A DNA stretch of 46,206 nt, taken from the IMG/VR virus record IMGVR_UViG_3300048930_001385; one strand, given 5' to 3'. The stretch is from an uncultured virus (IMG/VR IMGVR_UViG_3300048930_001385). Taxonomy: Duplodnaviria; Heunggongvirae; Uroviricota; Caudoviricetes. Positions 1-46,206 of the stretch are shown in pieces. Position 1 is the stretch's first letter, and each line of letters opens with the position of its first letter. The position numbers were made by a program, and so were the translations under genes. The notes beneath the pieces were generated by a model. That model had not been told where the DNA came from. It made no database searches and saw only the letters and a list, made by a program, of their open reading frames with translations.

Positions 1-5
1 TTACA

Positions 6-263
6 GTGTCGATTATGATTATGCAGATCGGATCGACTACAGTATTGTCACTATTGCGCGCAATTCGGCATGAGAAGGCTCCTGCCGATAGTAAGGGAGG
101 AGTCACTGTCGGTAACGATCTGATAATGTGGACAGGAACGGCTACGGGAACATTGGCAGCAGGTCAAGCACTAACTGTTATGGGCATCGGAATTTATATT
201 GTTTTCATTCCCCTGCTTGGCTTGTGCGCAATCATCGCTAGGACGCGTAAGCCAAAGTTATGA
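6..263 (+). CDS. small putative membrane protein (start uncertain)
   Basis: C-terminal hydrophobic stretch followed by basic tail RTRKPKL; converges on the minus-strand gene ending at 258. Confidence 0.4.
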   Translation: MSIMIMQIGSTTVLSLLRAIRHEKAPADSKGGVTVGNDLIMWTGTATGTLAAGQALTVMGIGIYIVFIPLLGLCAIIARTRKPKL

Positions 264-617
264 CTTGGCATCAGACAAGTAAACCGTGTAACCGATTCGC
301 TCCCAGATATGAGGAAAGCTCTTGCGCGAAGCAAGAATAATTTCATCGTAGTTCATAACCGCTGGGTAGGCAAAGATAATATTAGATTGCGGGCGCTTGT
401 CTGCACTACGGTCTTCCCAGGACACTGCAGTCCAGCCACCGCGCTGATGAAGGGCAGCCTCCCCTTCTCGCGTGGACGGGTTAAGGGCCGCATCCCACCT
501 TGGCCACGGAAAACCCTCTGGTGGATAACGAAGCCGCATGTGCATCGTTTCGTCAAACCAGTAGTGGCCGAGTTCGCTGGCAGAGCGGCAGCCGAAGTAG
601 TAACCTTTCGGCGTCAA
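258..617 (-). CDS. hypothetical protein
   Basis: Track ORF 258..671; likely TTG start at 617 overlapping the TGA of the upstream 49-aa ORF. Confidence 0.7.
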   Translation of the reverse strand: MTPKGYYFGCRSASELGHYWFDETMHMRLRYPPEGFPWPRWDAALNPSTREGEAALHQRGGWTAVSWEDRSADKRPQSNIIFAYPAVMNYDEIILASRKSFPHIWERIGYTVYLSDAKS

Positions 618-763
618 GTCTGGTCGGTCTTCGAACGCCGAGAGGCCATCGTCAGCGCTGCGAAAGCACAACCGACACCAGCAATCAGCAGGAGGTCAGG
701 AAGGAACAGGGTCATAACGGTGCCTGCGAGAGCGCCACCGAGGAATGTAGTTGGAGTAGTCAT
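614..763 (-). CDS. 49-aa membrane peptide, not in ORF track (MTTPTTFLGGALAGTVMTLFLPDLLLIAGVGCAFAALTMASRRSKTDQT)
   Basis: ATG 7 nt after GCCGATAA box; hand translation; hydrophobic with basic tail. Confidence 0.7.
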   Translation of the reverse strand: MTTPTTFLGGALAGTVMTLFLPDLLLIAGVGCAFAALTMASRRSKTDQT

Positions 764-770
764 ACTTGAG

Positions 771-813
771 TTATCGGCGCAGGGAGAGGATCCTTGAGGA
801 CACCTTGCTGGCC
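771..813 (-). promoter_or_regulatory. repeated element (palindrome + sigma28-like promoter)
   Basis: GGCCA-N6-TGTCC TCAA-N15-GCCGATAA-N7-ATG; upstream TAA abuts GGCC. Confidence 0.85.
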
Positions 814-1101
814 TTAAGGGAGAAGTTCCAATTCTGAATCATCCAAAAACCAGTCCCACTGACATCCAGTCTTTCCATCAATGTCCCACGGACGGTGCTC
901 CATACGGGTGGCCTCACTCGGGTCAGAAACATCGTAGCTGATCATGACAGGGTTATAGAGTAGGCGGGTGTATTCAATGTAGGGAATTAAAGGGGAGCGC
1001 CGGTCGCGGGTAGCCCGGGCCACGTCAATGACTACCCCTTCATTACCCGTTGCAACAACACGGACCTTATCGCCGATCTTGAATTGTGTATCACGCGTCA
1101 T
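814..1101 (-). CDS. hypothetical protein with KOW/SH3-like N-terminus
   Basis: FKIGDKVRVV motif; AGGAG SD upstream. Confidence 0.75.
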   Translation of the reverse strand: MTRDTQFKIGDKVRVVATGNEGVVIDVARATRDRRSPLIPYIEYTRLLYNPVMISYDVSDPSEATRMEHRPWDIDGKTGCQWDWFLDDSELELLP

Positions 1102-1115
1102 AATAGTTTTCTCCT

Positions 1116-1832
1116 TTAACCTATATAATGCTCGACGGCCCTTAGTCTTTCGCCATGCTCATCGTAGTAAATTTCATACTCACCATGCTCATCGTAGTAA
1201 ATTTCATACTCAATCTGACCATTGCGGTAGCGTTCAACGAGTACGGCGCCATCCGGATTAAAACGGATACCGTGCTGATACCATTCACTACGCTCCCATT
1301 CGCCGCAGGGAAGCGGCCTGCTTGTTCGCGCCGGACCATCTTCACGATGAAGAACACCATGTGTATACCATTCCTGGCTGGTAACTGGAGCGCCTTCTAC
1401 GTTGTATTGCTGAGCAAGGAAATAATCATACTTGATCCACGCGGGGCCATCCTCGCGGTGAAGGAATCCATGCTTACAGTACTTTTCCTCAATGACATTA
1501 CCTACCGGCGTTACAGTAATCCAGGCTGGTCCATCCTCGCGGTGCAGCTCGCCATTCTGAAGGTACTCGATAGTAAAGAGGCCGTTGGTTCCCCAAGACT
1601 GACGAAATACTCGTGCTGGACCGTTTTCGCGGTGCAACACACCCATCGTCCGCCACTCTGAGTAGTAAGCCTTGGGCACGCCTCCCCTGCCACCTTCTCC
1701 GCGCAAGAGGGCCGGCCCGTTCGTGCTGTGCAACACGTTGAGAACGGGGTCAATGACAGAGCGCTCGCCTCCCCCTGCGGGCCAATCGCTCGGGAACGGG
1801 TCGATGTAGTCAGCGACGTTGAGTCTATTCAT
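1116..1832 (-). CDS. HRE(D/N)GPA-repeat (MORN-like) protein
   Basis: Repeated LHREDGPA units; start moved to 1832 (7 nt after GCCGATAC). Confidence 0.8.
   Translation of the reverse strand: MNRLNVADYIDPFPSDWPAGGGERSVIDPVLNVLHSTNGPALLRGEGGRGGVPKAYYSEWRTMGVLHRENGPARVFRQSWGTNGLFTIEYLQNGELHREDGPAWITVTPVGNVIEEKYCKHGFLHREDGPAWIKYDYFLAQQYNVEGAPVTSQEWYTHGVLHREDGPARTSRPLPCGEWERSEWYQHGIRFNPDGAVLVERYRNGQIEYEIYYDEHGEYEIYYDEHGERLRAVEHYIG
1153..1212. repeat. perfect 30-bp tandem duplication (YEIYYDEHGE-type unit x2)
   Basis: ccatgctcatcgtagtaaatttcatactca occurs twice in tandem. Confidence 0.95.
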
Positions 1833-1839
1833 ATAGGGT

Positions 1840-1871
1840 GTATCGGCAATCATAAGTGTAGGGTTAGGCCA
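1840..1871 (-). promoter_or_regulatory. partial repeated element (proximal half-site only)
   Basis: TGGCCTAA...GCCGATAC-N7-ATG; overlaps upstream stop. Confidence 0.7.
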
Positions 1872-2262
1872 TTGCGTTAGCAGCAAGAAGCTGTTCTGCG
1901 CTTTCCAGCGCCCCGGCAAGGGCCAGGTCAATAACTGCCTGTACAGCTCGGACCCGTCCCTGACTCGAGGGAATCTCCACACGGTAGAAGGTCGCATCGT
2001 TCTGGTGAGTGATTGTGGCAGACCAAAGATCTTCGCTGCACCGAACTGTCTGAGGAGCGTCAACAAGGGTGACATGAATCATCGTGTTATCGTTACCGAA
2101 GCTATTATCCATCGTCGCAGCCTCTTCCGCAAACCGCTGCAGCCAGAACAGCATGTCTTCAAGTCGCTGTGCGCGAATACGGTCACTGATGTTGTCACTG
2201 GCTGAGGGTCCATGCGCAAACGCGCGGAGGGCCTGAGTAGTTCGCTCAATCTGGTCTGACAT
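1864..2262 (-). CDS. hypothetical protein
   Basis: MSDQIERT start with GAAAGGA SD, downstream of the element at 2292. Confidence 0.75.
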   Translation of the reverse strand: MSDQIERTTQALRAFAHGPSASDNISDRIRAQRLEDMLFWLQRFAEEAATMDNSFGNDNTMIHVTLVDAPQTVRCSEDLWSATITHQNDATFYRVEIPSSQGRVRAVQAVIDLALAGALESAEQLLAANAMA

Positions 2263-2291
2263 GGTAGTCCTTTCACTTGAAGATATCGGAT

Positions 2292-2335
2292 ATATCGGCG
2301 ACAAGTAACCTGGCCTAGAGGACAAACCACTGGCC
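2292..2335 (-). promoter_or_regulatory. repeated element
   Basis: GGCCA-N6-TGTCC...GCCGATAT. Confidence 0.85.
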
Positions 2336-2352
2336 GCATCGTTCACTAGCAC

Positions 2353-2712
2353 TTAATACTCATGATCGCTTTCTGGGTGATGGACACCACCCTGATTAGC
2401 AGCATCAGAATATGCAATCGTATAGGTAGGATAAGGACCATGACGCTCAATAATATCATCACCGTCATCTAACCAGCAAACATAATATCCAGGCCCCAGT
2501 TCCTCATCCTCCTGAATAGCGAACGGTTCACGGTCAGTCTTGTTATCGCGTGCAATGATGAGGGCGTCAAGGAGGATCTTATCCCTGTTGCTTGACAGAG
2601 CCTTGCCGATTCCCTCAAGTATCACCTCGTTGGGAATGTCTAGTCCCATTTCTTCTTTGAGACGCTGAAGGTCTTCCTTGGAAATGGGAAAAGGGATTTC
2701 ATAGTTCAGCAT
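2353..2712 (-). CDS. hypothetical protein (full-length paralog of 2893..3138)
   Basis: ORF; leaderless start. Confidence 0.8.
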   Translation of the reverse strand: MLNYEIPFPISKEDLQRLKEEMGLDIPNEVILEGIGKALSSNRDKILLDALIIARDNKTDREPFAIQEDEELGPGYYVCWLDDGDDIIERHGPYPTYTIAYSDAANQGGVHHPESDHEY

Positions 2713-2719
2713 AGTACTA

Positions 2720-2763
2720 GTATCGGCCTGTAGTGTGTGTGGGTTGAGGACAAGAACATGGCC
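2720..2763 (-). promoter_or_regulatory. repeated element
   Basis: GGCCA-N6-TGTCC TCAA-N16-GCCGATAC-N7-ATG. Confidence 0.85.
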
Positions 2764-2892
2764 TTAATGAACAGGGTGTTCTGATCAGCGTAAACTGGTC
2801 TACGGTAAAGTGGTTTACCCCTTAGAACTACCTTGGATCTGATCGCTCAGCCCACAACAATATTATGGAGACTGTGTTAGGCAGTCATATCG

Positions 2893-3138
2893 TCAAAGAC
2901 AGCGAACATAATATCCAGCGCCCAGTTCCCCATTATCCTGAGTAGTGAACGATTCACGGTTAGTCTTGTTATCGCGTGCAATGATCAGGGCATCAAGGAG
3001 GATCCTGTCCCTGTTGTCCGACAGAGCCTTGCCTATTCCCGCAAGCGCCACCTCGTTGGGAATGTCTAGTCCCATTTCTTCTTTGAGACGCTGAAGGTCT
3101 TCCTTGGAAATGGAAAAGGGGATTTCGTACTTTAGCAT
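2893..3138 (-). pseudogene. C-terminally truncated copy of 2353..2712
   Basis: Near-identical first ~78 aa, then stop (81 vs 119 aa). Confidence 0.65.
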
Positions 3139-3145
3139 AGTAATA

Positions 3146-3189
3146 GTATCGGCATGTAGTGTGTATAGGTTGAGGACAAGAATACGGCC
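3146..3189 (-). promoter_or_regulatory. repeated element
   Basis: GGCCG-N6-TGTCC TCAA...GCCGATAC-N7-ATG. Confidence 0.85.
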
Positions 3190-3304
3190 TCAACAAGCAT
3201 GGTGTTCTAATCAGCGTAAACTGGTTTACGGTAAAGTGGTTTACGCTTTAGAACTACCTTGGCCCTGATCGTTCAGCCCACAATAACATCGTGGAGGCTG
3301 TGCG

Positions 3305-4552
3305 TTAGCCGGTCACGCCGCCACTTGGCTGGCTAGTGTGATCGCGCTTGACCCTGACCTTCGCATTAGCGCAAACGCGAGTGGTTGCGTTCGGGTGCGT
3401 TGAGCGCATGATACAGGCTCGGTTCGTGATGCTCTTCTTCATGTAGCCCTTGACCACGCGACCTGTCACGGTTCCGACAGTCACATGCTTACCAGCCTTA
3501 ACACCGTTGATAGTCCAGCAGAGGCGACCGCGTGAGAAGGTTGCAGAGCCACTGTGAGAGACATAGACAAGGCCGTTCGGCATATAATCACATACTCGCG
3601 TTCGCGGAGCATCACCCTTGCCGGTATTGCGAATCCTGATTGTAAACTTCACCGCTCCACCGGCCTTGATAACCTGCTTTGAGGCGACCTTAGTAATCTT
3701 GAGAATGGCCGGATCACCAGTCGGGTCAGCGGTCTGCGTGCATACCCCGTTCGTATTGGTCAGTCCAGCCGGAGTCTCGGTCTGCACCCCAGTAATATTA
3801 TCGCAAACGTCCTTGACGCAAACACCAGCGGTATTTGTCAGTCCGGTAGGGGTCTCGGTCTGTACGCCGGTCAGATTATCGCACACGTCCTTGACACAAA
3901 CGCCGTTAGTGTTGGTCAGTCCAGCCGGAGTCTCGGTCTGTACCCCAGTAATGTTATCACAAACGTCCTTGGCGCAAACACCAGCGGTATTCGTCAGTCC
4001 AGCCGGAGTCTCGGTCTGCACGCCGGTCAGATTATCGCACACGTCCTTGACACACTGATCGCCAGCGATAACAACAAGACCAGCAGGGATAGTAGCCTGT
4101 GCGCCGGTGATATTTGTGCAGAGGTCACGCCCAACAATGAATGATGAAGCCGCCTCGTCCTCGGGATTCACATAACCGCGAGCGTAGTAGCGCGTAATCA
4201 CAGCATAGTGACCAGCAGGGGTGCCGTCGGGCACAGTCCAAGTAGTGTTGCCGCTAAACGAACCAGTAAATGTCTGCATCGGCTTGACGAGAGTGTAGTT
4301 ACCGGGGGAACCGAGGACACCGCTCATGGAATTGATAACCTTGACCCACTCAACAGTCACCTTCGCGGGAGTAGTTGATGCCGTGATCGTGAACCTGTGC
4401 GTCTGAGTGTCGCCAGCATAGAGCTTGCTAGGAGAGGCAACACCCACGCAGTTCTGAATACCCATACCCGCACTCTTCACGCAAGTATCGGCATGAGCCG
4501 CCTGTGGAAGAAGTAGGAGGGCGAGGAGTGCGATAAGGGTCTTGATCTTCAT
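3305..4552 (-). CDS. secreted protein with 26-aa Cys-pair repeats and C-terminal DUF11-like domain
   Basis: Signal peptide (AHA/D); DVCDN[LI]TGVQTETPxGLTNTxGVC x4; LKITK...FTIRIRNTG...DYMPNGLVYVS. Confidence 0.85.
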   Translation of the reverse strand: MKIKTLIALLALLLLPQAAHADTCVKSAGMGIQNCVGVASPSKLYAGDTQTHRFTITASTTPAKVTVEWVKVINSMSGVLGSPGNYTLVKPMQTFTGSFSGNTTWTVPDGTPAGHYAVITRYYARGYVNPEDEAASSFIVGRDLCTNITGAQATIPAGLVVIAGDQCVKDVCDNLTGVQTETPAGLTNTAGVCAKDVCDNITGVQTETPAGLTNTNGVCVKDVCDNLTGVQTETPTGLTNTAGVCVKDVCDNITGVQTETPAGLTNTNGVCTQTADPTGDPAILKITKVASKQVIKAGGAVKFTIRIRNTGKGDAPRTRVCDYMPNGLVYVSHSGSATFSRGRLCWTINGVKAGKHVTVGTVTGRVVKGYMKKSITNRACIMRSTHPNATTRVCANAKVRVKRDHTSQPSGGVTG

Positions 4553-4584
4553 GGTTGGCCTTTCATTGAGTGTCTACCCTATAT

Positions 4585-4626
4585 GTATCGGCAACTACGG
4601 CAGTCGCTGGAGGCCAAAGAGTGGCC
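4585..4626 (-). promoter_or_regulatory. repeated element (leadered transcript)
   Basis: GGCCA-N5-TGGCC...GCCGATAC; SD GAAAGG before ATG 4552. Confidence 0.85.
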
Positions 4627-4634
4627 TTGCTATA

Positions 4635-5315
4635 CTAGACCAGGCCGTTAGCTCGAACGGGGCCGTGCATCCAGTGGCTATCTGTTTGAACGTGGTTAGG
4701 ACGGACATACTTGGCAATATGCAGCATATAATCCTGGTAGGGGAAGGTGTTAGCATCACGAACCACATAGCCCTCACTCTCGCCCTCGCCGTAGAGGGGA
4801 GCCATCGGCCATAGTGCCTGGATCGCTTTTTCGTCCCACTGACCTCGCCACAATACCGGCACCATCTCAATACCACGCTCGCGGCAGAAATCCACGGTGT
4901 CATCCCAGCTTAGGCAGTTATTTGCATCGTCGAAGACAGCGAATGCAAGGTAATAACTTGGCAAAGCGGGGTAGACAATGCTGTGCTGTGCGTACATATT
5001 CTCGCCACAAACACGCCAACCCTCGGGAATGGTGTGGCCGACTTGAGCTTGAAAACCCTTGATCCAAGACCGGGAGGGGTGATGACGACCATCCAAGGAG
5101 CGAGCGTGGTAGTCGTCTCGGTAGAGGGTCGCGTTCTCACCGTCCATCTTCGCCGTGACTACGACCTCGCGTCCACGGAAGTGATCCGCGCTCTTCAGGT
5201 AAACGTCCACACCTCCGCGCACCTTGCTCTTGCCCTCGGTGTTGCCGGGAGCCCAAGGTAGGTAGGGAGTGCTGGGGTAGTCATGGAGCTTGGTGTTCAA
5301 GGTAATCCGATTCAA
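4635..5315 (-). CDS. RNA-ligase-family nucleotidyltransferase (Deinococcus DRB0100-like)
   Basis: YPSTPYLPW, KMDGEN (motif I), CGEN, EGYVVR, KYVR..HVQTD. Confidence 0.85.
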   Translation of the reverse strand: MNRITLNTKLHDYPSTPYLPWAPGNTEGKSKVRGGVDVYLKSADHFRGREVVVTAKMDGENATLYRDDYHARSLDGRHHPSRSWIKGFQAQVGHTIPEGWRVCGENMYAQHSIVYPALPSYYLAFAVFDDANNCLSWDDTVDFCRERGIEMVPVLWRGQWDEKAIQALWPMAPLYGEGESEGYVVRDANTFPYQDYMLHIAKYVRPNHVQTDSHWMHGPVRANGLV

Positions 5316-5342
5316 GTGGTTGTAATACGATGTTCGCTAACA

Positions 5343-5386
5343 GTATCGGTGAGCACACCAAGTCGCTTAAGGACATCTCGCTGGCC
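5343..5386 (-). promoter_or_regulatory. repeated element
   Basis: GGCCA-N6-TGTCC TTAA...ACCGATAC. Confidence 0.85.
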
Positions 5387-5434
5387 GCCTAAGGAAGTGC
5401 GCCTGCGGTCAGGCCAAACAAGCGATAATGGTGA

Positions 5435-6619
5435 TTAATTATTAAGTCTTGACTGGAGATCATGAAATAATCCCTGACACCTTGCCAGCACCCATTGAGC
5501 AGCTTCGCGGGTAGCATTAACGATCTCTTCAGCGATACCCTCAACAGAACATGGGTTGATGCTGGTAGCGACAGACTTTCGCTGGATCCGACAGTATTCT
5601 GGCCACGAGAATACCACACCACCGCTCTCAACAGAGCCTGTTGCGGAGTGATACAGCGTTGCCACTGCTCCGTTGACAGACTCAACATGAGTATTATCAT
5701 AAGCATGAGCCTTTGCCTCGCTACCATGTATACGACCGCGTGAACTGCCAAAGAGAGCAAGGGCTGCTTGACCGCGTGCCGATGCAAAACTTTCACCATA
5801 GAGATTAGCTCGAGCTTTGCCACCAAGCGCGCCCGTGGCCTGATCCCGGAGAGTAATATAATTATTGCCATCGGCCTTGACAAAAGCGCGCCCGTTGGCA
5901 GTCACCATTGCTCTCTCACTCGCATGACAGTAAGCCTTTTCCGCGAGGGTGATATGGCTCAGACCGCCTGCACGGATCGAAGAGGTACCAGTGGCCCTAA
6001 CCTGCGCGCGCCCCCTGATAACTGCCCTACGGGTGTTATGAAGATAAGCACGAGCATTATCGCCAGCGTAGACGGTGCTACCGTTGTCATATACTTCTGC
6101 ATTGTCCCGTGCCTCAATCAGTAGTGCGTTCTTACTCCGAACGTGTGCGTGATCGACGGCATAGATAGTGCATAGCGATCCTGCGCTGACACGGACACGG
6201 TCCATGGCTATGACGGGCTTAGTGGTGGTGATCGTGTAGTGTGTTGACCCGCGCAGTCGAATCCCTGCTTGAGAACAGCGGTAGACACTGAGAGCGCGGT
6301 CAAGCTCAGACTGGCTCCAAACATCGCACACGCCTTCCACTGCTTCTGGGTAGATAAGCCGACCTTCAAGAAACTTGAGGTCTGCGAAAAGGGCCGTATG
6401 CCAATCTTGGGGATCGATGGCAGGATAGGTCGCTGTCCAGACAGGTTCATCGTGGAAGAGTAGGGTTGCCGTCAGTGAGTCCTGAACATAGAGGCGGAGG
6501 GAGTAGGGTCCACTCCAGTCTTGGCGAGAGGTAGTGATGGGTGGGATCGGATTATCGGCGAAAACGGCCGCAGCACAAAACGCGGGATCGGGTGAGAGCT
6601 GCTGTGTATCCGAATTCAT
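5435..6619 (-). CDS. protein with short degenerate (about 8-residue) beta-solenoid-like repeats
   Basis: Periodic units such as EARDNAEV, YAGDNARA, HAYDNTHV. Confidence 0.75.
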   Translation of the reverse strand: MNSDTQQLSPDPAFCAAAVFADNPIPPITTSRQDWSGPYSLRLYVQDSLTATLLFHDEPVWTATYPAIDPQDWHTALFADLKFLEGRLIYPEAVEGVCDVWSQSELDRALSVYRCSQAGIRLRGSTHYTITTTKPVIAMDRVRVSAGSLCTIYAVDHAHVRSKNALLIEARDNAEVYDNGSTVYAGDNARAYLHNTRRAVIRGRAQVRATGTSSIRAGGLSHITLAEKAYCHASERAMVTANGRAFVKADGNNYITLRDQATGALGGKARANLYGESFASARGQAALALFGSSRGRIHGSEAKAHAYDNTHVESVNGAVATLYHSATGSVESGGVVFSWPEYCRIQRKSVATSINPCSVEGIAEEIVNATREAAQWVLARCQGLFHDLQSRLNN

Positions 6620-6626
6620 GTTTGCT

Positions 6627-6670
6627 ATATCGCTATCGGTTGTGGATTACTTGAGGCCAGGGTTATGGCC
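6627..6670 (-). promoter_or_regulatory. repeated element (variant -10 AGCGATAT)
   Basis: GGCCA-N6-TGGCC TCAA-N16-AGCGATAT-N7-ATG. Confidence 0.8.
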
Positions 6671-6711
6671 CAGGAGAAGGGTTGACGTGGATATCTTGTT
6701 GTCAGGCTGGG

Positions 6712-7143
6712 TTACGCCTGCCCTGTATCACGTTGCTGCGTGTAATCGTGTCCATAGCGGATACCACAAGCGATCCGAGCTTCAAGAGCTTCGTCATCCG
6801 TCTTTTCTCGGGGGATGCGAGCAATGGCAGCATAGTTCTGCGCCTCTCGCCAGCGGCAAAAGATTGTAAGGAGGAAGGCGACAGTGAAGTATGCCAAGAT
6901 CATCCAGAAAATCACCGTTGTAACTGGGTGCTGAGTCATGATCAACCCGAAACCTGCCCCAAGGAACATAGGAAGTAGGAGCGAGATCATATCGCTGAGG
7001 AGGCCTTCACTGCTGAAGCGGTTGCGGATTGTCTGTGTAAGAGCATGCAGTGGGTTAAAAGCGCTATCAAAACGATCATGGCGCTTCGCCCAAACATCGG
7101 TTCGGTCCAAGTGATATTCTAGTCGCTGCTCGGGACTCTTCAT
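6712..7143 (-). CDS. membrane protein (2 TM)
   Basis: Start moved to MKSPEQ; two hydrophobic segments. Confidence 0.75.
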   Translation of the reverse strand: MKSPEQRLEYHLDRTDVWAKRHDRFDSAFNPLHALTQTIRNRFSSEGLLSDMISLLLPMFLGAGFGLIMTQHPVTTVIFWMILAYFTVAFLLTIFCRWREAQNYAAIARIPREKTDDEALEARIACGIRYGHDYTQQRDTGQA

Positions 7144-7150
7144 AATCGCT

Positions 7151-7194
7151 GTATCGGCGTCAAAGCGAGGGTTCTTAAGGCCAATGGTCTGGCC
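7151..7194 (-). promoter_or_regulatory. repeated element
   Basis: GGCCA-N6-TGGCC TTAA-N16-GCCGATAC-N7-ATG. Confidence 0.85.
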
Positions 7195-7319
7195 GGGTAA
7201 GCGAGGGCTTGAAATCGAACACTGGGATAGTAGCAACCACCGTCACGTATTAGGCTTGTCCCCACGAAACTTTCCATTTCGTCATGCTTTTATTATATCA
7301 AAAACAAGTGTTTCGCGGA

Positions 7320-8054
7320 TTAAATTACATCAATTGGGGTGCCGATGGGAAGCCTATCAGCGAGAAGCTGCATATTGCGGTTATCCATACGCACACAGCC
7401 GTTAGAACCTGCCTGACCGGGCTGCGGCTGACCTGGCCCAAGGGCCGCTCCTGACCTTCCGTGCAAGGCGACCATCCCCGGCATCCCCGCAAACTGGGCG
7501 TGCGCTGAAGAATAGGAAAACGGAAGACTGGCGATTCCTGAGAAGTGATGCCACCGAGTAGTTTTTCCATAGATAGCGAATTTTCCCGCTCCGGTCGGCG
7601 TGGACGCTCCTCCAATAACAACCTTCCACTTTCGCCACGGCTTACCATATCGCTTGATGGTAAGCTCACGGTTGCTACGGTTGATGACCACCTTCCACGG
7701 CGTAGTCACAAGCTGAACCCGATCCGATGATACCCAACCAACGTGACCGTTTGACGTATCTAGTGCCGTGCGGCGGTAAGGCAGGTGGACAAGATAATAC
7801 CATCGCTTTGTCCCATCGACTGCTGGCTCTCCTGCAACGGTGCGAAAAACACGAAGCTGTAGTTGTTCGTGGCCATAAGGAGTAGTTGTCCCAAGCCGCT
7901 TGACGACTTTGCCCCAGCCGGGATTCTCAAGAGCCGTTGTAGGGGCGACTACGCGAACAATCTGTTCTGCCTTAGCCTGGGCCGTCATGGGCCACGCAAC
8001 CAGGATAAGCAGCGCGATAATGCTTGCGATAGTAATGTGCCGAGTGTGCTTCAT
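7320..8054 (-). CDS. secreted L,D-transpeptidase (YkuD family)
   Basis: Signal peptide; VIG...TPTG; ALHG...SNGCVRM catalytic His/Cys; LPIGTPIDV end. Confidence 0.88.
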   Translation of the reverse strand: MKHTRHITIASIIALLILVAWPMTAQAKAEQIVRVVAPTTALENPGWGKVVKRLGTTTPYGHEQLQLRVFRTVAGEPAVDGTKRWYYLVHLPYRRTALDTSNGHVGWVSSDRVQLVTTPWKVVINRSNRELTIKRYGKPWRKWKVVIGGASTPTGAGKFAIYGKTTRWHHFSGIASLPFSYSSAHAQFAGMPGMVALHGRSGAALGPGQPQPGQAGSNGCVRMDNRNMQLLADRLPIGTPIDVI

Positions 8055-8082
8055 GGAATACCTTTGGTGGTTTACCCTATAG

Positions 8083-8124
8083 TTATCGGCCCCGGCGAGA
8101 TTGCCTCAAGGCCAATCTATGGCC
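8083..8124 (-). promoter_or_regulatory. repeated element (leadered transcript)
   Basis: GGCCA-N5-TGGCC...GCCGATAA. Confidence 0.85.
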
Positions 8125-8322
8125 TTCCGCGCACTCGGGTTGATTTCTTACACTATTACGACTATCGCGTATCGCCTAAACAGTAGCGCCCAAAGCAGCT
8201 TCAATAACGCGACTGGTTTCAGCAACAACCTCTTCGTTTGAGGCCGTGTCCCCGAGCGCATTGCGTGCTCTAATCAACGCGTCTTGAATCGCCAGACGAA
8301 CCTGCTTTGATAATATTACTTA

Positions 8323-8655
8323 TTAAGTAATTGCTAGGACCCATCGGTCTTCATTGTCATTATAACTGATAACAAAGTTTGACTTATACTCTGAAATTAT
8401 ATCCTTTACTACAGCGGTACGAATTTGGCTAGATATAATGTCACCGACACTGGCATGAGAGTTGTGTGTAGCCAAATTTAAATATGTCGCGAGCATATTC
8501 GCAAAGAAAGCATAATCGTCGCAGCCATGCACATGTTCTTGCTCGAGAAATGAGTTCACCTGCTCTTCGCTGATCATGTCAATCGAGTATACAACGTACT
8601 GATCAGCAGGGTCGCCCCAAGGAACATCTTTGATTACGACTTGGTTAGTATTCAT
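8323..8655 (-). CDS. hypothetical protein
   Basis: Start moved to MNTNQ, 7 nt after CCCGATAG. Confidence 0.75.
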   Translation of the reverse strand: MNTNQVVIKDVPWGDPADQYVVYSIDMISEEQVNSFLEQEHVHGCDDYAFFANMLATYLNLATHNSHASVGDIISSQIRTAVVKDIISEYKSNFVISYNDNEDRWVLAIT

Positions 8656-8662
8656 GCGGAGT

Positions 8663-8705
8663 CTATCGGGCTTTTCGTTTCGCACTTGAGGACAATCCTG
8701 TGGCC
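8663..8705 (-). promoter_or_regulatory. repeated element
   Basis: GGCCA-N6-TGTCC TCAA-N15-CCCGATAG-N7-ATG. Confidence 0.85.
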
Positions 8706-8827
8706 TTGTTAAGTGACCAGAAAGGGGAGTATTTACCGGACCGTATTGCTGAGTATAATCATTGTTGAGCAGTGTCAGGGAAAAGCTTGTATCAAGATTG
8801 GATATCGCTCTGCCGACTGTCGGAGGC

Positions 8828-9427
8828 CTATACGAGAGTGTAGGAGGTAAGCTTGCTCTTATAGTTATTGAACGTACCCTGGCGGCGCTTCATTGCCTTC
8901 CAGGCATATTCCCAATAGGGCAGGTGAGTTTCAACGCGGTAGTGCCGGACAATATATTCCTTGTCACCGTCTACGATGTGCTGAACGTCTATAAGCTCGC
9001 GCTTACTGAAAGCCCAGCGGATCTCCTCTGGATCTCGGGTCATTCCCTTGAGGGCGAAATCCCGCTCTTGGCTACGCTTTGTCTCCAGCGCGGCAGCGTA
9101 ATCGGCTTCGCTGAGACCCCTTGCTGAGAGGGCTTTAAGCTCAACGCTCAGATCGATCTCGCGAGCCATCTTAAATTCTCGCTTGACAATAGGTTGAGGC
9201 CCTCCGAGCTTGCCAGTGAGATACTTGTAAGTGATACTCCACATGAGCTGAGTTCCGCTGCTGCCGCTCTCAATTAAGGCATGATTCTTGTCGATGAGGT
9301 GCCACTCGGTAGACGGGAATCGTCCATCGTTAACCGACCAGTCGGGAGCGCCCTTACTGACAATGTATTCGCCGTTGTCAAGCTGATAGTGACCTGCTTC
9401 AAGCTTTTTCCACTTAGGAATACTCAT
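8828..9427 (-). CDS. hypothetical protein
   Basis: Start moved to MSIPKW. Confidence 0.75.
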   Translation of the reverse strand: MSIPKWKKLEAGHYQLDNGEYIVSKGAPDWSVNDGRFPSTEWHLIDKNHALIESGSSGTQLMWSITYKYLTGKLGGPQPIVKREFKMAREIDLSVELKALSARGLSEADYAAALETKRSQERDFALKGMTRDPEEIRWAFSKRELIDVQHIVDGDKEYIVRHYRVETHLPYWEYAWKAMKRRQGTFNNYKSKLTSYTLV

Positions 9428-9434
9428 ACCTTCT

Positions 9435-9475
9435 GTATCGGCCTCAATAGAAGCTTCTTGAGGCCAATCTTGGCC
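9435..9475 (-). promoter_or_regulatory. repeated element (N4 palindrome spacer)
   Basis: GGCCA-N4-TGGCC TCAA-N15-GCCGATAC-N7-ATG. Confidence 0.85.
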
Positions 9476-9541
9476 CAGTCTCGGTCCTTTTTGCACAACC
9501 TTCGCGTAAGAACTCTCTACGCTAAGCTCAGGCGTGCACGA

Positions 9542-10063
9542 TCAAGCAGGCGGCGGAAGCAGGACCTCTGGGAACTTCTCTCGGTGTGCGTCAAGCTCGT
9601 GGTCCAGGGCGCTGTCGTAGTCAGGGAAGCGGGCGTCGCAGTACGCACACTTTGTGTCCTTATTTGCCTCGTTGTAGACTTTGCGGACACTGGTGCGAAC
9701 ACTCTCGGGGCGGTTCAAGGCAAACTCAATCCTGGGTGCGAGGTCGCCGACACTAAGATAATTACCCGCAGCATTATTGAAGCCCATTTTAATCTGTGCG
9801 TAGACAGATCGTGAGCGCAGTCCAATAACATGGAATTCCCACTCCATTGTCGGCCACTCATCCTCTGCGGGCCACTCTGGTGTCGCCTGAGGTAATACCA
9901 GCAAATATTCACCAGCTCGCTGGCTGTCCTTCACGGGGTCATTATGAAGCTGTTCCATCATTGAAGGAAAGAGCGCGAACGTTTCACCTGGCTGGATAGT
10001 CTCCGATGTCTTACCATCGCGCTCAGCCTCATCAATAAGCTGTTGAATCAGTAGCCGTTCCAT
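9542..10063 (-). CDS. hypothetical protein with C-terminal C2H2-like zinc motif
   Basis: CAYC...HELDAH. Confidence 0.75.
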   Translation of the reverse strand: MERLLIQQLIDEAERDGKTSETIQPGETFALFPSMMEQLHNDPVKDSQRAGEYLLVLPQATPEWPAEDEWPTMEWEFHVIGLRSRSVYAQIKMGFNNAAGNYLSVGDLAPRIEFALNRPESVRTSVRKVYNEANKDTKCAYCDARFPDYDSALDHELDAHREKFPEVLLPPPA

Positions 10064-10070
10064 AACTACT

Positions 10071-10112
10071 GTTTCGGCACCATCCCGGGTTCCTTAAGGC
10101 CAATATCTGGCC
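10071..10112 (-). promoter_or_regulatory. repeated element (variant -10 GCCGAAAC)
   Basis: GGCCA-N5-TGGCC TTAA-N15-GCCGAAAC-N7-ATG. Confidence 0.8.
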
Positions 10113-10136
10113 GGAATCATGTATCACCCGATACTG

Positions 10137-10325
10137 TTAGCCCAGGACCCTAAGAACACTAATATGGCAAGAGCTCTCCCATGAGTTGCCATCGTCGTCT
10201 CGTGGCCACTTGACCATGTAATAATCAGGCTCCTCGTCGGGGGAGAGGATGGTGCCGATACCGCGCCGAGAAGAATTGAGGCGGTGGACACTGGTGCCCA
10301 CGGGGAGTTTAGGATAGGTCTGCAT
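10137..10325 (-). CDS. small SH3-like hypothetical protein
   Basis: Leaderless start; LPVGTSV...GIGTI...YMVKW pattern. Confidence 0.7.
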   Translation of the reverse strand: MQTYPKLPVGTSVHRLNSSRRGIGTILSPDEEPDYYMVKWPRDDDGNSWESSCHISVLRVLG

Positions 10326-10332
10326 AGGTAAG

Positions 10333-10375
10333 CTATCGGCTCTCGGGGCGGTATCACGAGGCCAAAGTCCTGGCC
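10333..10375 (-). promoter_or_regulatory. repeated element
   Basis: GGCCA-N6-TGGCC...GCCGATAG-N7-ATG. Confidence 0.85.
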
Positions 10376-10526
10376 CATGACTGTGCCATATGTCACCAAG
10401 ATGAGATGGCGCTTGATAAATAAGAGATATGTTTATGATATAGAGAAGATTGTATTATGATATTAAATTGATATCAATTAGTTATCATTTGCCACAAGCA
10501 GAATCTGCTCCCGGGTGGCGGGATAG

Positions 10527-11036
10527 CTATTTACTAACTACCACGGCGGCAGGGCTGGAGAGTAGTGGGTGATGGGTTCTCATCCACTGGTGCCAGCTGA
10601 GCTGGTGTTGTTCGTCTAGGGGTGCAGATAGACTGCCTAGCCAAGCCTCGCGGAGAGTACGGATTGCTGTAGATGAAGGCGGTTGACCTCCAGGAGGGAT
10701 GCTGTCGGCTAGGATCAGCTGGAGTATGTCAAGTTGGCTATCAAGCAGCGATCCGGGTGTGTAACCACGAGCCAAACCAAAACAGAAAATAGCTGTAGTT
10801 AGATCTTCCGCCCAGTAGGGGCCGATACCGGGAAGGTGCTTGATCCATGTATAGACCTGATCAAGTTCAAAGAGTTTTTGGCGTTGCCAATAATTATCCT
10901 GGGCTGCATATGCGGCGACCATTGGTGGACATGATGGAGCCGCGCATTCTTCAACCCAAGCAATCCACTTAGGGGAGCAATAAGTGTCAGGAAACAAGCG
11001 AGGATTAATTATGTCCACAGGGGCAATATACCCCAT
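10527..11036 (-). CDS. hypothetical protein
   Basis: ORF directly downstream of 11052..11984. Confidence 0.6.
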   Translation of the reverse strand: MGYIAPVDIINPRLFPDTYCSPKWIAWVEECAAPSCPPMVAAYAAQDNYWQRQKLFELDQVYTWIKHLPGIGPYWAEDLTTAIFCFGLARGYTPGSLLDSQLDILQLILADSIPPGGQPPSSTAIRTLREAWLGSLSAPLDEQHQLSWHQWMRTHHPLLSSPAAVVVSK

Positions 11037-11051
11037 GGGCAGGGATCATGG

Positions 11052-11984
11052 TCACTGCATCGGTACGAACGCATCTCCGATCAGCAGCCCGCCCTCACAA
11101 GCCGGATCCTTCCAGATTCCATTAGCGTCTACACGCTTAACGTTTCCGCTCGTCTGGACAATTCGTACGTTCAATCCGTCCTCATACAGGGCAATGGCAA
11201 CAGGCTCAATAAGATCTCGGCGGCCACTGGCAAAGATACAGATCCGCTTGTTAAACATAGAACTTGCAAGCTCCATTGCCTGCGCCGGGGTCAAGTAAGG
11301 GAATCGCTTTTCAACGATATCACAGAGATCGTCATAGCTGAAGCCATCCGCTGTGTCCTTTACCGCCAATGTTACTGCCTGATCGTTGGCACCATAGAAG
11401 GGCAATGCAACTGGCGGATTCTCGAGCCGCTTATCTTCGTTAAGGTAATGGAAAGCAGCGCCGATTACACAATCCTTCCAAGCTCCAGAGCGGCAGAAAT
11501 CAAGGAATTGCTTGATTTCCTCAGGGTCGTTGCTTGATCCGATAACGATGGAATTTTGCACCACTAGCTGGCGGGCGAGTCGCTTGTTCGTATCAGGGTC
11601 GTCACTCGTGAGCGGCCATTGATTAAAAAAGTCAATACAATCCTGACCGCCGAAGTCACCCTTCTTGGTCAAGAAGAGCTCGTAACAGTACCCTTGCTGA
11701 TAAGCCTGCTCGGCCTCATCAACCTCGTCCATGATCTCAGTGACCTCGCTACTAGCGAGCTGCAACTCACTGATGACCAGTTCTTTAACAGATTCTGGAG
11801 CGTCCCACATGGTCCCGGAATCGATAGCGTGTTCTACAGCCTGAAGCTGCATTTGCATGACCTGTACCTGCATCTGCAGGACAGGATCGTCATCTGAAAG
11901 TTTAAGGGCTTTCTCTAACGCGGTGAGATTGGCCTTAAGGCTATCTCGCATCTGCAGATAATAGGGGTCGGGTGTAGCGCTCAT
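11052..11984 (-). CDS. hypothetical protein, N-terminal coiled coil
   Basis: 310-aa ORF, leaderless start. Confidence 0.8.
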   Translation of the reverse strand: MSATPDPYYLQMRDSLKANLTALEKALKLSDDDPVLQMQVQVMQMQLQAVEHAIDSGTMWDAPESVKELVISELQLASSEVTEIMDEVDEAEQAYQQGYCYELFLTKKGDFGGQDCIDFFNQWPLTSDDPDTNKRLARQLVVQNSIVIGSSNDPEEIKQFLDFCRSGAWKDCVIGAAFHYLNEDKRLENPPVALPFYGANDQAVTLAVKDTADGFSYDDLCDIVEKRFPYLTPAQAMELASSMFNKRICIFASGRRDLIEPVAIALYEDGLNVRIVQTSGNVKRVDANGIWKDPACEGGLLIGDAFVPMQ

Positions 11985-11991
11985 GACCTGT

Positions 11992-12034
11992 CTATCGGCG
12001 AGAACCGGGCGAACTGTAGGCCAAGTGCGTGGCC
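11992..12034 (-). promoter_or_regulatory. repeated element
   Basis: GGCCA-N6-TGGCC...GCCGATAG-N7-ATG. Confidence 0.85.
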
Positions 12035-12038
12035 ATTA

Positions 12039-12620
12039 CTAACCCTTGCTGGTCTTATATTTGGCATCGCGCTCGTCCTTGACCTTGCGTCGCCAGGCGT
12101 GGTGCTCACAATCATCGCCCTGAGACCAGACATCGAGCCTGTGGCGCTCGTCTGCGCTTAGTTCAGTCAAGGCCTTAGCAGCTAGCGCCCGGAGTTCAAA
12201 ATCATCAATAATTTCGATTAACTCGGCATCATCACTTGCCAGTACCTCGGCGATGAACTCATTTTCTTCGCCCGTGCGCAGCTCAGCGGGCATCGCCATC
12301 GTAGCAAACACCTCCTCAGCAATATCCCGGCGCGCTCGCACCTTGCTCATCGCCTCAACAACGTCAGCCCAGCTTCCCCCTTCGCTATGGGCAATAGCCT
12401 GCTTAATGGCACTGGCGTGTGGAGAGGTGCCAGCAAGAAAGTGCTCTTCAGCCGAAGGGTTATCGCGCAGCCATACTTTGAATCTGTCCAACTGATCCGG
12501 TAAACGATTCAGTGCATGCTGAATATCAGCATCGCTAATATGCTGGCCCGTGGCTTGATAAAGCCGCCGGATGATAGAGTTGCTCTTTGCGGCGTAGCTA
12601 TGTTGTGTCTGCTTATCCAT
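12039..12620 (-). CDS. hypothetical protein
   Basis: Start moved to MDKQTQ, downstream of the element. Confidence 0.75.
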   Translation of the reverse strand: MDKQTQHSYAAKSNSIIRRLYQATGQHISDADIQHALNRLPDQLDRFKVWLRDNPSAEEHFLAGTSPHASAIKQAIAHSEGGSWADVVEAMSKVRARRDIAEEVFATMAMPAELRTGEENEFIAEVLASDDAELIEIIDDFELRALAAKALTELSADERHRLDVWSQGDDCEHHAWRRKVKDERDAKYKTSKG

Positions 12621-12630
12621 AGTATCTGTT

Positions 12631-12673
12631 GTATCGGCATACTCAGCAGCGGCTGCAGGCCTATTGGCTGGCC
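12631..12673 (-). promoter_or_regulatory. repeated element
   Basis: GGCCA-N6-AGGCC...GCCGATAC; upstream TAA abuts. Confidence 0.8.
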
Positions 12674-13306
12674 TTATACCATTGTTCCTGCCCATAAGAT
12701 CAGCATATGGCCCGGGTAGAACCAGTACCAAAATATCCTCGGCACTCGCCAGCGCCAGGACCACTCAAGGTTGGGGAGGTAAAGCGCAAGCCAAACACCG
12801 CCTATGGCAATGATTTGCAATGGCCAAATATAAACATAGGATACTACGAGAGTCGTCAAGGTTAGAGCGCCTAGCGTAAACCCGGGTCGATCCCGTAGCC
12901 AGTAGAAGACCGGAGCCATACACAAGCCATAGAAGCCGTAATCCATCGGAACCACCAGTCCAATAAAGATAAACAGTGGAGACCACTTCCATCCAAGCTT
13001 GAGCCAGAGTAGGGACAGGGTGAAAGTTACTAGCATGTTCCCCTGTGTCCACGGCAAGTCGTTCATCAAGACGAATGGAATCTGAGATATCACGGCGAAC
13101 AAAGCCAATCGCTTAAGGTAGCGGTTTGTATCGCTAGAGTGGATATAGCCTTGAGCAATCAAATAAGCAAAGATCGGCATCGCCAAACGGCCGATAGCCC
13201 GCAGCCAGAGCTCATCAGGGTAATAGACGAGGCCGATATGATCGATCAACATTGTGACAACAGCAATCAGCTTGAGCCACTCATTCCTTCCCCTAGTATC
13301 GACCAT
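12674..13306 (-). CDS. traX: TraX-family membrane acyltransferase
   Basis: LKLIAVVTMLIDH, IGRLAMPIF, DYG, FYWFYPGH motifs; polytopic. Confidence 0.88.
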   Translation of the reverse strand: MVDTRGRNEWLKLIAVVTMLIDHIGLVYYPDELWLRAIGRLAMPIFAYLIAQGYIHSSDTNRYLKRLALFAVISQIPFVLMNDLPWTQGNMLVTFTLSLLWLKLGWKWSPLFIFIGLVVPMDYGFYGLCMAPVFYWLRDRPGFTLGALTLTTLVVSYVYIWPLQIIAIGGVWLALYLPNLEWSWRWRVPRIFWYWFYPGHMLILWAGTMV

Positions 13307-13352
13307 AATGTAATTCTATCTAATTAGAGAACCCGAAACAGGGGTTATGTCG

Positions 13353-13814
13353 CTACTGACCCGGGGACGGTAGATCTCGCTCAGTGGGATTAGTGTCCTC
13401 ATAACCGATCCAAGTATTATGACGGTGTCCCCAGTGAGCAACTACATTGAGATCAGGTTGGTGACTGTAAAAATCCAGGATCCCGTAGTCGGCGAGATAC
13501 TCGCGGAAATGACGACGCGCCAGCCGCCTTGCTTCTGACCATTGCTTATACTCCTCTATTTGAGCAGAATGGAGAGACTTGACTTCGCTGACAGTGAGGT
13601 CTGGGTACTGATCATAGTCAGGTCGTGAGCCCGGGCGCGCGGTGTTCGGTACCGGGTTGGACGCTGCATCGGCCTTGATGTATGCTAGATATTTGTCTTG
13701 TGCTTTGGTAACGGCGTCGTAAAACCCTGCTTCGTCCATACTATCGGGCACCCACACATACGTGTAGGCCTGGATCTCATCACATCGTTCGTGTTCAATA
13801 CGCGCTAGCTTCAT
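13353..13814 (-). CDS. hypothetical protein
   Basis: Start moved to MKLARI. Confidence 0.75.
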   Translation of the reverse strand: MKLARIEHERCDEIQAYTYVWVPDSMDEAGFYDAVTKAQDKYLAYIKADAASNPVPNTARPGSRPDYDQYPDLTVSEVKSLHSAQIEEYKQWSEARRLARRHFREYLADYGILDFYSHQPDLNVVAHWGHRHNTWIGYEDTNPTERDLPSPGQ

Positions 13815-13820
13815 ACCCCG

Positions 13821-13848
13821 GTATCGGCTCCCGCATGACAATTCTTAA
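13821..13848 (-). promoter_or_regulatory. sigma28-like promoter lacking the palindrome
   Basis: TTAA-N16-GCCGATAC-N6-ATG, no GGCC arms. Confidence 0.65.
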
Positions 13849-13928
13849 GTGCCCTAAACTCTGGGGTGGATTCACGGGATCTCAGAGATCGTGCCTGAAA
13901 AGAATATGGTCAGTTTAAGAGTCAATTG

Positions 13929-13957
13929 TTGACAATCTTAGAAAAGGTGATTAAAGT
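13929..13957 (+). promoter_or_regulatory. sigma70/SigA-like promoter
   Basis: TTGACA-N17-TAAAGT, 8 nt before ATG 13966. Confidence 0.75.
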
Positions 13958-13965
13958 GTGAATAT

Positions 13966-14580
13966 ATGAGTCAAAAACATCTAGCCATTTGCTATAGCGC
14001 TGACGAGGCCACGGTGTACTTGAAAGAGTGTTCTTCCAAGCGGAGCGTGAAGGCTTTTCGCACAACCTTGGTGAGAGCTAATGGTGTAGAAATTCAGATC
14101 CTACATGATACTAGAATAACTGAAATTCAATACAGGGCCCTTATTAAGGACCTTGGCAAGCCTGACCATTCTGTAGGCACCTATAAATTAACTCCTCAGC
14201 GCAAGAGCGTTATTGAGAATTTTACAGGTGGAAAGATTGAAACCTCACGCTCCCTGAACAAGGCACGGGATACGTGGAAAGACGACGAGCCTGACCTTGG
14301 CGCTCTTGGTCAAGAAGGCGGCTTAAAACATTTAACCGCCAAGGTACTAGCCCAGAGCGGGATGATCCTGACGAGTGGAGAGCTTGGAGACCGGATCAAG
14401 GCAAGGTATCCTGATGCTTTCACGACCCGTACACACCGAGAGACCACCAGTAACACCCTCACAACAATTCGTGTTAAAGATGGGTATGTGGTCCCATGGA
14501 GAATGGTAGGTAACTATTACTGGGAAGCCCACCCGAAGCTTCAGCAGGCACTCCAAACATCCGCGAGTGTGGCCGCATGA
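13966..14580 (+). CDS. hypothetical protein, possible C-terminal winged HTH
   Basis: Basic protein; LTSGELGDRI...TSNTLTTI pattern (weak). Confidence 0.7.
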   Translation: MSQKHLAICYSADEATVYLKECSSKRSVKAFRTTLVRANGVEIQILHDTRITEIQYRALIKDLGKPDHSVGTYKLTPQRKSVIENFTGGKIETSRSLNKARDTWKDDEPDLGALGQEGGLKHLTAKVLAQSGMILTSGELGDRIKARYPDAFTTRTHRETTSNTLTTIRVKDGYVVPWRMVGNYYWEAHPKLQQALQTSASVAA

Positions 14581-14858
14581 AGATAGCGGGGCACGTATAT
14601 CTTATCCAAGACCCCTTGCGTCGGGACAGGGTAAAGATTGGCTATGCACGTGACCTCGGTAAGAGGTTAAAGTCTTTCCGAGCCCACAATCATGATATTG
14701 AATTATTGGCCAGCCTGTCCACGGATGACATGCATAAGCTTGAGCGGAGCTTACACGCTAAATACCGACGAGAGCGATTAGTTTTTGCCGGTGTTCAGTC
14801 CACCGAATGGTTCCGCTATACGGATAAAATCGCTAGAGAGTTTGGACTAGAGGTCTGA
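14577..14858 (+). CDS. GIY-YIG superfamily (T5orf172/MUG113-like) protein
   Basis: GHVYLI, VKIGYA..RL, LERSLH, TEWF; ATGA overlap with upstream gene. Confidence 0.85.
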   Translation: MKIAGHVYLIQDPLRRDRVKIGYARDLGKRLKSFRAHNHDIELLASLSTDDMHKLERSLHAKYRRERLVFAGVQSTEWFRYTDKIAREFGLEV

Positions 14859-15050
14859 CCACTCGAGTACGGCCGCGAACGCCTTATCCGGACTCTCAGT
14901 GAGCTCGTAATCGATGATCCAGATAATCCCGTCCTTCTGGGGCAATAACTGGATAACAGTGCCGCCAGCATGATTGATCAGTCGGGTCAGATCGTCGACG
15001 GGCGCATTGCGATCTAGAAGGTATTCAACCGTGCCAATCTATTCACTCAT
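14847..15050 (-). pseudogene. 67-codon ORF interrupted by TAG at codon 4
   Basis: ATG AGT GAA TAG then 63 open codons (IGTVEYLLDRNAPVDD...VLEWSDL); ATG 7 nt after an intact element. Confidence 0.65.
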
Positions 15051-15057
15051 ATAATAG

Positions 15058-15100
15058 CTATCGGCATTCTGATATGAAGCAAGAGGCCAGCCATGTGGCC
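15058..15100 (-). promoter_or_regulatory. repeated element
   Basis: GGCCA-N6-TGGCC...GCCGATAG-N7-ATG. Confidence 0.85.
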
Positions 15101-15202
15101 GTGCCGTCAAGGACACTTCTTCTCGATGATCTTTCCAGGCTATTTGGCTTATAACATAGGTTATAACAATAGGTTGGGATGGGTTTAGCCGAGGTGTGTC
15201 GG

Positions 15203-15958
15203 CTACTCCTCAACACGATGAAAATCAGCATAGACAACTAGACCTTGAGCATGATACTCGAAGTCAGCCCTACCGGTGTAGAGACGAAACTCATACACTC
15301 CTGGCTCAACGTTGACTACTGTACGCATTCCATAATTATCATTGTCCTCAATCTTCTCCCCACCCTTGCTCAGCCAGTCCTCGTAATCAGCAATAGAGTA
15401 TGCCCAGAGGTCTGTGCAGATGTCGGCAAGCTTCTTCCACCCGTCAATCACGATAAGGTCATCGCTCTCTTCATCATAAGGCAGGTTAGCGATAACATAT
15501 GTACCATCGGGACGAAGATAGAGGTCGGGACAGGTATTGCGGATTGCCCCGTAAGCGCAGCCTATAGCGGCCATACGCTCAGTCATGATGCTCTGACCAA
15601 GAGCGGAATTGTAATCAATCCCATCCTTAGACGCGGCGTAAACTGATCTGAGGTCATCATCGACAATAATCTTCCCACTTGGCACGTTGAGTCGAATCAC
15701 TGTCTCTAGCGTGGACGAAACAGGGCACGTCTCGTTACCTACGGTGAGGATATCCTTGTCACTATCATACTGATAGCGCATGTACTCTCCGCACCGTGCG
15801 CAGCATGTGTAGCCCCTAGATATAATATGCGCAGGGCCTTCGTCCCTGGTCAATACCGTGATCGGAATGCCATCTGGAAAAAATTCACTGTCATGGATAA
15901 CGTGACCCTTGCTTCTAATCTGGCGATCAGGCACGGTCCTATCAATAAATTCGCTCAC
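15203..15958 (-). CDS. hypothetical protein
   Basis: GTGA-coupled to the RNA ligase gene; CARC motif. Confidence 0.8.
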   Translation of the reverse strand: MSEFIDRTVPDRQIRSKGHVIHDSEFFPDGIPITVLTRDEGPAHIISRGYTCCARCGEYMRYQYDSDKDILTVGNETCPVSSTLETVIRLNVPSGKIIVDDDLRSVYAASKDGIDYNSALGQSIMTERMAAIGCAYGAIRNTCPDLYLRPDGTYVIANLPYDEESDDLIVIDGWKKLADICTDLWAYSIADYEDWLSKGGEKIEDNDNYGMRTVVNVEPGVYEFRLYTGRADFEYHAQGLVVYADFHRVEE

Positions 15959-17031
15959 TGGTACTCCGTAGCATTTTTCCGGAGCTTATACTGCGGTGAA
16001 ATACTCTTCACGACTACACGACCAATCTCGTCGTCGTACTTTTCAACTACAGGACGGATCACAACGCCTTCGCGGATATTGTCGCCGCCAACAGTAGTGG
16101 TGCCGTCACGGTGAGCGTCTACGGTTTCTGGCGTGCAGCTACCCCGATAAAGATAAGGAACCATCGGGATCATTGCCTCGTCAAGCAGACGAACATACTC
16201 GTCATAATCAACGTACTCGTGGCGGAGCTTCAGGTCAAAAGCCCTGAACTCCTTGTCGCCGTTCTTGAGCCCATACTGAAGATCCTGAACACCGTTGCCA
16301 TAGACCTCGCCATACAGCGTCACTCGGTCAGCGCCAGTCTGCTCCTTAATCTTCATAAGCTTGTTCTTTAAGTCGTACTTATAGGCGACTGTCCAGTACC
16401 AGTTACCCTTCGCACCCTCCTCAGGCTCTTTGACAGCAACGCTGCTCGCAGCCCGCCCCTTTGAGGAAACATGGAAGCCGTTCTGCTCGTCAAGATAAAA
16501 GACACAGCACGAGCCATGAACCTTCTCCGAGAGCACGACCTCTAACCCATCAACAAGATCGTAGGCACAGCCACCCTTACGCAAAGGCTTCTCGCGGTTC
16601 TCAAGATCCGTGTACGAAGTAATCCCAGCGATGTGGTAGACCTCACCACTTGATCGCTCGGGTAGAACTGGTACCCACTTTTTGACGCCCAGCTGTTCGG
16701 CGTAGTCAATACCTGGGTAGACCGGGAAAGGGGCACGATAGCAAATGCCCTCGCTGAGGACCCCACGCAGCCGTACAGCGCCCAAACGATTACCCTCCTT
16801 GCCCTTCAGTCGACCACGACCACGCTCATGATCCCAGCAACCGACTTCCTTCATCAGCTCATCAGGCAAGATTGCATCCGGGGGGATGAAGAGAACAAGT
16901 CCGCCCTTGCGAAACTCGCCCTTACGCACAACCGAATGATAGCCGCCAATTCGGGCAAGCTCTAGCGCATCGGCATTGCCGTGAGGGAGAATCTCTGCGA
17001 TCTCGAATGCTTCTACGGAGAACGTGCTCAT
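15955..17031 (-). CDS. RNA ligase, DRB0094 (Rnl5) family
   Basis: N-terminal HGNADALELA OB-like domain; EKVHGS, YGEVYG, AFD, REGVVIRP, VKSIS. Confidence 0.9.
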   Translation of the reverse strand: MSTFSVEAFEIAEILPHGNADALELARIGGYHSVVRKGEFRKGGLVLFIPPDAILPDELMKEVGCWDHERGRGRLKGKEGNRLGAVRLRGVLSEGICYRAPFPVYPGIDYAEQLGVKKWVPVLPERSSGEVYHIAGITSYTDLENREKPLRKGGCAYDLVDGLEVVLSEKVHGSCCVFYLDEQNGFHVSSKGRAASSVAVKEPEEGAKGNWYWTVAYKYDLKNKLMKIKEQTGADRVTLYGEVYGNGVQDLQYGLKNGDKEFRAFDLKLRHEYVDYDEYVRLLDEAMIPMVPYLYRGSCTPETVDAHRDGTTTVGGDNIREGVVIRPVVEKYDDEIGRVVVKSISPQYKLRKNATEYQ

Positions 17032-17038
17032 ACGTCTT

Positions 17039-17080
17039 ATATCGGCATTCCTCGCTTAGGCTAAAGGCCAAAGCATGGCC
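17039..17080 (-). promoter_or_regulatory. repeated element
   Basis: GGCCA-N5-TGGCC...GCCGATAT-N7-ATG. Confidence 0.85.
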
Positions 17081-17081
17081 T

Positions 17082-17846
17082 TTAAAGCGGGTTGGCTACA
17101 ATAACTGTTACTACCGGATCTCCGCCCAGACGGTATCGCGGCGTCAGGCTCTTGATGGCGTGGTAGCGATGGTTACCGTCGATGATCCGGTGCCAGCCAT
17201 TATACTCTGGCTTAACAACGGCCACGGGAAGCTCTCCGCTAGTCACGACAACTTCATTGATAGTCTTTGCGGAGGTATGGTTGTATTTTGCTACCCATAA
17301 GTAAGGGTCGGAGGCATACTCGCGCACACGCTCTGGGTAAGGTTTAGCAAGGCTAGAGCGGATCAGGCTCAGGCTCATATGGCGAACCTCGTAGTGGCCC
17401 ATACACGGGAGCAAGCGGCCATACTCTGCGAGCATGCACTCGTCTACAGCACCATCAGGATCAGTGGGTAGTGAGCTAGCGTGGGCCTCAAGTCGTATAA
17501 CTAGATCATTATTGGTAATGCAAATTCGATCCATCTCCTGGCCGTAATAGCCCCAATCAGCTTCATACTCCCAGCTCCAGCGATCATTAAGCATATCAAG
17601 TAGTTGTGGATCACTCTGGAGGGACTTCATCAAGGCAAGGGTATATCGGCTGTCATCCGTGTCTAGAATCGCCGACGCAAGTAAGCCAAGCCTACCCAGG
17701 GAAAAAGGCTTGATCGAGAAATTATCATACATTGCCCCTCGACAATAATCATCCCCGTGCTCACAGCCACTACAACCCTGACAATAGTAGTCAGCATCCC
17801 AGTCGATGACATCTTGATAATCGATAGTGGTGAGATTTTTGATCAT
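17082..17846 (-). CDS. protein with C-terminal ParB/sulfiredoxin-like domain
   Basis: PVAVV...IIDGNHRYHA; Cys cluster at N-terminus. Confidence 0.75.
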   Translation of the reverse strand: MIKNLTTIDYQDVIDWDADYYCQGCSGCEHGDDYCRGAMYDNFSIKPFSLGRLGLLASAILDTDDSRYTLALMKSLQSDPQLLDMLNDRWSWEYEADWGYYGQEMDRICITNNDLVIRLEAHASSLPTDPDGAVDECMLAEYGRLLPCMGHYEVRHMSLSLIRSSLAKPYPERVREYASDPYLWVAKYNHTSAKTINEVVVTSGELPVAVVKPEYNGWHRIIDGNHRYHAIKSLTPRYRLGGDPVVTVIVANPL

Positions 17847-17898
17847 GAGTAGCCCTTAATACATAAATTTAGGTGTGATTAGAACACCTGCTTATTGT

Positions 17899-18312
17899 TT
17901 ACATAGTTTTCCAGCTAAGTGCCACAAGTAAAAGGGCTACCCCGAAGACGCCACCAATCATTAGGATGACTGATCCTGCGATGATAAAGATCAGGAGGCC
18001 TTCGTTTCCAAGTACAATATTTCTTTTCTGATATTCTGCATACTCTGGATTTGGTAGATCAGGCGACACCTGCTTAACGGTGCCATCATTACAAGTCGTT
18101 AATACCGAAGTCATGTTGCCACTGCGCGTATTCACTGGCTCTGCCGCCCGGACACCGTCATGGTCGCGGCAGGCTACTGCAGTTGTCTTGGAAACGTCAC
18201 GGATTGTCCGTTCCGGAGGAGTTTCCGTGAAGAACATTTGGTATGCACTGAAAGCCCCTGCTGCTGTCAGCAGTAGGCCGAGTAAGAATGTTGCGAGTCG
18301 AGTTCGAGGCAA
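17899..18312 (-). CDS. membrane protein
   Basis: N- and C-terminal hydrophobic helices; start uncertain. Confidence 0.7.
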   Translation of the reverse strand: MPRTRLATFLLGLLLTAAGAFSAYQMFFTETPPERTIRDVSKTTAVACRDHDGVRAAEPVNTRSGNMTSVLTTCNDGTVKQVSPDLPNPEYAEYQKRNIVLGNEGLLIFIIAGSVILMIGGVFGVALLLVALSWKTM

Positions 18313-18366
18313 GATTTTTCTTTCACTGGCTCAGTAGGGGTTTGCTCGGGGATACTTACTCAAAAT

Positions 18367-18409
18367 CTATCGGCAATTCCGGATAATGCTTGAGGTCAAG
18401 AGCATGGCC
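18367..18409 (-). promoter_or_regulatory. repeated element overlapping the upstream gene end
   Basis: GGCCA-N6-TGACC TCAA-N15-GCCGATAG. Confidence 0.85.
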
Positions 18410-18980
18410 TTTGGTAGAGTTCGAGCGCAAGGTCTCGGGTCATACTTAATTTGTCTTCAAGAATATCATACTGAACCTGCTTGGCATTCTCCAGCTGTGC
18501 ATAGATAGCGCAGAGCACATCCCTAGCCTCTTGCTGCCACGGCCCCTCCAGCAGGCTTACATCAAGCATACCCTCGGTCGGATGCTTGACACAAAGCTTA
18601 AACTCAACTCCCTCATCCCAGATAGAGGGATAAACAGAAAGCACGATACGCCCACTCTGGAGATAATAACAAATTCCCTCAGCACTCCTGTGTGAGTTGC
18701 GCGGTGCAACACCCCACTTCCCGCCCCAAGTAGCAAGTGCTGTGCCGATCCGCACCCTCTCTTCTTGGCTGACAATCCCTAGGGCATACTCACTCAATAT
18801 GTCAATGAGATCTAGCGCGCTGGCATCACCCTGTGCAAATACATCGCAGTCATCGAGGAGGGGGTGTGGACCTTCTGTCGCGACAAGTGGGAGGTCAATC
18901 GTTGCAGGCGGAGTAACTGGCTCCACTGGCACTGCAGATGGCTCAGCTTGCGACTTTAGCTTCTTCTTATTGGGGTCCAC
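18396..18980 (-). CDS. hypothetical protein
   Basis: GTG start with AGAGG SD. Confidence 0.75.
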   Translation of the reverse strand: MDPNKKKLKSQAEPSAVPVEPVTPPATIDLPLVATEGPHPLLDDCDVFAQGDASALDLIDILSEYALGIVSQEERVRIGTALATWGGKWGVAPRNSHRSAEGICYYLQSGRIVLSVYPSIWDEGVEFKLCVKHPTEGMLDVSLLEGPWQQEARDVLCAIYAQLENAKQVQYDILEDKLSMTRDLALELYQRPCS

Positions 18981-19014
18981 ATAATTGCCTCTTTCTCTAC
19001 GGGTGACAATCTAT

Positions 19015-19058
19015 CTTTCGGCTAGGGTTGACCTAAACGAGAGGCCATTCTTCTGGCC
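19015..19058 (-). promoter_or_regulatory. repeated element (variant -10 GCCGAAAG)
   Basis: GGCCA-N6-TGGCC; upstream TAG shares the first G. Confidence 0.8.
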
Positions 19059-19423
19059 TAGCGTCTCTCGCGCAGCCCAGCACGCAGCCCCTGATTGCGG
19101 AGAGCCTTGATACGACGCATTTTCTTGGCAAGTCGCAGGAGGGTATCTGGATCGATAATGATCTTGCCCGACGAGTAGTCATCGTAGTACCCAAACTCGG
19201 GCTGTGTGCTCACGTGCAAGCCCCCGCCGTTGAGCGAGTAATCCCCGCCTCCATCATACGGATCACCGCCCGCAGCTGGTACATCACCGCTTTCGAAAAG
19301 AGCCTCTGCCTTAGCAGTTTGAGCCAACTCGTACAACTTCTCACAGGGCGCACATATACAACGTGGCTTGTGCCAGGCCATGTATTTTGGGTGATGGGGA
19401 CACTGGAGGTGGAGATAGCTCAT
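19058..19423 (-). CDS. hypothetical protein with N-terminal Cys/His motif
   Basis: CPHHPKY...CICAPC. Confidence 0.7.
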   Translation of the reverse strand: MSYLHLQCPHHPKYMAWHKPRCICAPCEKLYELAQTAKAEALFESGDVPAAGGDPYDGGGDYSLNGGGLHVSTQPEFGYYDDYSSGKIIIDPDTLLRLAKKMRRIKALRNQGLRAGLRERR

Positions 19424-19473
19424 GACTCTTTTCTTTTCTGTTGCGGGTTATCCTTATGGGATTATGCTGATAG

Positions 19474-19549
19474 TGAGTCCTGCAGGATTCGAACCCGCGA
19501 CGACACCAGTTTGAAGTGCTGGTCGCTCTAACCGCTGAGCTAAGGACCC
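19474..19549 (-). tRNA. atypical tRNA, 9-nt anticodon loop CACUUCAAA (UCA or UUC reading)
   Basis: GGGTCCT/AGGACTC acceptor, GCTC/GAGC D stem, ACCAG/CTGGT anticodon stem, GCGGG-TTCGAAT-CCTGC T arm; no encoded CCA. Confidence 0.85.
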
Positions 19550-19560
19550 GTATAGTAGTG

Positions 19561-19602
19561 TTATCGGACCGCTCGGGCGAACCTTAAGGCCAACGGGTGG
19601 CC
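19561..19602 (-). promoter_or_regulatory. repeated element upstream of the tRNA
   Basis: GGCCA-N5-TGGCC TTAA-N15-TCCGATAA. Confidence 0.85.
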
Positions 19603-19622
19603 CACCCGAGCGGTCCTTTGGC

Positions 19623-19973
19623 TTACTCCCTTGTGAACGCGTCGGTCAGCTCATCGAGTGCCGACTCAAGAGCTGCTGTATTAGCAAGGCCACATGCATT
19701 TACGATAATATGATCATCGACCTTCGTGTAGAAGGTCAACTCAACCGTGTCTGCCTCAGGAAACGCAGGCACCGCGTCATCATCATTAGCGAGCTTGACA
19801 GGGGCAAGAGAAGCCTCTACGAGTGTGTCGATAACTCGCTGCTCTCGCCCATCCTTTGTGACGTCAATGGCTGCTAGCAGAATACCATTGTCACCATCCT
19901 CCTCGGAAGCCATGCCGGCAATAACATTTCCGTTGCAATGCTGGGCGATAGTGAGGATACTCTCGATCTGCAT
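19623..19973 (-). CDS. hypothetical acidic protein
   Basis: MQIES start with AAGGAG SD. Confidence 0.75.
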   Translation of the reverse strand: MQIESILTIAQHCNGNVIAGMASEEDGDNGILLAAIDVTKDGREQRVIDTLVEASLAPVKLANDDDAVPAFPEADTVELTFYTKVDDHIIVNACGLANTAALESALDELTDAFTRE

Positions 19974-20013
19974 ACCGTGTCTCCTTGTTGAGGCCGAAGC
20001 CGGGTTAAGATGT

Positions 20014-20055
20014 GTATCGGTGTCCACTGATTTTGCTAGAGGCCAATTTCTGGCC
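20014..20055 (-). promoter_or_regulatory. repeated element
   Basis: GGCCA-N5-TGGCC...ACCGATAC. Confidence 0.85.
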
Positions 20056-20320
20056 TTCTCCGCTCGGCCTAAGTAACAGAAACTAAACTATTAGTCAAAC
20101 TATGTTCAAGACATGTTCCAAAGAGAATCGATGAGAACGCGTAGATTGATCCTGACAGTAGAATAAGAGGCGTAGACGACCTTGGCCTCGAATAACCATT
20201 AAAATCGCTGTATGGGCCCTCTGCGGGCACTCTAGAGAGGCGTTAGAGACTTTCCATACCTGATATCTGGCACCAGACTAATATCATCTGCAATTTTGTG
20301 GATAATGTACGGCCTTGAAA

Positions 20321-20872
20321 TTATATTTCCCAGTCGTAAGGAGGATCATGGACAGTCTTGTTAGGCCGGATCTTTGCGGGTATCCCAGTGGCCGTGTGGT
20401 TTGCAGGTACGTCTTTGGTAACGACTGCATTGGCCCCAACCCTTGCGTTGTCACCGATAACGATAGCCCCTAATAACTTTGCTCCAGTTCCAATAAGAAT
20501 ATGATTTCCGAGCTTCGGGTGTCGCCTGCCAGCGCGAAAGTCCACCCCTCCCAATGTCGCTCCATGATATAGCATACAATCATCTCCGACGATTGCCGTC
20601 TCACCGATAACACAGCCATGTCCGTGATCAATATAGAGCCTTCTTCCGATCACCGCCCCAGGGTGTATTTCAACGCCCGTAATCGCGCGAGTGATTGTGC
20701 CCAGGATGCGCGCAGGGGCCGGCAGCCTGTGTGTCCATAACCAGTGATTGAGTCTGTGCATCCATACGGCATGTAGGCCTGGGCAATTAAAGAGAGAGTC
20801 CCATACTGAGCGCAGTGCAGGATCGTGAGCACGAGCGTTAGCTATGTCTTCTCGGAAATTGAACAGCCCCAT
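20321..20872 (-). CDS. cysE: serine O-acetyltransferase
   Basis: DPA, PGLHA, TGVEIHPGAVIG, IDHG, RRHP hexapeptide repeats; C-terminal YDWEI ending in Ile. Confidence 0.95.
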   Translation of the reverse strand: MGLFNFREDIANARAHDPALRSVWDSLFNCPGLHAVWMHRLNHWLWTHRLPAPARILGTITRAITGVEIHPGAVIGRRLYIDHGHGCVIGETAIVGDDCMLYHGATLGGVDFRAGRRHPKLGNHILIGTGAKLLGAIVIGDNARVGANAVVTKDVPANHTATGIPAKIRPNKTVHDPPYDWEI

Positions 20873-20914
20873 GATGGTATAATTATATGCTCTGGCTGAG
20901 AGCGAGGGTCAGAA

Positions 20915-21832
20915 CTAGTCAAGTAGCCCTTCGTAAAGAATCGTAGAGAGATACCTCTCTCCGTAAGAGGGTATGATTACAACTATCTGTTTATCCCCGT
21001 TCTCTCTTGCAATCTGATCTGCAGCGGCTAGTGCAGCGCCTGATGATATGCCGACGAGCAAACCCTCCTCTTGAGCGGCTCTTCGTGCCCAGGCGACAGC
21101 TTCATCAGCACTAACATCAATCACTTGGTCAAGAAGATTTTGATCGAGTATCTCGGGGATGAAATTTGCACCTATCCCTTGTAGGGGGTGTGGGCCAGGC
21201 TGTCCACCGTTTAGTATCGGTGACGCAGCTGGCTCTACGCCAATTAACTGGATAGATGGATTCAACTCACGGAGCCTCTTGCCAGCACCCGTGATTGTTC
21301 CTCCGGTGCCGATGCCGGCGACGAGAATATCAACCCTGCCATCGGTATCACGCCATATCTCTTCGGCCGTGTGCTTGTAATGAATAGCGGGATTAGCTGG
21401 GTTAGCAAATTGCCTAGCCAAGATCGCCCCTCGTTCTTTCGCTACCCGTTCAGCTTCGGCCACCGCTCCCCGCATCCCAAATGCGGCTGGAGTAAGGATC
21501 AGCTCTGCGCCGTAAGCTCGCAATAGCGCACGCCGTTCACGCGACATCGACTCAGGCATACAGAGGATAACCTTATATCCAAGGGCGGCACCAACCATCG
21601 CCAGTCCGATCCCGGTATTACCAGATGTTCCCTCACAAATGCTCCCACCCGGCTTCAGTTCACCATTCTCTTCAGCAGCGCGAATAATTGATAACGCAAT
21701 TCGGTCTTTTACCGAACCACCAGGATTCTGATACTCTAGTTTGGCTACTACGTTGGTGTCTGGCGGCATAATTCTACTCAGCCTCACTAGAGGAGTATTG
21801 TGAATAATGTCGGTGATATTTTCATGGATCAT
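20915..21832 (-). CDS. cysK: cysteine synthase A
   Basis: [12 protein letters not shown] lysine, TSGNTG, GTGGT, QGIGA, GISSGA, GERYLS; start MIHEN with GGAG SD. Confidence 0.95.
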
Positions 21833-21939
21833 AGCTCCAGCGTACTCGCTTGCGAAGTCAAGGATGAAATCTGGGCGGAGAATGGAGCAGGTTTCTGGGT
21901 CTATGCAACCCAACCCTGTTTCCGCTACAATGAGGTAGA

Positions 21940-23031
21940 ATGCTTGAAGGCCTCGAACATGTCGACCAGCACGCGCTCTACCACAAGGAGGGTAGCGTTC
22001 TCAAGCATACCCTCATGGTCTATGAGGCTTTGAGCCAGGTTCCTCACGACTACAACCAGGACCTGCTCGGCTGGGCTGCGTTATGGCACGACCAGGGTAA
22101 GCGAACAACAAGTTCGGTAGGTGATGATGGCTACATCCATGCCCCTGGCCATGCAAGAGCAGGGGCCAAGATGGCGCGCGAATGGGCTTGGCGGCAGGGT
22201 CTACATCCAGACCTGCGCGAAGAGCTGGCAAGTTTGGTTAGGCTACACATGCGTCCTTATCACATCCAGCACGTTGATAGTGAATTAATCCTGTGGTCGC
22301 AATCAGTAAAGGTTCAGGATCTTTTGGCCCTTGCTTGGGCTGATTCGGTGGGCCGTGATCCTAGCAGAAGGATTGACCTTTACGATGAGATGGTGCAGAC
22401 AGCATCAGACTTAGGCGTTGTAGATGCTCCTTATCCTTACCAAAATGGAATGCACGCCCAGTGGCACGCTCAGGGACGTAGCCACTATCTTCATGTTCCT
22501 TATGAGGATTGGCGATGTCAGGTGACAATCATGCACGGCCTCCCGGGCAGTGGTAAAGACACTTGGATCCAGGCTAACCGAGATGAAGAGACCGTGATCT
22601 CGCTAGACGAGATTAGGAAAACTTATCCCGAGGGTGAAGTGGCACACCGAGCCAGGGCCCTACTCCGGCAGGCGCTCGGCCAGGGTGAGAATGTGATCTG
22701 GAACGCTACCACACTCACGCGCAGGCAAAGAGAGCCTGTGCTTGGCCTCGCTAGTGATTACAAGGCCAGGGTAAGAATTGTTGCCTGTGAGAGCGACCCG
22801 CAAGAACTGCAGAGGCGGAACGTGAAACGCAAGGATCATCGGATGCCAGAAGAGGTGATTGACAAGATGTTAACTCGTTGGGAATACCCGGAACCGGGTG
22901 AGTACTGCGAGCTTATCAAGAATCAGGAAACCACCGCATTTCAGAATGGTTTAAAGAGCTCAGAGAGCGAGTACACCCTGGGATTAAAAGCTTGCGAGAA
23001 GCTAATCCCTTATGATGCGCATCGGGCATAA
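21940..23031 (+). CDS. HD phosphohydrolase fused to P-loop (AAA_33) kinase, HD-Pnk-like
   Basis: [33 protein letters not shown]. Confidence 0.85.
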
Positions 23032-24164
23032 GCGTGAACTGTTACAGTTGTGTTCGCTGTCAGGTTTTGCGTCAGGATCCCGCGCACTCTCCAAGTATCT
23101 CCGTCGAGAGGGTAGCTTTCTAACATGACTCCCTTAACATCCTGTGTGGTGCCGCCACTTGAGTCCACTCGGCCACCACCACCAGTCATCATAGTACCCA
23201 GCCCGCAGTCAACATCTACAACAAGCTCGGTGCCAGAACTAGCGTTAGAAGAACTCGTTGCGGAATTAGTGGCGGTTACAATTGATGATAGTCCAGGGCC
23301 GGCGGGTCCTTGAGGGCCGATTGGGCCGGGAATACCAGGTGGCCCCATTGGTCCGGTTAGCCCATCGTTTCCATCGGCTCCGGCCGGGCCCTGCTCACCT
23401 TGCTCGCCCTGCGGTCCCATTGGTCCGGTCAGTCCATCATTTCCATCAGCTCCAGCCGGGCCCTGCTCACCTTGCTCGCCCTGCGGTCCCATTGGTCCGG
23501 TCAGTCCATCATTTCCATCAGCTCCAGCAGGTCCTTGCTCACCCTGCTCACCCTGCAGTCCCATCGGACCCATCGGCCCCATTGGTCCCATCATTCCCAT
23601 AGGACCCATCGGCCCCATTGGTCCCATCATTCCCATCGGACCCATCGGTCCGGTCATTCCGACGGGGCCCTGTAATCCCATCAAACCTTGAGGTCCCATC
23701 AGTCCGGCATCACCTTTACTCACCATTAGCATCCATACAGCGGCATTGCTCCCGGGGGTTATCCCACTGTTCATTACCAGGGCTACATACCCAGATCCAT
23801 CATGCTCGACAACGTCATTCATCTGATACATCGTCATCATGTTCCAGCTCCCGCGACCCATTAGCGGCTTACCATCAACACCGGGTACTCCCATCGGACC
23901 CTGGCTGCCGGTGAAACCTCGGGGACCTTGTAATCCAGGCAACCCACGGTTTCCCTTGAGCGTGCGCTGCGCATTGCGACTAAGGTCTCGAACTTCAATA
24001 GAATGGTCCTTAATCTGTGCTCCTGTAATCTGAGATACAGCATAACCAGTGCCGGTCATCGCCCCGATTAAGATAATCGCAGTCAACGGTGTCAAATACT
24101 GTAAGCCCCTGCGCGCTGAGCGCGAGAAAAGCGGCTTTGTGATTGTCTTGCGGATATTTTTCAT
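23010..24164 (-). CDS. secreted collagen-like protein with small carbohydrate-binding-like module
   Basis: Signal/TM; long G-X-Y run with GPM repeats and three 24-aa units; W...Y..NDVV.HDGSGY...PG...W. Confidence 0.88.
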
Positions 24165-24168
24165 ACGG

Positions 24169-24891
24169 TTAGGATACTCCTTCTTCTTGTAGCGTATGTG
24201 ATTTTGTGCCAATTTTATGAAGGATAGAGCCGGTGAGGATAAGCCAGAAGCCAATAACCGCTAGTAGGATGCTTTCTTCGGCTCCAGTGTGGGGCAACTC
24301 TCCTGACGGCTTGGGCAGGGACGCAGGAGCTGATTGGCCCTGAGCCTGTATTTCTGGCGCTGGCATCGGATCGTTAGTACCAAGCATTACACAAGATCCA
24401 TCAGCTAATTCCGTGTGATCGTCTGGGGCAGCGTCTTGGTCGCCGTCAATATTATTACACCGATCAATTGCGGGAGGATCTACACAATTCCCGTCTACAA
24501 CAAGCATATCTGCAGGTACGAATTCCTGTAGCCCTTCCAGATTGGGACACTGGTCTTCAATAGGTGAAATACATCCCCTCTCGCCGTCAATAACCATTCC
24601 ATCCGGAACAGTCTCTTGAATACCAGCGATATTAGAACAAACGTCAACAGGTTGCGCTTCTGGCGGGGTCACGCAGTTACCATTGCCATCAGATACCAAA
24701 CCATCGGGTATGGTCGCCTGAGTGCCACCAAGATTCTGGCAGAGATCCACCTCTGGCTCGGGTTCACATTCTACGGGCTGGATGCCCTCACCACCGTTAT
24801 AGCACGGGTTCTCTTCGGCACTAGCGGTAGAAAACTGGACGGACATAAAGAGGGATAAGACTAGAACAAGGACTGCAGTTATCGGACGCAT
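24169..24891 (-). CDS. LPXTG-anchored surface protein with Cys-pair repeats
   Basis: Signal peptide; DxCxN[LI]xGxQxx[VI]P x4; ELPHTG + TM + Lys tail. Confidence 0.85.
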   Translation of the reverse strand: MRPITAVLVLVLSLFMSVQFSTASAEENPCYNGGEGIQPVECEPEPEVDLCQNLGGTQATIPDGLVSDGNGNCVTPPEAQPVDVCSNIAGIQETVPDGMVIDGERGCISPIEDQCPNLEGLQEFVPADMLVVDGNCVDPPAIDRCNNIDGDQDAAPDDHTELADGSCVMLGTNDPMPAPEIQAQGQSAPASLPKPSGELPHTGAEESILLAVIGFWLILTGSILHKIGTKSHTLQEEGVS

Positions 24892-24941
24892 GTAGATAAG
24901 ATTACGCTCACCATGTCTGAGCACGCGGTTTTTATATTAAG

Positions 24942-25307
24942 TTAGCTAAGATACCGTTCCCAGATCCATGGGGCCAGTGCCAAGGTGCCTGCGGTCAGCT
25001 CAAAAGCTACTGACCCAATTGCTAATCCATCCCAACCGCCGTTCAAGAGTAAATAGCTCAGCCTAGTCAGTCCAATGCCAAGCCAGAAGCCTGCCATGGC
25101 CGCATAGCCGCTCGGAGTATTGACGAGCAGAGCCATTAAGCCGACGCCTCCGAAGGCTCCGACATAGACAGCATATCCTTCTCCGAGAGCGCGCTGTGTT
25201 TCAGATCCGAAGTTTAGGATCTCAAGAAAACGAGGGGTTTGGAAGAGCGCAATCACACCCCAGGCGAGGGCGGCGAGGGCACTAACGATACCAGCATAAA
25301 TAATCAT
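24942..25307 (-). CDS. small polytopic membrane protein (DUF4345-like)
   Basis: Four hydrophobic helices. Confidence 0.7.
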   Translation of the reverse strand: MIIYAGIVSALAALAWGVIALFQTPRFLEILNFGSETQRALGEGYAVYVGAFGGVGLMALLVNTPSGYAAMAGFWLGIGLTRLSYLLLNGGWDGLAIGSVAFELTAGTLALAPWIWERYLS

Positions 25308-25367
25308 ACTCTTATATTTTCAGAGTGCTATCCAAGGCACTGGACTCAACTGAGAGGTTTGAGTAGT

Positions 25368-25868
25368 TTATTTGACCATTGCAATAATTGTCTTGCCGGC
25401 AACTGATGTTGTGCCGTCTTGCGTCCCACCCGAGTCCTGCACCGCACGATTGATTAGGTCTATCCCAAGATCTCGGTGTGCATTCTCACGTCCCCGCAGC
25501 TGCACGCTCAGCTTGACCTTATGACCGCTAGCTAGGAATTTTTGTACATGCTTGATCTTGGTCTGATAATCGCTTTCTCCAATCCGAACGGAAAATTTGA
25601 CTTCCTTGGTCTCTTTCTTGTGACTCTTGCGACGACGTTCGCGTTCAGCCCGGCTCTGCTCGTACTTATACTTGCCATGATCCATAATTTTGCACACTGG
25701 AGGAGTTGCTTGCGGCGAGATCTCAACAAGGTCTAGGCCCGCTTCTCGTGCTAGAGTTAGGGCATCACGGATATGTTTTACTCCAAGGTTTTCGCCGTAT
25801 TGATCGACGAGTCTTACTCGGTTCGTGCGGATGGCTCCGTTCACTCGTGTTTTAGAGTTTTTACTCAC
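25368..25868 (-). CDS. infC: translation initiation factor IF-3
   Basis: RVN.AIR, LDLVEISP.ATPPVCKIMD.GKYKYE, KEVK, GHKVK, RGRE. Confidence 0.95.
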   Translation of the reverse strand: MSKNSKTRVNGAIRTNRVRLVDQYGENLGVKHIRDALTLAREAGLDLVEISPQATPPVCKIMDHGKYKYEQSRAERERRRKSHKKETKEVKFSVRIGESDYQTKIKHVQKFLASGHKVKLSVQLRGRENAHRDLGIDLINRAVQDSGGTQDGTTSVAGKTIIAMVK

Positions 25869-25875
25869 TACGCAT

Positions 25876-25884
25876 ATCCTAGCA
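25876..25884 (-). promoter_or_regulatory. extended -10 (SigA-like) for infC
   Basis: TGCTAGGAT 7 nt before the GTG start. Confidence 0.55.
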
Positions 25885-25925
25885 CGCGGCGTACGAGTGG
25901 TGAATGATTGCGCTAAGCTAAGACC

Positions 25926-26585
25926 ATGAGCGAAGCACTGGCCTTGAATATTCTTGCCGAGATTGACGCAATGGCCTACTCTCGTCTGGATTACTCACTG
26001 CCCCCAGGTGTTCGTGATATAGCTCGTGAACACCATACGGCCGTTCTAGGGCACATGCAGAGGGCGGTGAAGACTAGATCCTGGCGGATGGGGCACATGT
26101 TGCAAGGTTGGAATAGCTATGAAGCCAAAGATCCGTCAACATCTCCCTATAATCTGGCCCTGGCATGCCTTTATAGCTGTGAAAGGCAGGTGGGATTTGG
26201 CTGTCGGAAGAACTGTCAACAGTGCCAGCAGAATGCTGAGCTAGAGAGGGCCGGTCGTGAGATCAGGGTTAAGATGGGGAAGATAGTGGAGAAAGAAGTG
26301 CCGGGGTGTGGTGTTAGAACTGGGCTTTATTTTACTAATGCAGCTTCACTGTTGTCGCTATGGAACACGCGTTATCAATATGGCCCCAAACACTGGCAAG
26401 CGCTACTAGATGGGAAGGCGATGCCGTTAAAGAGATTACAGGCAATGCGTGACTGGACGCTGGAGTGGCAAGATCAGAGCCTACTCAGTGGTTTCATCCG
26501 CCCTGGCCGCGAAGGTGCTGAGTGGAAGTATAATAAAAATGCTCTTAATCAGAACGACCTACGAGCTATGGGTTGCCCGGTCTAG
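25926..26585 (+). CDS. hypothetical protein
   Basis: ORF divergent from infC; TAAGCT 6 nt before ATG; Cys cluster. Confidence 0.7.
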   Translation: MSEALALNILAEIDAMAYSRLDYSLPPGVRDIAREHHTAVLGHMQRAVKTRSWRMGHMLQGWNSYEAKDPSTSPYNLALACLYSCERQVGFGCRKNCQQCQQNAELERAGREIRVKMGKIVEKEVPGCGVRTGLYFTNAASLLSLWNTRYQYGPKHWQALLDGKAMPLKRLQAMRDWTLEWQDQSLLSGFIRPGREGAEWKYNKNALNQNDLRAMGCPV

Positions 26586-26827
26586 ATACGACCCTCGCGA
26601 ATCTCGTTGACAGTCGCTCGCTTCCATGCCTGGGCTTCAAGCCATCCGATCTTGGATGAGTTCATCATCTCCTCGTAAGCTTTGGCAAAACCCTTGTCGG
26701 CGATCTTTGCACGAATACGAAGATCATGACGCAGAGAAATACTGTCCTTGATCTTGTCTGCGCTAGAGACCTCGGCGTCAAGCTCACGCTCGTTTTCGGC
26801 AATAACCTTTGCAATACTATGTAGCAT
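26582..26827 (-). CDS. hypothetical protein
   Basis: MLHSI start with AAGGAG SD. Confidence 0.7.
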   Translation of the reverse strand: MLHSIAKVIAENERELDAEVSSADKIKDSISLRHDLRIRAKIADKGFAKAYEEMMNSSKIGWLEAQAWKRATVNEIREGRI

Positions 26828-26850
26828 ACGCTTCTCCTTTTCTATTCCTA

Positions 26851-26894
26851 GTATCGGCATACTGACACGACTTCAAGAGGCCAGTGTAATGGCC
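26851..26894 (-). promoter_or_regulatory. repeated element
   Basis: GGCCA-N6-TGGCC...GCCGATAC; upstream TAG shares the first G. Confidence 0.85.
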
Positions 26895-27400
26895 TAAGCG
26901 ATCACTGCGTTGAGCAGTTTCATCTTGTCCGCGTTGCGAGCCTGTTCGCGTCGCTGAACGCGCGGAGCGATCTGCTTGTGTGCAAGAACCCAGGCGTCAA
27001 TAATCAGCTCGCGCAAGAACGGCTCCCAGTCGCTGCCCTCCAGCTCCTCGTAAGTTAGGCTGCTGGCATGATCGCCAACACTTAGGTAGATACTATTACT
27101 ATAAGACAATGCCTTACAGGCGATATAGAGTTTAAAATTATCGCGCTGTTCGTCCCAGACCTGATACCTAAATCCATCGTTTTCATACTTGATCACACCG
27201 TCGCCGTATGCAATCTCTAACTCTTTTCGCTCCAGGCTGCCACTTTGTGGGAACGTGATGATATTGCGAAGCTCTGACAGTTCCACATCCATGAGGTCCT
27301 CTCTCATCAGTTCAGGACCCAAGAGCTTCCTCGTGGCTGGCGCGTCATCTACTCTAACTTGCTTGGGGAGACGAATCTTGACTGTTGTGTGATTTCGCAT
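26894..27400 (-). CDS. hypothetical protein
   Basis: GAGGA SD; ORF. Confidence 0.75.
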   Translation of the reverse strand: MRNHTTVKIRLPKQVRVDDAPATRKLLGPELMREDLMDVELSELRNIITFPQSGSLERKELEIAYGDGVIKYENDGFRYQVWDEQRDNFKLYIACKALSYSNSIYLSVGDHASSLTYEELEGSDWEPFLRELIIDAWVLAHKQIAPRVQRREQARNADKMKLLNAVIA

Positions 27401-27412
27401 TGTGTCCTCGTT

Positions 27413-27946
27413 TTAGGGGTTAGGGTTTTCTTTTTCAGGGTTTTGATATTTTTCCACCAAGGCCTGATAGCGTTCGCGTGCAGCAGCAAGGTTTTCGGCG
27501 TTCGGTTTTAAGAAAGGATGGTGTCCTTTCTCAAGCATAGAAACACTGAGGCTTGCGTTCATCAATTCCATATTCTGTCGCTGTCCCCTTGCTCGCTGAG
27601 ACACCCTCTCGCGCCACCGTCGTGTTTGTTCAGGGTCAGAAGAAGTATTATCAGGAAACAGAGAACCATTTGACACTGGCAAGAAGACAAGGTCAGGGTA
27701 AGTATTTGAGTAGACAGCTACAGCTTCATTGTAAGGCTGCGAGGGCTTATATGTTGCTCCCCAGAAGACCGTTGTCTGAGGATCGTGCTCGATCTTACTG
27801 CAAGCCTGACAAATGCGGTATTCATTGTTCGGCCCATTATGTTCGGGGATCCGATAATAGCCAATATCATCCCCCTTGCCACTTCGGCGCATATCAACCT
27901 TGTAGGCTACATACCGTTTCCATTGATGTTTAAATAAGCAAGTCAT
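27413..27946 (-). CDS. hypothetical protein with C-x3-H...CxxC motif
   Basis: Start moved to MTCLFKH because the longer ORF overlaps the tRNA. Confidence 0.7.
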   Translation of the reverse strand: MTCLFKHQWKRYVAYKVDMRRSGKGDDIGYYRIPEHNGPNNEYRICQACSKIEHDPQTTVFWGATYKPSQPYNEAVAVYSNTYPDLVFLPVSNGSLFPDNTSSDPEQTRRWRERVSQRARGQRQNMELMNASLSVSMLEKGHHPFLKPNAENLAAARERYQALVEKYQNPEKENPNP

Positions 27947-27983
27947 AGTATTTATCTTATAACGTGGATCGTTAGTGATATAG

Positions 27984-28057
27984 TGCCCCTGGTGGGAGTC
28001 GAACCCACAAACCCCGGATTTTAAGTCCAGTCCATATGCCAATTCTGGTACAGGGGC
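27984..28057 (-). tRNA. tRNA-Leu(UAA) with short variable loop
   Basis: GCCCCTG/CAGGGGC acceptor; CTGGA-CTTAAAA-TCCGG; GTGGG-TTCGACT-CCCAC; 74 nt; no CCA. Confidence 0.9.
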
Positions 28058-28119
28058 AAATTTGTATGAAAGTTGTTTAACACCCTTCAGTTAACATAAA
28101 TAGTCTTCTCTTGTTTTCT

Positions 28120-28163
28120 GTATCGGTATGTGCCTGGCTTTACTTAAGGACAAGCAGTTGGCC
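28120..28163 (-). promoter_or_regulatory. repeated element upstream of tRNA-Leu
   Basis: GGCCA-N6-TGTCC TTAA-N16-ACCGATAC. Confidence 0.85.
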
Positions 28164-28223
28164 ATCACACATATTTTACCAGGGCTTGTTAATTTTCAGT
28201 AGAGACTCACGTGCTACTGCGGT

Positions 28224-28709
28224 TCAGTCCGAAGGCATACTGCCGCCGTACACCTCCATCAGCTCTTGCCTGCTCTTCGCACGAAGGCGGCGAAGAATAT
28301 TCAAAAAGCTCAGAGAGTCTATCCTCCCGGTCTCATTTTTAATCTCATTAACTGCCGCATAAAAGTCGCGGACGTCCATCCCTTCGTTCAGGCGAAACCC
28401 GCTGTCGCCAGGAGCAGAGACACCAATCTCAAGGAGTATGCCAGGCCGGTGATGGATAATCTCAAGAACGATGTCATCGGCACCAATATCCGTGGCCATG
28501 GTTCTCATCTCAAGAAGAAGGGCGGCCACTCGCTCATTCTCTCCCTTCACAAATGCTAATTCGCGATCTCGCTCTTCCTGCTTCTCGCGACAGCGCGTAT
28601 AAAGAGCTTCGCCTTCAAAACGATCATGCTCTTTCATAAGCTCCGCCGCCTCAGCAGCAGTGAGAGAGAATTCGGTCATGAGCTTTTTGCGAATGAGGAT
28701 TGGCAGCAT
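28224..28709 (-). CDS. hypothetical protein
   Basis: Leaderless start. Confidence 0.75.
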   Translation of the reverse strand: MLPILIRKKLMTEFSLTAAEAAELMKEHDRFEGEALYTRCREKQEERDRELAFVKGENERVAALLLEMRTMATDIGADDIVLEIIHHRPGILLEIGVSAPGDSGFRLNEGMDVRDFYAAVNEIKNETGRIDSLSFLNILRRLRAKSRQELMEVYGGSMPSD

Positions 28710-28716
28710 ACAATAC

Positions 28717-28759
28717 TTATCGGGACTATCGGTCCAAACTCAAGGACAAATAGTTGGCC
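28717..28759 (-). promoter_or_regulatory. repeated element
   Basis: GGCCA-N6-TGTCC...CCCGATAA-N7-ATG. Confidence 0.85.
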
Positions 28760-28840
28760 TTCTGTATACGCTGGCGTGAAAACCTCTATCGTGGTGATCT
28801 AGATAAATCTAATAATCCGGACAAAAGTGCCCCGCAGAGA

Positions 28841-29482
28841 TTAGCGGTCAATACCTTGGGACAGCCCGTCAAGATTGGTGGCAGAGTCCAAGTCTCCGGC
28901 TGAACGGACACTTTCAAGCTTAGGTCGGTTAGCATGGCTAGCGGCAGTCGCCTTATGCACAAGTTCTTTATCTTGACTGACAACCGGTACAGCTTGCTCT
29001 TTGGCCCATGAGCGATGCTTTTCAAAGTCAGCCCCAAAGACCTTTGCAATGGCTCTTTCATCAGCTTGGCGATAATCAGATCCGAATGAATTGGGGGATC
29101 CTTCTAATTTGTAATGAATATTTTTAGTCACGTCTCGTAGCTCTTGGCTGTCTGTTACTATGCCCTGGCGATGCAAGTTGATAGCGATAGCGGCCGCTTC
29201 AACAGAACGGTCGGCTTGAGCATAATTATCATAAAGCTGAGCGATTCGCTCTCCTTGTGGGTCGTAAACATTACAAACACTACTAGGGTAATCCCCAGGC
29301 GGCCTATCAAGATTGCCGCTTATGGATATCTTGTAGCCCTCGTTTGTCTGATATTCACTGATTCTAGATGCAATCTCACCCGGCTTGCCGGTCTCTTGTC
29401 GAGTCTGGGTAAATTCTACAGGCTCGGTACTAATATCGGGAGCATTGCGCGCGACTATTTTATTGCGAATATTGTCAAACAT
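28841..29482 (-). CDS. hypothetical protein
   Basis: ORF; TGATAGTAT extended -10 6 nt upstream. Confidence 0.75.
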   Translation of the reverse strand: MFDNIRNKIVARNAPDISTEPVEFTQTRQETGKPGEIASRISEYQTNEGYKISISGNLDRPPGDYPSSVCNVYDPQGERIAQLYDNYAQADRSVEAAAIAINLHRQGIVTDSQELRDVTKNIHYKLEGSPNSFGSDYRQADERAIAKVFGADFEKHRSWAKEQAVPVVSQDKELVHKATAASHANRPKLESVRSAGDLDSATNLDGLSQGIDR

Positions 29483-29569
29483 GAATTAATACTATCACCA
29501 TACAAAAAAGTTGTGGAATTTTCGACGCATATAACCTTTATCTAGAAATAGGCGAGGCCATTGGCGTAT

Positions 29570-29641
29570 GTATTTGATGGGGAGCCAGCCCATAATCCCA
29601 GACTTTAAGTTCAGTCCATATGCCCATTCTGGCACAGGTGC
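29570..29641 (-). pseudogene. decayed copy of tRNA-Leu(UAA)
   Basis: GCACCTGTGCCAGAATGGGCATATGGACTGAACTTAAAGTCTGG matches the 5' part of the tRNA at 28057; T arm and 3' acceptor strand degenerate. Confidence 0.8.
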
Positions 29642-29670
29642 TTAGTTATCTCATTATAACAAAGTTTAAA

Positions 29671-30096
29671 CTAGTTATCGCAACCAACATCCTTCGCTGC
29701 ATTGATCAAGCGAATACTGTAGTCATTCCGAGCAAAGAGGATTACGAGATCATCCCGCTCAAAATCAAGGAGGAATAGCTCGGTGCCTTGTTTGCGCATA
29801 TGCTTAAGTGCGCTACGTGTCGCCCACTCGAGGCGATCTTGATCGCGGTTACTGACCTCATCGGGCAGGCTGAGTTCTTGCGGTGGGATATGGTCAGCAT
29901 ACTCCGATAGTGTCTCCGGCGAAGCCAGCGCTCGGACAGCATCGGCACGGACACCCCTGCCAGCTAGCATCGTAATCGGACCAGTAAACTGCGCCAAGAT
30001 AGTTTTACGCTCGGGCTCGGCATCCAGCAGAGTTACCACGCTCTGGGCACCGGCCACAAAGGCGGAACGAGAGTACCAGTCTGTAAAGATCCCCAT
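29671..30096 (-). CDS. hypothetical protein
   Basis: ORF coupled to the upstream gene. Confidence 0.7.
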   Translation of the reverse strand: MGIFTDWYSRSAFVAGAQSVVTLLDAEPERKTILAQFTGPITMLAGRGVRADAVRALASPETLSEYADHIPPQELSLPDEVSNRDQDRLEWATRSALKHMRKQGTELFLLDFERDDLVILFARNDYSIRLINAAKDVGCDN

Positions 30097-30098
30097 AT

Positions 30099-30569
30099 CT
30101 AAACGAGCCCAATCTCTGGGGAGGGACTTGTGTACTTGCCCCAGGTGTAGCTTTTCTTACAATCCGTATTCGTGTATTCGCAGAGGATATTACCGTCGTG
30201 ATCAGTGATCATGAAAGCGAGGGTCCCATCGCCCTCCCAGTGCCAACAAGTGTGGACAACACAGTCAGCGAAAATAATCTGTCCGCCATCGCCGTCTCGC
30301 GCCATCTCATCGATTTCGTCTTCATCAAGTCCATCATTCCAAGGGTCGTTCTGCCAGCGCAGATCCACGGGGAATGCAAACTCAGCCCAAAAAGCGCGTC
30401 GGTAATCCTCGTCACCGTAGGCGAAACCGTTATTGGTGTCAAAAGTGGTGTAACAGCCGTAATCACCTTGACTCTGGTCAAAGACGATGCCACGCAACAT
30501 CTCGCCCTGAGCATTAGTGTCTGGGCAAAGCCTGAGTGCTGCGATGAGATTGGTTTCTCGGGCGTTCAT
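30099..30569 (-). CDS. hypothetical acidic protein
   Basis: Start moved to MNARET; WHWEGDGTL, NTDCKK. Confidence 0.75.
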   Translation of the reverse strand: MNARETNLIAALRLCPDTNAQGEMLRGIVFDQSQGDYGCYTTFDTNNGFAYGDEDYRRAFWAEFAFPVDLRWQNDPWNDGLDEDEIDEMARDGDGGQIIFADCVVHTCWHWEGDGTLAFMITDHDGNILCEYTNTDCKKSYTWGKYTSPSPEIGLV

Positions 30570-30576
30570 GCAGTTA

Positions 30577-30620
30577 GTATCGTCGCCGATAGAGATTACC
30601 TTGAGGCCATATTGATGGCC
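30577..30620 (-). promoter_or_regulatory. repeated element (variant -10 GACGATAC)
   Basis: GGCCA-N6-TGGCC TCAA-N16-GACGATAC-N7-ATG. Confidence 0.8.
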
Positions 30621-30665
30621 GCCCCAGACAATACAGGAGGCAAGCGCATGCTTCATTTTGACAGG

Positions 30666-31436
30666 TTATCGCGCTATGCTTATGCCCTGGTACTGTTCTC
30701 GTGTTAGACCAAACGATTTAGCCATAACCGCGACAGCATCACTTCCCCAATCACGAGGAAAAATGAGACCATAACGACGTCGGCTGCCATCCAAATCTAG
30801 AGAAGCGTTGTCGCAGAAAACTATCTGAGCGTCACCATCATAGGGATCAAGTTTGTTAGGAAAACGGCACAACCGCAGGGTGTGTCCAGGATTACCTGGA
30901 TCCGGCTGTTCATCAATCAGGTGGAACCTATCCTCTAGGTTTTCCCAGCCGCCGTGTTCTTCAAACCAGACGCGGCGCTGCTCAGTATTCTCACATGTTA
31001 GGGCGTCCTCAACTGTCCAAGACCAGAAACTAGCCCCGACAGCAACTTCGCGGCAGTAGTGCATCTCCCAATTCAAAGTTCCGTCAGAGTTCCACCATCG
31101 GACCGCAGGCGTGGATTCGTCTGGATTGTGAAGTTGACCCTGCTGATAATAAAACTCGCCGCGCAGCTGTCCGCTCTCGTACCAACATCGATACGCTGGC
31201 CCACCATCCCTCGGATCGTGCCGCTGACCCTGCTGAAAGTGAATAGCCTTCCAGGGCTGTCCGTTTTCGTACCAATCAATAAAAGCAGGACCCCCGTTCG
31301 GAGGGTCGTGCAGGAGAGTGTCAGCCCAATAACCGATATGTTCGCCCCAGTCGCCCCGCATGTTCCAGCCCAAAGCCTTGTCTTCAGCAGTGAGCTGATA
31401 AGGACCATCCGGTAGCTGAGAAGAAGATGTGGTCAT
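30666..31436 (-). CDS. 30-aa repeat (MORN-like) protein with DUF6745-like C-terminus, paralog 1
   Basis: H[DN]PxxGxPA...WYENG repeats; NTEQRRVWFE...PDPGNPG...DGSRRRYGL...SFGL; start 31436 or 31448. Confidence 0.8.
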   Translation of the reverse strand: MTTSSSQLPDGPYQLTAEDKALGWNMRGDWGEHIGYWADTLLHDPPNGGPAFIDWYENGQPWKAIHFQQGQRHDPRDGGPAYRCWYESGQLRGEFYYQQGQLHNPDESTPAVRWWNSDGTLNWEMHYCREVAVGASFWSWTVEDALTCENTEQRRVWFEEHGGWENLEDRFHLIDEQPDPGNPGHTLRLCRFPNKLDPYDGDAQIVFCDNASLDLDGSRRRYGLIFPRDWGSDAVAVMAKSFGLTREQYQGISIAR

Positions 31437-31450
31437 GGTGTCTTCCATGA

Positions 31451-31492
31451 TCATCGGCAATCATAAGCAAGACAGTAGGCCAAGTTATGGCC
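31451..31492 (-). promoter_or_regulatory. repeated element
   Basis: GGCCA-N5-TGGCC...GCCGATGA. Confidence 0.8.
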
Positions 31493-31552
31493 ACTTCGCT
31501 TATATGCTCCACAAAAACAAGCATCTGGTTGAGTGCGTGGTAGCATAAGATT

Positions 31553-32461
31553 ATGACAGGCCGCGATCCCACAGGTAAAGACAAGCCAATGCTATCCCGG
31601 CTGAGGGATAAGATTATGGGTGAGGGAGTCTCAACAGCAGTTTCTGCTGGTATTGGTGGCGCGATAGCAGGACCTCCGGGTGCATTAGCTGGCGCCGCCG
31701 CCGGAATGGTTGCTGAAGAAGGCTTCCATCGTATTGTCTCTGCTGTTACCGGACGCGACAAAGGCAGTGAAGAGTACCAGCTTTTCGCCGTCTACTTGAG
31801 TGAATATTTATACAGTCATCAAAACCGCGAGGATGGCTTGACAGGTATTACCGAGACAAGTCCCGAAAAGCTCCAGCCGTTCGAAGTCACTTATCGCAAA
31901 TTGTATGAAAATATTCAGGCGCACGATCAAGCTCTTCACCGGGAAGTGCTCATGCGAGGCCTCGCCCGCGCTGCCGTGTGTGACGCGGATGATGACATGA
32001 AGACCCTGCCAAATCGCGAGACCCTTATTAGCATGATGAAACAAACCGAGTCAATGACTCCCCGTCAAATTGCAATCGTGGCGATAGTAGCTGAAAATAG
32101 TATCGATTCCTGGGCGGACGGTTCCTGGTGGATGGAGACGAGTGGTCCAGACCAAAGCACCGTTAATGATAGACGGATGTACCAGGAAATTTTTGAACTG
32201 ACCCAAGGCGCATATAGACTGCTCACCCAGTATGGGCCTTGGAAGCGTAAACAGCCCCGAGAAGAAATACCTCCACAGGACTGGAACGAGATAGACCTGC
32301 AAAGACTAGGTCTTACTCGACAAGGAGAAGATTTTTATAAAGTCTTGCAGCTAGAAAACCTAAGTCCCGAATACAAGCTCTCTATAGCCGATCAACTATC
32401 ACCCGCTGGAGCAATGATGCGTGAGCTGCGCACGGATGATACTGGTCCTGATCTAGGGTAG
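31553..32461 (+). CDS. hypothetical protein with glycine-zipper N-terminus
   Basis: AGIGGAIAGPPGALAGAAAG; TGGTAGCAT extended -10 6 nt upstream. Confidence 0.75.
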   Translation: MTGRDPTGKDKPMLSRLRDKIMGEGVSTAVSAGIGGAIAGPPGALAGAAAGMVAEEGFHRIVSAVTGRDKGSEEYQLFAVYLSEYLYSHQNREDGLTGITETSPEKLQPFEVTYRKLYENIQAHDQALHREVLMRGLARAAVCDADDDMKTLPNRETLISMMKQTESMTPRQIAIVAIVAENSIDSWADGSWWMETSGPDQSTVNDRRMYQEIFELTQGAYRLLTQYGPWKRKQPREEIPPQDWNEIDLQRLGLTRQGEDFYKVLQLENLSPEYKLSIADQLSPAGAMMRELRTDDTGPDLG

Positions 32462-32842
32462 GCAGGATAGGGCTTCTTCTAATCCCGGCCAGAGGGGCGA
32501 GGGCAAGCTGTCTAGCGCGAACCAGTGCCAACCCTCACACTTGTCTGGCTCTAGTGTCTGAACCGGATTATCGGAGGTTTGGCAGTGGTAGTAGAGTGTG
32601 ATATAGTGCTTGTTCCACTCAGGCATAACATCGTTAGTGAATGTGATCTTTTCCATCCCAAGCACGGTCAAGGCTGTTTCTTCGCCGACTTCACGACGGA
32701 CAGCATCGACCGGATCTTCTTCCCACTCTAGGTGCCCACCAGGTGTAGACCATAGACCGGCTCCATGAGACCCTCTGCGGCGTCCAAGGAGTAATTGACC
32801 ATCACGAAATATTAATGCTGAGACACCAACCCGAGGTTCCAT
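32453..32842 (-). CDS. Nudix hydrolase (MutT/NUDT15-like)
   Basis: PRVGV, PGGHLE..E......RREVGEET, HYIT, EPDKCEGW.W. Confidence 0.92.
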   Translation of the reverse strand: MEPRVGVSALIFRDGQLLLGRRRGSHGAGLWSTPGGHLEWEEDPVDAVRREVGEETALTVLGMEKITFTNDVMPEWNKHYITLYYHCQTSDNPVQTLEPDKCEGWHWFALDSLPSPLWPGLEEALSCLP

Positions 32843-32846
32843 GATC

Positions 32847-33329
32847 TTATTTTAGCTCATTCTCTGCTCGTTCGGCAAGACCTGGATAGTGGTAATGCAC
32901 GTATCCTCGCTCCCAGTCCTTGACGATTTGGTGCAGCTCGCTGCCTGCCTTCTGGCGGATGATCTTGCCCTCTAAGTGCTGGAGCGCATCATGTTTATCG
33001 TTGATCTTAATCGCCTTACGAATCGCGCGCGGATTCAAGATCGCTACTTTGACTCGGGGCCAGCGCCTATTTAAGACCGCGAGTTTGCGATACTTGTAGT
33101 AGACATGCTTACCACAACATTCGATGTACAAATCCCACTCGGGAATATAATAATCTGGCTGAAAACCCCGGTGTTCGCCAAGCCGGTAACAATGCGGCTC
33201 GTAAAGGTAATGGACGCCTAGACCGTCTAGCCAGTCCCTGATACTTTCTTCGCCAGGATTTTGGAGGTCTTGACTACCTCCGTTTGCCTCACCAGGCTCA
33301 ATGTAATATCCGTCGTCAGGACGGAACAT
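32847..33329 (-). CDS. PD-(D/E)XK-like nuclease
   Basis: YEP...FQPDYYIP..DLYIECCG. Confidence 0.7.
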   Translation of the reverse strand: MFRPDDGYYIEPGEANGGSQDLQNPGEESIRDWLDGLGVHYLYEPHCYRLGEHRGFQPDYYIPEWDLYIECCGKHVYYKYRKLAVLNRRWPRVKVAILNPRAIRKAIKINDKHDALQHLEGKIIRQKAGSELHQIVKDWERGYVHYHYPGLAERAENELK

Positions 33330-33609
33330 CGCACTTAAGACGCTTGTAATTGATGATAGTGAAACTCTTATCAGCTGACGTAGCCTCAAAGGAGACTTGA
33401 CAAGTCCCCTCGTTCTCAACAGTTTGATTGCAGAGCCAAGTGTGAGCACTGTCCCAGTCGCTCAGGCGCAGCACACGACAATCCCTAAAGCCAAGGTCAG
33501 TAAAATGGGGCTCAGCTCGCTGAAGGGCCGTCTTACTATCCTCACCATAGCAGCCGCTAAGCAATAGGGCGGAGAACAATAAGGTGAATAGGAGAAGGGT
33601 GGCGCGCAT
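33316..33609 (-). CDS. putative lipoprotein
   Basis: LLLSG/C lipobox. Confidence 0.75.
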   Translation of the reverse strand: MRATLLLFTLLFSALLLSGCYGEDSKTALQRAEPHFTDLGFRDCRVLRLSDWDSAHTWLCNQTVENEGTCQVSFEATSADKSFTIINYKRLKCDVPS

Positions 33610-33611
33610 AC

Positions 33612-33845
33612 CTATCCCATCTCTCCACGCGTAGGCCACTTGCCTTGGGCACGCAGCTCATCGCGAGTGGCAATCCAGAGGTCAGTATCACACTGACCAG
33701 TGTCCTTAGCAACTGTTCTCAGCCACGTTCGGAGTTCTCGCGGACGGGGAAAGGTTGGATTACTGTCAACATACTCACGAGCCCAAGCGCGCGCCGTGGC
33801 GGCCGCCGCTGATCTTCGTTCTGCTCGTAGCTGCATGGCGTTCAT
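33612..33845 (-). CDS. hypothetical protein
   Basis: Start moved to MNAMQ. Confidence 0.7.
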   Translation of the reverse strand: MNAMQLRAERRSAAAATARAWAREYVDSNPTFPRPRELRTWLRTVAKDTGQCDTDLWIATRDELRAQGKWPTRGEMG

Positions 33846-33852
33846 ACTAGTT

Positions 33853-33895
33853 CTATCGGTCATTATGAGCCATGCTTGAGGACAGTGCGGTGGCC
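33853..33895 (-). promoter_or_regulatory. repeated element
   Basis: GGCCA-N6-TGTCC TCAA-N15-ACCGATAG-N7-ATG. Confidence 0.85.
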
Positions 33896-34014
33896 GCCTT
33901 GCGGACTCTGCACGAGTAGGACAGTGCGGTGGCCGCCTTGCGGACTCTGCACGAGTAGGACAGTGCGGTGGCCGCCTTGCGGACTCTGCACGAGTAGGAC
34001 AGTGCGGTGGCCGC
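33879..34014. repeat. perfect 39-bp tandem repeat x3.5 containing the palindrome
   Basis: aggacagtgcggtggccgccttgcggactctgcacgagt at 33879, 33918, 33957 and partial at 33996. Confidence 0.95.
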
Positions 34015-34022
34015 GTTGTGTT

Positions 34023-34886
34023 TCAGGATACCTTCTCAGCGCGGGTCGTAGCAACCAATTCGGCACCCCTAGGCTGGTCGTAATCTTTGTCAAACCATGA
34101 ACACACATAGTGAACTGTTTCTACCCCATTCAGCTGGAAATACCGCCCCTGAGTTTGATCACGCCACGCGCGCCACCCGCCATGCCCATCAAAACGCGGG
34201 GCGCACTCGTGCGCGGGCTCATCGTCCGCACCCTTGTTGATAAACGGCTCACTGTCAACACAGTTGTAGCCATCAGCTGTCTTGACAAAGAACCAGCCCA
34301 CCTCGGGAGCATACATATCCTGAAGCACAGGATCAAAGGATCCGCGCCGAAAATAGAGAATTCCGTCGCCTTCCTTGATATTGCCATTGTCAACCTGCTT
34401 GATCTCTGCCTCAATCGCTGCCTGGATCCAAGTCTCTCGAAGTCTATTCCATTCATCCTTATGCTGCTCGTAAGCATTGGGCAGCCAATCGTTGCAGCTG
34501 TCCACAAGAGGTGCAATCAGGGTAAAAACGTGAGCTAAGTTACGATAACTAGGATTGTCAGAAGATGGGTTAGCGTTCCCAAACGACAGGAGTATCTTCT
34601 GGACCGAGCGGTCAGGTCGACGAACAGCTTCAATTGGTAGCCAGTCGGAGATAGAGTAGATATTACCTTCAAGGGCGACGTAAAGTCCCCACACCAGATC
34701 GAGCGGGTGGAGGGCTTCTTTATTACGAAATCCCAATAGAAAAGCTGTGTCAATACTATCGTCAGAATCACCCGAAAACGCTGAGATAACAACTTCGTAA
34801 TCCGTGAACTTGGCCTTGATCGATTCAAGATGTTCTTGATTAGTGGGCTTCGCCGCTTCCTTATCCTTATGCCAGAATGACTTCAT
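34023..34886 (-). CDS. hypothetical protein
   Basis: 287-aa ORF, leaderless start. Confidence 0.8.
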   Translation of the reverse strand: MKSFWHKDKEAAKPTNQEHLESIKAKFTDYEVVISAFSGDSDDSIDTAFLLGFRNKEALHPLDLVWGLYVALEGNIYSISDWLPIEAVRRPDRSVQKILLSFGNANPSSDNPSYRNLAHVFTLIAPLVDSCNDWLPNAYEQHKDEWNRLRETWIQAAIEAEIKQVDNGNIKEGDGILYFRRGSFDPVLQDMYAPEVGWFFVKTADGYNCVDSEPFINKGADDEPAHECAPRFDGHGGWRAWRDQTQGRYFQLNGVETVHYVCSWFDKDYDQPRGAELVATTRAEKVS

Positions 34887-34893
34887 ATAGACA

Positions 34894-34935
34894 ATATCGG
34901 CCCTTAGACTGTCACCTAAAGGACAAGTTGTGGCC
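34894..34935 (-). promoter_or_regulatory. repeated element
   Basis: GGCCA-N5-TGTCC...GCCGATAT-N7-ATG; upstream TAG shares the first G. Confidence 0.85.
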
Positions 34936-35480
34936 TATACCCTGGACTGAACATAAGTATGGAAATTGTCTACGGCCGAGGATAGGTCTTGGTTCATGAT
35001 CGTCACGTCAGCAAGTTCGCGCATCACCTCGCGCCGGGGAGCATCAGCCTTTAGTCGAGCCCGGATACTCTCTTCTGAGTCGCCACGGGAACGCATACGG
35101 CGTGCAACTTCCTCTTCATCAACATCAATAAGAATAATAGCCGCGCCAAGGAGCTCCTTGATCTGCTTGGCAACGCCCTCGACCACGATCATGAGCAGCG
35201 GCGTATCACCAGCTTCAACTTCAGATCGGAGTGTTCCATAACGGGTTCCAGCAAACTCCGTGGTCAGCAGGAACCGTCCCTCTCGCTGCCAGCGGTCGTA
35301 CTCCTCATCACTTACGTAATAATAATCAACTCCGTGCGCCTCGCCAGGACGAGGCGCACGGTTAGTTGTAGAAGTAAACTTGCGATACGCATTGGGATAG
35401 CGAGTCATTAGCTCACGCACGAGAGTGTCCTTGCCTGCGCCGCTTGCGCCGACAATACAGTAAACAGAGGTGTTACTCAT
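34935..35480 (-). CDS. gmk: guanylate kinase
   Basis: GASGAGKDT, STTNRAPRPGE.HGVDYYYV, YGT, RGDSEESI..RL. Confidence 0.9.
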   Translation of the reverse strand: MSNTSVYCIVGASGAGKDTLVRELMTRYPNAYRKFTSTTNRAPRPGEAHGVDYYYVSDEEYDRWQREGRFLLTTEFAGTRYGTLRSEVEAGDTPLLMIVVEGVAKQIKELLGAAIILIDVDEEEVARRMRSRGDSEESIRARLKADAPRREVMRELADVTIMNQDLSSAVDNFHTYVQSRV

Positions 35481-35486
35481 TTATCC

Positions 35487-35735
35487 TTATTCTCCCAATA
35501 CTGTGATAACAAGCCAGTGATCCTTATCGCGAGTTTTCCTGACAACGAACCGGACACCGTGAGCGCGAACCTTACAGACCGGCAGCTTCTCGCGACCACG
35601 AACTCGAGCAAGATAATCGCTCGCAGCCTCCGAGAACTTCTCGATATCAACCTTCTCAACGCGCTCGCCAAATCGGGTGCGTGCGTGTTTGGTGAAATGG
35701 ATAACGGGTTTATCACTCTCTCCTGTATCGTTCAT
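35487..35735 (-). CDS. small protein, possible RelE/DUF4258-like RNase fold
   Basis: FTKHARTRFGER...VITV. Confidence 0.6.
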   Translation of the reverse strand: MNDTGESDKPVIHFTKHARTRFGERVEKVDIEKFSEAASDYLARVRGREKLPVCKVRAHGVRFVVRKTRDKDHWLVITVLGE

Positions 35736-35765
35736 ACTCTTTTCCTCTCCGGGTGCGTACTACTA

Positions 35766-35809
35766 TTATCGGTGTATTCCCCTGTCTACCTAAGGCCAAG
35801 ATCATGGCC
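35766..35809 (-). promoter_or_regulatory. repeated element overlapping the rnz stop
   Basis: GGCCA-N6-TGGCC...ACCGATAA. Confidence 0.85.
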
Positions 35810-36722
35810 CACAATAGTAACCGTCCTCACCGATGACGACCTTGACGCTATCTCCGGCTACTGCACTTGCCTCAGTAAGGACATCATCCGGTGTATAGCG
35901 TGAGGATAAGTGATTGAGGACTAAACATACAGGTGTGCCAGCACTCGCGCCAAGCTTACCAGCGTCGCCAGCGGTCATGTGTCCGTTCTTCTCAGCCTTG
36001 TCCCGATCTTGTTCAAGATAAGTCGCCTCGCTAACAATCAGGCTGCATGAACTGGCCATTTTGGACAAACCCTCGTGCCAAGCCGTATCGCCAGTATACA
36101 ACCACCGTCGCCCTGGCTGCGGAGCAAGCAAGTAGTCTTGGCCGCGTAGAACCCTTCCATCGTCTAGGGTCAAATCTTCGCCCCGGGCGAGAATTTTCAT
36201 ATCTGGGCCGAAAGTGGCCCCGTCAGCAAGAGCTTTACCAGCATTCAATCGCGGAGGCTGGACATCCTCTTCAAAGACAATACTTAGAGCAGGGCTTGTG
36301 TGAACCGCAGCGTAGAAAAGCGCAGTCCACTCCGAACCCAGACGCAGACTGTCACCTGGCTCAATGGTCTCTAGCGCGTAAAGGCTAGGGTGAGTCATTG
36401 TTGCGTCCAAATAGGCACGAAGCAAAGGCTCATTAGTAGGCAGACAATAAATAGGTAGCGGCTCGCACTCGCTGTGTCCAGCACGGGTTTTAACGATACT
36501 TGCAAGCCCGAGGTAGTGATCCGCGTGGTAGTGTGTCAGGATTACTGCATCAAGCGAATTCGCGCCTAAGTTGGCCCACTGCAGTAGGCCCTTCTGTGCG
36601 CCTTCACCAGCATCAAGCAGGATGTTCTTACCCCCGATCTTAACCAAGTTGGCAGAGCAAGAGCGCGAACGGGTCGGCTTGGTTGCCGCCGTACCGAGTA
36701 ATGTTATGCTAATCTGCTCCAC
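35802..36722 (-). CDS. rnz: ribonuclease Z (tRNase Z)
   Basis: LGT, DAGEG, THYHADH, exosite-like GP insert, TGDT, EAT, H, NHLSSRY. Confidence 0.9.
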   Translation of the reverse strand: MEQISITLLGTAATKPTRSRSCSANLVKIGGKNILLDAGEGAQKGLLQWANLGANSLDAVILTHYHADHYLGLASIVKTRAGHSECEPLPIYCLPTNEPLLRAYLDATMTHPSLYALETIEPGDSLRLGSEWTALFYAAVHTSPALSIVFEEDVQPPRLNAGKALADGATFGPDMKILARGEDLTLDDGRVLRGQDYLLAPQPGRRWLYTGDTAWHEGLSKMASSCSLIVSEATYLEQDRDKAEKNGHMTAGDAGKLGASAGTPVCLVLNHLSSRYTPDDVLTEASAVAGDSVKVVIGEDGYYCGP

Positions 36723-36729
36723 GTTAGAG

Positions 36730-36773
36730 TTATCGGCAGAGCAAACAATTCTCTGTAGGCCAATCTATTGGCC
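36730..36773 (-). promoter_or_regulatory. repeated element overlapping the upstream stop
   Basis: GGCCA-N6-TGGCC...GCCGATAA-N7-GTG. Confidence 0.85.
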
Positions 36774-38906
36774 ATCAGCTTTAGCTTTCAACTCATCTTG
36801 CTTACGGATGGCGTGATGCGCAATAGTGATGATATGATTTTTGCTATTGACACTGGTCCCTCCCTCAAGGGCAATGTAGGCAAGATTTAGAGCTGGATAT
36901 TCTTGGAAAAGATCCTTGAAAAAGTTCTCGTCTCGTCCAGCAGAGATCTTAATGTCATACTGCTTTGCCAGCAATGCAAGTGAACGCAGCTCTTTAGACT
37001 TACCGCGTGGACAGGCTGGGAATGCTGCGCGCAGAGCCTTCTCGTAAGCTGTGGATCCAACGCTGTCACGAACTAGCAGATCTCCGAGTGTGTCGCGAAC
37101 CTTGTTCGGGAGGATCCTGCCAGTCAGGTATCGCAATGACTGCTGATCGAGAGCGATGACCTCGCGATTAACGATATTCTTGACTACTTCTTCCACGGGT
37201 GTCGCCACGCCCTCAACCTGCTCAAGACGGCTGAGAAAGCTCTCGGCAAGCCTGTGGCTTTGGATAAGTACGAGCTGTGATCCCTTCGGCAATCGTTCGT
37301 AAACGCTAGTGGTGGGCTTGTTATTACCATGCTGGTAGACAATCCGACCTCCGACCTCCACCATTTCTCTAACATTCCTATCCACGATTGTTCCAGGTTC
37401 AATCATCACTCGGTAACGCAGGTCAAGATCCTTGGCCTTTTGGCCGGTAGGAACCTTCGCTCGGCGAAGTAGCGCCTTGAGAGCATTATATTCAATTTCC
37501 GCACACTGAAGCGCGTTGATAACCGGGTCACCCTTGGTCTCGTGCTTGAAAACAAGGTGGTAGCTGATAATTCGCTCGTTGCCTTCATGACCAGCTAACT
37601 TAGCAAGCACCATACGGCCATAATGATCATTTTCTACTCGTGCAAGTACCCCCCGGTCTAGAGTGTATTCTTCAGGTGTCTGTGAGACATGGCTAAGGGG
37701 CGGCTGGTCTAGATCATCGCGATCAGCATCGACAACGACAAAGTGGGGCATGCTCCCACGGCGGTAAGAATCAGTCCAGAACTTGATCTTGTTGAACGAT
37801 CCACTATAGTAAGATCGTCGGTATGAGGCAAGATTGATGGCTTCGTCCGGACAGATCGGCAGAGGCAGACCCTTCCAATTCAGCTCAGTCAGTATTTGTG
37901 TTAGAGCGTAATTCTGGATATAGTATCGGATTGCTTCGGCCTCGCTCACACAAGCATCAATTTTAGCCTGAATATGCGCCTTAAGATCATTCATGCATCC
38001 ATCTAGCGCTGCCTGAACGGCGGCGATAGTGCGCTTGCTCTCTCGTAGCCCCTCCCGACTTGGAGCAAGGTCTACGGTCCCAATCGGGAGGTTAATAACT
38101 ACTGTGTGAAGATTAGTGACTGCGCTCCAACCAGCGTCGACGGTCACGTGCTTACGCATTGATAAGGATAAGTCGTAGATAACTTCACCAGTGCGTAGGA
38201 AGATGCTACCGTGATGATGCATATGACGACGGGGCGCGCGATCCGCTAGGGTTAGCTGCTCACTAATAATGGTCGCATCTTTGTAAAGGTAAGGGATATC
38301 GACACCGACACAGTTATACAGTGCTGGGTCCCAATGACTAAAGAGCTCCTTGGCCTCTCGCTCATAGGCAGGATGATTTTCGGCAATGGGAATATTAACA
38401 GTGACACCGTTCGGCGCGTCAACAGTCTTTTGGCCGAGCACCAACATGTCAGCATCACCCTCATCGTTGCGGGTGAAGAGAGCTGTTGTCTGTATGCCGT
38501 CCTTAATGCCGACAACAGTATACTGGTCAGCTACCGCAAAAGCGCTCTTGGCCCCGATCCCGAAGCCGCCAACCTGATCATTGCTATCCCGCTTTGTTGA
38601 AGCCCCATACTTGCGGTAGACTTCCGTCAGCCCCTCAAGATCAAGCCCAAGCCCCTGATCCTTAATTTTCAGGTTCGGAGCCAGAGCGGTGGGGAGATGG
38701 ATATCAATAGGCTTATCCACGCCGGCCGCGCGATGGCTATCCAGAGCATTGGTTGCGTACTCACGGATAACAGCCTTGATCGGGTTCTCGTACATATCAC
38801 TCATCATATCCATGATGTGACGCATGTGATCCTGATCAATCTCCATGCGGTAGCGATCATGCTCACGAGAGCTCTTCGTAGTGATTTCAGCGGTTGCAAT
38901 CTTCAT
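36765..38906 (-). CDS. rIIA-like GHKL ATPase protein, copy A
   Basis: YENP..AVIREYATNALDSH, DQGLGL, YGASTKRDSNDQVGGFGIGAKS, PSREGL; start moved to MKIAT. Confidence 0.85.
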   Translation of the reverse strand: MKIATAEITTKSSREHDRYRMEIDQDHMRHIMDMMSDMYENPIKAVIREYATNALDSHRAAGVDKPIDIHLPTALAPNLKIKDQGLGLDLEGLTEVYRKYGASTKRDSNDQVGGFGIGAKSAFAVADQYTVVGIKDGIQTTALFTRNDEGDADMLVLGQKTVDAPNGVTVNIPIAENHPAYEREAKELFSHWDPALYNCVGVDIPYLYKDATIISEQLTLADRAPRRHMHHHGSIFLRTGEVIYDLSLSMRKHVTVDAGWSAVTNLHTVVINLPIGTVDLAPSREGLRESKRTIAAVQAALDGCMNDLKAHIQAKIDACVSEAEAIRYYIQNYALTQILTELNWKGLPLPICPDEAINLASYRRSYYSGSFNKIKFWTDSYRRGSMPHFVVVDADRDDLDQPPLSHVSQTPEEYTLDRGVLARVENDHYGRMVLAKLAGHEGNERIISYHLVFKHETKGDPVINALQCAEIEYNALKALLRRAKVPTGQKAKDLDLRYRVMIEPGTIVDRNVREMVEVGGRIVYQHGNNKPTTSVYERLPKGSQLVLIQSHRLAESFLSRLEQVEGVATPVEEVVKNIVNREVIALDQQSLRYLTGRILPNKVRDTLGDLLVRDSVGSTAYEKALRAAFPACPRGKSKELRSLALLAKQYDIKISAGRDENFFKDLFQEYPALNLAYIALEGGTSVNSKNHIITIAHHAIRKQDELKAKADGQ

Positions 38907-38913
38907 GCAGTTT

Positions 38914-38957
38914 ATATCGGGAGCTGTGACAGGGTTCATGAGGCCAGCCTGGTGGCC
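38914..38957 (-). promoter_or_regulatory. repeated element
   Basis: GGCCA-N6-TGGCC...CCCGATAT-N7-ATG. Confidence 0.85.
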
Positions 38958-38983
38958 GGCATAGGTAAGCTACTCGACGAATA

Positions 38984-39877
38984 CTACTTTGCTGTGTTCA
39001 TTGACTGATACTGCTCACGGCTCAGGCCAAAACTACGGGCCATGACGGTGAGCGCGTCATCGCCCCATGCTCGCGGGTAGATGAGCCCATACCGGCGTCG
39101 GGTGCCGTCACGGTCTAGTGAAGCGTTATCGCAGAAGATAATCCGTGCTCGGTTCTGACGAATACGGGGCCACGCCCATTCCCGACCGTAAACGTTAAGC
39201 TCTCTCGGAAAATCGCAGAGCCGGAGGGTGTGACCAGGATTACCAGGATCAGGCTGCTCGTCAACGAGCGCGAATCGATCCTCGTACTGCTCCCAACCCC
39301 CGTTCTCCTCGAACCAGACTCGACGCTGCTCCGCGTTCTTAGCATTGATAGCATCCTCGATAGTCCAAGAGTAGAAGGCGGGATCAACCTTGACATCACG
39401 ACAGAAATAAACCTCAGACCACAATGCCCCGTTCTTATGCCATTCTCGGTACGCTGGCTCACCCGAGGGCGGGTCATGCAGCTGACCGTTCTGATAATAT
39501 TCCTCACACCACAGCACACCGTTCTCACGCCATTCTCGCCATGCTGGCTCACCCGAGGGCGGGTCATGCTGCTGACCATTCTGGTGATAAGCCTCACACC
39601 ATAATCGCCCGTTCTCATGCCATGATCGGTACGCTGGCTCACCCGAGGGCGGGTCATGCTGCTGACCATTCTGGTGATAAGCCTCACACCATAATCGCCC
39701 GTTCTCATGCCATGATCGGTACGCTGGCTCACCCGAGGGATGATCGTGCACTAGGCCATTCAGCTTGTAGATTAGCTTTAACCGTTTACGCTGAACAGTC
39801 CAACCGGCCTGGATATCTTCTTCAGTTAGCTGATAGTAGTCAGCGGGGTCATAGACTGTTGACTGGACGGTATCCAT
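38984..39877 (-). CDS. 30-aa repeat/DUF6745-like protein, paralog 2 (4 repeats)
   Basis: HDPPSGEPA repeats; conserved C-terminus; start moved to MDTVQ. Confidence 0.85.
   Translation of the reverse strand: MDTVQSTVYDPADYYQLTEEDIQAGWTVQRKRLKLIYKLNGLVHDHPSGEPAYRSWHENGRLWCEAYHQNGQQHDPPSGEPAYRSWHENGRLWCEAYHQNGQQHDPPSGEPAWREWRENGVLWCEEYYQNGQLHDPPSGEPAYREWHKNGALWSEVYFCRDVKVDPAFYSWTIEDAINAKNAEQRRVWFEENGGWEQYEDRFALVDEQPDPGNPGHTLRLCDFPRELNVYGREWAWPRIRQNRARIIFCDNASLDRDGTRRRYGLIYPRAWGDDALTVMARSFGLSREQYQSMNTAK
39543..39739. repeat. perfect 90-bp tandem duplication inside paralog 2
   Basis: 39543-39632 identical to 39633-39722, identity continuing to 39739. Confidence 0.92.
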
Positions 39878-39884
39878 GAGGAAT

Positions 39885-39926
39885 CTATCGGCAACTACAT
39901 GAGACACTAAAGGTCACGGTATGGCC
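39885..39926 (-). promoter_or_regulatory. repeated element
   Basis: GGCCA-N5-TGACC...GCCGATAG-N7-ATG. Confidence 0.85.
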
Positions 39927-39928
39927 TA

Positions 39929-42094
39929 CTACTTCTCTGTAGCAATTGCTGCTCCCTGAGCGCGGATAGCTGCCTGTGCTGCCGAGAAGATCTTCCACTT
40001 CCCATGTGTCTTTGAGTCACAGTTTGCTAGAGCCAGATACGCCAACTCAAGTGCGGGATACTCCTTGAAAAAATCTTTAAACAGATTCTCATCGGATGCC
40101 CGGATAAGCTTGATATCGTACTGCTTGGCCAAGAGTGCAAGTGAGCGAAGCTGCTTTGACTTACCACGAGGACAAGCCGGGAAAGCCTTGCGAAGACTTT
40201 TCTCATACTCAGGCGTGCCAACATAGTCCCTAACAAGCAGCTTATCCAGAGTGTCACGGACGGCATTTGGCAACACCCGCCCACGTAGGTAAAGGAGACT
40301 CTGCTCGTCCAAGGCAGCGACCTCACGAAGAACAATATTCTTAACAGCATCCTCAACAGGTCGTGCATTTCCACCGACCTTCTCCAGTCGTTCAAGGAAG
40401 CTCTCTGCTTGCCGGTGTCCGGGAATCAATACCAGCTGTGAGCCTTTCGGCAGGCGACTGTAAACACTAGTGGTCGGCCTGTTATTCCCGTGCTGGTAAA
40501 AGATCTTACCACCCTTGGCAACCATCTCAGTCACGTTACGCATGACCTCATGGCCCTCGCCGATCATTACTCGGTAAGGCAGATCAATATTCTTCACCCG
40601 ACCGGTTGCCGTGCGGCTAGTGGCCTTGCGCAGGCTGTTCTGCAGGGAGAGATAATCTACTCGCGCACAAGTAAGGGCCTGGATAACAGGATCATTCTCG
40701 GCCTGATGCGCGAAGGCAAGATAGTAGCCATCTCCGTGGCTATTAACTTCATCATGCTCCGGATCAAGGCGACAGATGACATCACGACCGTGCCAACTAG
40801 AGCAAGCGCGAATGAACTCGCCCTTGGTCAGAGTGTACTCTTCAGCGCTCAATTCCTTATGCTCAAGAGGAGGCTGCTCAAGATCATCAATATCCGCTTC
40901 GACGAGGATAAATTTAACGGCGTGAGGGCGCGAGTAGATTCCACACCAGTAAACCTCTGGATTATGCAATGCGCTGCGAGCTCGCTCGTCAACTGGAATA
41001 CTAGGGTCGGGATAAACAGGAAACTCTTTGCCCCTGTAAGTTGGCTTGTCACCGATGATCTGCATGATGTTAAACTTCTTGATGTAACAAAGGATTGCCT
41101 CGGCTTCGGTATCGGCCTCGTCTAGCTGCTTGAGAAGATACAGCTTCACATCCTCAAGGCCCTGATCCAGCGCGGCCTGAACAGCTTTGATCGTGCGCTT
41201 GCTCTCACGCAGGCCCTCGCGGCTCGGAGCAAGGTCAACACTGCCAATCGGCAGATTGATTACAACGGGATTCTGTCGGCATACAATATGCCAAGAAGAA
41301 TCATACTCAAGATTCTTCAGCAGCGACGGCGAAAGTGGATAAGGAGTCTCGCCATTACGGAGGATAATCCCCGACTGTCCGCGCGAGTGGAGTGATCGGT
41401 TGTGGTGGGTACGGTTAGCATAGTTTGACTCCAGCAAGGTAACCGTGTCACTAACGTGGATACAGTTCTGGTAAATATAGGGAATCTCTACACCGGGACA
41501 GTCGTAGGTGCTCGGATCCCAGTGCGAGAAAATTTCGGCTGCCTCACGGACATAGGCAGGGTGATTATCGGCAATGGGAATGTTAACCGTAACACCGTTA
41601 GGCTCGTCAACATTCTTCTGGCCGAGCACGCGCATATCAGCGTCACCATCATCATTACGAGTGAACAGTACACTCGTCCTGACACCGTTCTTGACGCCGA
41701 TAACTGTGTACTGGTCAGCCACGGTAAATGCGCTCTTCGCCCCGATGCCGAAGCCACCGACCTGATCGTTGCTATCGCGCTTCGTTGATGCTCCATACTT
41801 GCGGTAGACATTGATAAGACCGTCAAGGTCAAGGCCAAGGCCCCAGTCCTGAATTTTGAGATTCGGCTTCAACGCCGTGGGCAGAGTAATCCGTACCGGA
41901 TCGGTATTGCCAGCGGCGCGGTGGCTATCAAGAGCGTTGGTGGAATACTCGCGGATCACGGCCTTGACCGGATTCTCGTACATGTCGCTCATCATGTCCA
42001 TGATGTGACGCATATGGTCATCATCGATCTCCATGCGGTAGCGATCATGCTCGCGAGAGCTCTTCGTAGTGATTTCAGCGGTTGCGATCTTCAT
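39929..42094 (-). CDS. rIIA-like GHKL ATPase protein, copy B
   Basis: Same motifs as copy A; start moved to MKIAT. Confidence 0.85.
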   Translation of the reverse strand: MKIATAEITTKSSREHDRYRMEIDDDHMRHIMDMMSDMYENPVKAVIREYSTNALDSHRAAGNTDPVRITLPTALKPNLKIQDWGLGLDLDGLINVYRKYGASTKRDSNDQVGGFGIGAKSAFTVADQYTVIGVKNGVRTSVLFTRNDDGDADMRVLGQKNVDEPNGVTVNIPIADNHPAYVREAAEIFSHWDPSTYDCPGVEIPYIYQNCIHVSDTVTLLESNYANRTHHNRSLHSRGQSGIILRNGETPYPLSPSLLKNLEYDSSWHIVCRQNPVVINLPIGSVDLAPSREGLRESKRTIKAVQAALDQGLEDVKLYLLKQLDEADTEAEAILCYIKKFNIMQIIGDKPTYRGKEFPVYPDPSIPVDERARSALHNPEVYWCGIYSRPHAVKFILVEADIDDLEQPPLEHKELSAEEYTLTKGEFIRACSSWHGRDVICRLDPEHDEVNSHGDGYYLAFAHQAENDPVIQALTCARVDYLSLQNSLRKATSRTATGRVKNIDLPYRVMIGEGHEVMRNVTEMVAKGGKIFYQHGNNRPTTSVYSRLPKGSQLVLIPGHRQAESFLERLEKVGGNARPVEDAVKNIVLREVAALDEQSLLYLRGRVLPNAVRDTLDKLLVRDYVGTPEYEKSLRKAFPACPRGKSKQLRSLALLAKQYDIKLIRASDENLFKDFFKEYPALELAYLALANCDSKTHGKWKIFSAAQAAIRAQGAAIATEK

Positions 42095-42101
42095 GCGGTT
42101 T

Positions 42102-42145
42102 GTATCGGGAGCTATGGTCGGGTCCATGAGGCCAAGCTGGTGGCC
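42102..42145 (-). promoter_or_regulatory. repeated element
   Basis: GGCCA-N6-TGGCC...CCCGATAC-N7-ATG. Confidence 0.85.
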
Positions 42146-42171
42146 GGAATGTATGAGCTAGTAGACGAATG

Positions 42172-42978
42172 CTACTTCGCTGTCGTCATACCCTGGTACT
42201 GTTCCCTGCTAAGACCAAAACTACGGGCCATAACCGTGAGCGCGTCATCGCCCCATGAACGAGGGTAAATCAGACCATATCGGCGACGGGTGCCGTCACG
42301 GTCTAGTGAAGCATTATCGCAGAAGATAATCCGTGCTCTGTTCTGACGAATACGGGGCCACGCCCATCCTCGACCGTAGACATTAAATTCTCTCGGAAAA
42401 TCGCAGAGCCGGAGGGTGTGGCCGGGGTTCCCTGGATCGGGCTGCTCGTCCACGAGGATAAACTTATCCTCATACTGCGCCCAGCCGCCGTTCTCTTCAA
42501 ACCAGACTCGGCGCTGTTCCGTGTTTCTGGTCTTGATAGCGTCCTCTATCGACCACGAGTAGAAGTCGGGGTCAACCCGTACATCACGACAGTAATATGC
42601 CTCATACTCTAGTACCCCGTCCCCATCCCATATTCGCCATGCTGGCTCGCCCGAGGCTGGGTTGTGCACTTGCCCATTATGGTAATACCATTCATACCAT
42701 AATCTCCCGTTTTCATGCCATTCTCGATATGCTGGTTCACCCGAGAGTGGGTTATGCCGCTGGCCATTCTGGTAATACACCTCACACCATAACCTGCCGT
42801 TCTCATACCATTCTCGATATGCTGGCTCGCCCGAGGGTGGATCATGCCGCTGACCGTTCAGCTTGTAGACTAGCCTTGTCCGCTCTAGCTCAACAGTCCA
42901 TCCCACCCGAATGTCCTCGTCCGTTAACTGGTAATAGTCGCCGGGGGCGAAAACTATTGACTGGATTCGTGTGCTCAT
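42172..42978 (-). CDS. 30-aa repeat/DUF6745-like protein, paralog 3
   Basis: Three repeats plus conserved C-terminus. Confidence 0.85.
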   Translation of the reverse strand: MSTRIQSIVFAPGDYYQLTDEDIRVGWTVELERTRLVYKLNGQRHDPPSGEPAYREWYENGRLWCEVYYQNGQRHNPLSGEPAYREWHENGRLWYEWYYHNGQVHNPASGEPAWRIWDGDGVLEYEAYYCRDVRVDPDFYSWSIEDAIKTRNTEQRRVWFEENGGWAQYEDKFILVDEQPDPGNPGHTLRLCDFPREFNVYGRGWAWPRIRQNRARIIFCDNASLDRDGTRRRYGLIYPRSWGDDALTVMARSFGLSREQYQGMTTAK

Positions 42979-42985
42979 ATGCCTG

Positions 42986-43029
42986 TTATCGGCAGTAGTT
43001 TCAGTATATGTGAGGCCAATCTCCTGGCC
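42986..43029 (-). promoter_or_regulatory. repeated element
   Basis: GGCCA-N6-TGGCC...GCCGATAA-N7-ATG. Confidence 0.85.
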
Positions 43030-43042
43030 GATTTAAGAATCA

Positions 43043-43846
43043 CTACTTCGCTGTCGTCATCCCCTGGTACTGTTCCCGAGTGAGGCCGAATGAGCGCGCC
43101 ATGACCGTGAGCGCGTCATCGCCCCATGAACGAGGGTAAATCAGACCATACCGGCGACGGGTGCCGTCACGGTCTAGTGAAGCGTTATCGCAGAAGATAA
43201 TTCGTGCCCTATTCTGACGAATGCGGTGCCATGACCATTCTCGCCCGTAGACATTAAATTCTCTCGGGAAATCACAGAGCCTGAGCGTGTGACCGGGATT
43301 ACCCGGATCGGGCTGCTCGTCAACCAGGATAAACCTGTCCTCGTACTGTTCCCAGCCGCCGTTCTCTTCAAACCAGACTCGGCGCTGTTCCGTGTTCCTA
43401 GCCTTGATAGCGTCCTCTATCGACCACGAGTAGAAGTCGGGGTCAATTATGACGCCATGGCAGTAATGCTTATAACTCCACATATTACCATTTTCAGTCC
43501 AGAGTTGCCATGCCGGATCTTTAGGACGCGGGTCATGGTACTGACCGCTCTGGCAGTGTGCTTGACACTTTAGCTTTCCGTTAGGACGCCAAGATCGCCA
43601 CGCTGGCTCACCCGAGGGAGGGTTTTCTAACTGCCCATTCTGGTAATACCACTCATACCGTAGTTGCCCGTTCGCATACCATTTTCGGTACGCCGGCTCA
43701 CCCGATGGTGGGTTATGGAGCCGTCCATTGAGCATATAGGCTAGGAATACGAAACTCTGGTCTACAGACCATCCTGTTCGCACATCGTCCTCAGTGAGCT
43801 GGTAATGCTCACTAGGATTGTAAACAGTCTTAGGTAGTGTGCTCAT
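43043..43846 (-). CDS. 30-aa repeat/DUF6745-like protein, paralog 4
   Basis: Three repeats plus conserved C-terminus. Confidence 0.85.
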   Translation of the reverse strand: MSTLPKTVYNPSEHYQLTEDDVRTGWSVDQSFVFLAYMLNGRLHNPPSGEPAYRKWYANGQLRYEWYYQNGQLENPPSGEPAWRSWRPNGKLKCQAHCQSGQYHDPRPKDPAWQLWTENGNMWSYKHYCHGVIIDPDFYSWSIEDAIKARNTEQRRVWFEENGGWEQYEDRFILVDEQPDPGNPGHTLRLCDFPREFNVYGREWSWHRIRQNRARIIFCDNASLDRDGTRRRYGLIYPRSWGDDALTVMARSFGLTREQYQGMTTAK

Positions 43847-43853
43847 ATGTAAA

Positions 43854-43897
43854 GCATCGGCTCTAGATTACGACACCTTGAGGCCAACAGCTTGACC
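43854..43897 (-). promoter_or_regulatory. repeated element
   Basis: GGTCA-N6-TGGCC TCAA-N16-GCCGATGC-N7-ATG. Confidence 0.8.
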
Positions 43898-44019
43898 AGA
43901 AAACAAGACGCCATACCCGATAACACCTATAATCAGGGTTGCGGACGGGGGTGCTGATCCTAAATCAAGCGGAGCCTGATGCAGAGCCTAGGGTGGCCAT
44001 GTGCCGCCCTTTACTCTGC

Positions 44020-44319
44020 TTATGCCCTCGAGCCAGCTGCGCCTCCGGTGCCGCCCATGATCACGGAGATTCCAATCAGGTAGCCGAAGTTGTACCAGTT
44101 ACCGTTATTCTTGACCTCATAGATATTGTAGTCAGCGCCGAAGAGTGAGGCAATAAAAGCGAACGGTGCGCTGAAGCCGTCCCATAGTCCTCCGAAGAAG
44201 CCGGAGGCTCCGCTCTCAACCATTGGATTCGGCCCGCCACACCCCGCCAAAAGCAGGGAGGCTCCGACAACGAGAAAGGATAGCAGAATGACCTTCTTGA
44301 GTGGTGCAGTCATCCTCAT
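44020..44319 (-). CDS. putative lipoprotein/membrane protein
   Basis: LLAG/C lipobox; GFFGGLWDG...IYEV.NNG.WYNFGY. Confidence 0.8.
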   Translation of the reverse strand: MRMTAPLKKVILLSFLVVGASLLLAGCGGPNPMVESGASGFFGGLWDGFSAPFAFIASLFGADYNIYEVKNNGNWYNFGYLIGISVIMGGTGGAAGSRA

Positions 44320-44708
44320 GCCTCCCCGCGCATCGCCAGCGCGCCCTGTAGCTTAGCAAAGAGCCGAATAACCATAGTCGCCTCCCGGCCTGAGCTGGCA
44401 ATCATGTTTGCGGCCATTACCTGCGCATCCCCAAGATGCATGAGCGCTTCATTGCGGTCGTACTCACCAAGGTACGCAGCGCGAGCGCGGTAATATGCGT
44501 GGGCGATCCGATCAGTATTATCATTGCGATGATAGTCAAGGCCCTCCTTGCAGATCAGCTCCACGTGCTCGGTGATTTCGTCGACCGTCCACGTCCAGTA
44601 AGAACGTTCACAGAGGGCGATGACAGCCTGCTCAGCCTGAACGAGCCACTTATCAATACACTCGGACTGAGCAGGAGTATAACCTGGGTAACATGCGGTT
44701 GTGTTCAT
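44316..44708 (-). CDS. hypothetical protein
   Basis: Leaderless start; ATGA-coupled to the next gene. Confidence 0.75.
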   Translation of the reverse strand: MNTTACYPGYTPAQSECIDKWLVQAEQAVIALCERSYWTWTVDEITEHVELICKEGLDYHRNDNTDRIAHAYYRARAAYLGEYDRNEALMHLGDAQVMAANMIASSGREATMVIRLFAKLQGALAMRGEA

Positions 44709-44715
44709 ACGATAT

Positions 44716-44759
44716 CTATCGGCAAAGCTTGTGGGGCTCTAGAGGACAAATACGTGGCC
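44716..44759 (-). promoter_or_regulatory. repeated element
   Basis: GGCCA-N6-TGTCC...GCCGATAG-N7-ATG; upstream TAG shares the first G. Confidence 0.85.
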
Positions 44760-44953
44760 TAGGAGTACTTGTTGAGACGGTCAGCGATCTTGCCCGCTCG
44801 CCAGAGGGCGATAGAAGTGGGAAGGTTGAGATATTCGGCAACGTCTACTCCCCGCTCCCGGTCTACAACTACGACACACTGCTTGGTGTAGTCAGCGAGA
44901 ATCGATCTGACGCGCAGGTTCTTGACCTCTACTGCGTAACGAGGTTTATCCAT
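44759..44953 (-). CDS. small hypothetical protein
   Basis: MDKPRY start overlapping the upstream gene end. Confidence 0.65.
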   Translation of the reverse strand: MDKPRYAVEVKNLRVRSILADYTKQCVVVVDRERGVDVAEYLNLPTSIALWRAGKIADRLNKYS

Positions 44954-45380
44954 TCCTGGCCTCAACCTTTCTCTGCCAGCCCGCAGCATCGTCCCAGCGC
45001 TGAATCAGTGGAAACTGGTCATAGCCATACTGTGAGGCGGTGTAATCAATAGAGTAAAGAAAGTTATCAATAAGAGCAAAAGTTGTTGTATGAAAAGGCG
45101 CGCCGGTGAGCTCGCGATCATCATAGCCAAGCTCTTCTGGGGAGTTAGCTCCGAACTCGGCCCACTCTTCGTTCGGGCTTGCCCAGGGCTCGTCAGAGAG
45201 CCAGGCATGGATACCATGCTCTTCAAGATACTCAGCAAGGGCCTCGGAGACGCCGTGGCAGTAGCCGTTGTCGGCGGTGCAACGTTGCCACTCCCTGACA
45301 GGACGGTCCTCTTCCATGGGAGAGACATATACTGTCTCGTCCTTGAAGCTTTCAATCACCTGCCAGGCGTCCACTGTCAA
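44946..45380 (-). CDS. hypothetical protein, possible Cys-His-Asp (papain/transglutaminase-like) fold
   Basis: GYC...S, H, IDYTASQY motifs. Confidence 0.65.
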   Translation of the reverse strand: MTVDAWQVIESFKDETVYVSPMEEDRPVREWQRCTADNGYCHGVSEALAEYLEEHGIHAWLSDEPWASPNEEWAEFGANSPEELGYDDRELTGAPFHTTTFALIDNFLYSIDYTASQYGYDQFPLIQRWDDAAGWQRKVEARNG

Positions 45381-45556
45381 CAGTCCTCGTGCTCGCTTGG
45401 GATGTCGCCGACCTCGGCGAGGATAGTATCCATCATGTCGATGAGGACGTCGTGCTCATCATCATTGGAGCCGTGCTCAATGCACACCGCCTCCCTTGCG
45501 GTTTGAAGCCAGGCGATTGCGTCGGCACGATTGAGGATGATGGTGTCTTTGCTCAT
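45377..45556 (-). CDS. small acidic hypothetical protein
   Basis: MSKDT start 7 nt after GCCGATAT. Confidence 0.7.
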   Translation of the reverse strand: MSKDTIILNRADAIAWLQTAREAVCIEHGSNDDEHDVLIDMMDTILAEVGDIPSEHEDC

Positions 45557-45563
45557 ACTCATA

Positions 45564-45606
45564 ATATCGGCCCAAGGCCAGCTAGCTTGAGGCCAAAATT
45601 CTGGCC
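45564..45606 (-). promoter_or_regulatory. repeated element
   Basis: GGCCA-N6-TGGCC TCAA-N15-GCCGATAT-N7-ATG; upstream TAA abuts. Confidence 0.85.
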
Positions 45607-46206
45607 TTAGCGCGTCATCGTGATCTTGCCGCTGAGATCGGGTGAGCGGAAATTGTGAATACCCATACAGACACCGGTCTCGTGTTGTGCATGGTAGTAC
45701 TCGTCAACAGTAACCATACGCTCACCGCCATCATTATCAATGAGCTGGAATTGATGGTGTTCATTACCGCGCCACAGTTCACCACGCTGCCAGCGATCAT
45801 ACGCATCCGCTCGCTCATACTCTTCCAGGGCAAGGAACAGAGCGCGATTCATTGGATAGGTGCTTGGTCGGGGATCATGATCGGGATCAGAGTTCTCTCC
45901 CTGGTGCTGCCAAACCGAGTCTGTATAATTGAGACCTACCCCGCAATCTAAACAAACCGTCCCCTCCTGCTCGTGCTCGCCTAGGCGTATACCAGGTTCT
46001 AGCTGACCGACTAGTTCGAGAGCGTGCGCGGTGCCATAGTGCTCATCCAGCTCATAATGGTACTCAGTGAAGAGGTAGCGGTGGTAAAACTTTTCCCTGA
46101 TGCCGATAAAGCCTCCAACAGTAGGGTTCCATACGCCGTAACGGAGGTTACGGCTCTGCAGACGGTAGATACCGCCAGAGACCAGTTCTGTTAGGGCTAG
46201 AGGCAT
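45607..46206 (-). CDS. hypothetical phage-like protein (may extend past the window edge)
   Basis: SRNLRYGV...FIGIREKF..RYLFTEYH; CLDC. Confidence 0.7.
   Translation of the reverse strand: MPLALTELVSGGIYRLQSRNLRYGVWNPTVGGFIGIREKFYHRYLFTEYHYELDEHYGTAHALELVGQLEPGIRLGEHEQEGTVCLDCGVGLNYTDSVWQHQGENSDPDHDPRPSTYPMNRALFLALEEYERADAYDRWQRGELWRGNEHHQFQLIDNDGGERMVTVDEYYHAQHETGVCMGIHNFRSPDLSGKITMTR

Follow-up and report, generated by a model that had tools for sequence, protein, structure and literature searches.

A recurrent palindrome-linked, sigma-28-type promoter in a very large phage genome, with start sites that seem to coincide with start codons

Introduction

The window analysed here, a 46,206-nt stretch of DNA from an uncultured member of the Caudoviricetes (IMG/VR record IMGVR_UViG_3300048930_001385), carries a short composite element that recurs ahead of its genes on one strand. 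What is this element, where would transcription start from it, and which proteins would read it? An initial annotation, made from the letters alone, had described it as an inverted repeat fused to a sigma-28-type promoter.

Results

With one mismatch tolerated per block, 37 full copies of the element are found in the window (763-813 to 45556-45606); together with two partial copies, all lie on the minus strand (Table 1), which reproduces the count first reported. At the same tolerance, the plus strand yields 6 poor matches and 0 exact ones. The joined pattern GGCCA-N5/6-TGNCC-T-N18-20-CCGATA has 28 exact matches, as against 0.00 expected from 100 dinucleotide shuffles. Equal frequency on the opposite strand, named in the initial annotation as an observation that would speak against a promoter, is not what we found, since the exact matches divide as 28 minus versus 0 plus. 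Taken singly, GGCCA-N5/6-TGNCC has 58 matches versus 0.86 expected (perfect palindromes being counted on both strands), and GCCGATA occurs 37 times (29 minus, 8 plus; shuffles 6.42 +/- 2.11, maximum 11). Palindromes without the -10 are limited to three extra copies, inside a 39-bp tandem array. Other metagenome contigs (L004, L029, L031, L067 and L071) also carry several copies of the same composite element; they have no protein in common with the window. The promoter class is real.

The consensus reads GGCCA-N5/6-tTG(G/T)CC-T-Y-W-A-G-N14/15-G-CCGATA. The overall architecture is as first described; the base after GCCGATA, however, is not conserved, and the block following the palindrome is T-Y-W-A-G. 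CCGATA is near-invariant (35-37 of 37 copies at each position) and is directly preceded by G in 26 of 37. The spacer between T-Y-W-A-G and CCGATA measures 15 bp in 20 copies and 16 bp in 17. As originally claimed, the inverted repeat abuts the -35 block: its right half-site is contiguous with that block in 37/37 copies, and the centres of the two half-sites lie 10-11 bp from each other, a distance expected of a dimer site. Across copies, loop and spacer lengths co-vary rather than compensate.

The copies are intergenic. Measured from the stop codon of the closest long ORF upstream, the palindrome begins between -43 and +60 nt in 31 of the 37, and within -1 to +2 nt in 9 of these 31. A copy also precedes each of the two tRNAs, in agreement with the earlier description.

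A purine occupies the ninth base after CCGATA in 37/37 copies (A 31, G 6); when numbering begins at the C of CCGATA, this base is position 15, and position 14 is a pyrimidine in 33/37. Given that the purine is invariant, we place the A of CGATA at -11 and infer from this alignment that transcription begins at the ninth base. An ATG or GTG begins at exactly this base in 24 of the 37 copies, and in 23 of the 24 it opens at least 49 codons. ATG stands at this offset from CGA[TA]A at 25 of 120 sites on the coding strand versus 3 of 82 on the other. For one RIIA-like gene, the leaderless ORF has the same length as an independent database gene call (P0241). Because 13 copies lack a start codon at the predicted +1, both tRNA copies included, the -10 does not act as a ribosome site. 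For about two thirds of the units, then, the predicted +1 would be the A (once the G) of the start codon, so that the mRNA would have neither a leader nor a Shine-Dalgarno site, and most units would give leaderless mRNAs. The remaining units would carry a tRNA or else leaders of 3-47 nt, most of which have purine-rich ribosome sites. Transcription of most copies thus seems to start exactly at the start codon.

Table 1. Copies of the element and what follows each, all on the minus strand; leader lengths and "leaderless" refer to the predicted +1.
Position	Palindrome	-35 block	Spacer (bp)	-10	Downstream
45556..45606	GGCCA-6-TGGCC	TCAAG	15	CCGATA	leaderless ATG, 59 codons
44708..44759	GGCCA-6-TGTCC	TCTAG	16	CCGATA	leaderless ATG, 130 codons
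43846..43897	GGTCA-6-TGGCC	TCAAG	16	CCGATG	leaderless ATG, 267 codons, MORN-repeat protein; 2 mismatches
42978..43029	GGCCA-6-TGGCC	TCACA	16	CCGATA	leaderless ATG, 268 codons, MORN-repeat protein
42094..42145	GGCCA-6-TGGCC	TCATG	16	CCGATA	leaderless ATG, 721 codons, RIIA-like protein
39877..39926	GGCCA-5-TGACC	TTTAG	15	CCGATA	leaderless ATG, 297 codons, MORN-repeat protein
38906..38957	GGCCA-6-TGGCC	TCATG	16	CCGATA	leaderless ATG, 713 codons, RIIA-like protein (P0241, 713 aa)
36722..36773	GGCCA-6-TGGCC	TACAG	16	CCGATA	leaderless GTG, 306 codons, metallo-beta-lactamase-fold hydrolase
35758..35809	GGCCA-6-TGGCC	TTAGG	16	CCGATA	23-nt purine-rich leader, 82-codon gene, then guanylate kinase
34886..34935	GGCCA-5-TGTCC	TTTAG	15	CCGATA	leaderless ATG, 287 codons
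33879..34018, tandem array	GGCCACCGCACTGTCC in each unit				intergenic, 39 bp x 3.6 copies; -35/-10 after last unit only
33845..33895	GGCCA-6-TGTCC	TCAAG	15	CCGATA	leaderless ATG, 77 codons; last member of array
31443..31492	GGCCA-5-TGGCC	TACTG	15	CCGATG	7-nt leader, 256-codon MORN-repeat gene
30569..30620	GGCCA-6-TGGCC	TCAAG	16	ACGATA	leaderless ATG, 156 codons
28709..28759	GGCCA-6-TGTCC	TTGAG	15	CCGATA	leaderless ATG, 161 codons
28112..28163	GGCCA-6-TGTCC	TTAAG	16	CCGATA	tRNA-Leu(taa) 28057-27983, 55 nt past +1
26843..26894	GGCCA-6-TGGCC	TCTTG	16	CCGATA	16-nt leader with AAAGGAG, 81-codon gene
20006..20055	GGCCA-5-TGGCC	TCTAG	15	CCGATA	33-nt leader, 116-codon gene
19553..19602	GGCCA-5-TGGCC	TTAAG	15	CCGATA	tRNA-Glu(ttc) 19549-19473, 4 nt past +1; then 121-codon gene
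19007..19058	GGCCA-6-TGGCC	TCTCG	16	CCGAAA	27-nt leader, 194-codon gene
18359..18409	GGCCA-6-TGACC	TCAAG	15	CCGATA	47-nt leader, 137-codon gene
17031..17080	GGCCA-5-TGGCC	TTTAG	15	CCGATA	leaderless ATG, 358 codons, RNA ligase
15050..15100	GGCCA-6-TGGCC	TCTTG	15	CCGATA	ATG at +1 opens just 3 codons; faces two plus-strand genes 13966-14858
13812..13863, partial	absent	TTAAG	16	CCGATA	ATG 7 nt on, in frame with ORF 13353-13841
12623..12673	GGCCA-6-AGGCC	TGCAG	15	CCGATA	3-nt leader, 193-codon TraX-family gene
11984..12034	GGCCA-6-TGGCC	TACAG	15	CCGATA	leaderless ATG, 310 codons
10325..10375	GGCCA-6-TGGCC	TCGTG	15	CCGATA	leaderless ATG, 62 codons
10063..10112	GGCCA-5-TGGCC	TTAAG	15	CCGAAA	leaderless ATG, 173 codons
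9427..9475	GGCCA-4-TGGCC	TCAAG	15	CCGATA	leaderless ATG, 199 codons; only 4-nt loop
8655..8705	GGCCA-6-TGTCC	TCAAG	15	CCGATA	leaderless ATG, 110 codons
8075..8124	GGCCA-5-TGGCC	TTGAG	15	CCGATA	21-nt leader, 244-codon YkuD L,D-transpeptidase gene
7143..7194	GGCCA-6-TGGCC	TTAAG	16	CCGATA	leaderless ATG, 143 codons
6619..6670	GGCCA-6-TGGCC	TCAAG	16	GCGATA	leaderless ATG, 394 codons
5335..5386	GGCCA-6-TGTCC	TTAAG	16	CCGATA	20-nt leader, 226-codon RNA ligase gene, TTG start
4577..4626	GGCCA-5-TGGCC	TCCAG	15	CCGATA	25-nt leader, 415-codon DUF11 protein gene
3138..3189	GGCCG-6-TGTCC	TCAAC	16	CCGATA	leaderless ATG, 81 codons; in 426-bp tandem duplication with 2712..2763
2712..2763	GGCCA-6-TGTCC	TCAAC	16	CCGATA	leaderless ATG, 119 codons
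2284..2335	GGCCA-6-TGTCC	TCTAG	16	CCGATA	start uncertain: GTG after 8 nt, 65 codons
1832..1882, partial	right half ATGGCC alone	TAACC		CCGATA	N8, then ATG, in frame with ORF 1116-2075
763..813	GGCCA-6-TGTCC	TCAAG	15	CCGATA	leaderless ATG, 49 codons

Published work gives T(A/C)AA-N16-GCCGATAA as the actinobacterial WhiG2 consensus and TAAAGTTT-N11-GCCGATAA as the flagellar consensus of the sigma-28 family, whose boxes are also given as -35 TAAA and -10 GCCGATAA. Against these published forms, both boxes and the spacing in the window match the sigma-28 family, as the initial annotation held, and fit WhiG2 of actinobacteria. The exact WhiG2 -35 is present in only 11/37 copies, as TCAA, with TAAA in 0/37, and conservation does not extend to the final A of GCCGATAA, which is found in 8/37.

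The proteins encoded in the window belong to a 552,685-bp contig; the phage genome is very large, roughly 553 kb. The contig's CysK shares 70% identity with Micrococcales proteins (Phycicoccus, Pedococcus, Knoellia), an LPXTG-anchored protein is present, and large actinophages give the best RIIA matches; the host is probably an actinobacterium. Neither the likely host nor the genome size had been recognised in the initial annotation. WhiG-family sigmas score above the cut-off in 160/301 sampled genomes of the class (157/298 without the unpublished G023, G028 and G035). In the five sampled genomes whose CysK comes closest, the WhiG match is clear for G258 and G044 and weaker for G269 and G070; G289 has none at E <= 1e-40.

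The earlier proposal of a regulon run by a sigma-28-like factor and a palindrome-binding protein agrees with the boxes, their spacing and the abutting palindrome; neither protein was found within the window, which is about 8% of the contig. The profile searches suggested for an encoded FliA/WhiG-like sigma and dimeric regulators returned no WhiG-like ORF among the window's 373 six-frame ORFs (best E 0.049), no sigma-70-family, Mor-family or HTH domain among 67 ORFs (Pfam), and none of these domains in an NCBIfam rescan of the 46 ORFs for which Pfam gave no informative hit.

Discussion

We propose that a bacterial-type RNA polymerase holoenzyme would read the element, with (G)CCGATA at -15/-14 to -9 as the predicted -10 and the block CC-T-Y-W-A-G, 15-16 bp upstream of it, as the predicted -35. 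Both boxes fit sigma-28/WhiG specificity; CGA-type -10 boxes could be read just as well by an ECF-like sigma or another divergent one. The sigma itself, whose identity we infer from these boxes, would be either a host WhiG-type factor or a phage-encoded relative whose gene lies elsewhere in the genome. We consider the latter more likely. According to published work, host WhiG2 is normally kept inactive by RsiG and c-di-GMP, so heavy reliance on the host factor would be awkward.

Relative to the predicted +1, the palindrome has its centre near -42 to -43.5; it spans 15-16 bp and is made up of two 5-bp inverted repeats, the same geometry as that of the Mor site of phage Mu. Touching the -35 block, it would be recognised by a dimeric DNA-binding protein that acts on polymerase at every copy. 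This putative binder would most likely be an activator that works like Mu Mor/C. The initial annotation knew of no such architecture in a phage; given the close Mu precedent for the palindrome geometry, this holds for the combination only.

Taken together, the best explanation as a whole, to which we assign a probability of about 0.6, is that the window's gene block has this element as its standard promoter. The fixed distance from CCGATA to ATG, absent from the initial annotation, would imply that this phage makes leaderless mRNAs.

The element and its placement

With one mismatch allowed per block, a pattern search returned 37 full copies of the element, 37/37 on the minus strand; together with two partial copies, this is the number that the initial annotation had counted. 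The joined pattern GGCCA-N5/6-TGNCC-T-N18-20-CCGATA has 28 exact matches, on the minus strand only, versus 0.00 in 100 shuffles; the opposite strand, whose content had been proposed as a check on the element, holds six poor matches at one mismatch per block. Taken by itself, the palindrome GGCCA-N5/6-TGNCC is matched 58 times in the window against 0.86 expected, and GCCGATA 37 times (29 minus, 8 plus) against 6.42 ± 2.11 in shuffles. We conclude that the element is a genuine promoter class and clearly not a product of chance.

In the left arm, GGCCA is kept in 36-37/37 copies per position. It is followed by a loop of 6 nt in 27 copies, 5 nt in nine and 4 nt in one, unconserved in sequence save for a T at its last place (27/37), and by a right arm that reads TGGCC in 23 copies, TGTCC in 11, TGACC in two and AGGCC in one. 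The block after the right arm has T in 37/37, Y in 33, A or T in 29, A in 28 and G in 34; since this T-Y-W-A-G directly abuts the arm, the right arm continues into the '-35' without interruption. Between this block and the -10 box lies a spacer of 15 bp in 20 copies and of 16 bp in 17; the -10 box is conserved as C35, C37, G37, A37, T35 and A35 (n=37), while the base after CCGATA is unconserved and the eighth base of GCCGATAA is A in 8/37. Loop and spacer lengths co-vary, in the combinations (6,16) in 17 copies, (6,15) in 10, (5,15) in nine, (4,15) in one and (5,16) in none. The spacer itself is unconserved apart from the G before CCGATA (26/37), in keeping with the earlier description of conserved blocks and spacing around unrelated spacer sequences.

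The palindrome starts between -43 and +60 nt from the stop codon of an upstream long ORF in 31 of the 37 copies, and at -1 to +2 nt from it in nine. Each of the two tRNA genes is preceded by a copy, as had been claimed. The only palindromes free of the rest of the element are three additional ones within an intergenic tandem array of 39-bp units. Avoidance of GGCC outside the element was considered and dropped (257 sites vs 233 expected, 60 within palindromes).

A tandem duplication of 426 bp (87% matches) doubles a whole unit of promoter and small leaderless gene. The promoter at 15100 opens an ORF of 3 codons and faces two plus-strand genes, one of 204 aa and unassigned function and the other T5orf172/GIY-YIG-like; this promoter could be one orphaned by the insertion of a mobile endonuclease cassette, or the source of an antisense transcript.

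Positions of features in the window (nt)
Feature	Position	Strand	Remarks
Partial copies of the element	near 1832-1882; near 13812-13863	-	
Tandem duplication	2474-3302		
Duplicated-unit promoters	2763; 3189		within the 426-bp tandem duplication
Leadered copies with the common start region	4577-4590; 8075-8090		
RNA ligases	4635-5315; 15955-17031	-	two genes
HD-domain/polynucleotide-kinase protein	21940-23028	+	
Region of the 15100 promoter	13966-15100		
Palindrome listed by terminator scans	15085-15100		
CysK and adjoining transferase gene	20321-21913	-	
Collagen-repeat and LPXTG-anchored proteins	23010-24924	-	
IF3	25371-25868	-	
Palindrome array	33879-34018		intergenic
RIIA/MORN cassette	36765-43846	-	
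Internal repeats of MORN genes	39407-39739; 42639-42859		within the cassette
Convergent gene ends	near 14860; near 23010; near 32453		

Similarity to sigma-28-type promoters

With its two boxes, unconserved 15-16-bp spacer and predicted start 8 nt past the -10 box, the putative promoter has a layout that is that of a sigma-70-family holoenzyme promoter. The sigma-28 consensus is given as TAAAGTTT-N11-GCCGATAA (PMC7286023), and a -35 TAAA with a -10 GCCGATAA is described as common to WhiG too (PMC8325347). A 2026 preprint (10.64898/2026.01.14.699351) gives WhiG2 as T(A/C)AA-N16-GCCGATAA and WhiG1 as CTCA-N16-17-GCCGAACT, with the central CGA as the most conserved part. Written as TYAA-N15/16-GCCGATA, the element agrees with the WhiG2 form: it has a -10 of the GCCGATAA kind in which the central CGA is present in 37/37 copies, and the gap between TYAA and GCCGATA is 15 bp in 20 copies and 16 bp in 17, as in sigma-28 promoters (~15-16 bp). 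The exact -35 sequence is TCAA in just 11 of the 37, TTAA in five and TAAA in none. The sigma-28-type promoter proposed by the initial annotation is thus supported by the -10 box and the spacing, but the exact TAAA is found in 0/37 copies.

The likeness to promoters of FliA, SigD and WhiG1/WhiG2 lies in the (G)CCGATA -10 with its invariant CGA, in a T-rich/A-rich -35 that approaches the T(A/C)AA form 15-16 bp upstream, and in a predicted start ~8 nt past the -10, and the probable host is actinobacterial. The element differs in that ~39 copies lie in 45 kb of phage DNA, as opposed to a small cellular motility, pilus or sporulation regulon; in that its -35, CC-T-Y-W-A-G, directly joins a palindrome and the final A of GCCGATAA is unconserved; and in that most of its copies are predicted to begin at a start codon and the sigma was not found in the window.

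These differences leave some room for a promoter read by another phage-supplied factor, either a sigma of another kind, for instance a divergent ECF-like one, or a phage RNA polymerase, whose resemblance to sigma-28 would be convergent; we regard this as a minority possibility, though one to be reckoned with. The departure of the -35 block from TAAA and the unconserved final A speak for it, as does the finding that no cultured actinophage of the phage collection carries a WhiG-like sigma at E <= 1e-5. A short motif ahead of many genes is also reported for jumbo phages with their own polymerases. However, two boxes separated by 15-16 bp of unconserved sequence, an A at -11 and a start 8 nt past the -10 are traits of the sigma-70 family, and the agreement with WhiG2 extends to 7/8 positions of GCCGATAA and to the N16 spacing. 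Furthermore, promoters of single-subunit polymerases are typically contiguous blocks, which also counts against it.

Other readings were dropped as well. Sigma-70-type promoters are not above the level of shuffles in the 40 kb scanned (26 vs 19.7 and 25 vs 18.2 expected), which amounts to no enrichment. Neither a sigma-54 reading, suggested by the GG/GC spacing of the palindrome, nor a T7-like one, suggested by 'ACTATAGGG' in two copies, fits the box sequences and start positions.

Search for the sigma and palindrome-binding factors

Pfam profiles detected no sigma, Mor-family or HTH domain in the 67 window ORFs, nor did NCBIfam profiles in the 46 rescanned ORFs that lacked an informative Pfam match; phmmer, with two WhiG-family proteins as queries, gave no WhiG-like ORF in the 373 six-frame ORFs of the window. 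The encoded FliA/WhiG-like sigma and dimeric regulators that the initial annotation had suggested looking for were accordingly not found within the window, which is the extent of this search and represents ~8% of the 552,685-bp contig. Metagenome contigs sharing the motif gave no sigma among 51 ORFs (Pfam) and no WhiG-family protein (phmmer).

When the phage collection was searched with WhiG, no actinophage was returned at E <= 1e-5; the matches obtained were sporulation-type sigmas of Bacillus phages, unannotated faecal contigs and one Microcystis phage. WhiG-family sigmas above the family cut-off are present in 160/301 sampled genomes of the class, or in 157/298 when the unpublished genomes G023, G028 and G035 are left aside. 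Of the sampled genomes, the five whose CysK is most similar give a WhiG match that is clear in G258 and G044, weaker in G269 and G070, and absent in G289 at the threshold applied.

Role of the palindrome

Given the predicted +1, the right arm ends at -35/-36, the 15-16-bp palindrome is centred at -42 to -43.5, and the centres of its arms are 10-11 bp apart, or one helical turn. For phage Mu, PMC4390567 describes the Mor/C site as a 16-bp element just upstream of the -35 region, centred at -43.5, which holds two inverted repeats of 5 bp and is bound by a dimer. Measured against this description from the predicted +1, the element is alike in being found at phage promoters and in having two 5-bp repeats in 15-16 bp, which form a dyad beside the -35 with a centre where a dimer site is expected (near -41.5 to -43.5). 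Mu, in contrast, uses sigma-70 at promoters without a -35 hexamer, five in all, whereas many copies are found here, with a sigma-28-like -10 and a conserved -35-like block, so that the Mor/C property of lacking a usable -35 is not shared, and no Mor-family protein was found in the window. The dimeric site abutting the -35 that had been proposed earlier is matched by the zero-gap junction in 37/37 copies and by the spacing of the arms, but not by a binding protein in the window. Because of the palindrome's position, activation is favoured over repression for a protein that would bind there. Taken together, sequence geometry and the published consensus sequences support the readings of the element as a putative sigma-28/WhiG-type promoter and a candidate dimer site.

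It appears doubtful that the palindrome is a repressor's operator, for temporal shut-off or lysogeny-type control, at a promoter that is active without it. The conserved -35-like block is already present, unlike in Mor/C-dependent promoters, where it is lacking (PMC4390567), and the four palindromes 39 bp apart in the intergenic array would suit cooperative repression. Nevertheless, a site that ends at -35/-36 and is centred near -43 spares both -35 and -10, which is the classic class II activator position, and the absence of any gap to the -35 block in all 37 copies suggests direct contact with the polymerase. The actinophage phiC31 provides a precedent for the operator, since its conserved inverted repeats (CIRs) near repeated, unusual early promoters bind its repressor. 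The likeness to the CIRs is that of a repeated inverted repeat near a repeated promoter in an actinophage; they differ in being repressor sites of a temperate 41-kb phage, with a sequence and position unlike those of the element.

A hairpin in RNA or single-stranded DNA, acting as a terminator or 3'-end stabiliser of the upstream gene, is unlikely and carries little weight beside these readings. The closeness of the palindrome to the upstream stop codon in many units would suit it, and folding energy averages -11.0 kcal/mol over the 22 perfect copies, flanks included. An intrinsic terminator, however, consists of a stable GC-rich stem and a U tract; here the stem is merely 5 bp, the U tract is absent and the palindrome is followed by T-Y-W-A-G. 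Moreover, 15/37 repeats are imperfect (right arm 14, left arm 2, one of them in both), uncompensated in the other arm and weaker in mean folding energy (-5.5, n=15), while the right arm is joined to the -35 block in a fixed phase in 37/37 copies, which a terminator would not need. Hence, the short stem, the uncompensated imperfect copies with their weaker folding, the missing U tract and the fixed phase make a hairpin role unlikely. Terminator-like sites in the 40 kb scanned are also near shuffle level (21 vs 15.4 and 18 vs 15.3), the terminator scans list just 1/37 palindromes, and three convergent gene ends are without a free-standing palindrome.

Predicted start sites and leaderless genes

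With the first C of CCGATA taken as position 1, all 37 copies have a purine at position 15 (A 31, G 6) and 33/37 a pyrimidine at position 14, the usual -1/+1 preference of bacterial RNA polymerase. We infer a +1 at position 15, which would put the A of CGATA at -11. At this very base a start codon is found in 24/37 copies (ATG 23, GTG 1), and 23 of the 24 open at least 49 codons. Around CGA[TA]A sites as such, ATG occurs at that offset in 25/120 on the coding strand versus 3/82 on the other, and an RIIA-like gene with a predicted leaderless start has an independent database gene call of equal length, 713 aa. In the remaining 13 copies, the predicted start is followed by a leader of 3-47 nt, in most cases with a purine-rich ribosome site, or by a tRNA; tRNA-Glu begins 4 nt past its predicted start. 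As these 13 copies have no start codon at +1 and two of them head tRNAs, CCGATA is read as a promoter element and not as a ribosome site. That CCGATA-N8-ATG is a translation signal of longer transcripts, for which the 8-nt gap falls within the range of Shine-Dalgarno spacing, is highly improbable, given the 13 copies without a start codon at that distance, two of them ahead of tRNAs, the ordinary purine-rich sites further downstream in leadered copies, the start-site features of positions 14 and 15, and the lack of complementarity between CCGATA and the anti-Shine-Dalgarno sequence.

With a start codon at the predicted +1 in 24/37 units and a purine there in all 37, the sequence pattern agrees with leaderless mRNA, and most units would yield leaderless messages. 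This leaderless architecture is the main addition to the account given in the initial annotation. As in the leaderless mRNAs of Actinomycetota and Deinococcota and in that of lambda cI from PRM, the -10 stands at a fixed short distance from the ATG and +1. In cellular leaderless genes this -10 is of the housekeeping TANNNT type; here, by contrast, it is of an alternative-sigma type, and the predicted leaderless copies, 24/37, make up a share on the scale of a whole promoter class. The start codon would be AUG in 23/24 of them, and PMC4611024 gives AUG as the strong leaderless signal.

Many leadered copies, including some of the window and of the metagenome contigs L004, L031 and L071, have a common start region, CCGATA-(c/a)atataGG-GCAAGG or -GTA(G/A)AC, and -35/-10 spacers are identical within one contig, as the three L004 copies show, which points to promoters duplicated recently and perhaps to a conserved element in the 5' leader.

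Gene content and probable host

Profile searches of the window returned two RIIA-like genes, four MORN-repeat genes, two RNA ligases and an HD-polynucleotide kinase, together with NUDIX, guanylate kinase, IF3, CysK with a hexapeptide transferase, a collagen-like protein, an LPXTG-anchored protein and a T5orf172 gene; Rfam gave two tRNAs only. The IF3, CysK and RIIA proteins are recorded on the 552,685-bp contig, with two further RIIA-like paralogues. CysK shares 70% identity with proteins from Phycicoccus, Pedococcus, Knoellia and Allobranchiibius, and the best RIIA matches in the phage collection come from large Arthrobacter, Streptomyces and Rhodococcus phages at ~33% identity. On account of these CysK and RIIA matches, we read the source as a huge actinobacterial phage whose host probably belongs to the Micrococcales. 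The window is free of virion genes, so the phage status is itself inferred.

The CysK gene, whose relatives belong to the Intrasporangiaceae and Dermacoccaceae, adjoins the hexapeptide (CysE-like) transferase gene; the two look like a recently acquired cysteine-synthesis pair, which is the best clue to the host. A collagen-repeat protein of 414 aa is followed by the protein with the LPXTG cell-wall anchor, which, as a sortase substrate carried by a phage, points to a Gram-positive host. A repeated cassette contains two RIIA-like genes (61% mutual identity) and, interspersed with them, MORN-repeat genes in which units of 90 bp are repeated in tandem. The two RNA ligases, the HD/polynucleotide kinase and the two tRNAs look like a tRNA-repair set, and the kinase gene is among the few on the plus strand.

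The IF3 gene sits in an element-free stretch (20.1-26.8 kb). It is full-length with both domains (E 3e-30 and 8e-22), and its best named relatives, at ~50% identity, are not actinobacterial and come from Kiritimatiellia and Rhodobacteraceae. According to PMC4611024, leaderless translation needs a 5' AUG and is antagonised by IF3 in E. coli; hence, a phage IF3 gene is of direct interest for the predicted leaderless messages of the element.

Occurrence of the element elsewhere

In IMG/VR the strict pattern returned 0 loci and a looser one a single, chance-like locus, and a search based on RIIA loci returned none. A DNA search of the phage collection gave just three weak 100-nt matches. The element is absent from Tomas, Racecar, Dorin, Trina and Faust, five large cultured actinophages, whose genomes hold 0-6 palindromes each, about the control counts, and 7-23 copies of GCCGATA on both strands. 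GTDB species genomes gave 41 loci with a single match each and none multi-copy; with ~26 such loci expected by chance on our own estimate, the species genomes searched do not carry the element as a genome-wide cellular motif.

A metagenome scan gave at least 122 loci, and among the matches listed most are single and chance-like. Also among the matches listed, the short contigs L004, L029, L031, L067 and L071 carry two to six copies each with the same arms, block, spacing and position-15 purine, and L034, L041, L050, L069, L080 and L115 are similar in appearance; most copies on the multi-copy contigs have short leaders. A blastp comparison of 243 ORFs from the motif-sharing contigs with the 373 window ORFs gave no match, so that their kinship with the window is one of the element and not of any common protein.

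One promoter type ahead of many co-oriented genes is a feature of the T4 MotA/AsiA middle promoters, of SPO1 with gp28 and gp33/34, and of Bacillus-phage sigmas. These classes resemble the present one in the implied phage-specified recognition factor and differ in box sequences, and we know of none in which a sigma-28-type -10 occurs together with both a palindrome and leaderless starts. The literature searched on the phage -10 sequence, on huge-phage sigmas and leaderless mRNAs, on WhiG with phages and on jumbo-phage promoter motifs does not describe the element, and an excerpt of a huge-phage paper (PMC7162821) records phage IF1/IF3 and a phage sigma-70 and contains no promoters of this kind. 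The earlier statement that the architecture had not been described for a phage therefore stands for the combination only: every part belongs to a known kind, and what is new is how they are combined, how many copies there are and their location in a probable actinophage of ~553 kb.

Biological implications

One way to couple these features, which we offer as speculation and hold to be rather improbable, is that a phage WhiG-type sigma escapes the RsiG/c-di-GMP control of the host and, with a Mor-like dimer at all palindromes, would fire hundreds of one-gene units that start with AUG, while the phage IF3 would be adapted to give such leaderless messages an advantage over host mRNAs, or at least not to work against them. 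If so, promoter type and mode of translation would jointly mark messages as 'phage'.

The element predicts that a sigma and a palindrome-binding dimer are encoded on the contig, and it provides a precise, testable map of ~39 start sites. As a compact element of 50 bp, it could act as an orthogonal promoter in actinobacteria. Evidence at the level of sequence for a host in the Actinomycetota has been gained for a ~553-kb phage. If the sigma-28/WhiG-type reading holds, a phage promoter class would use the specificity of sigma-28/WhiG, familiar from the motility and sporulation regulons of cells, and an entire promoter class of a huge phage would give rise to leaderless mRNAs.
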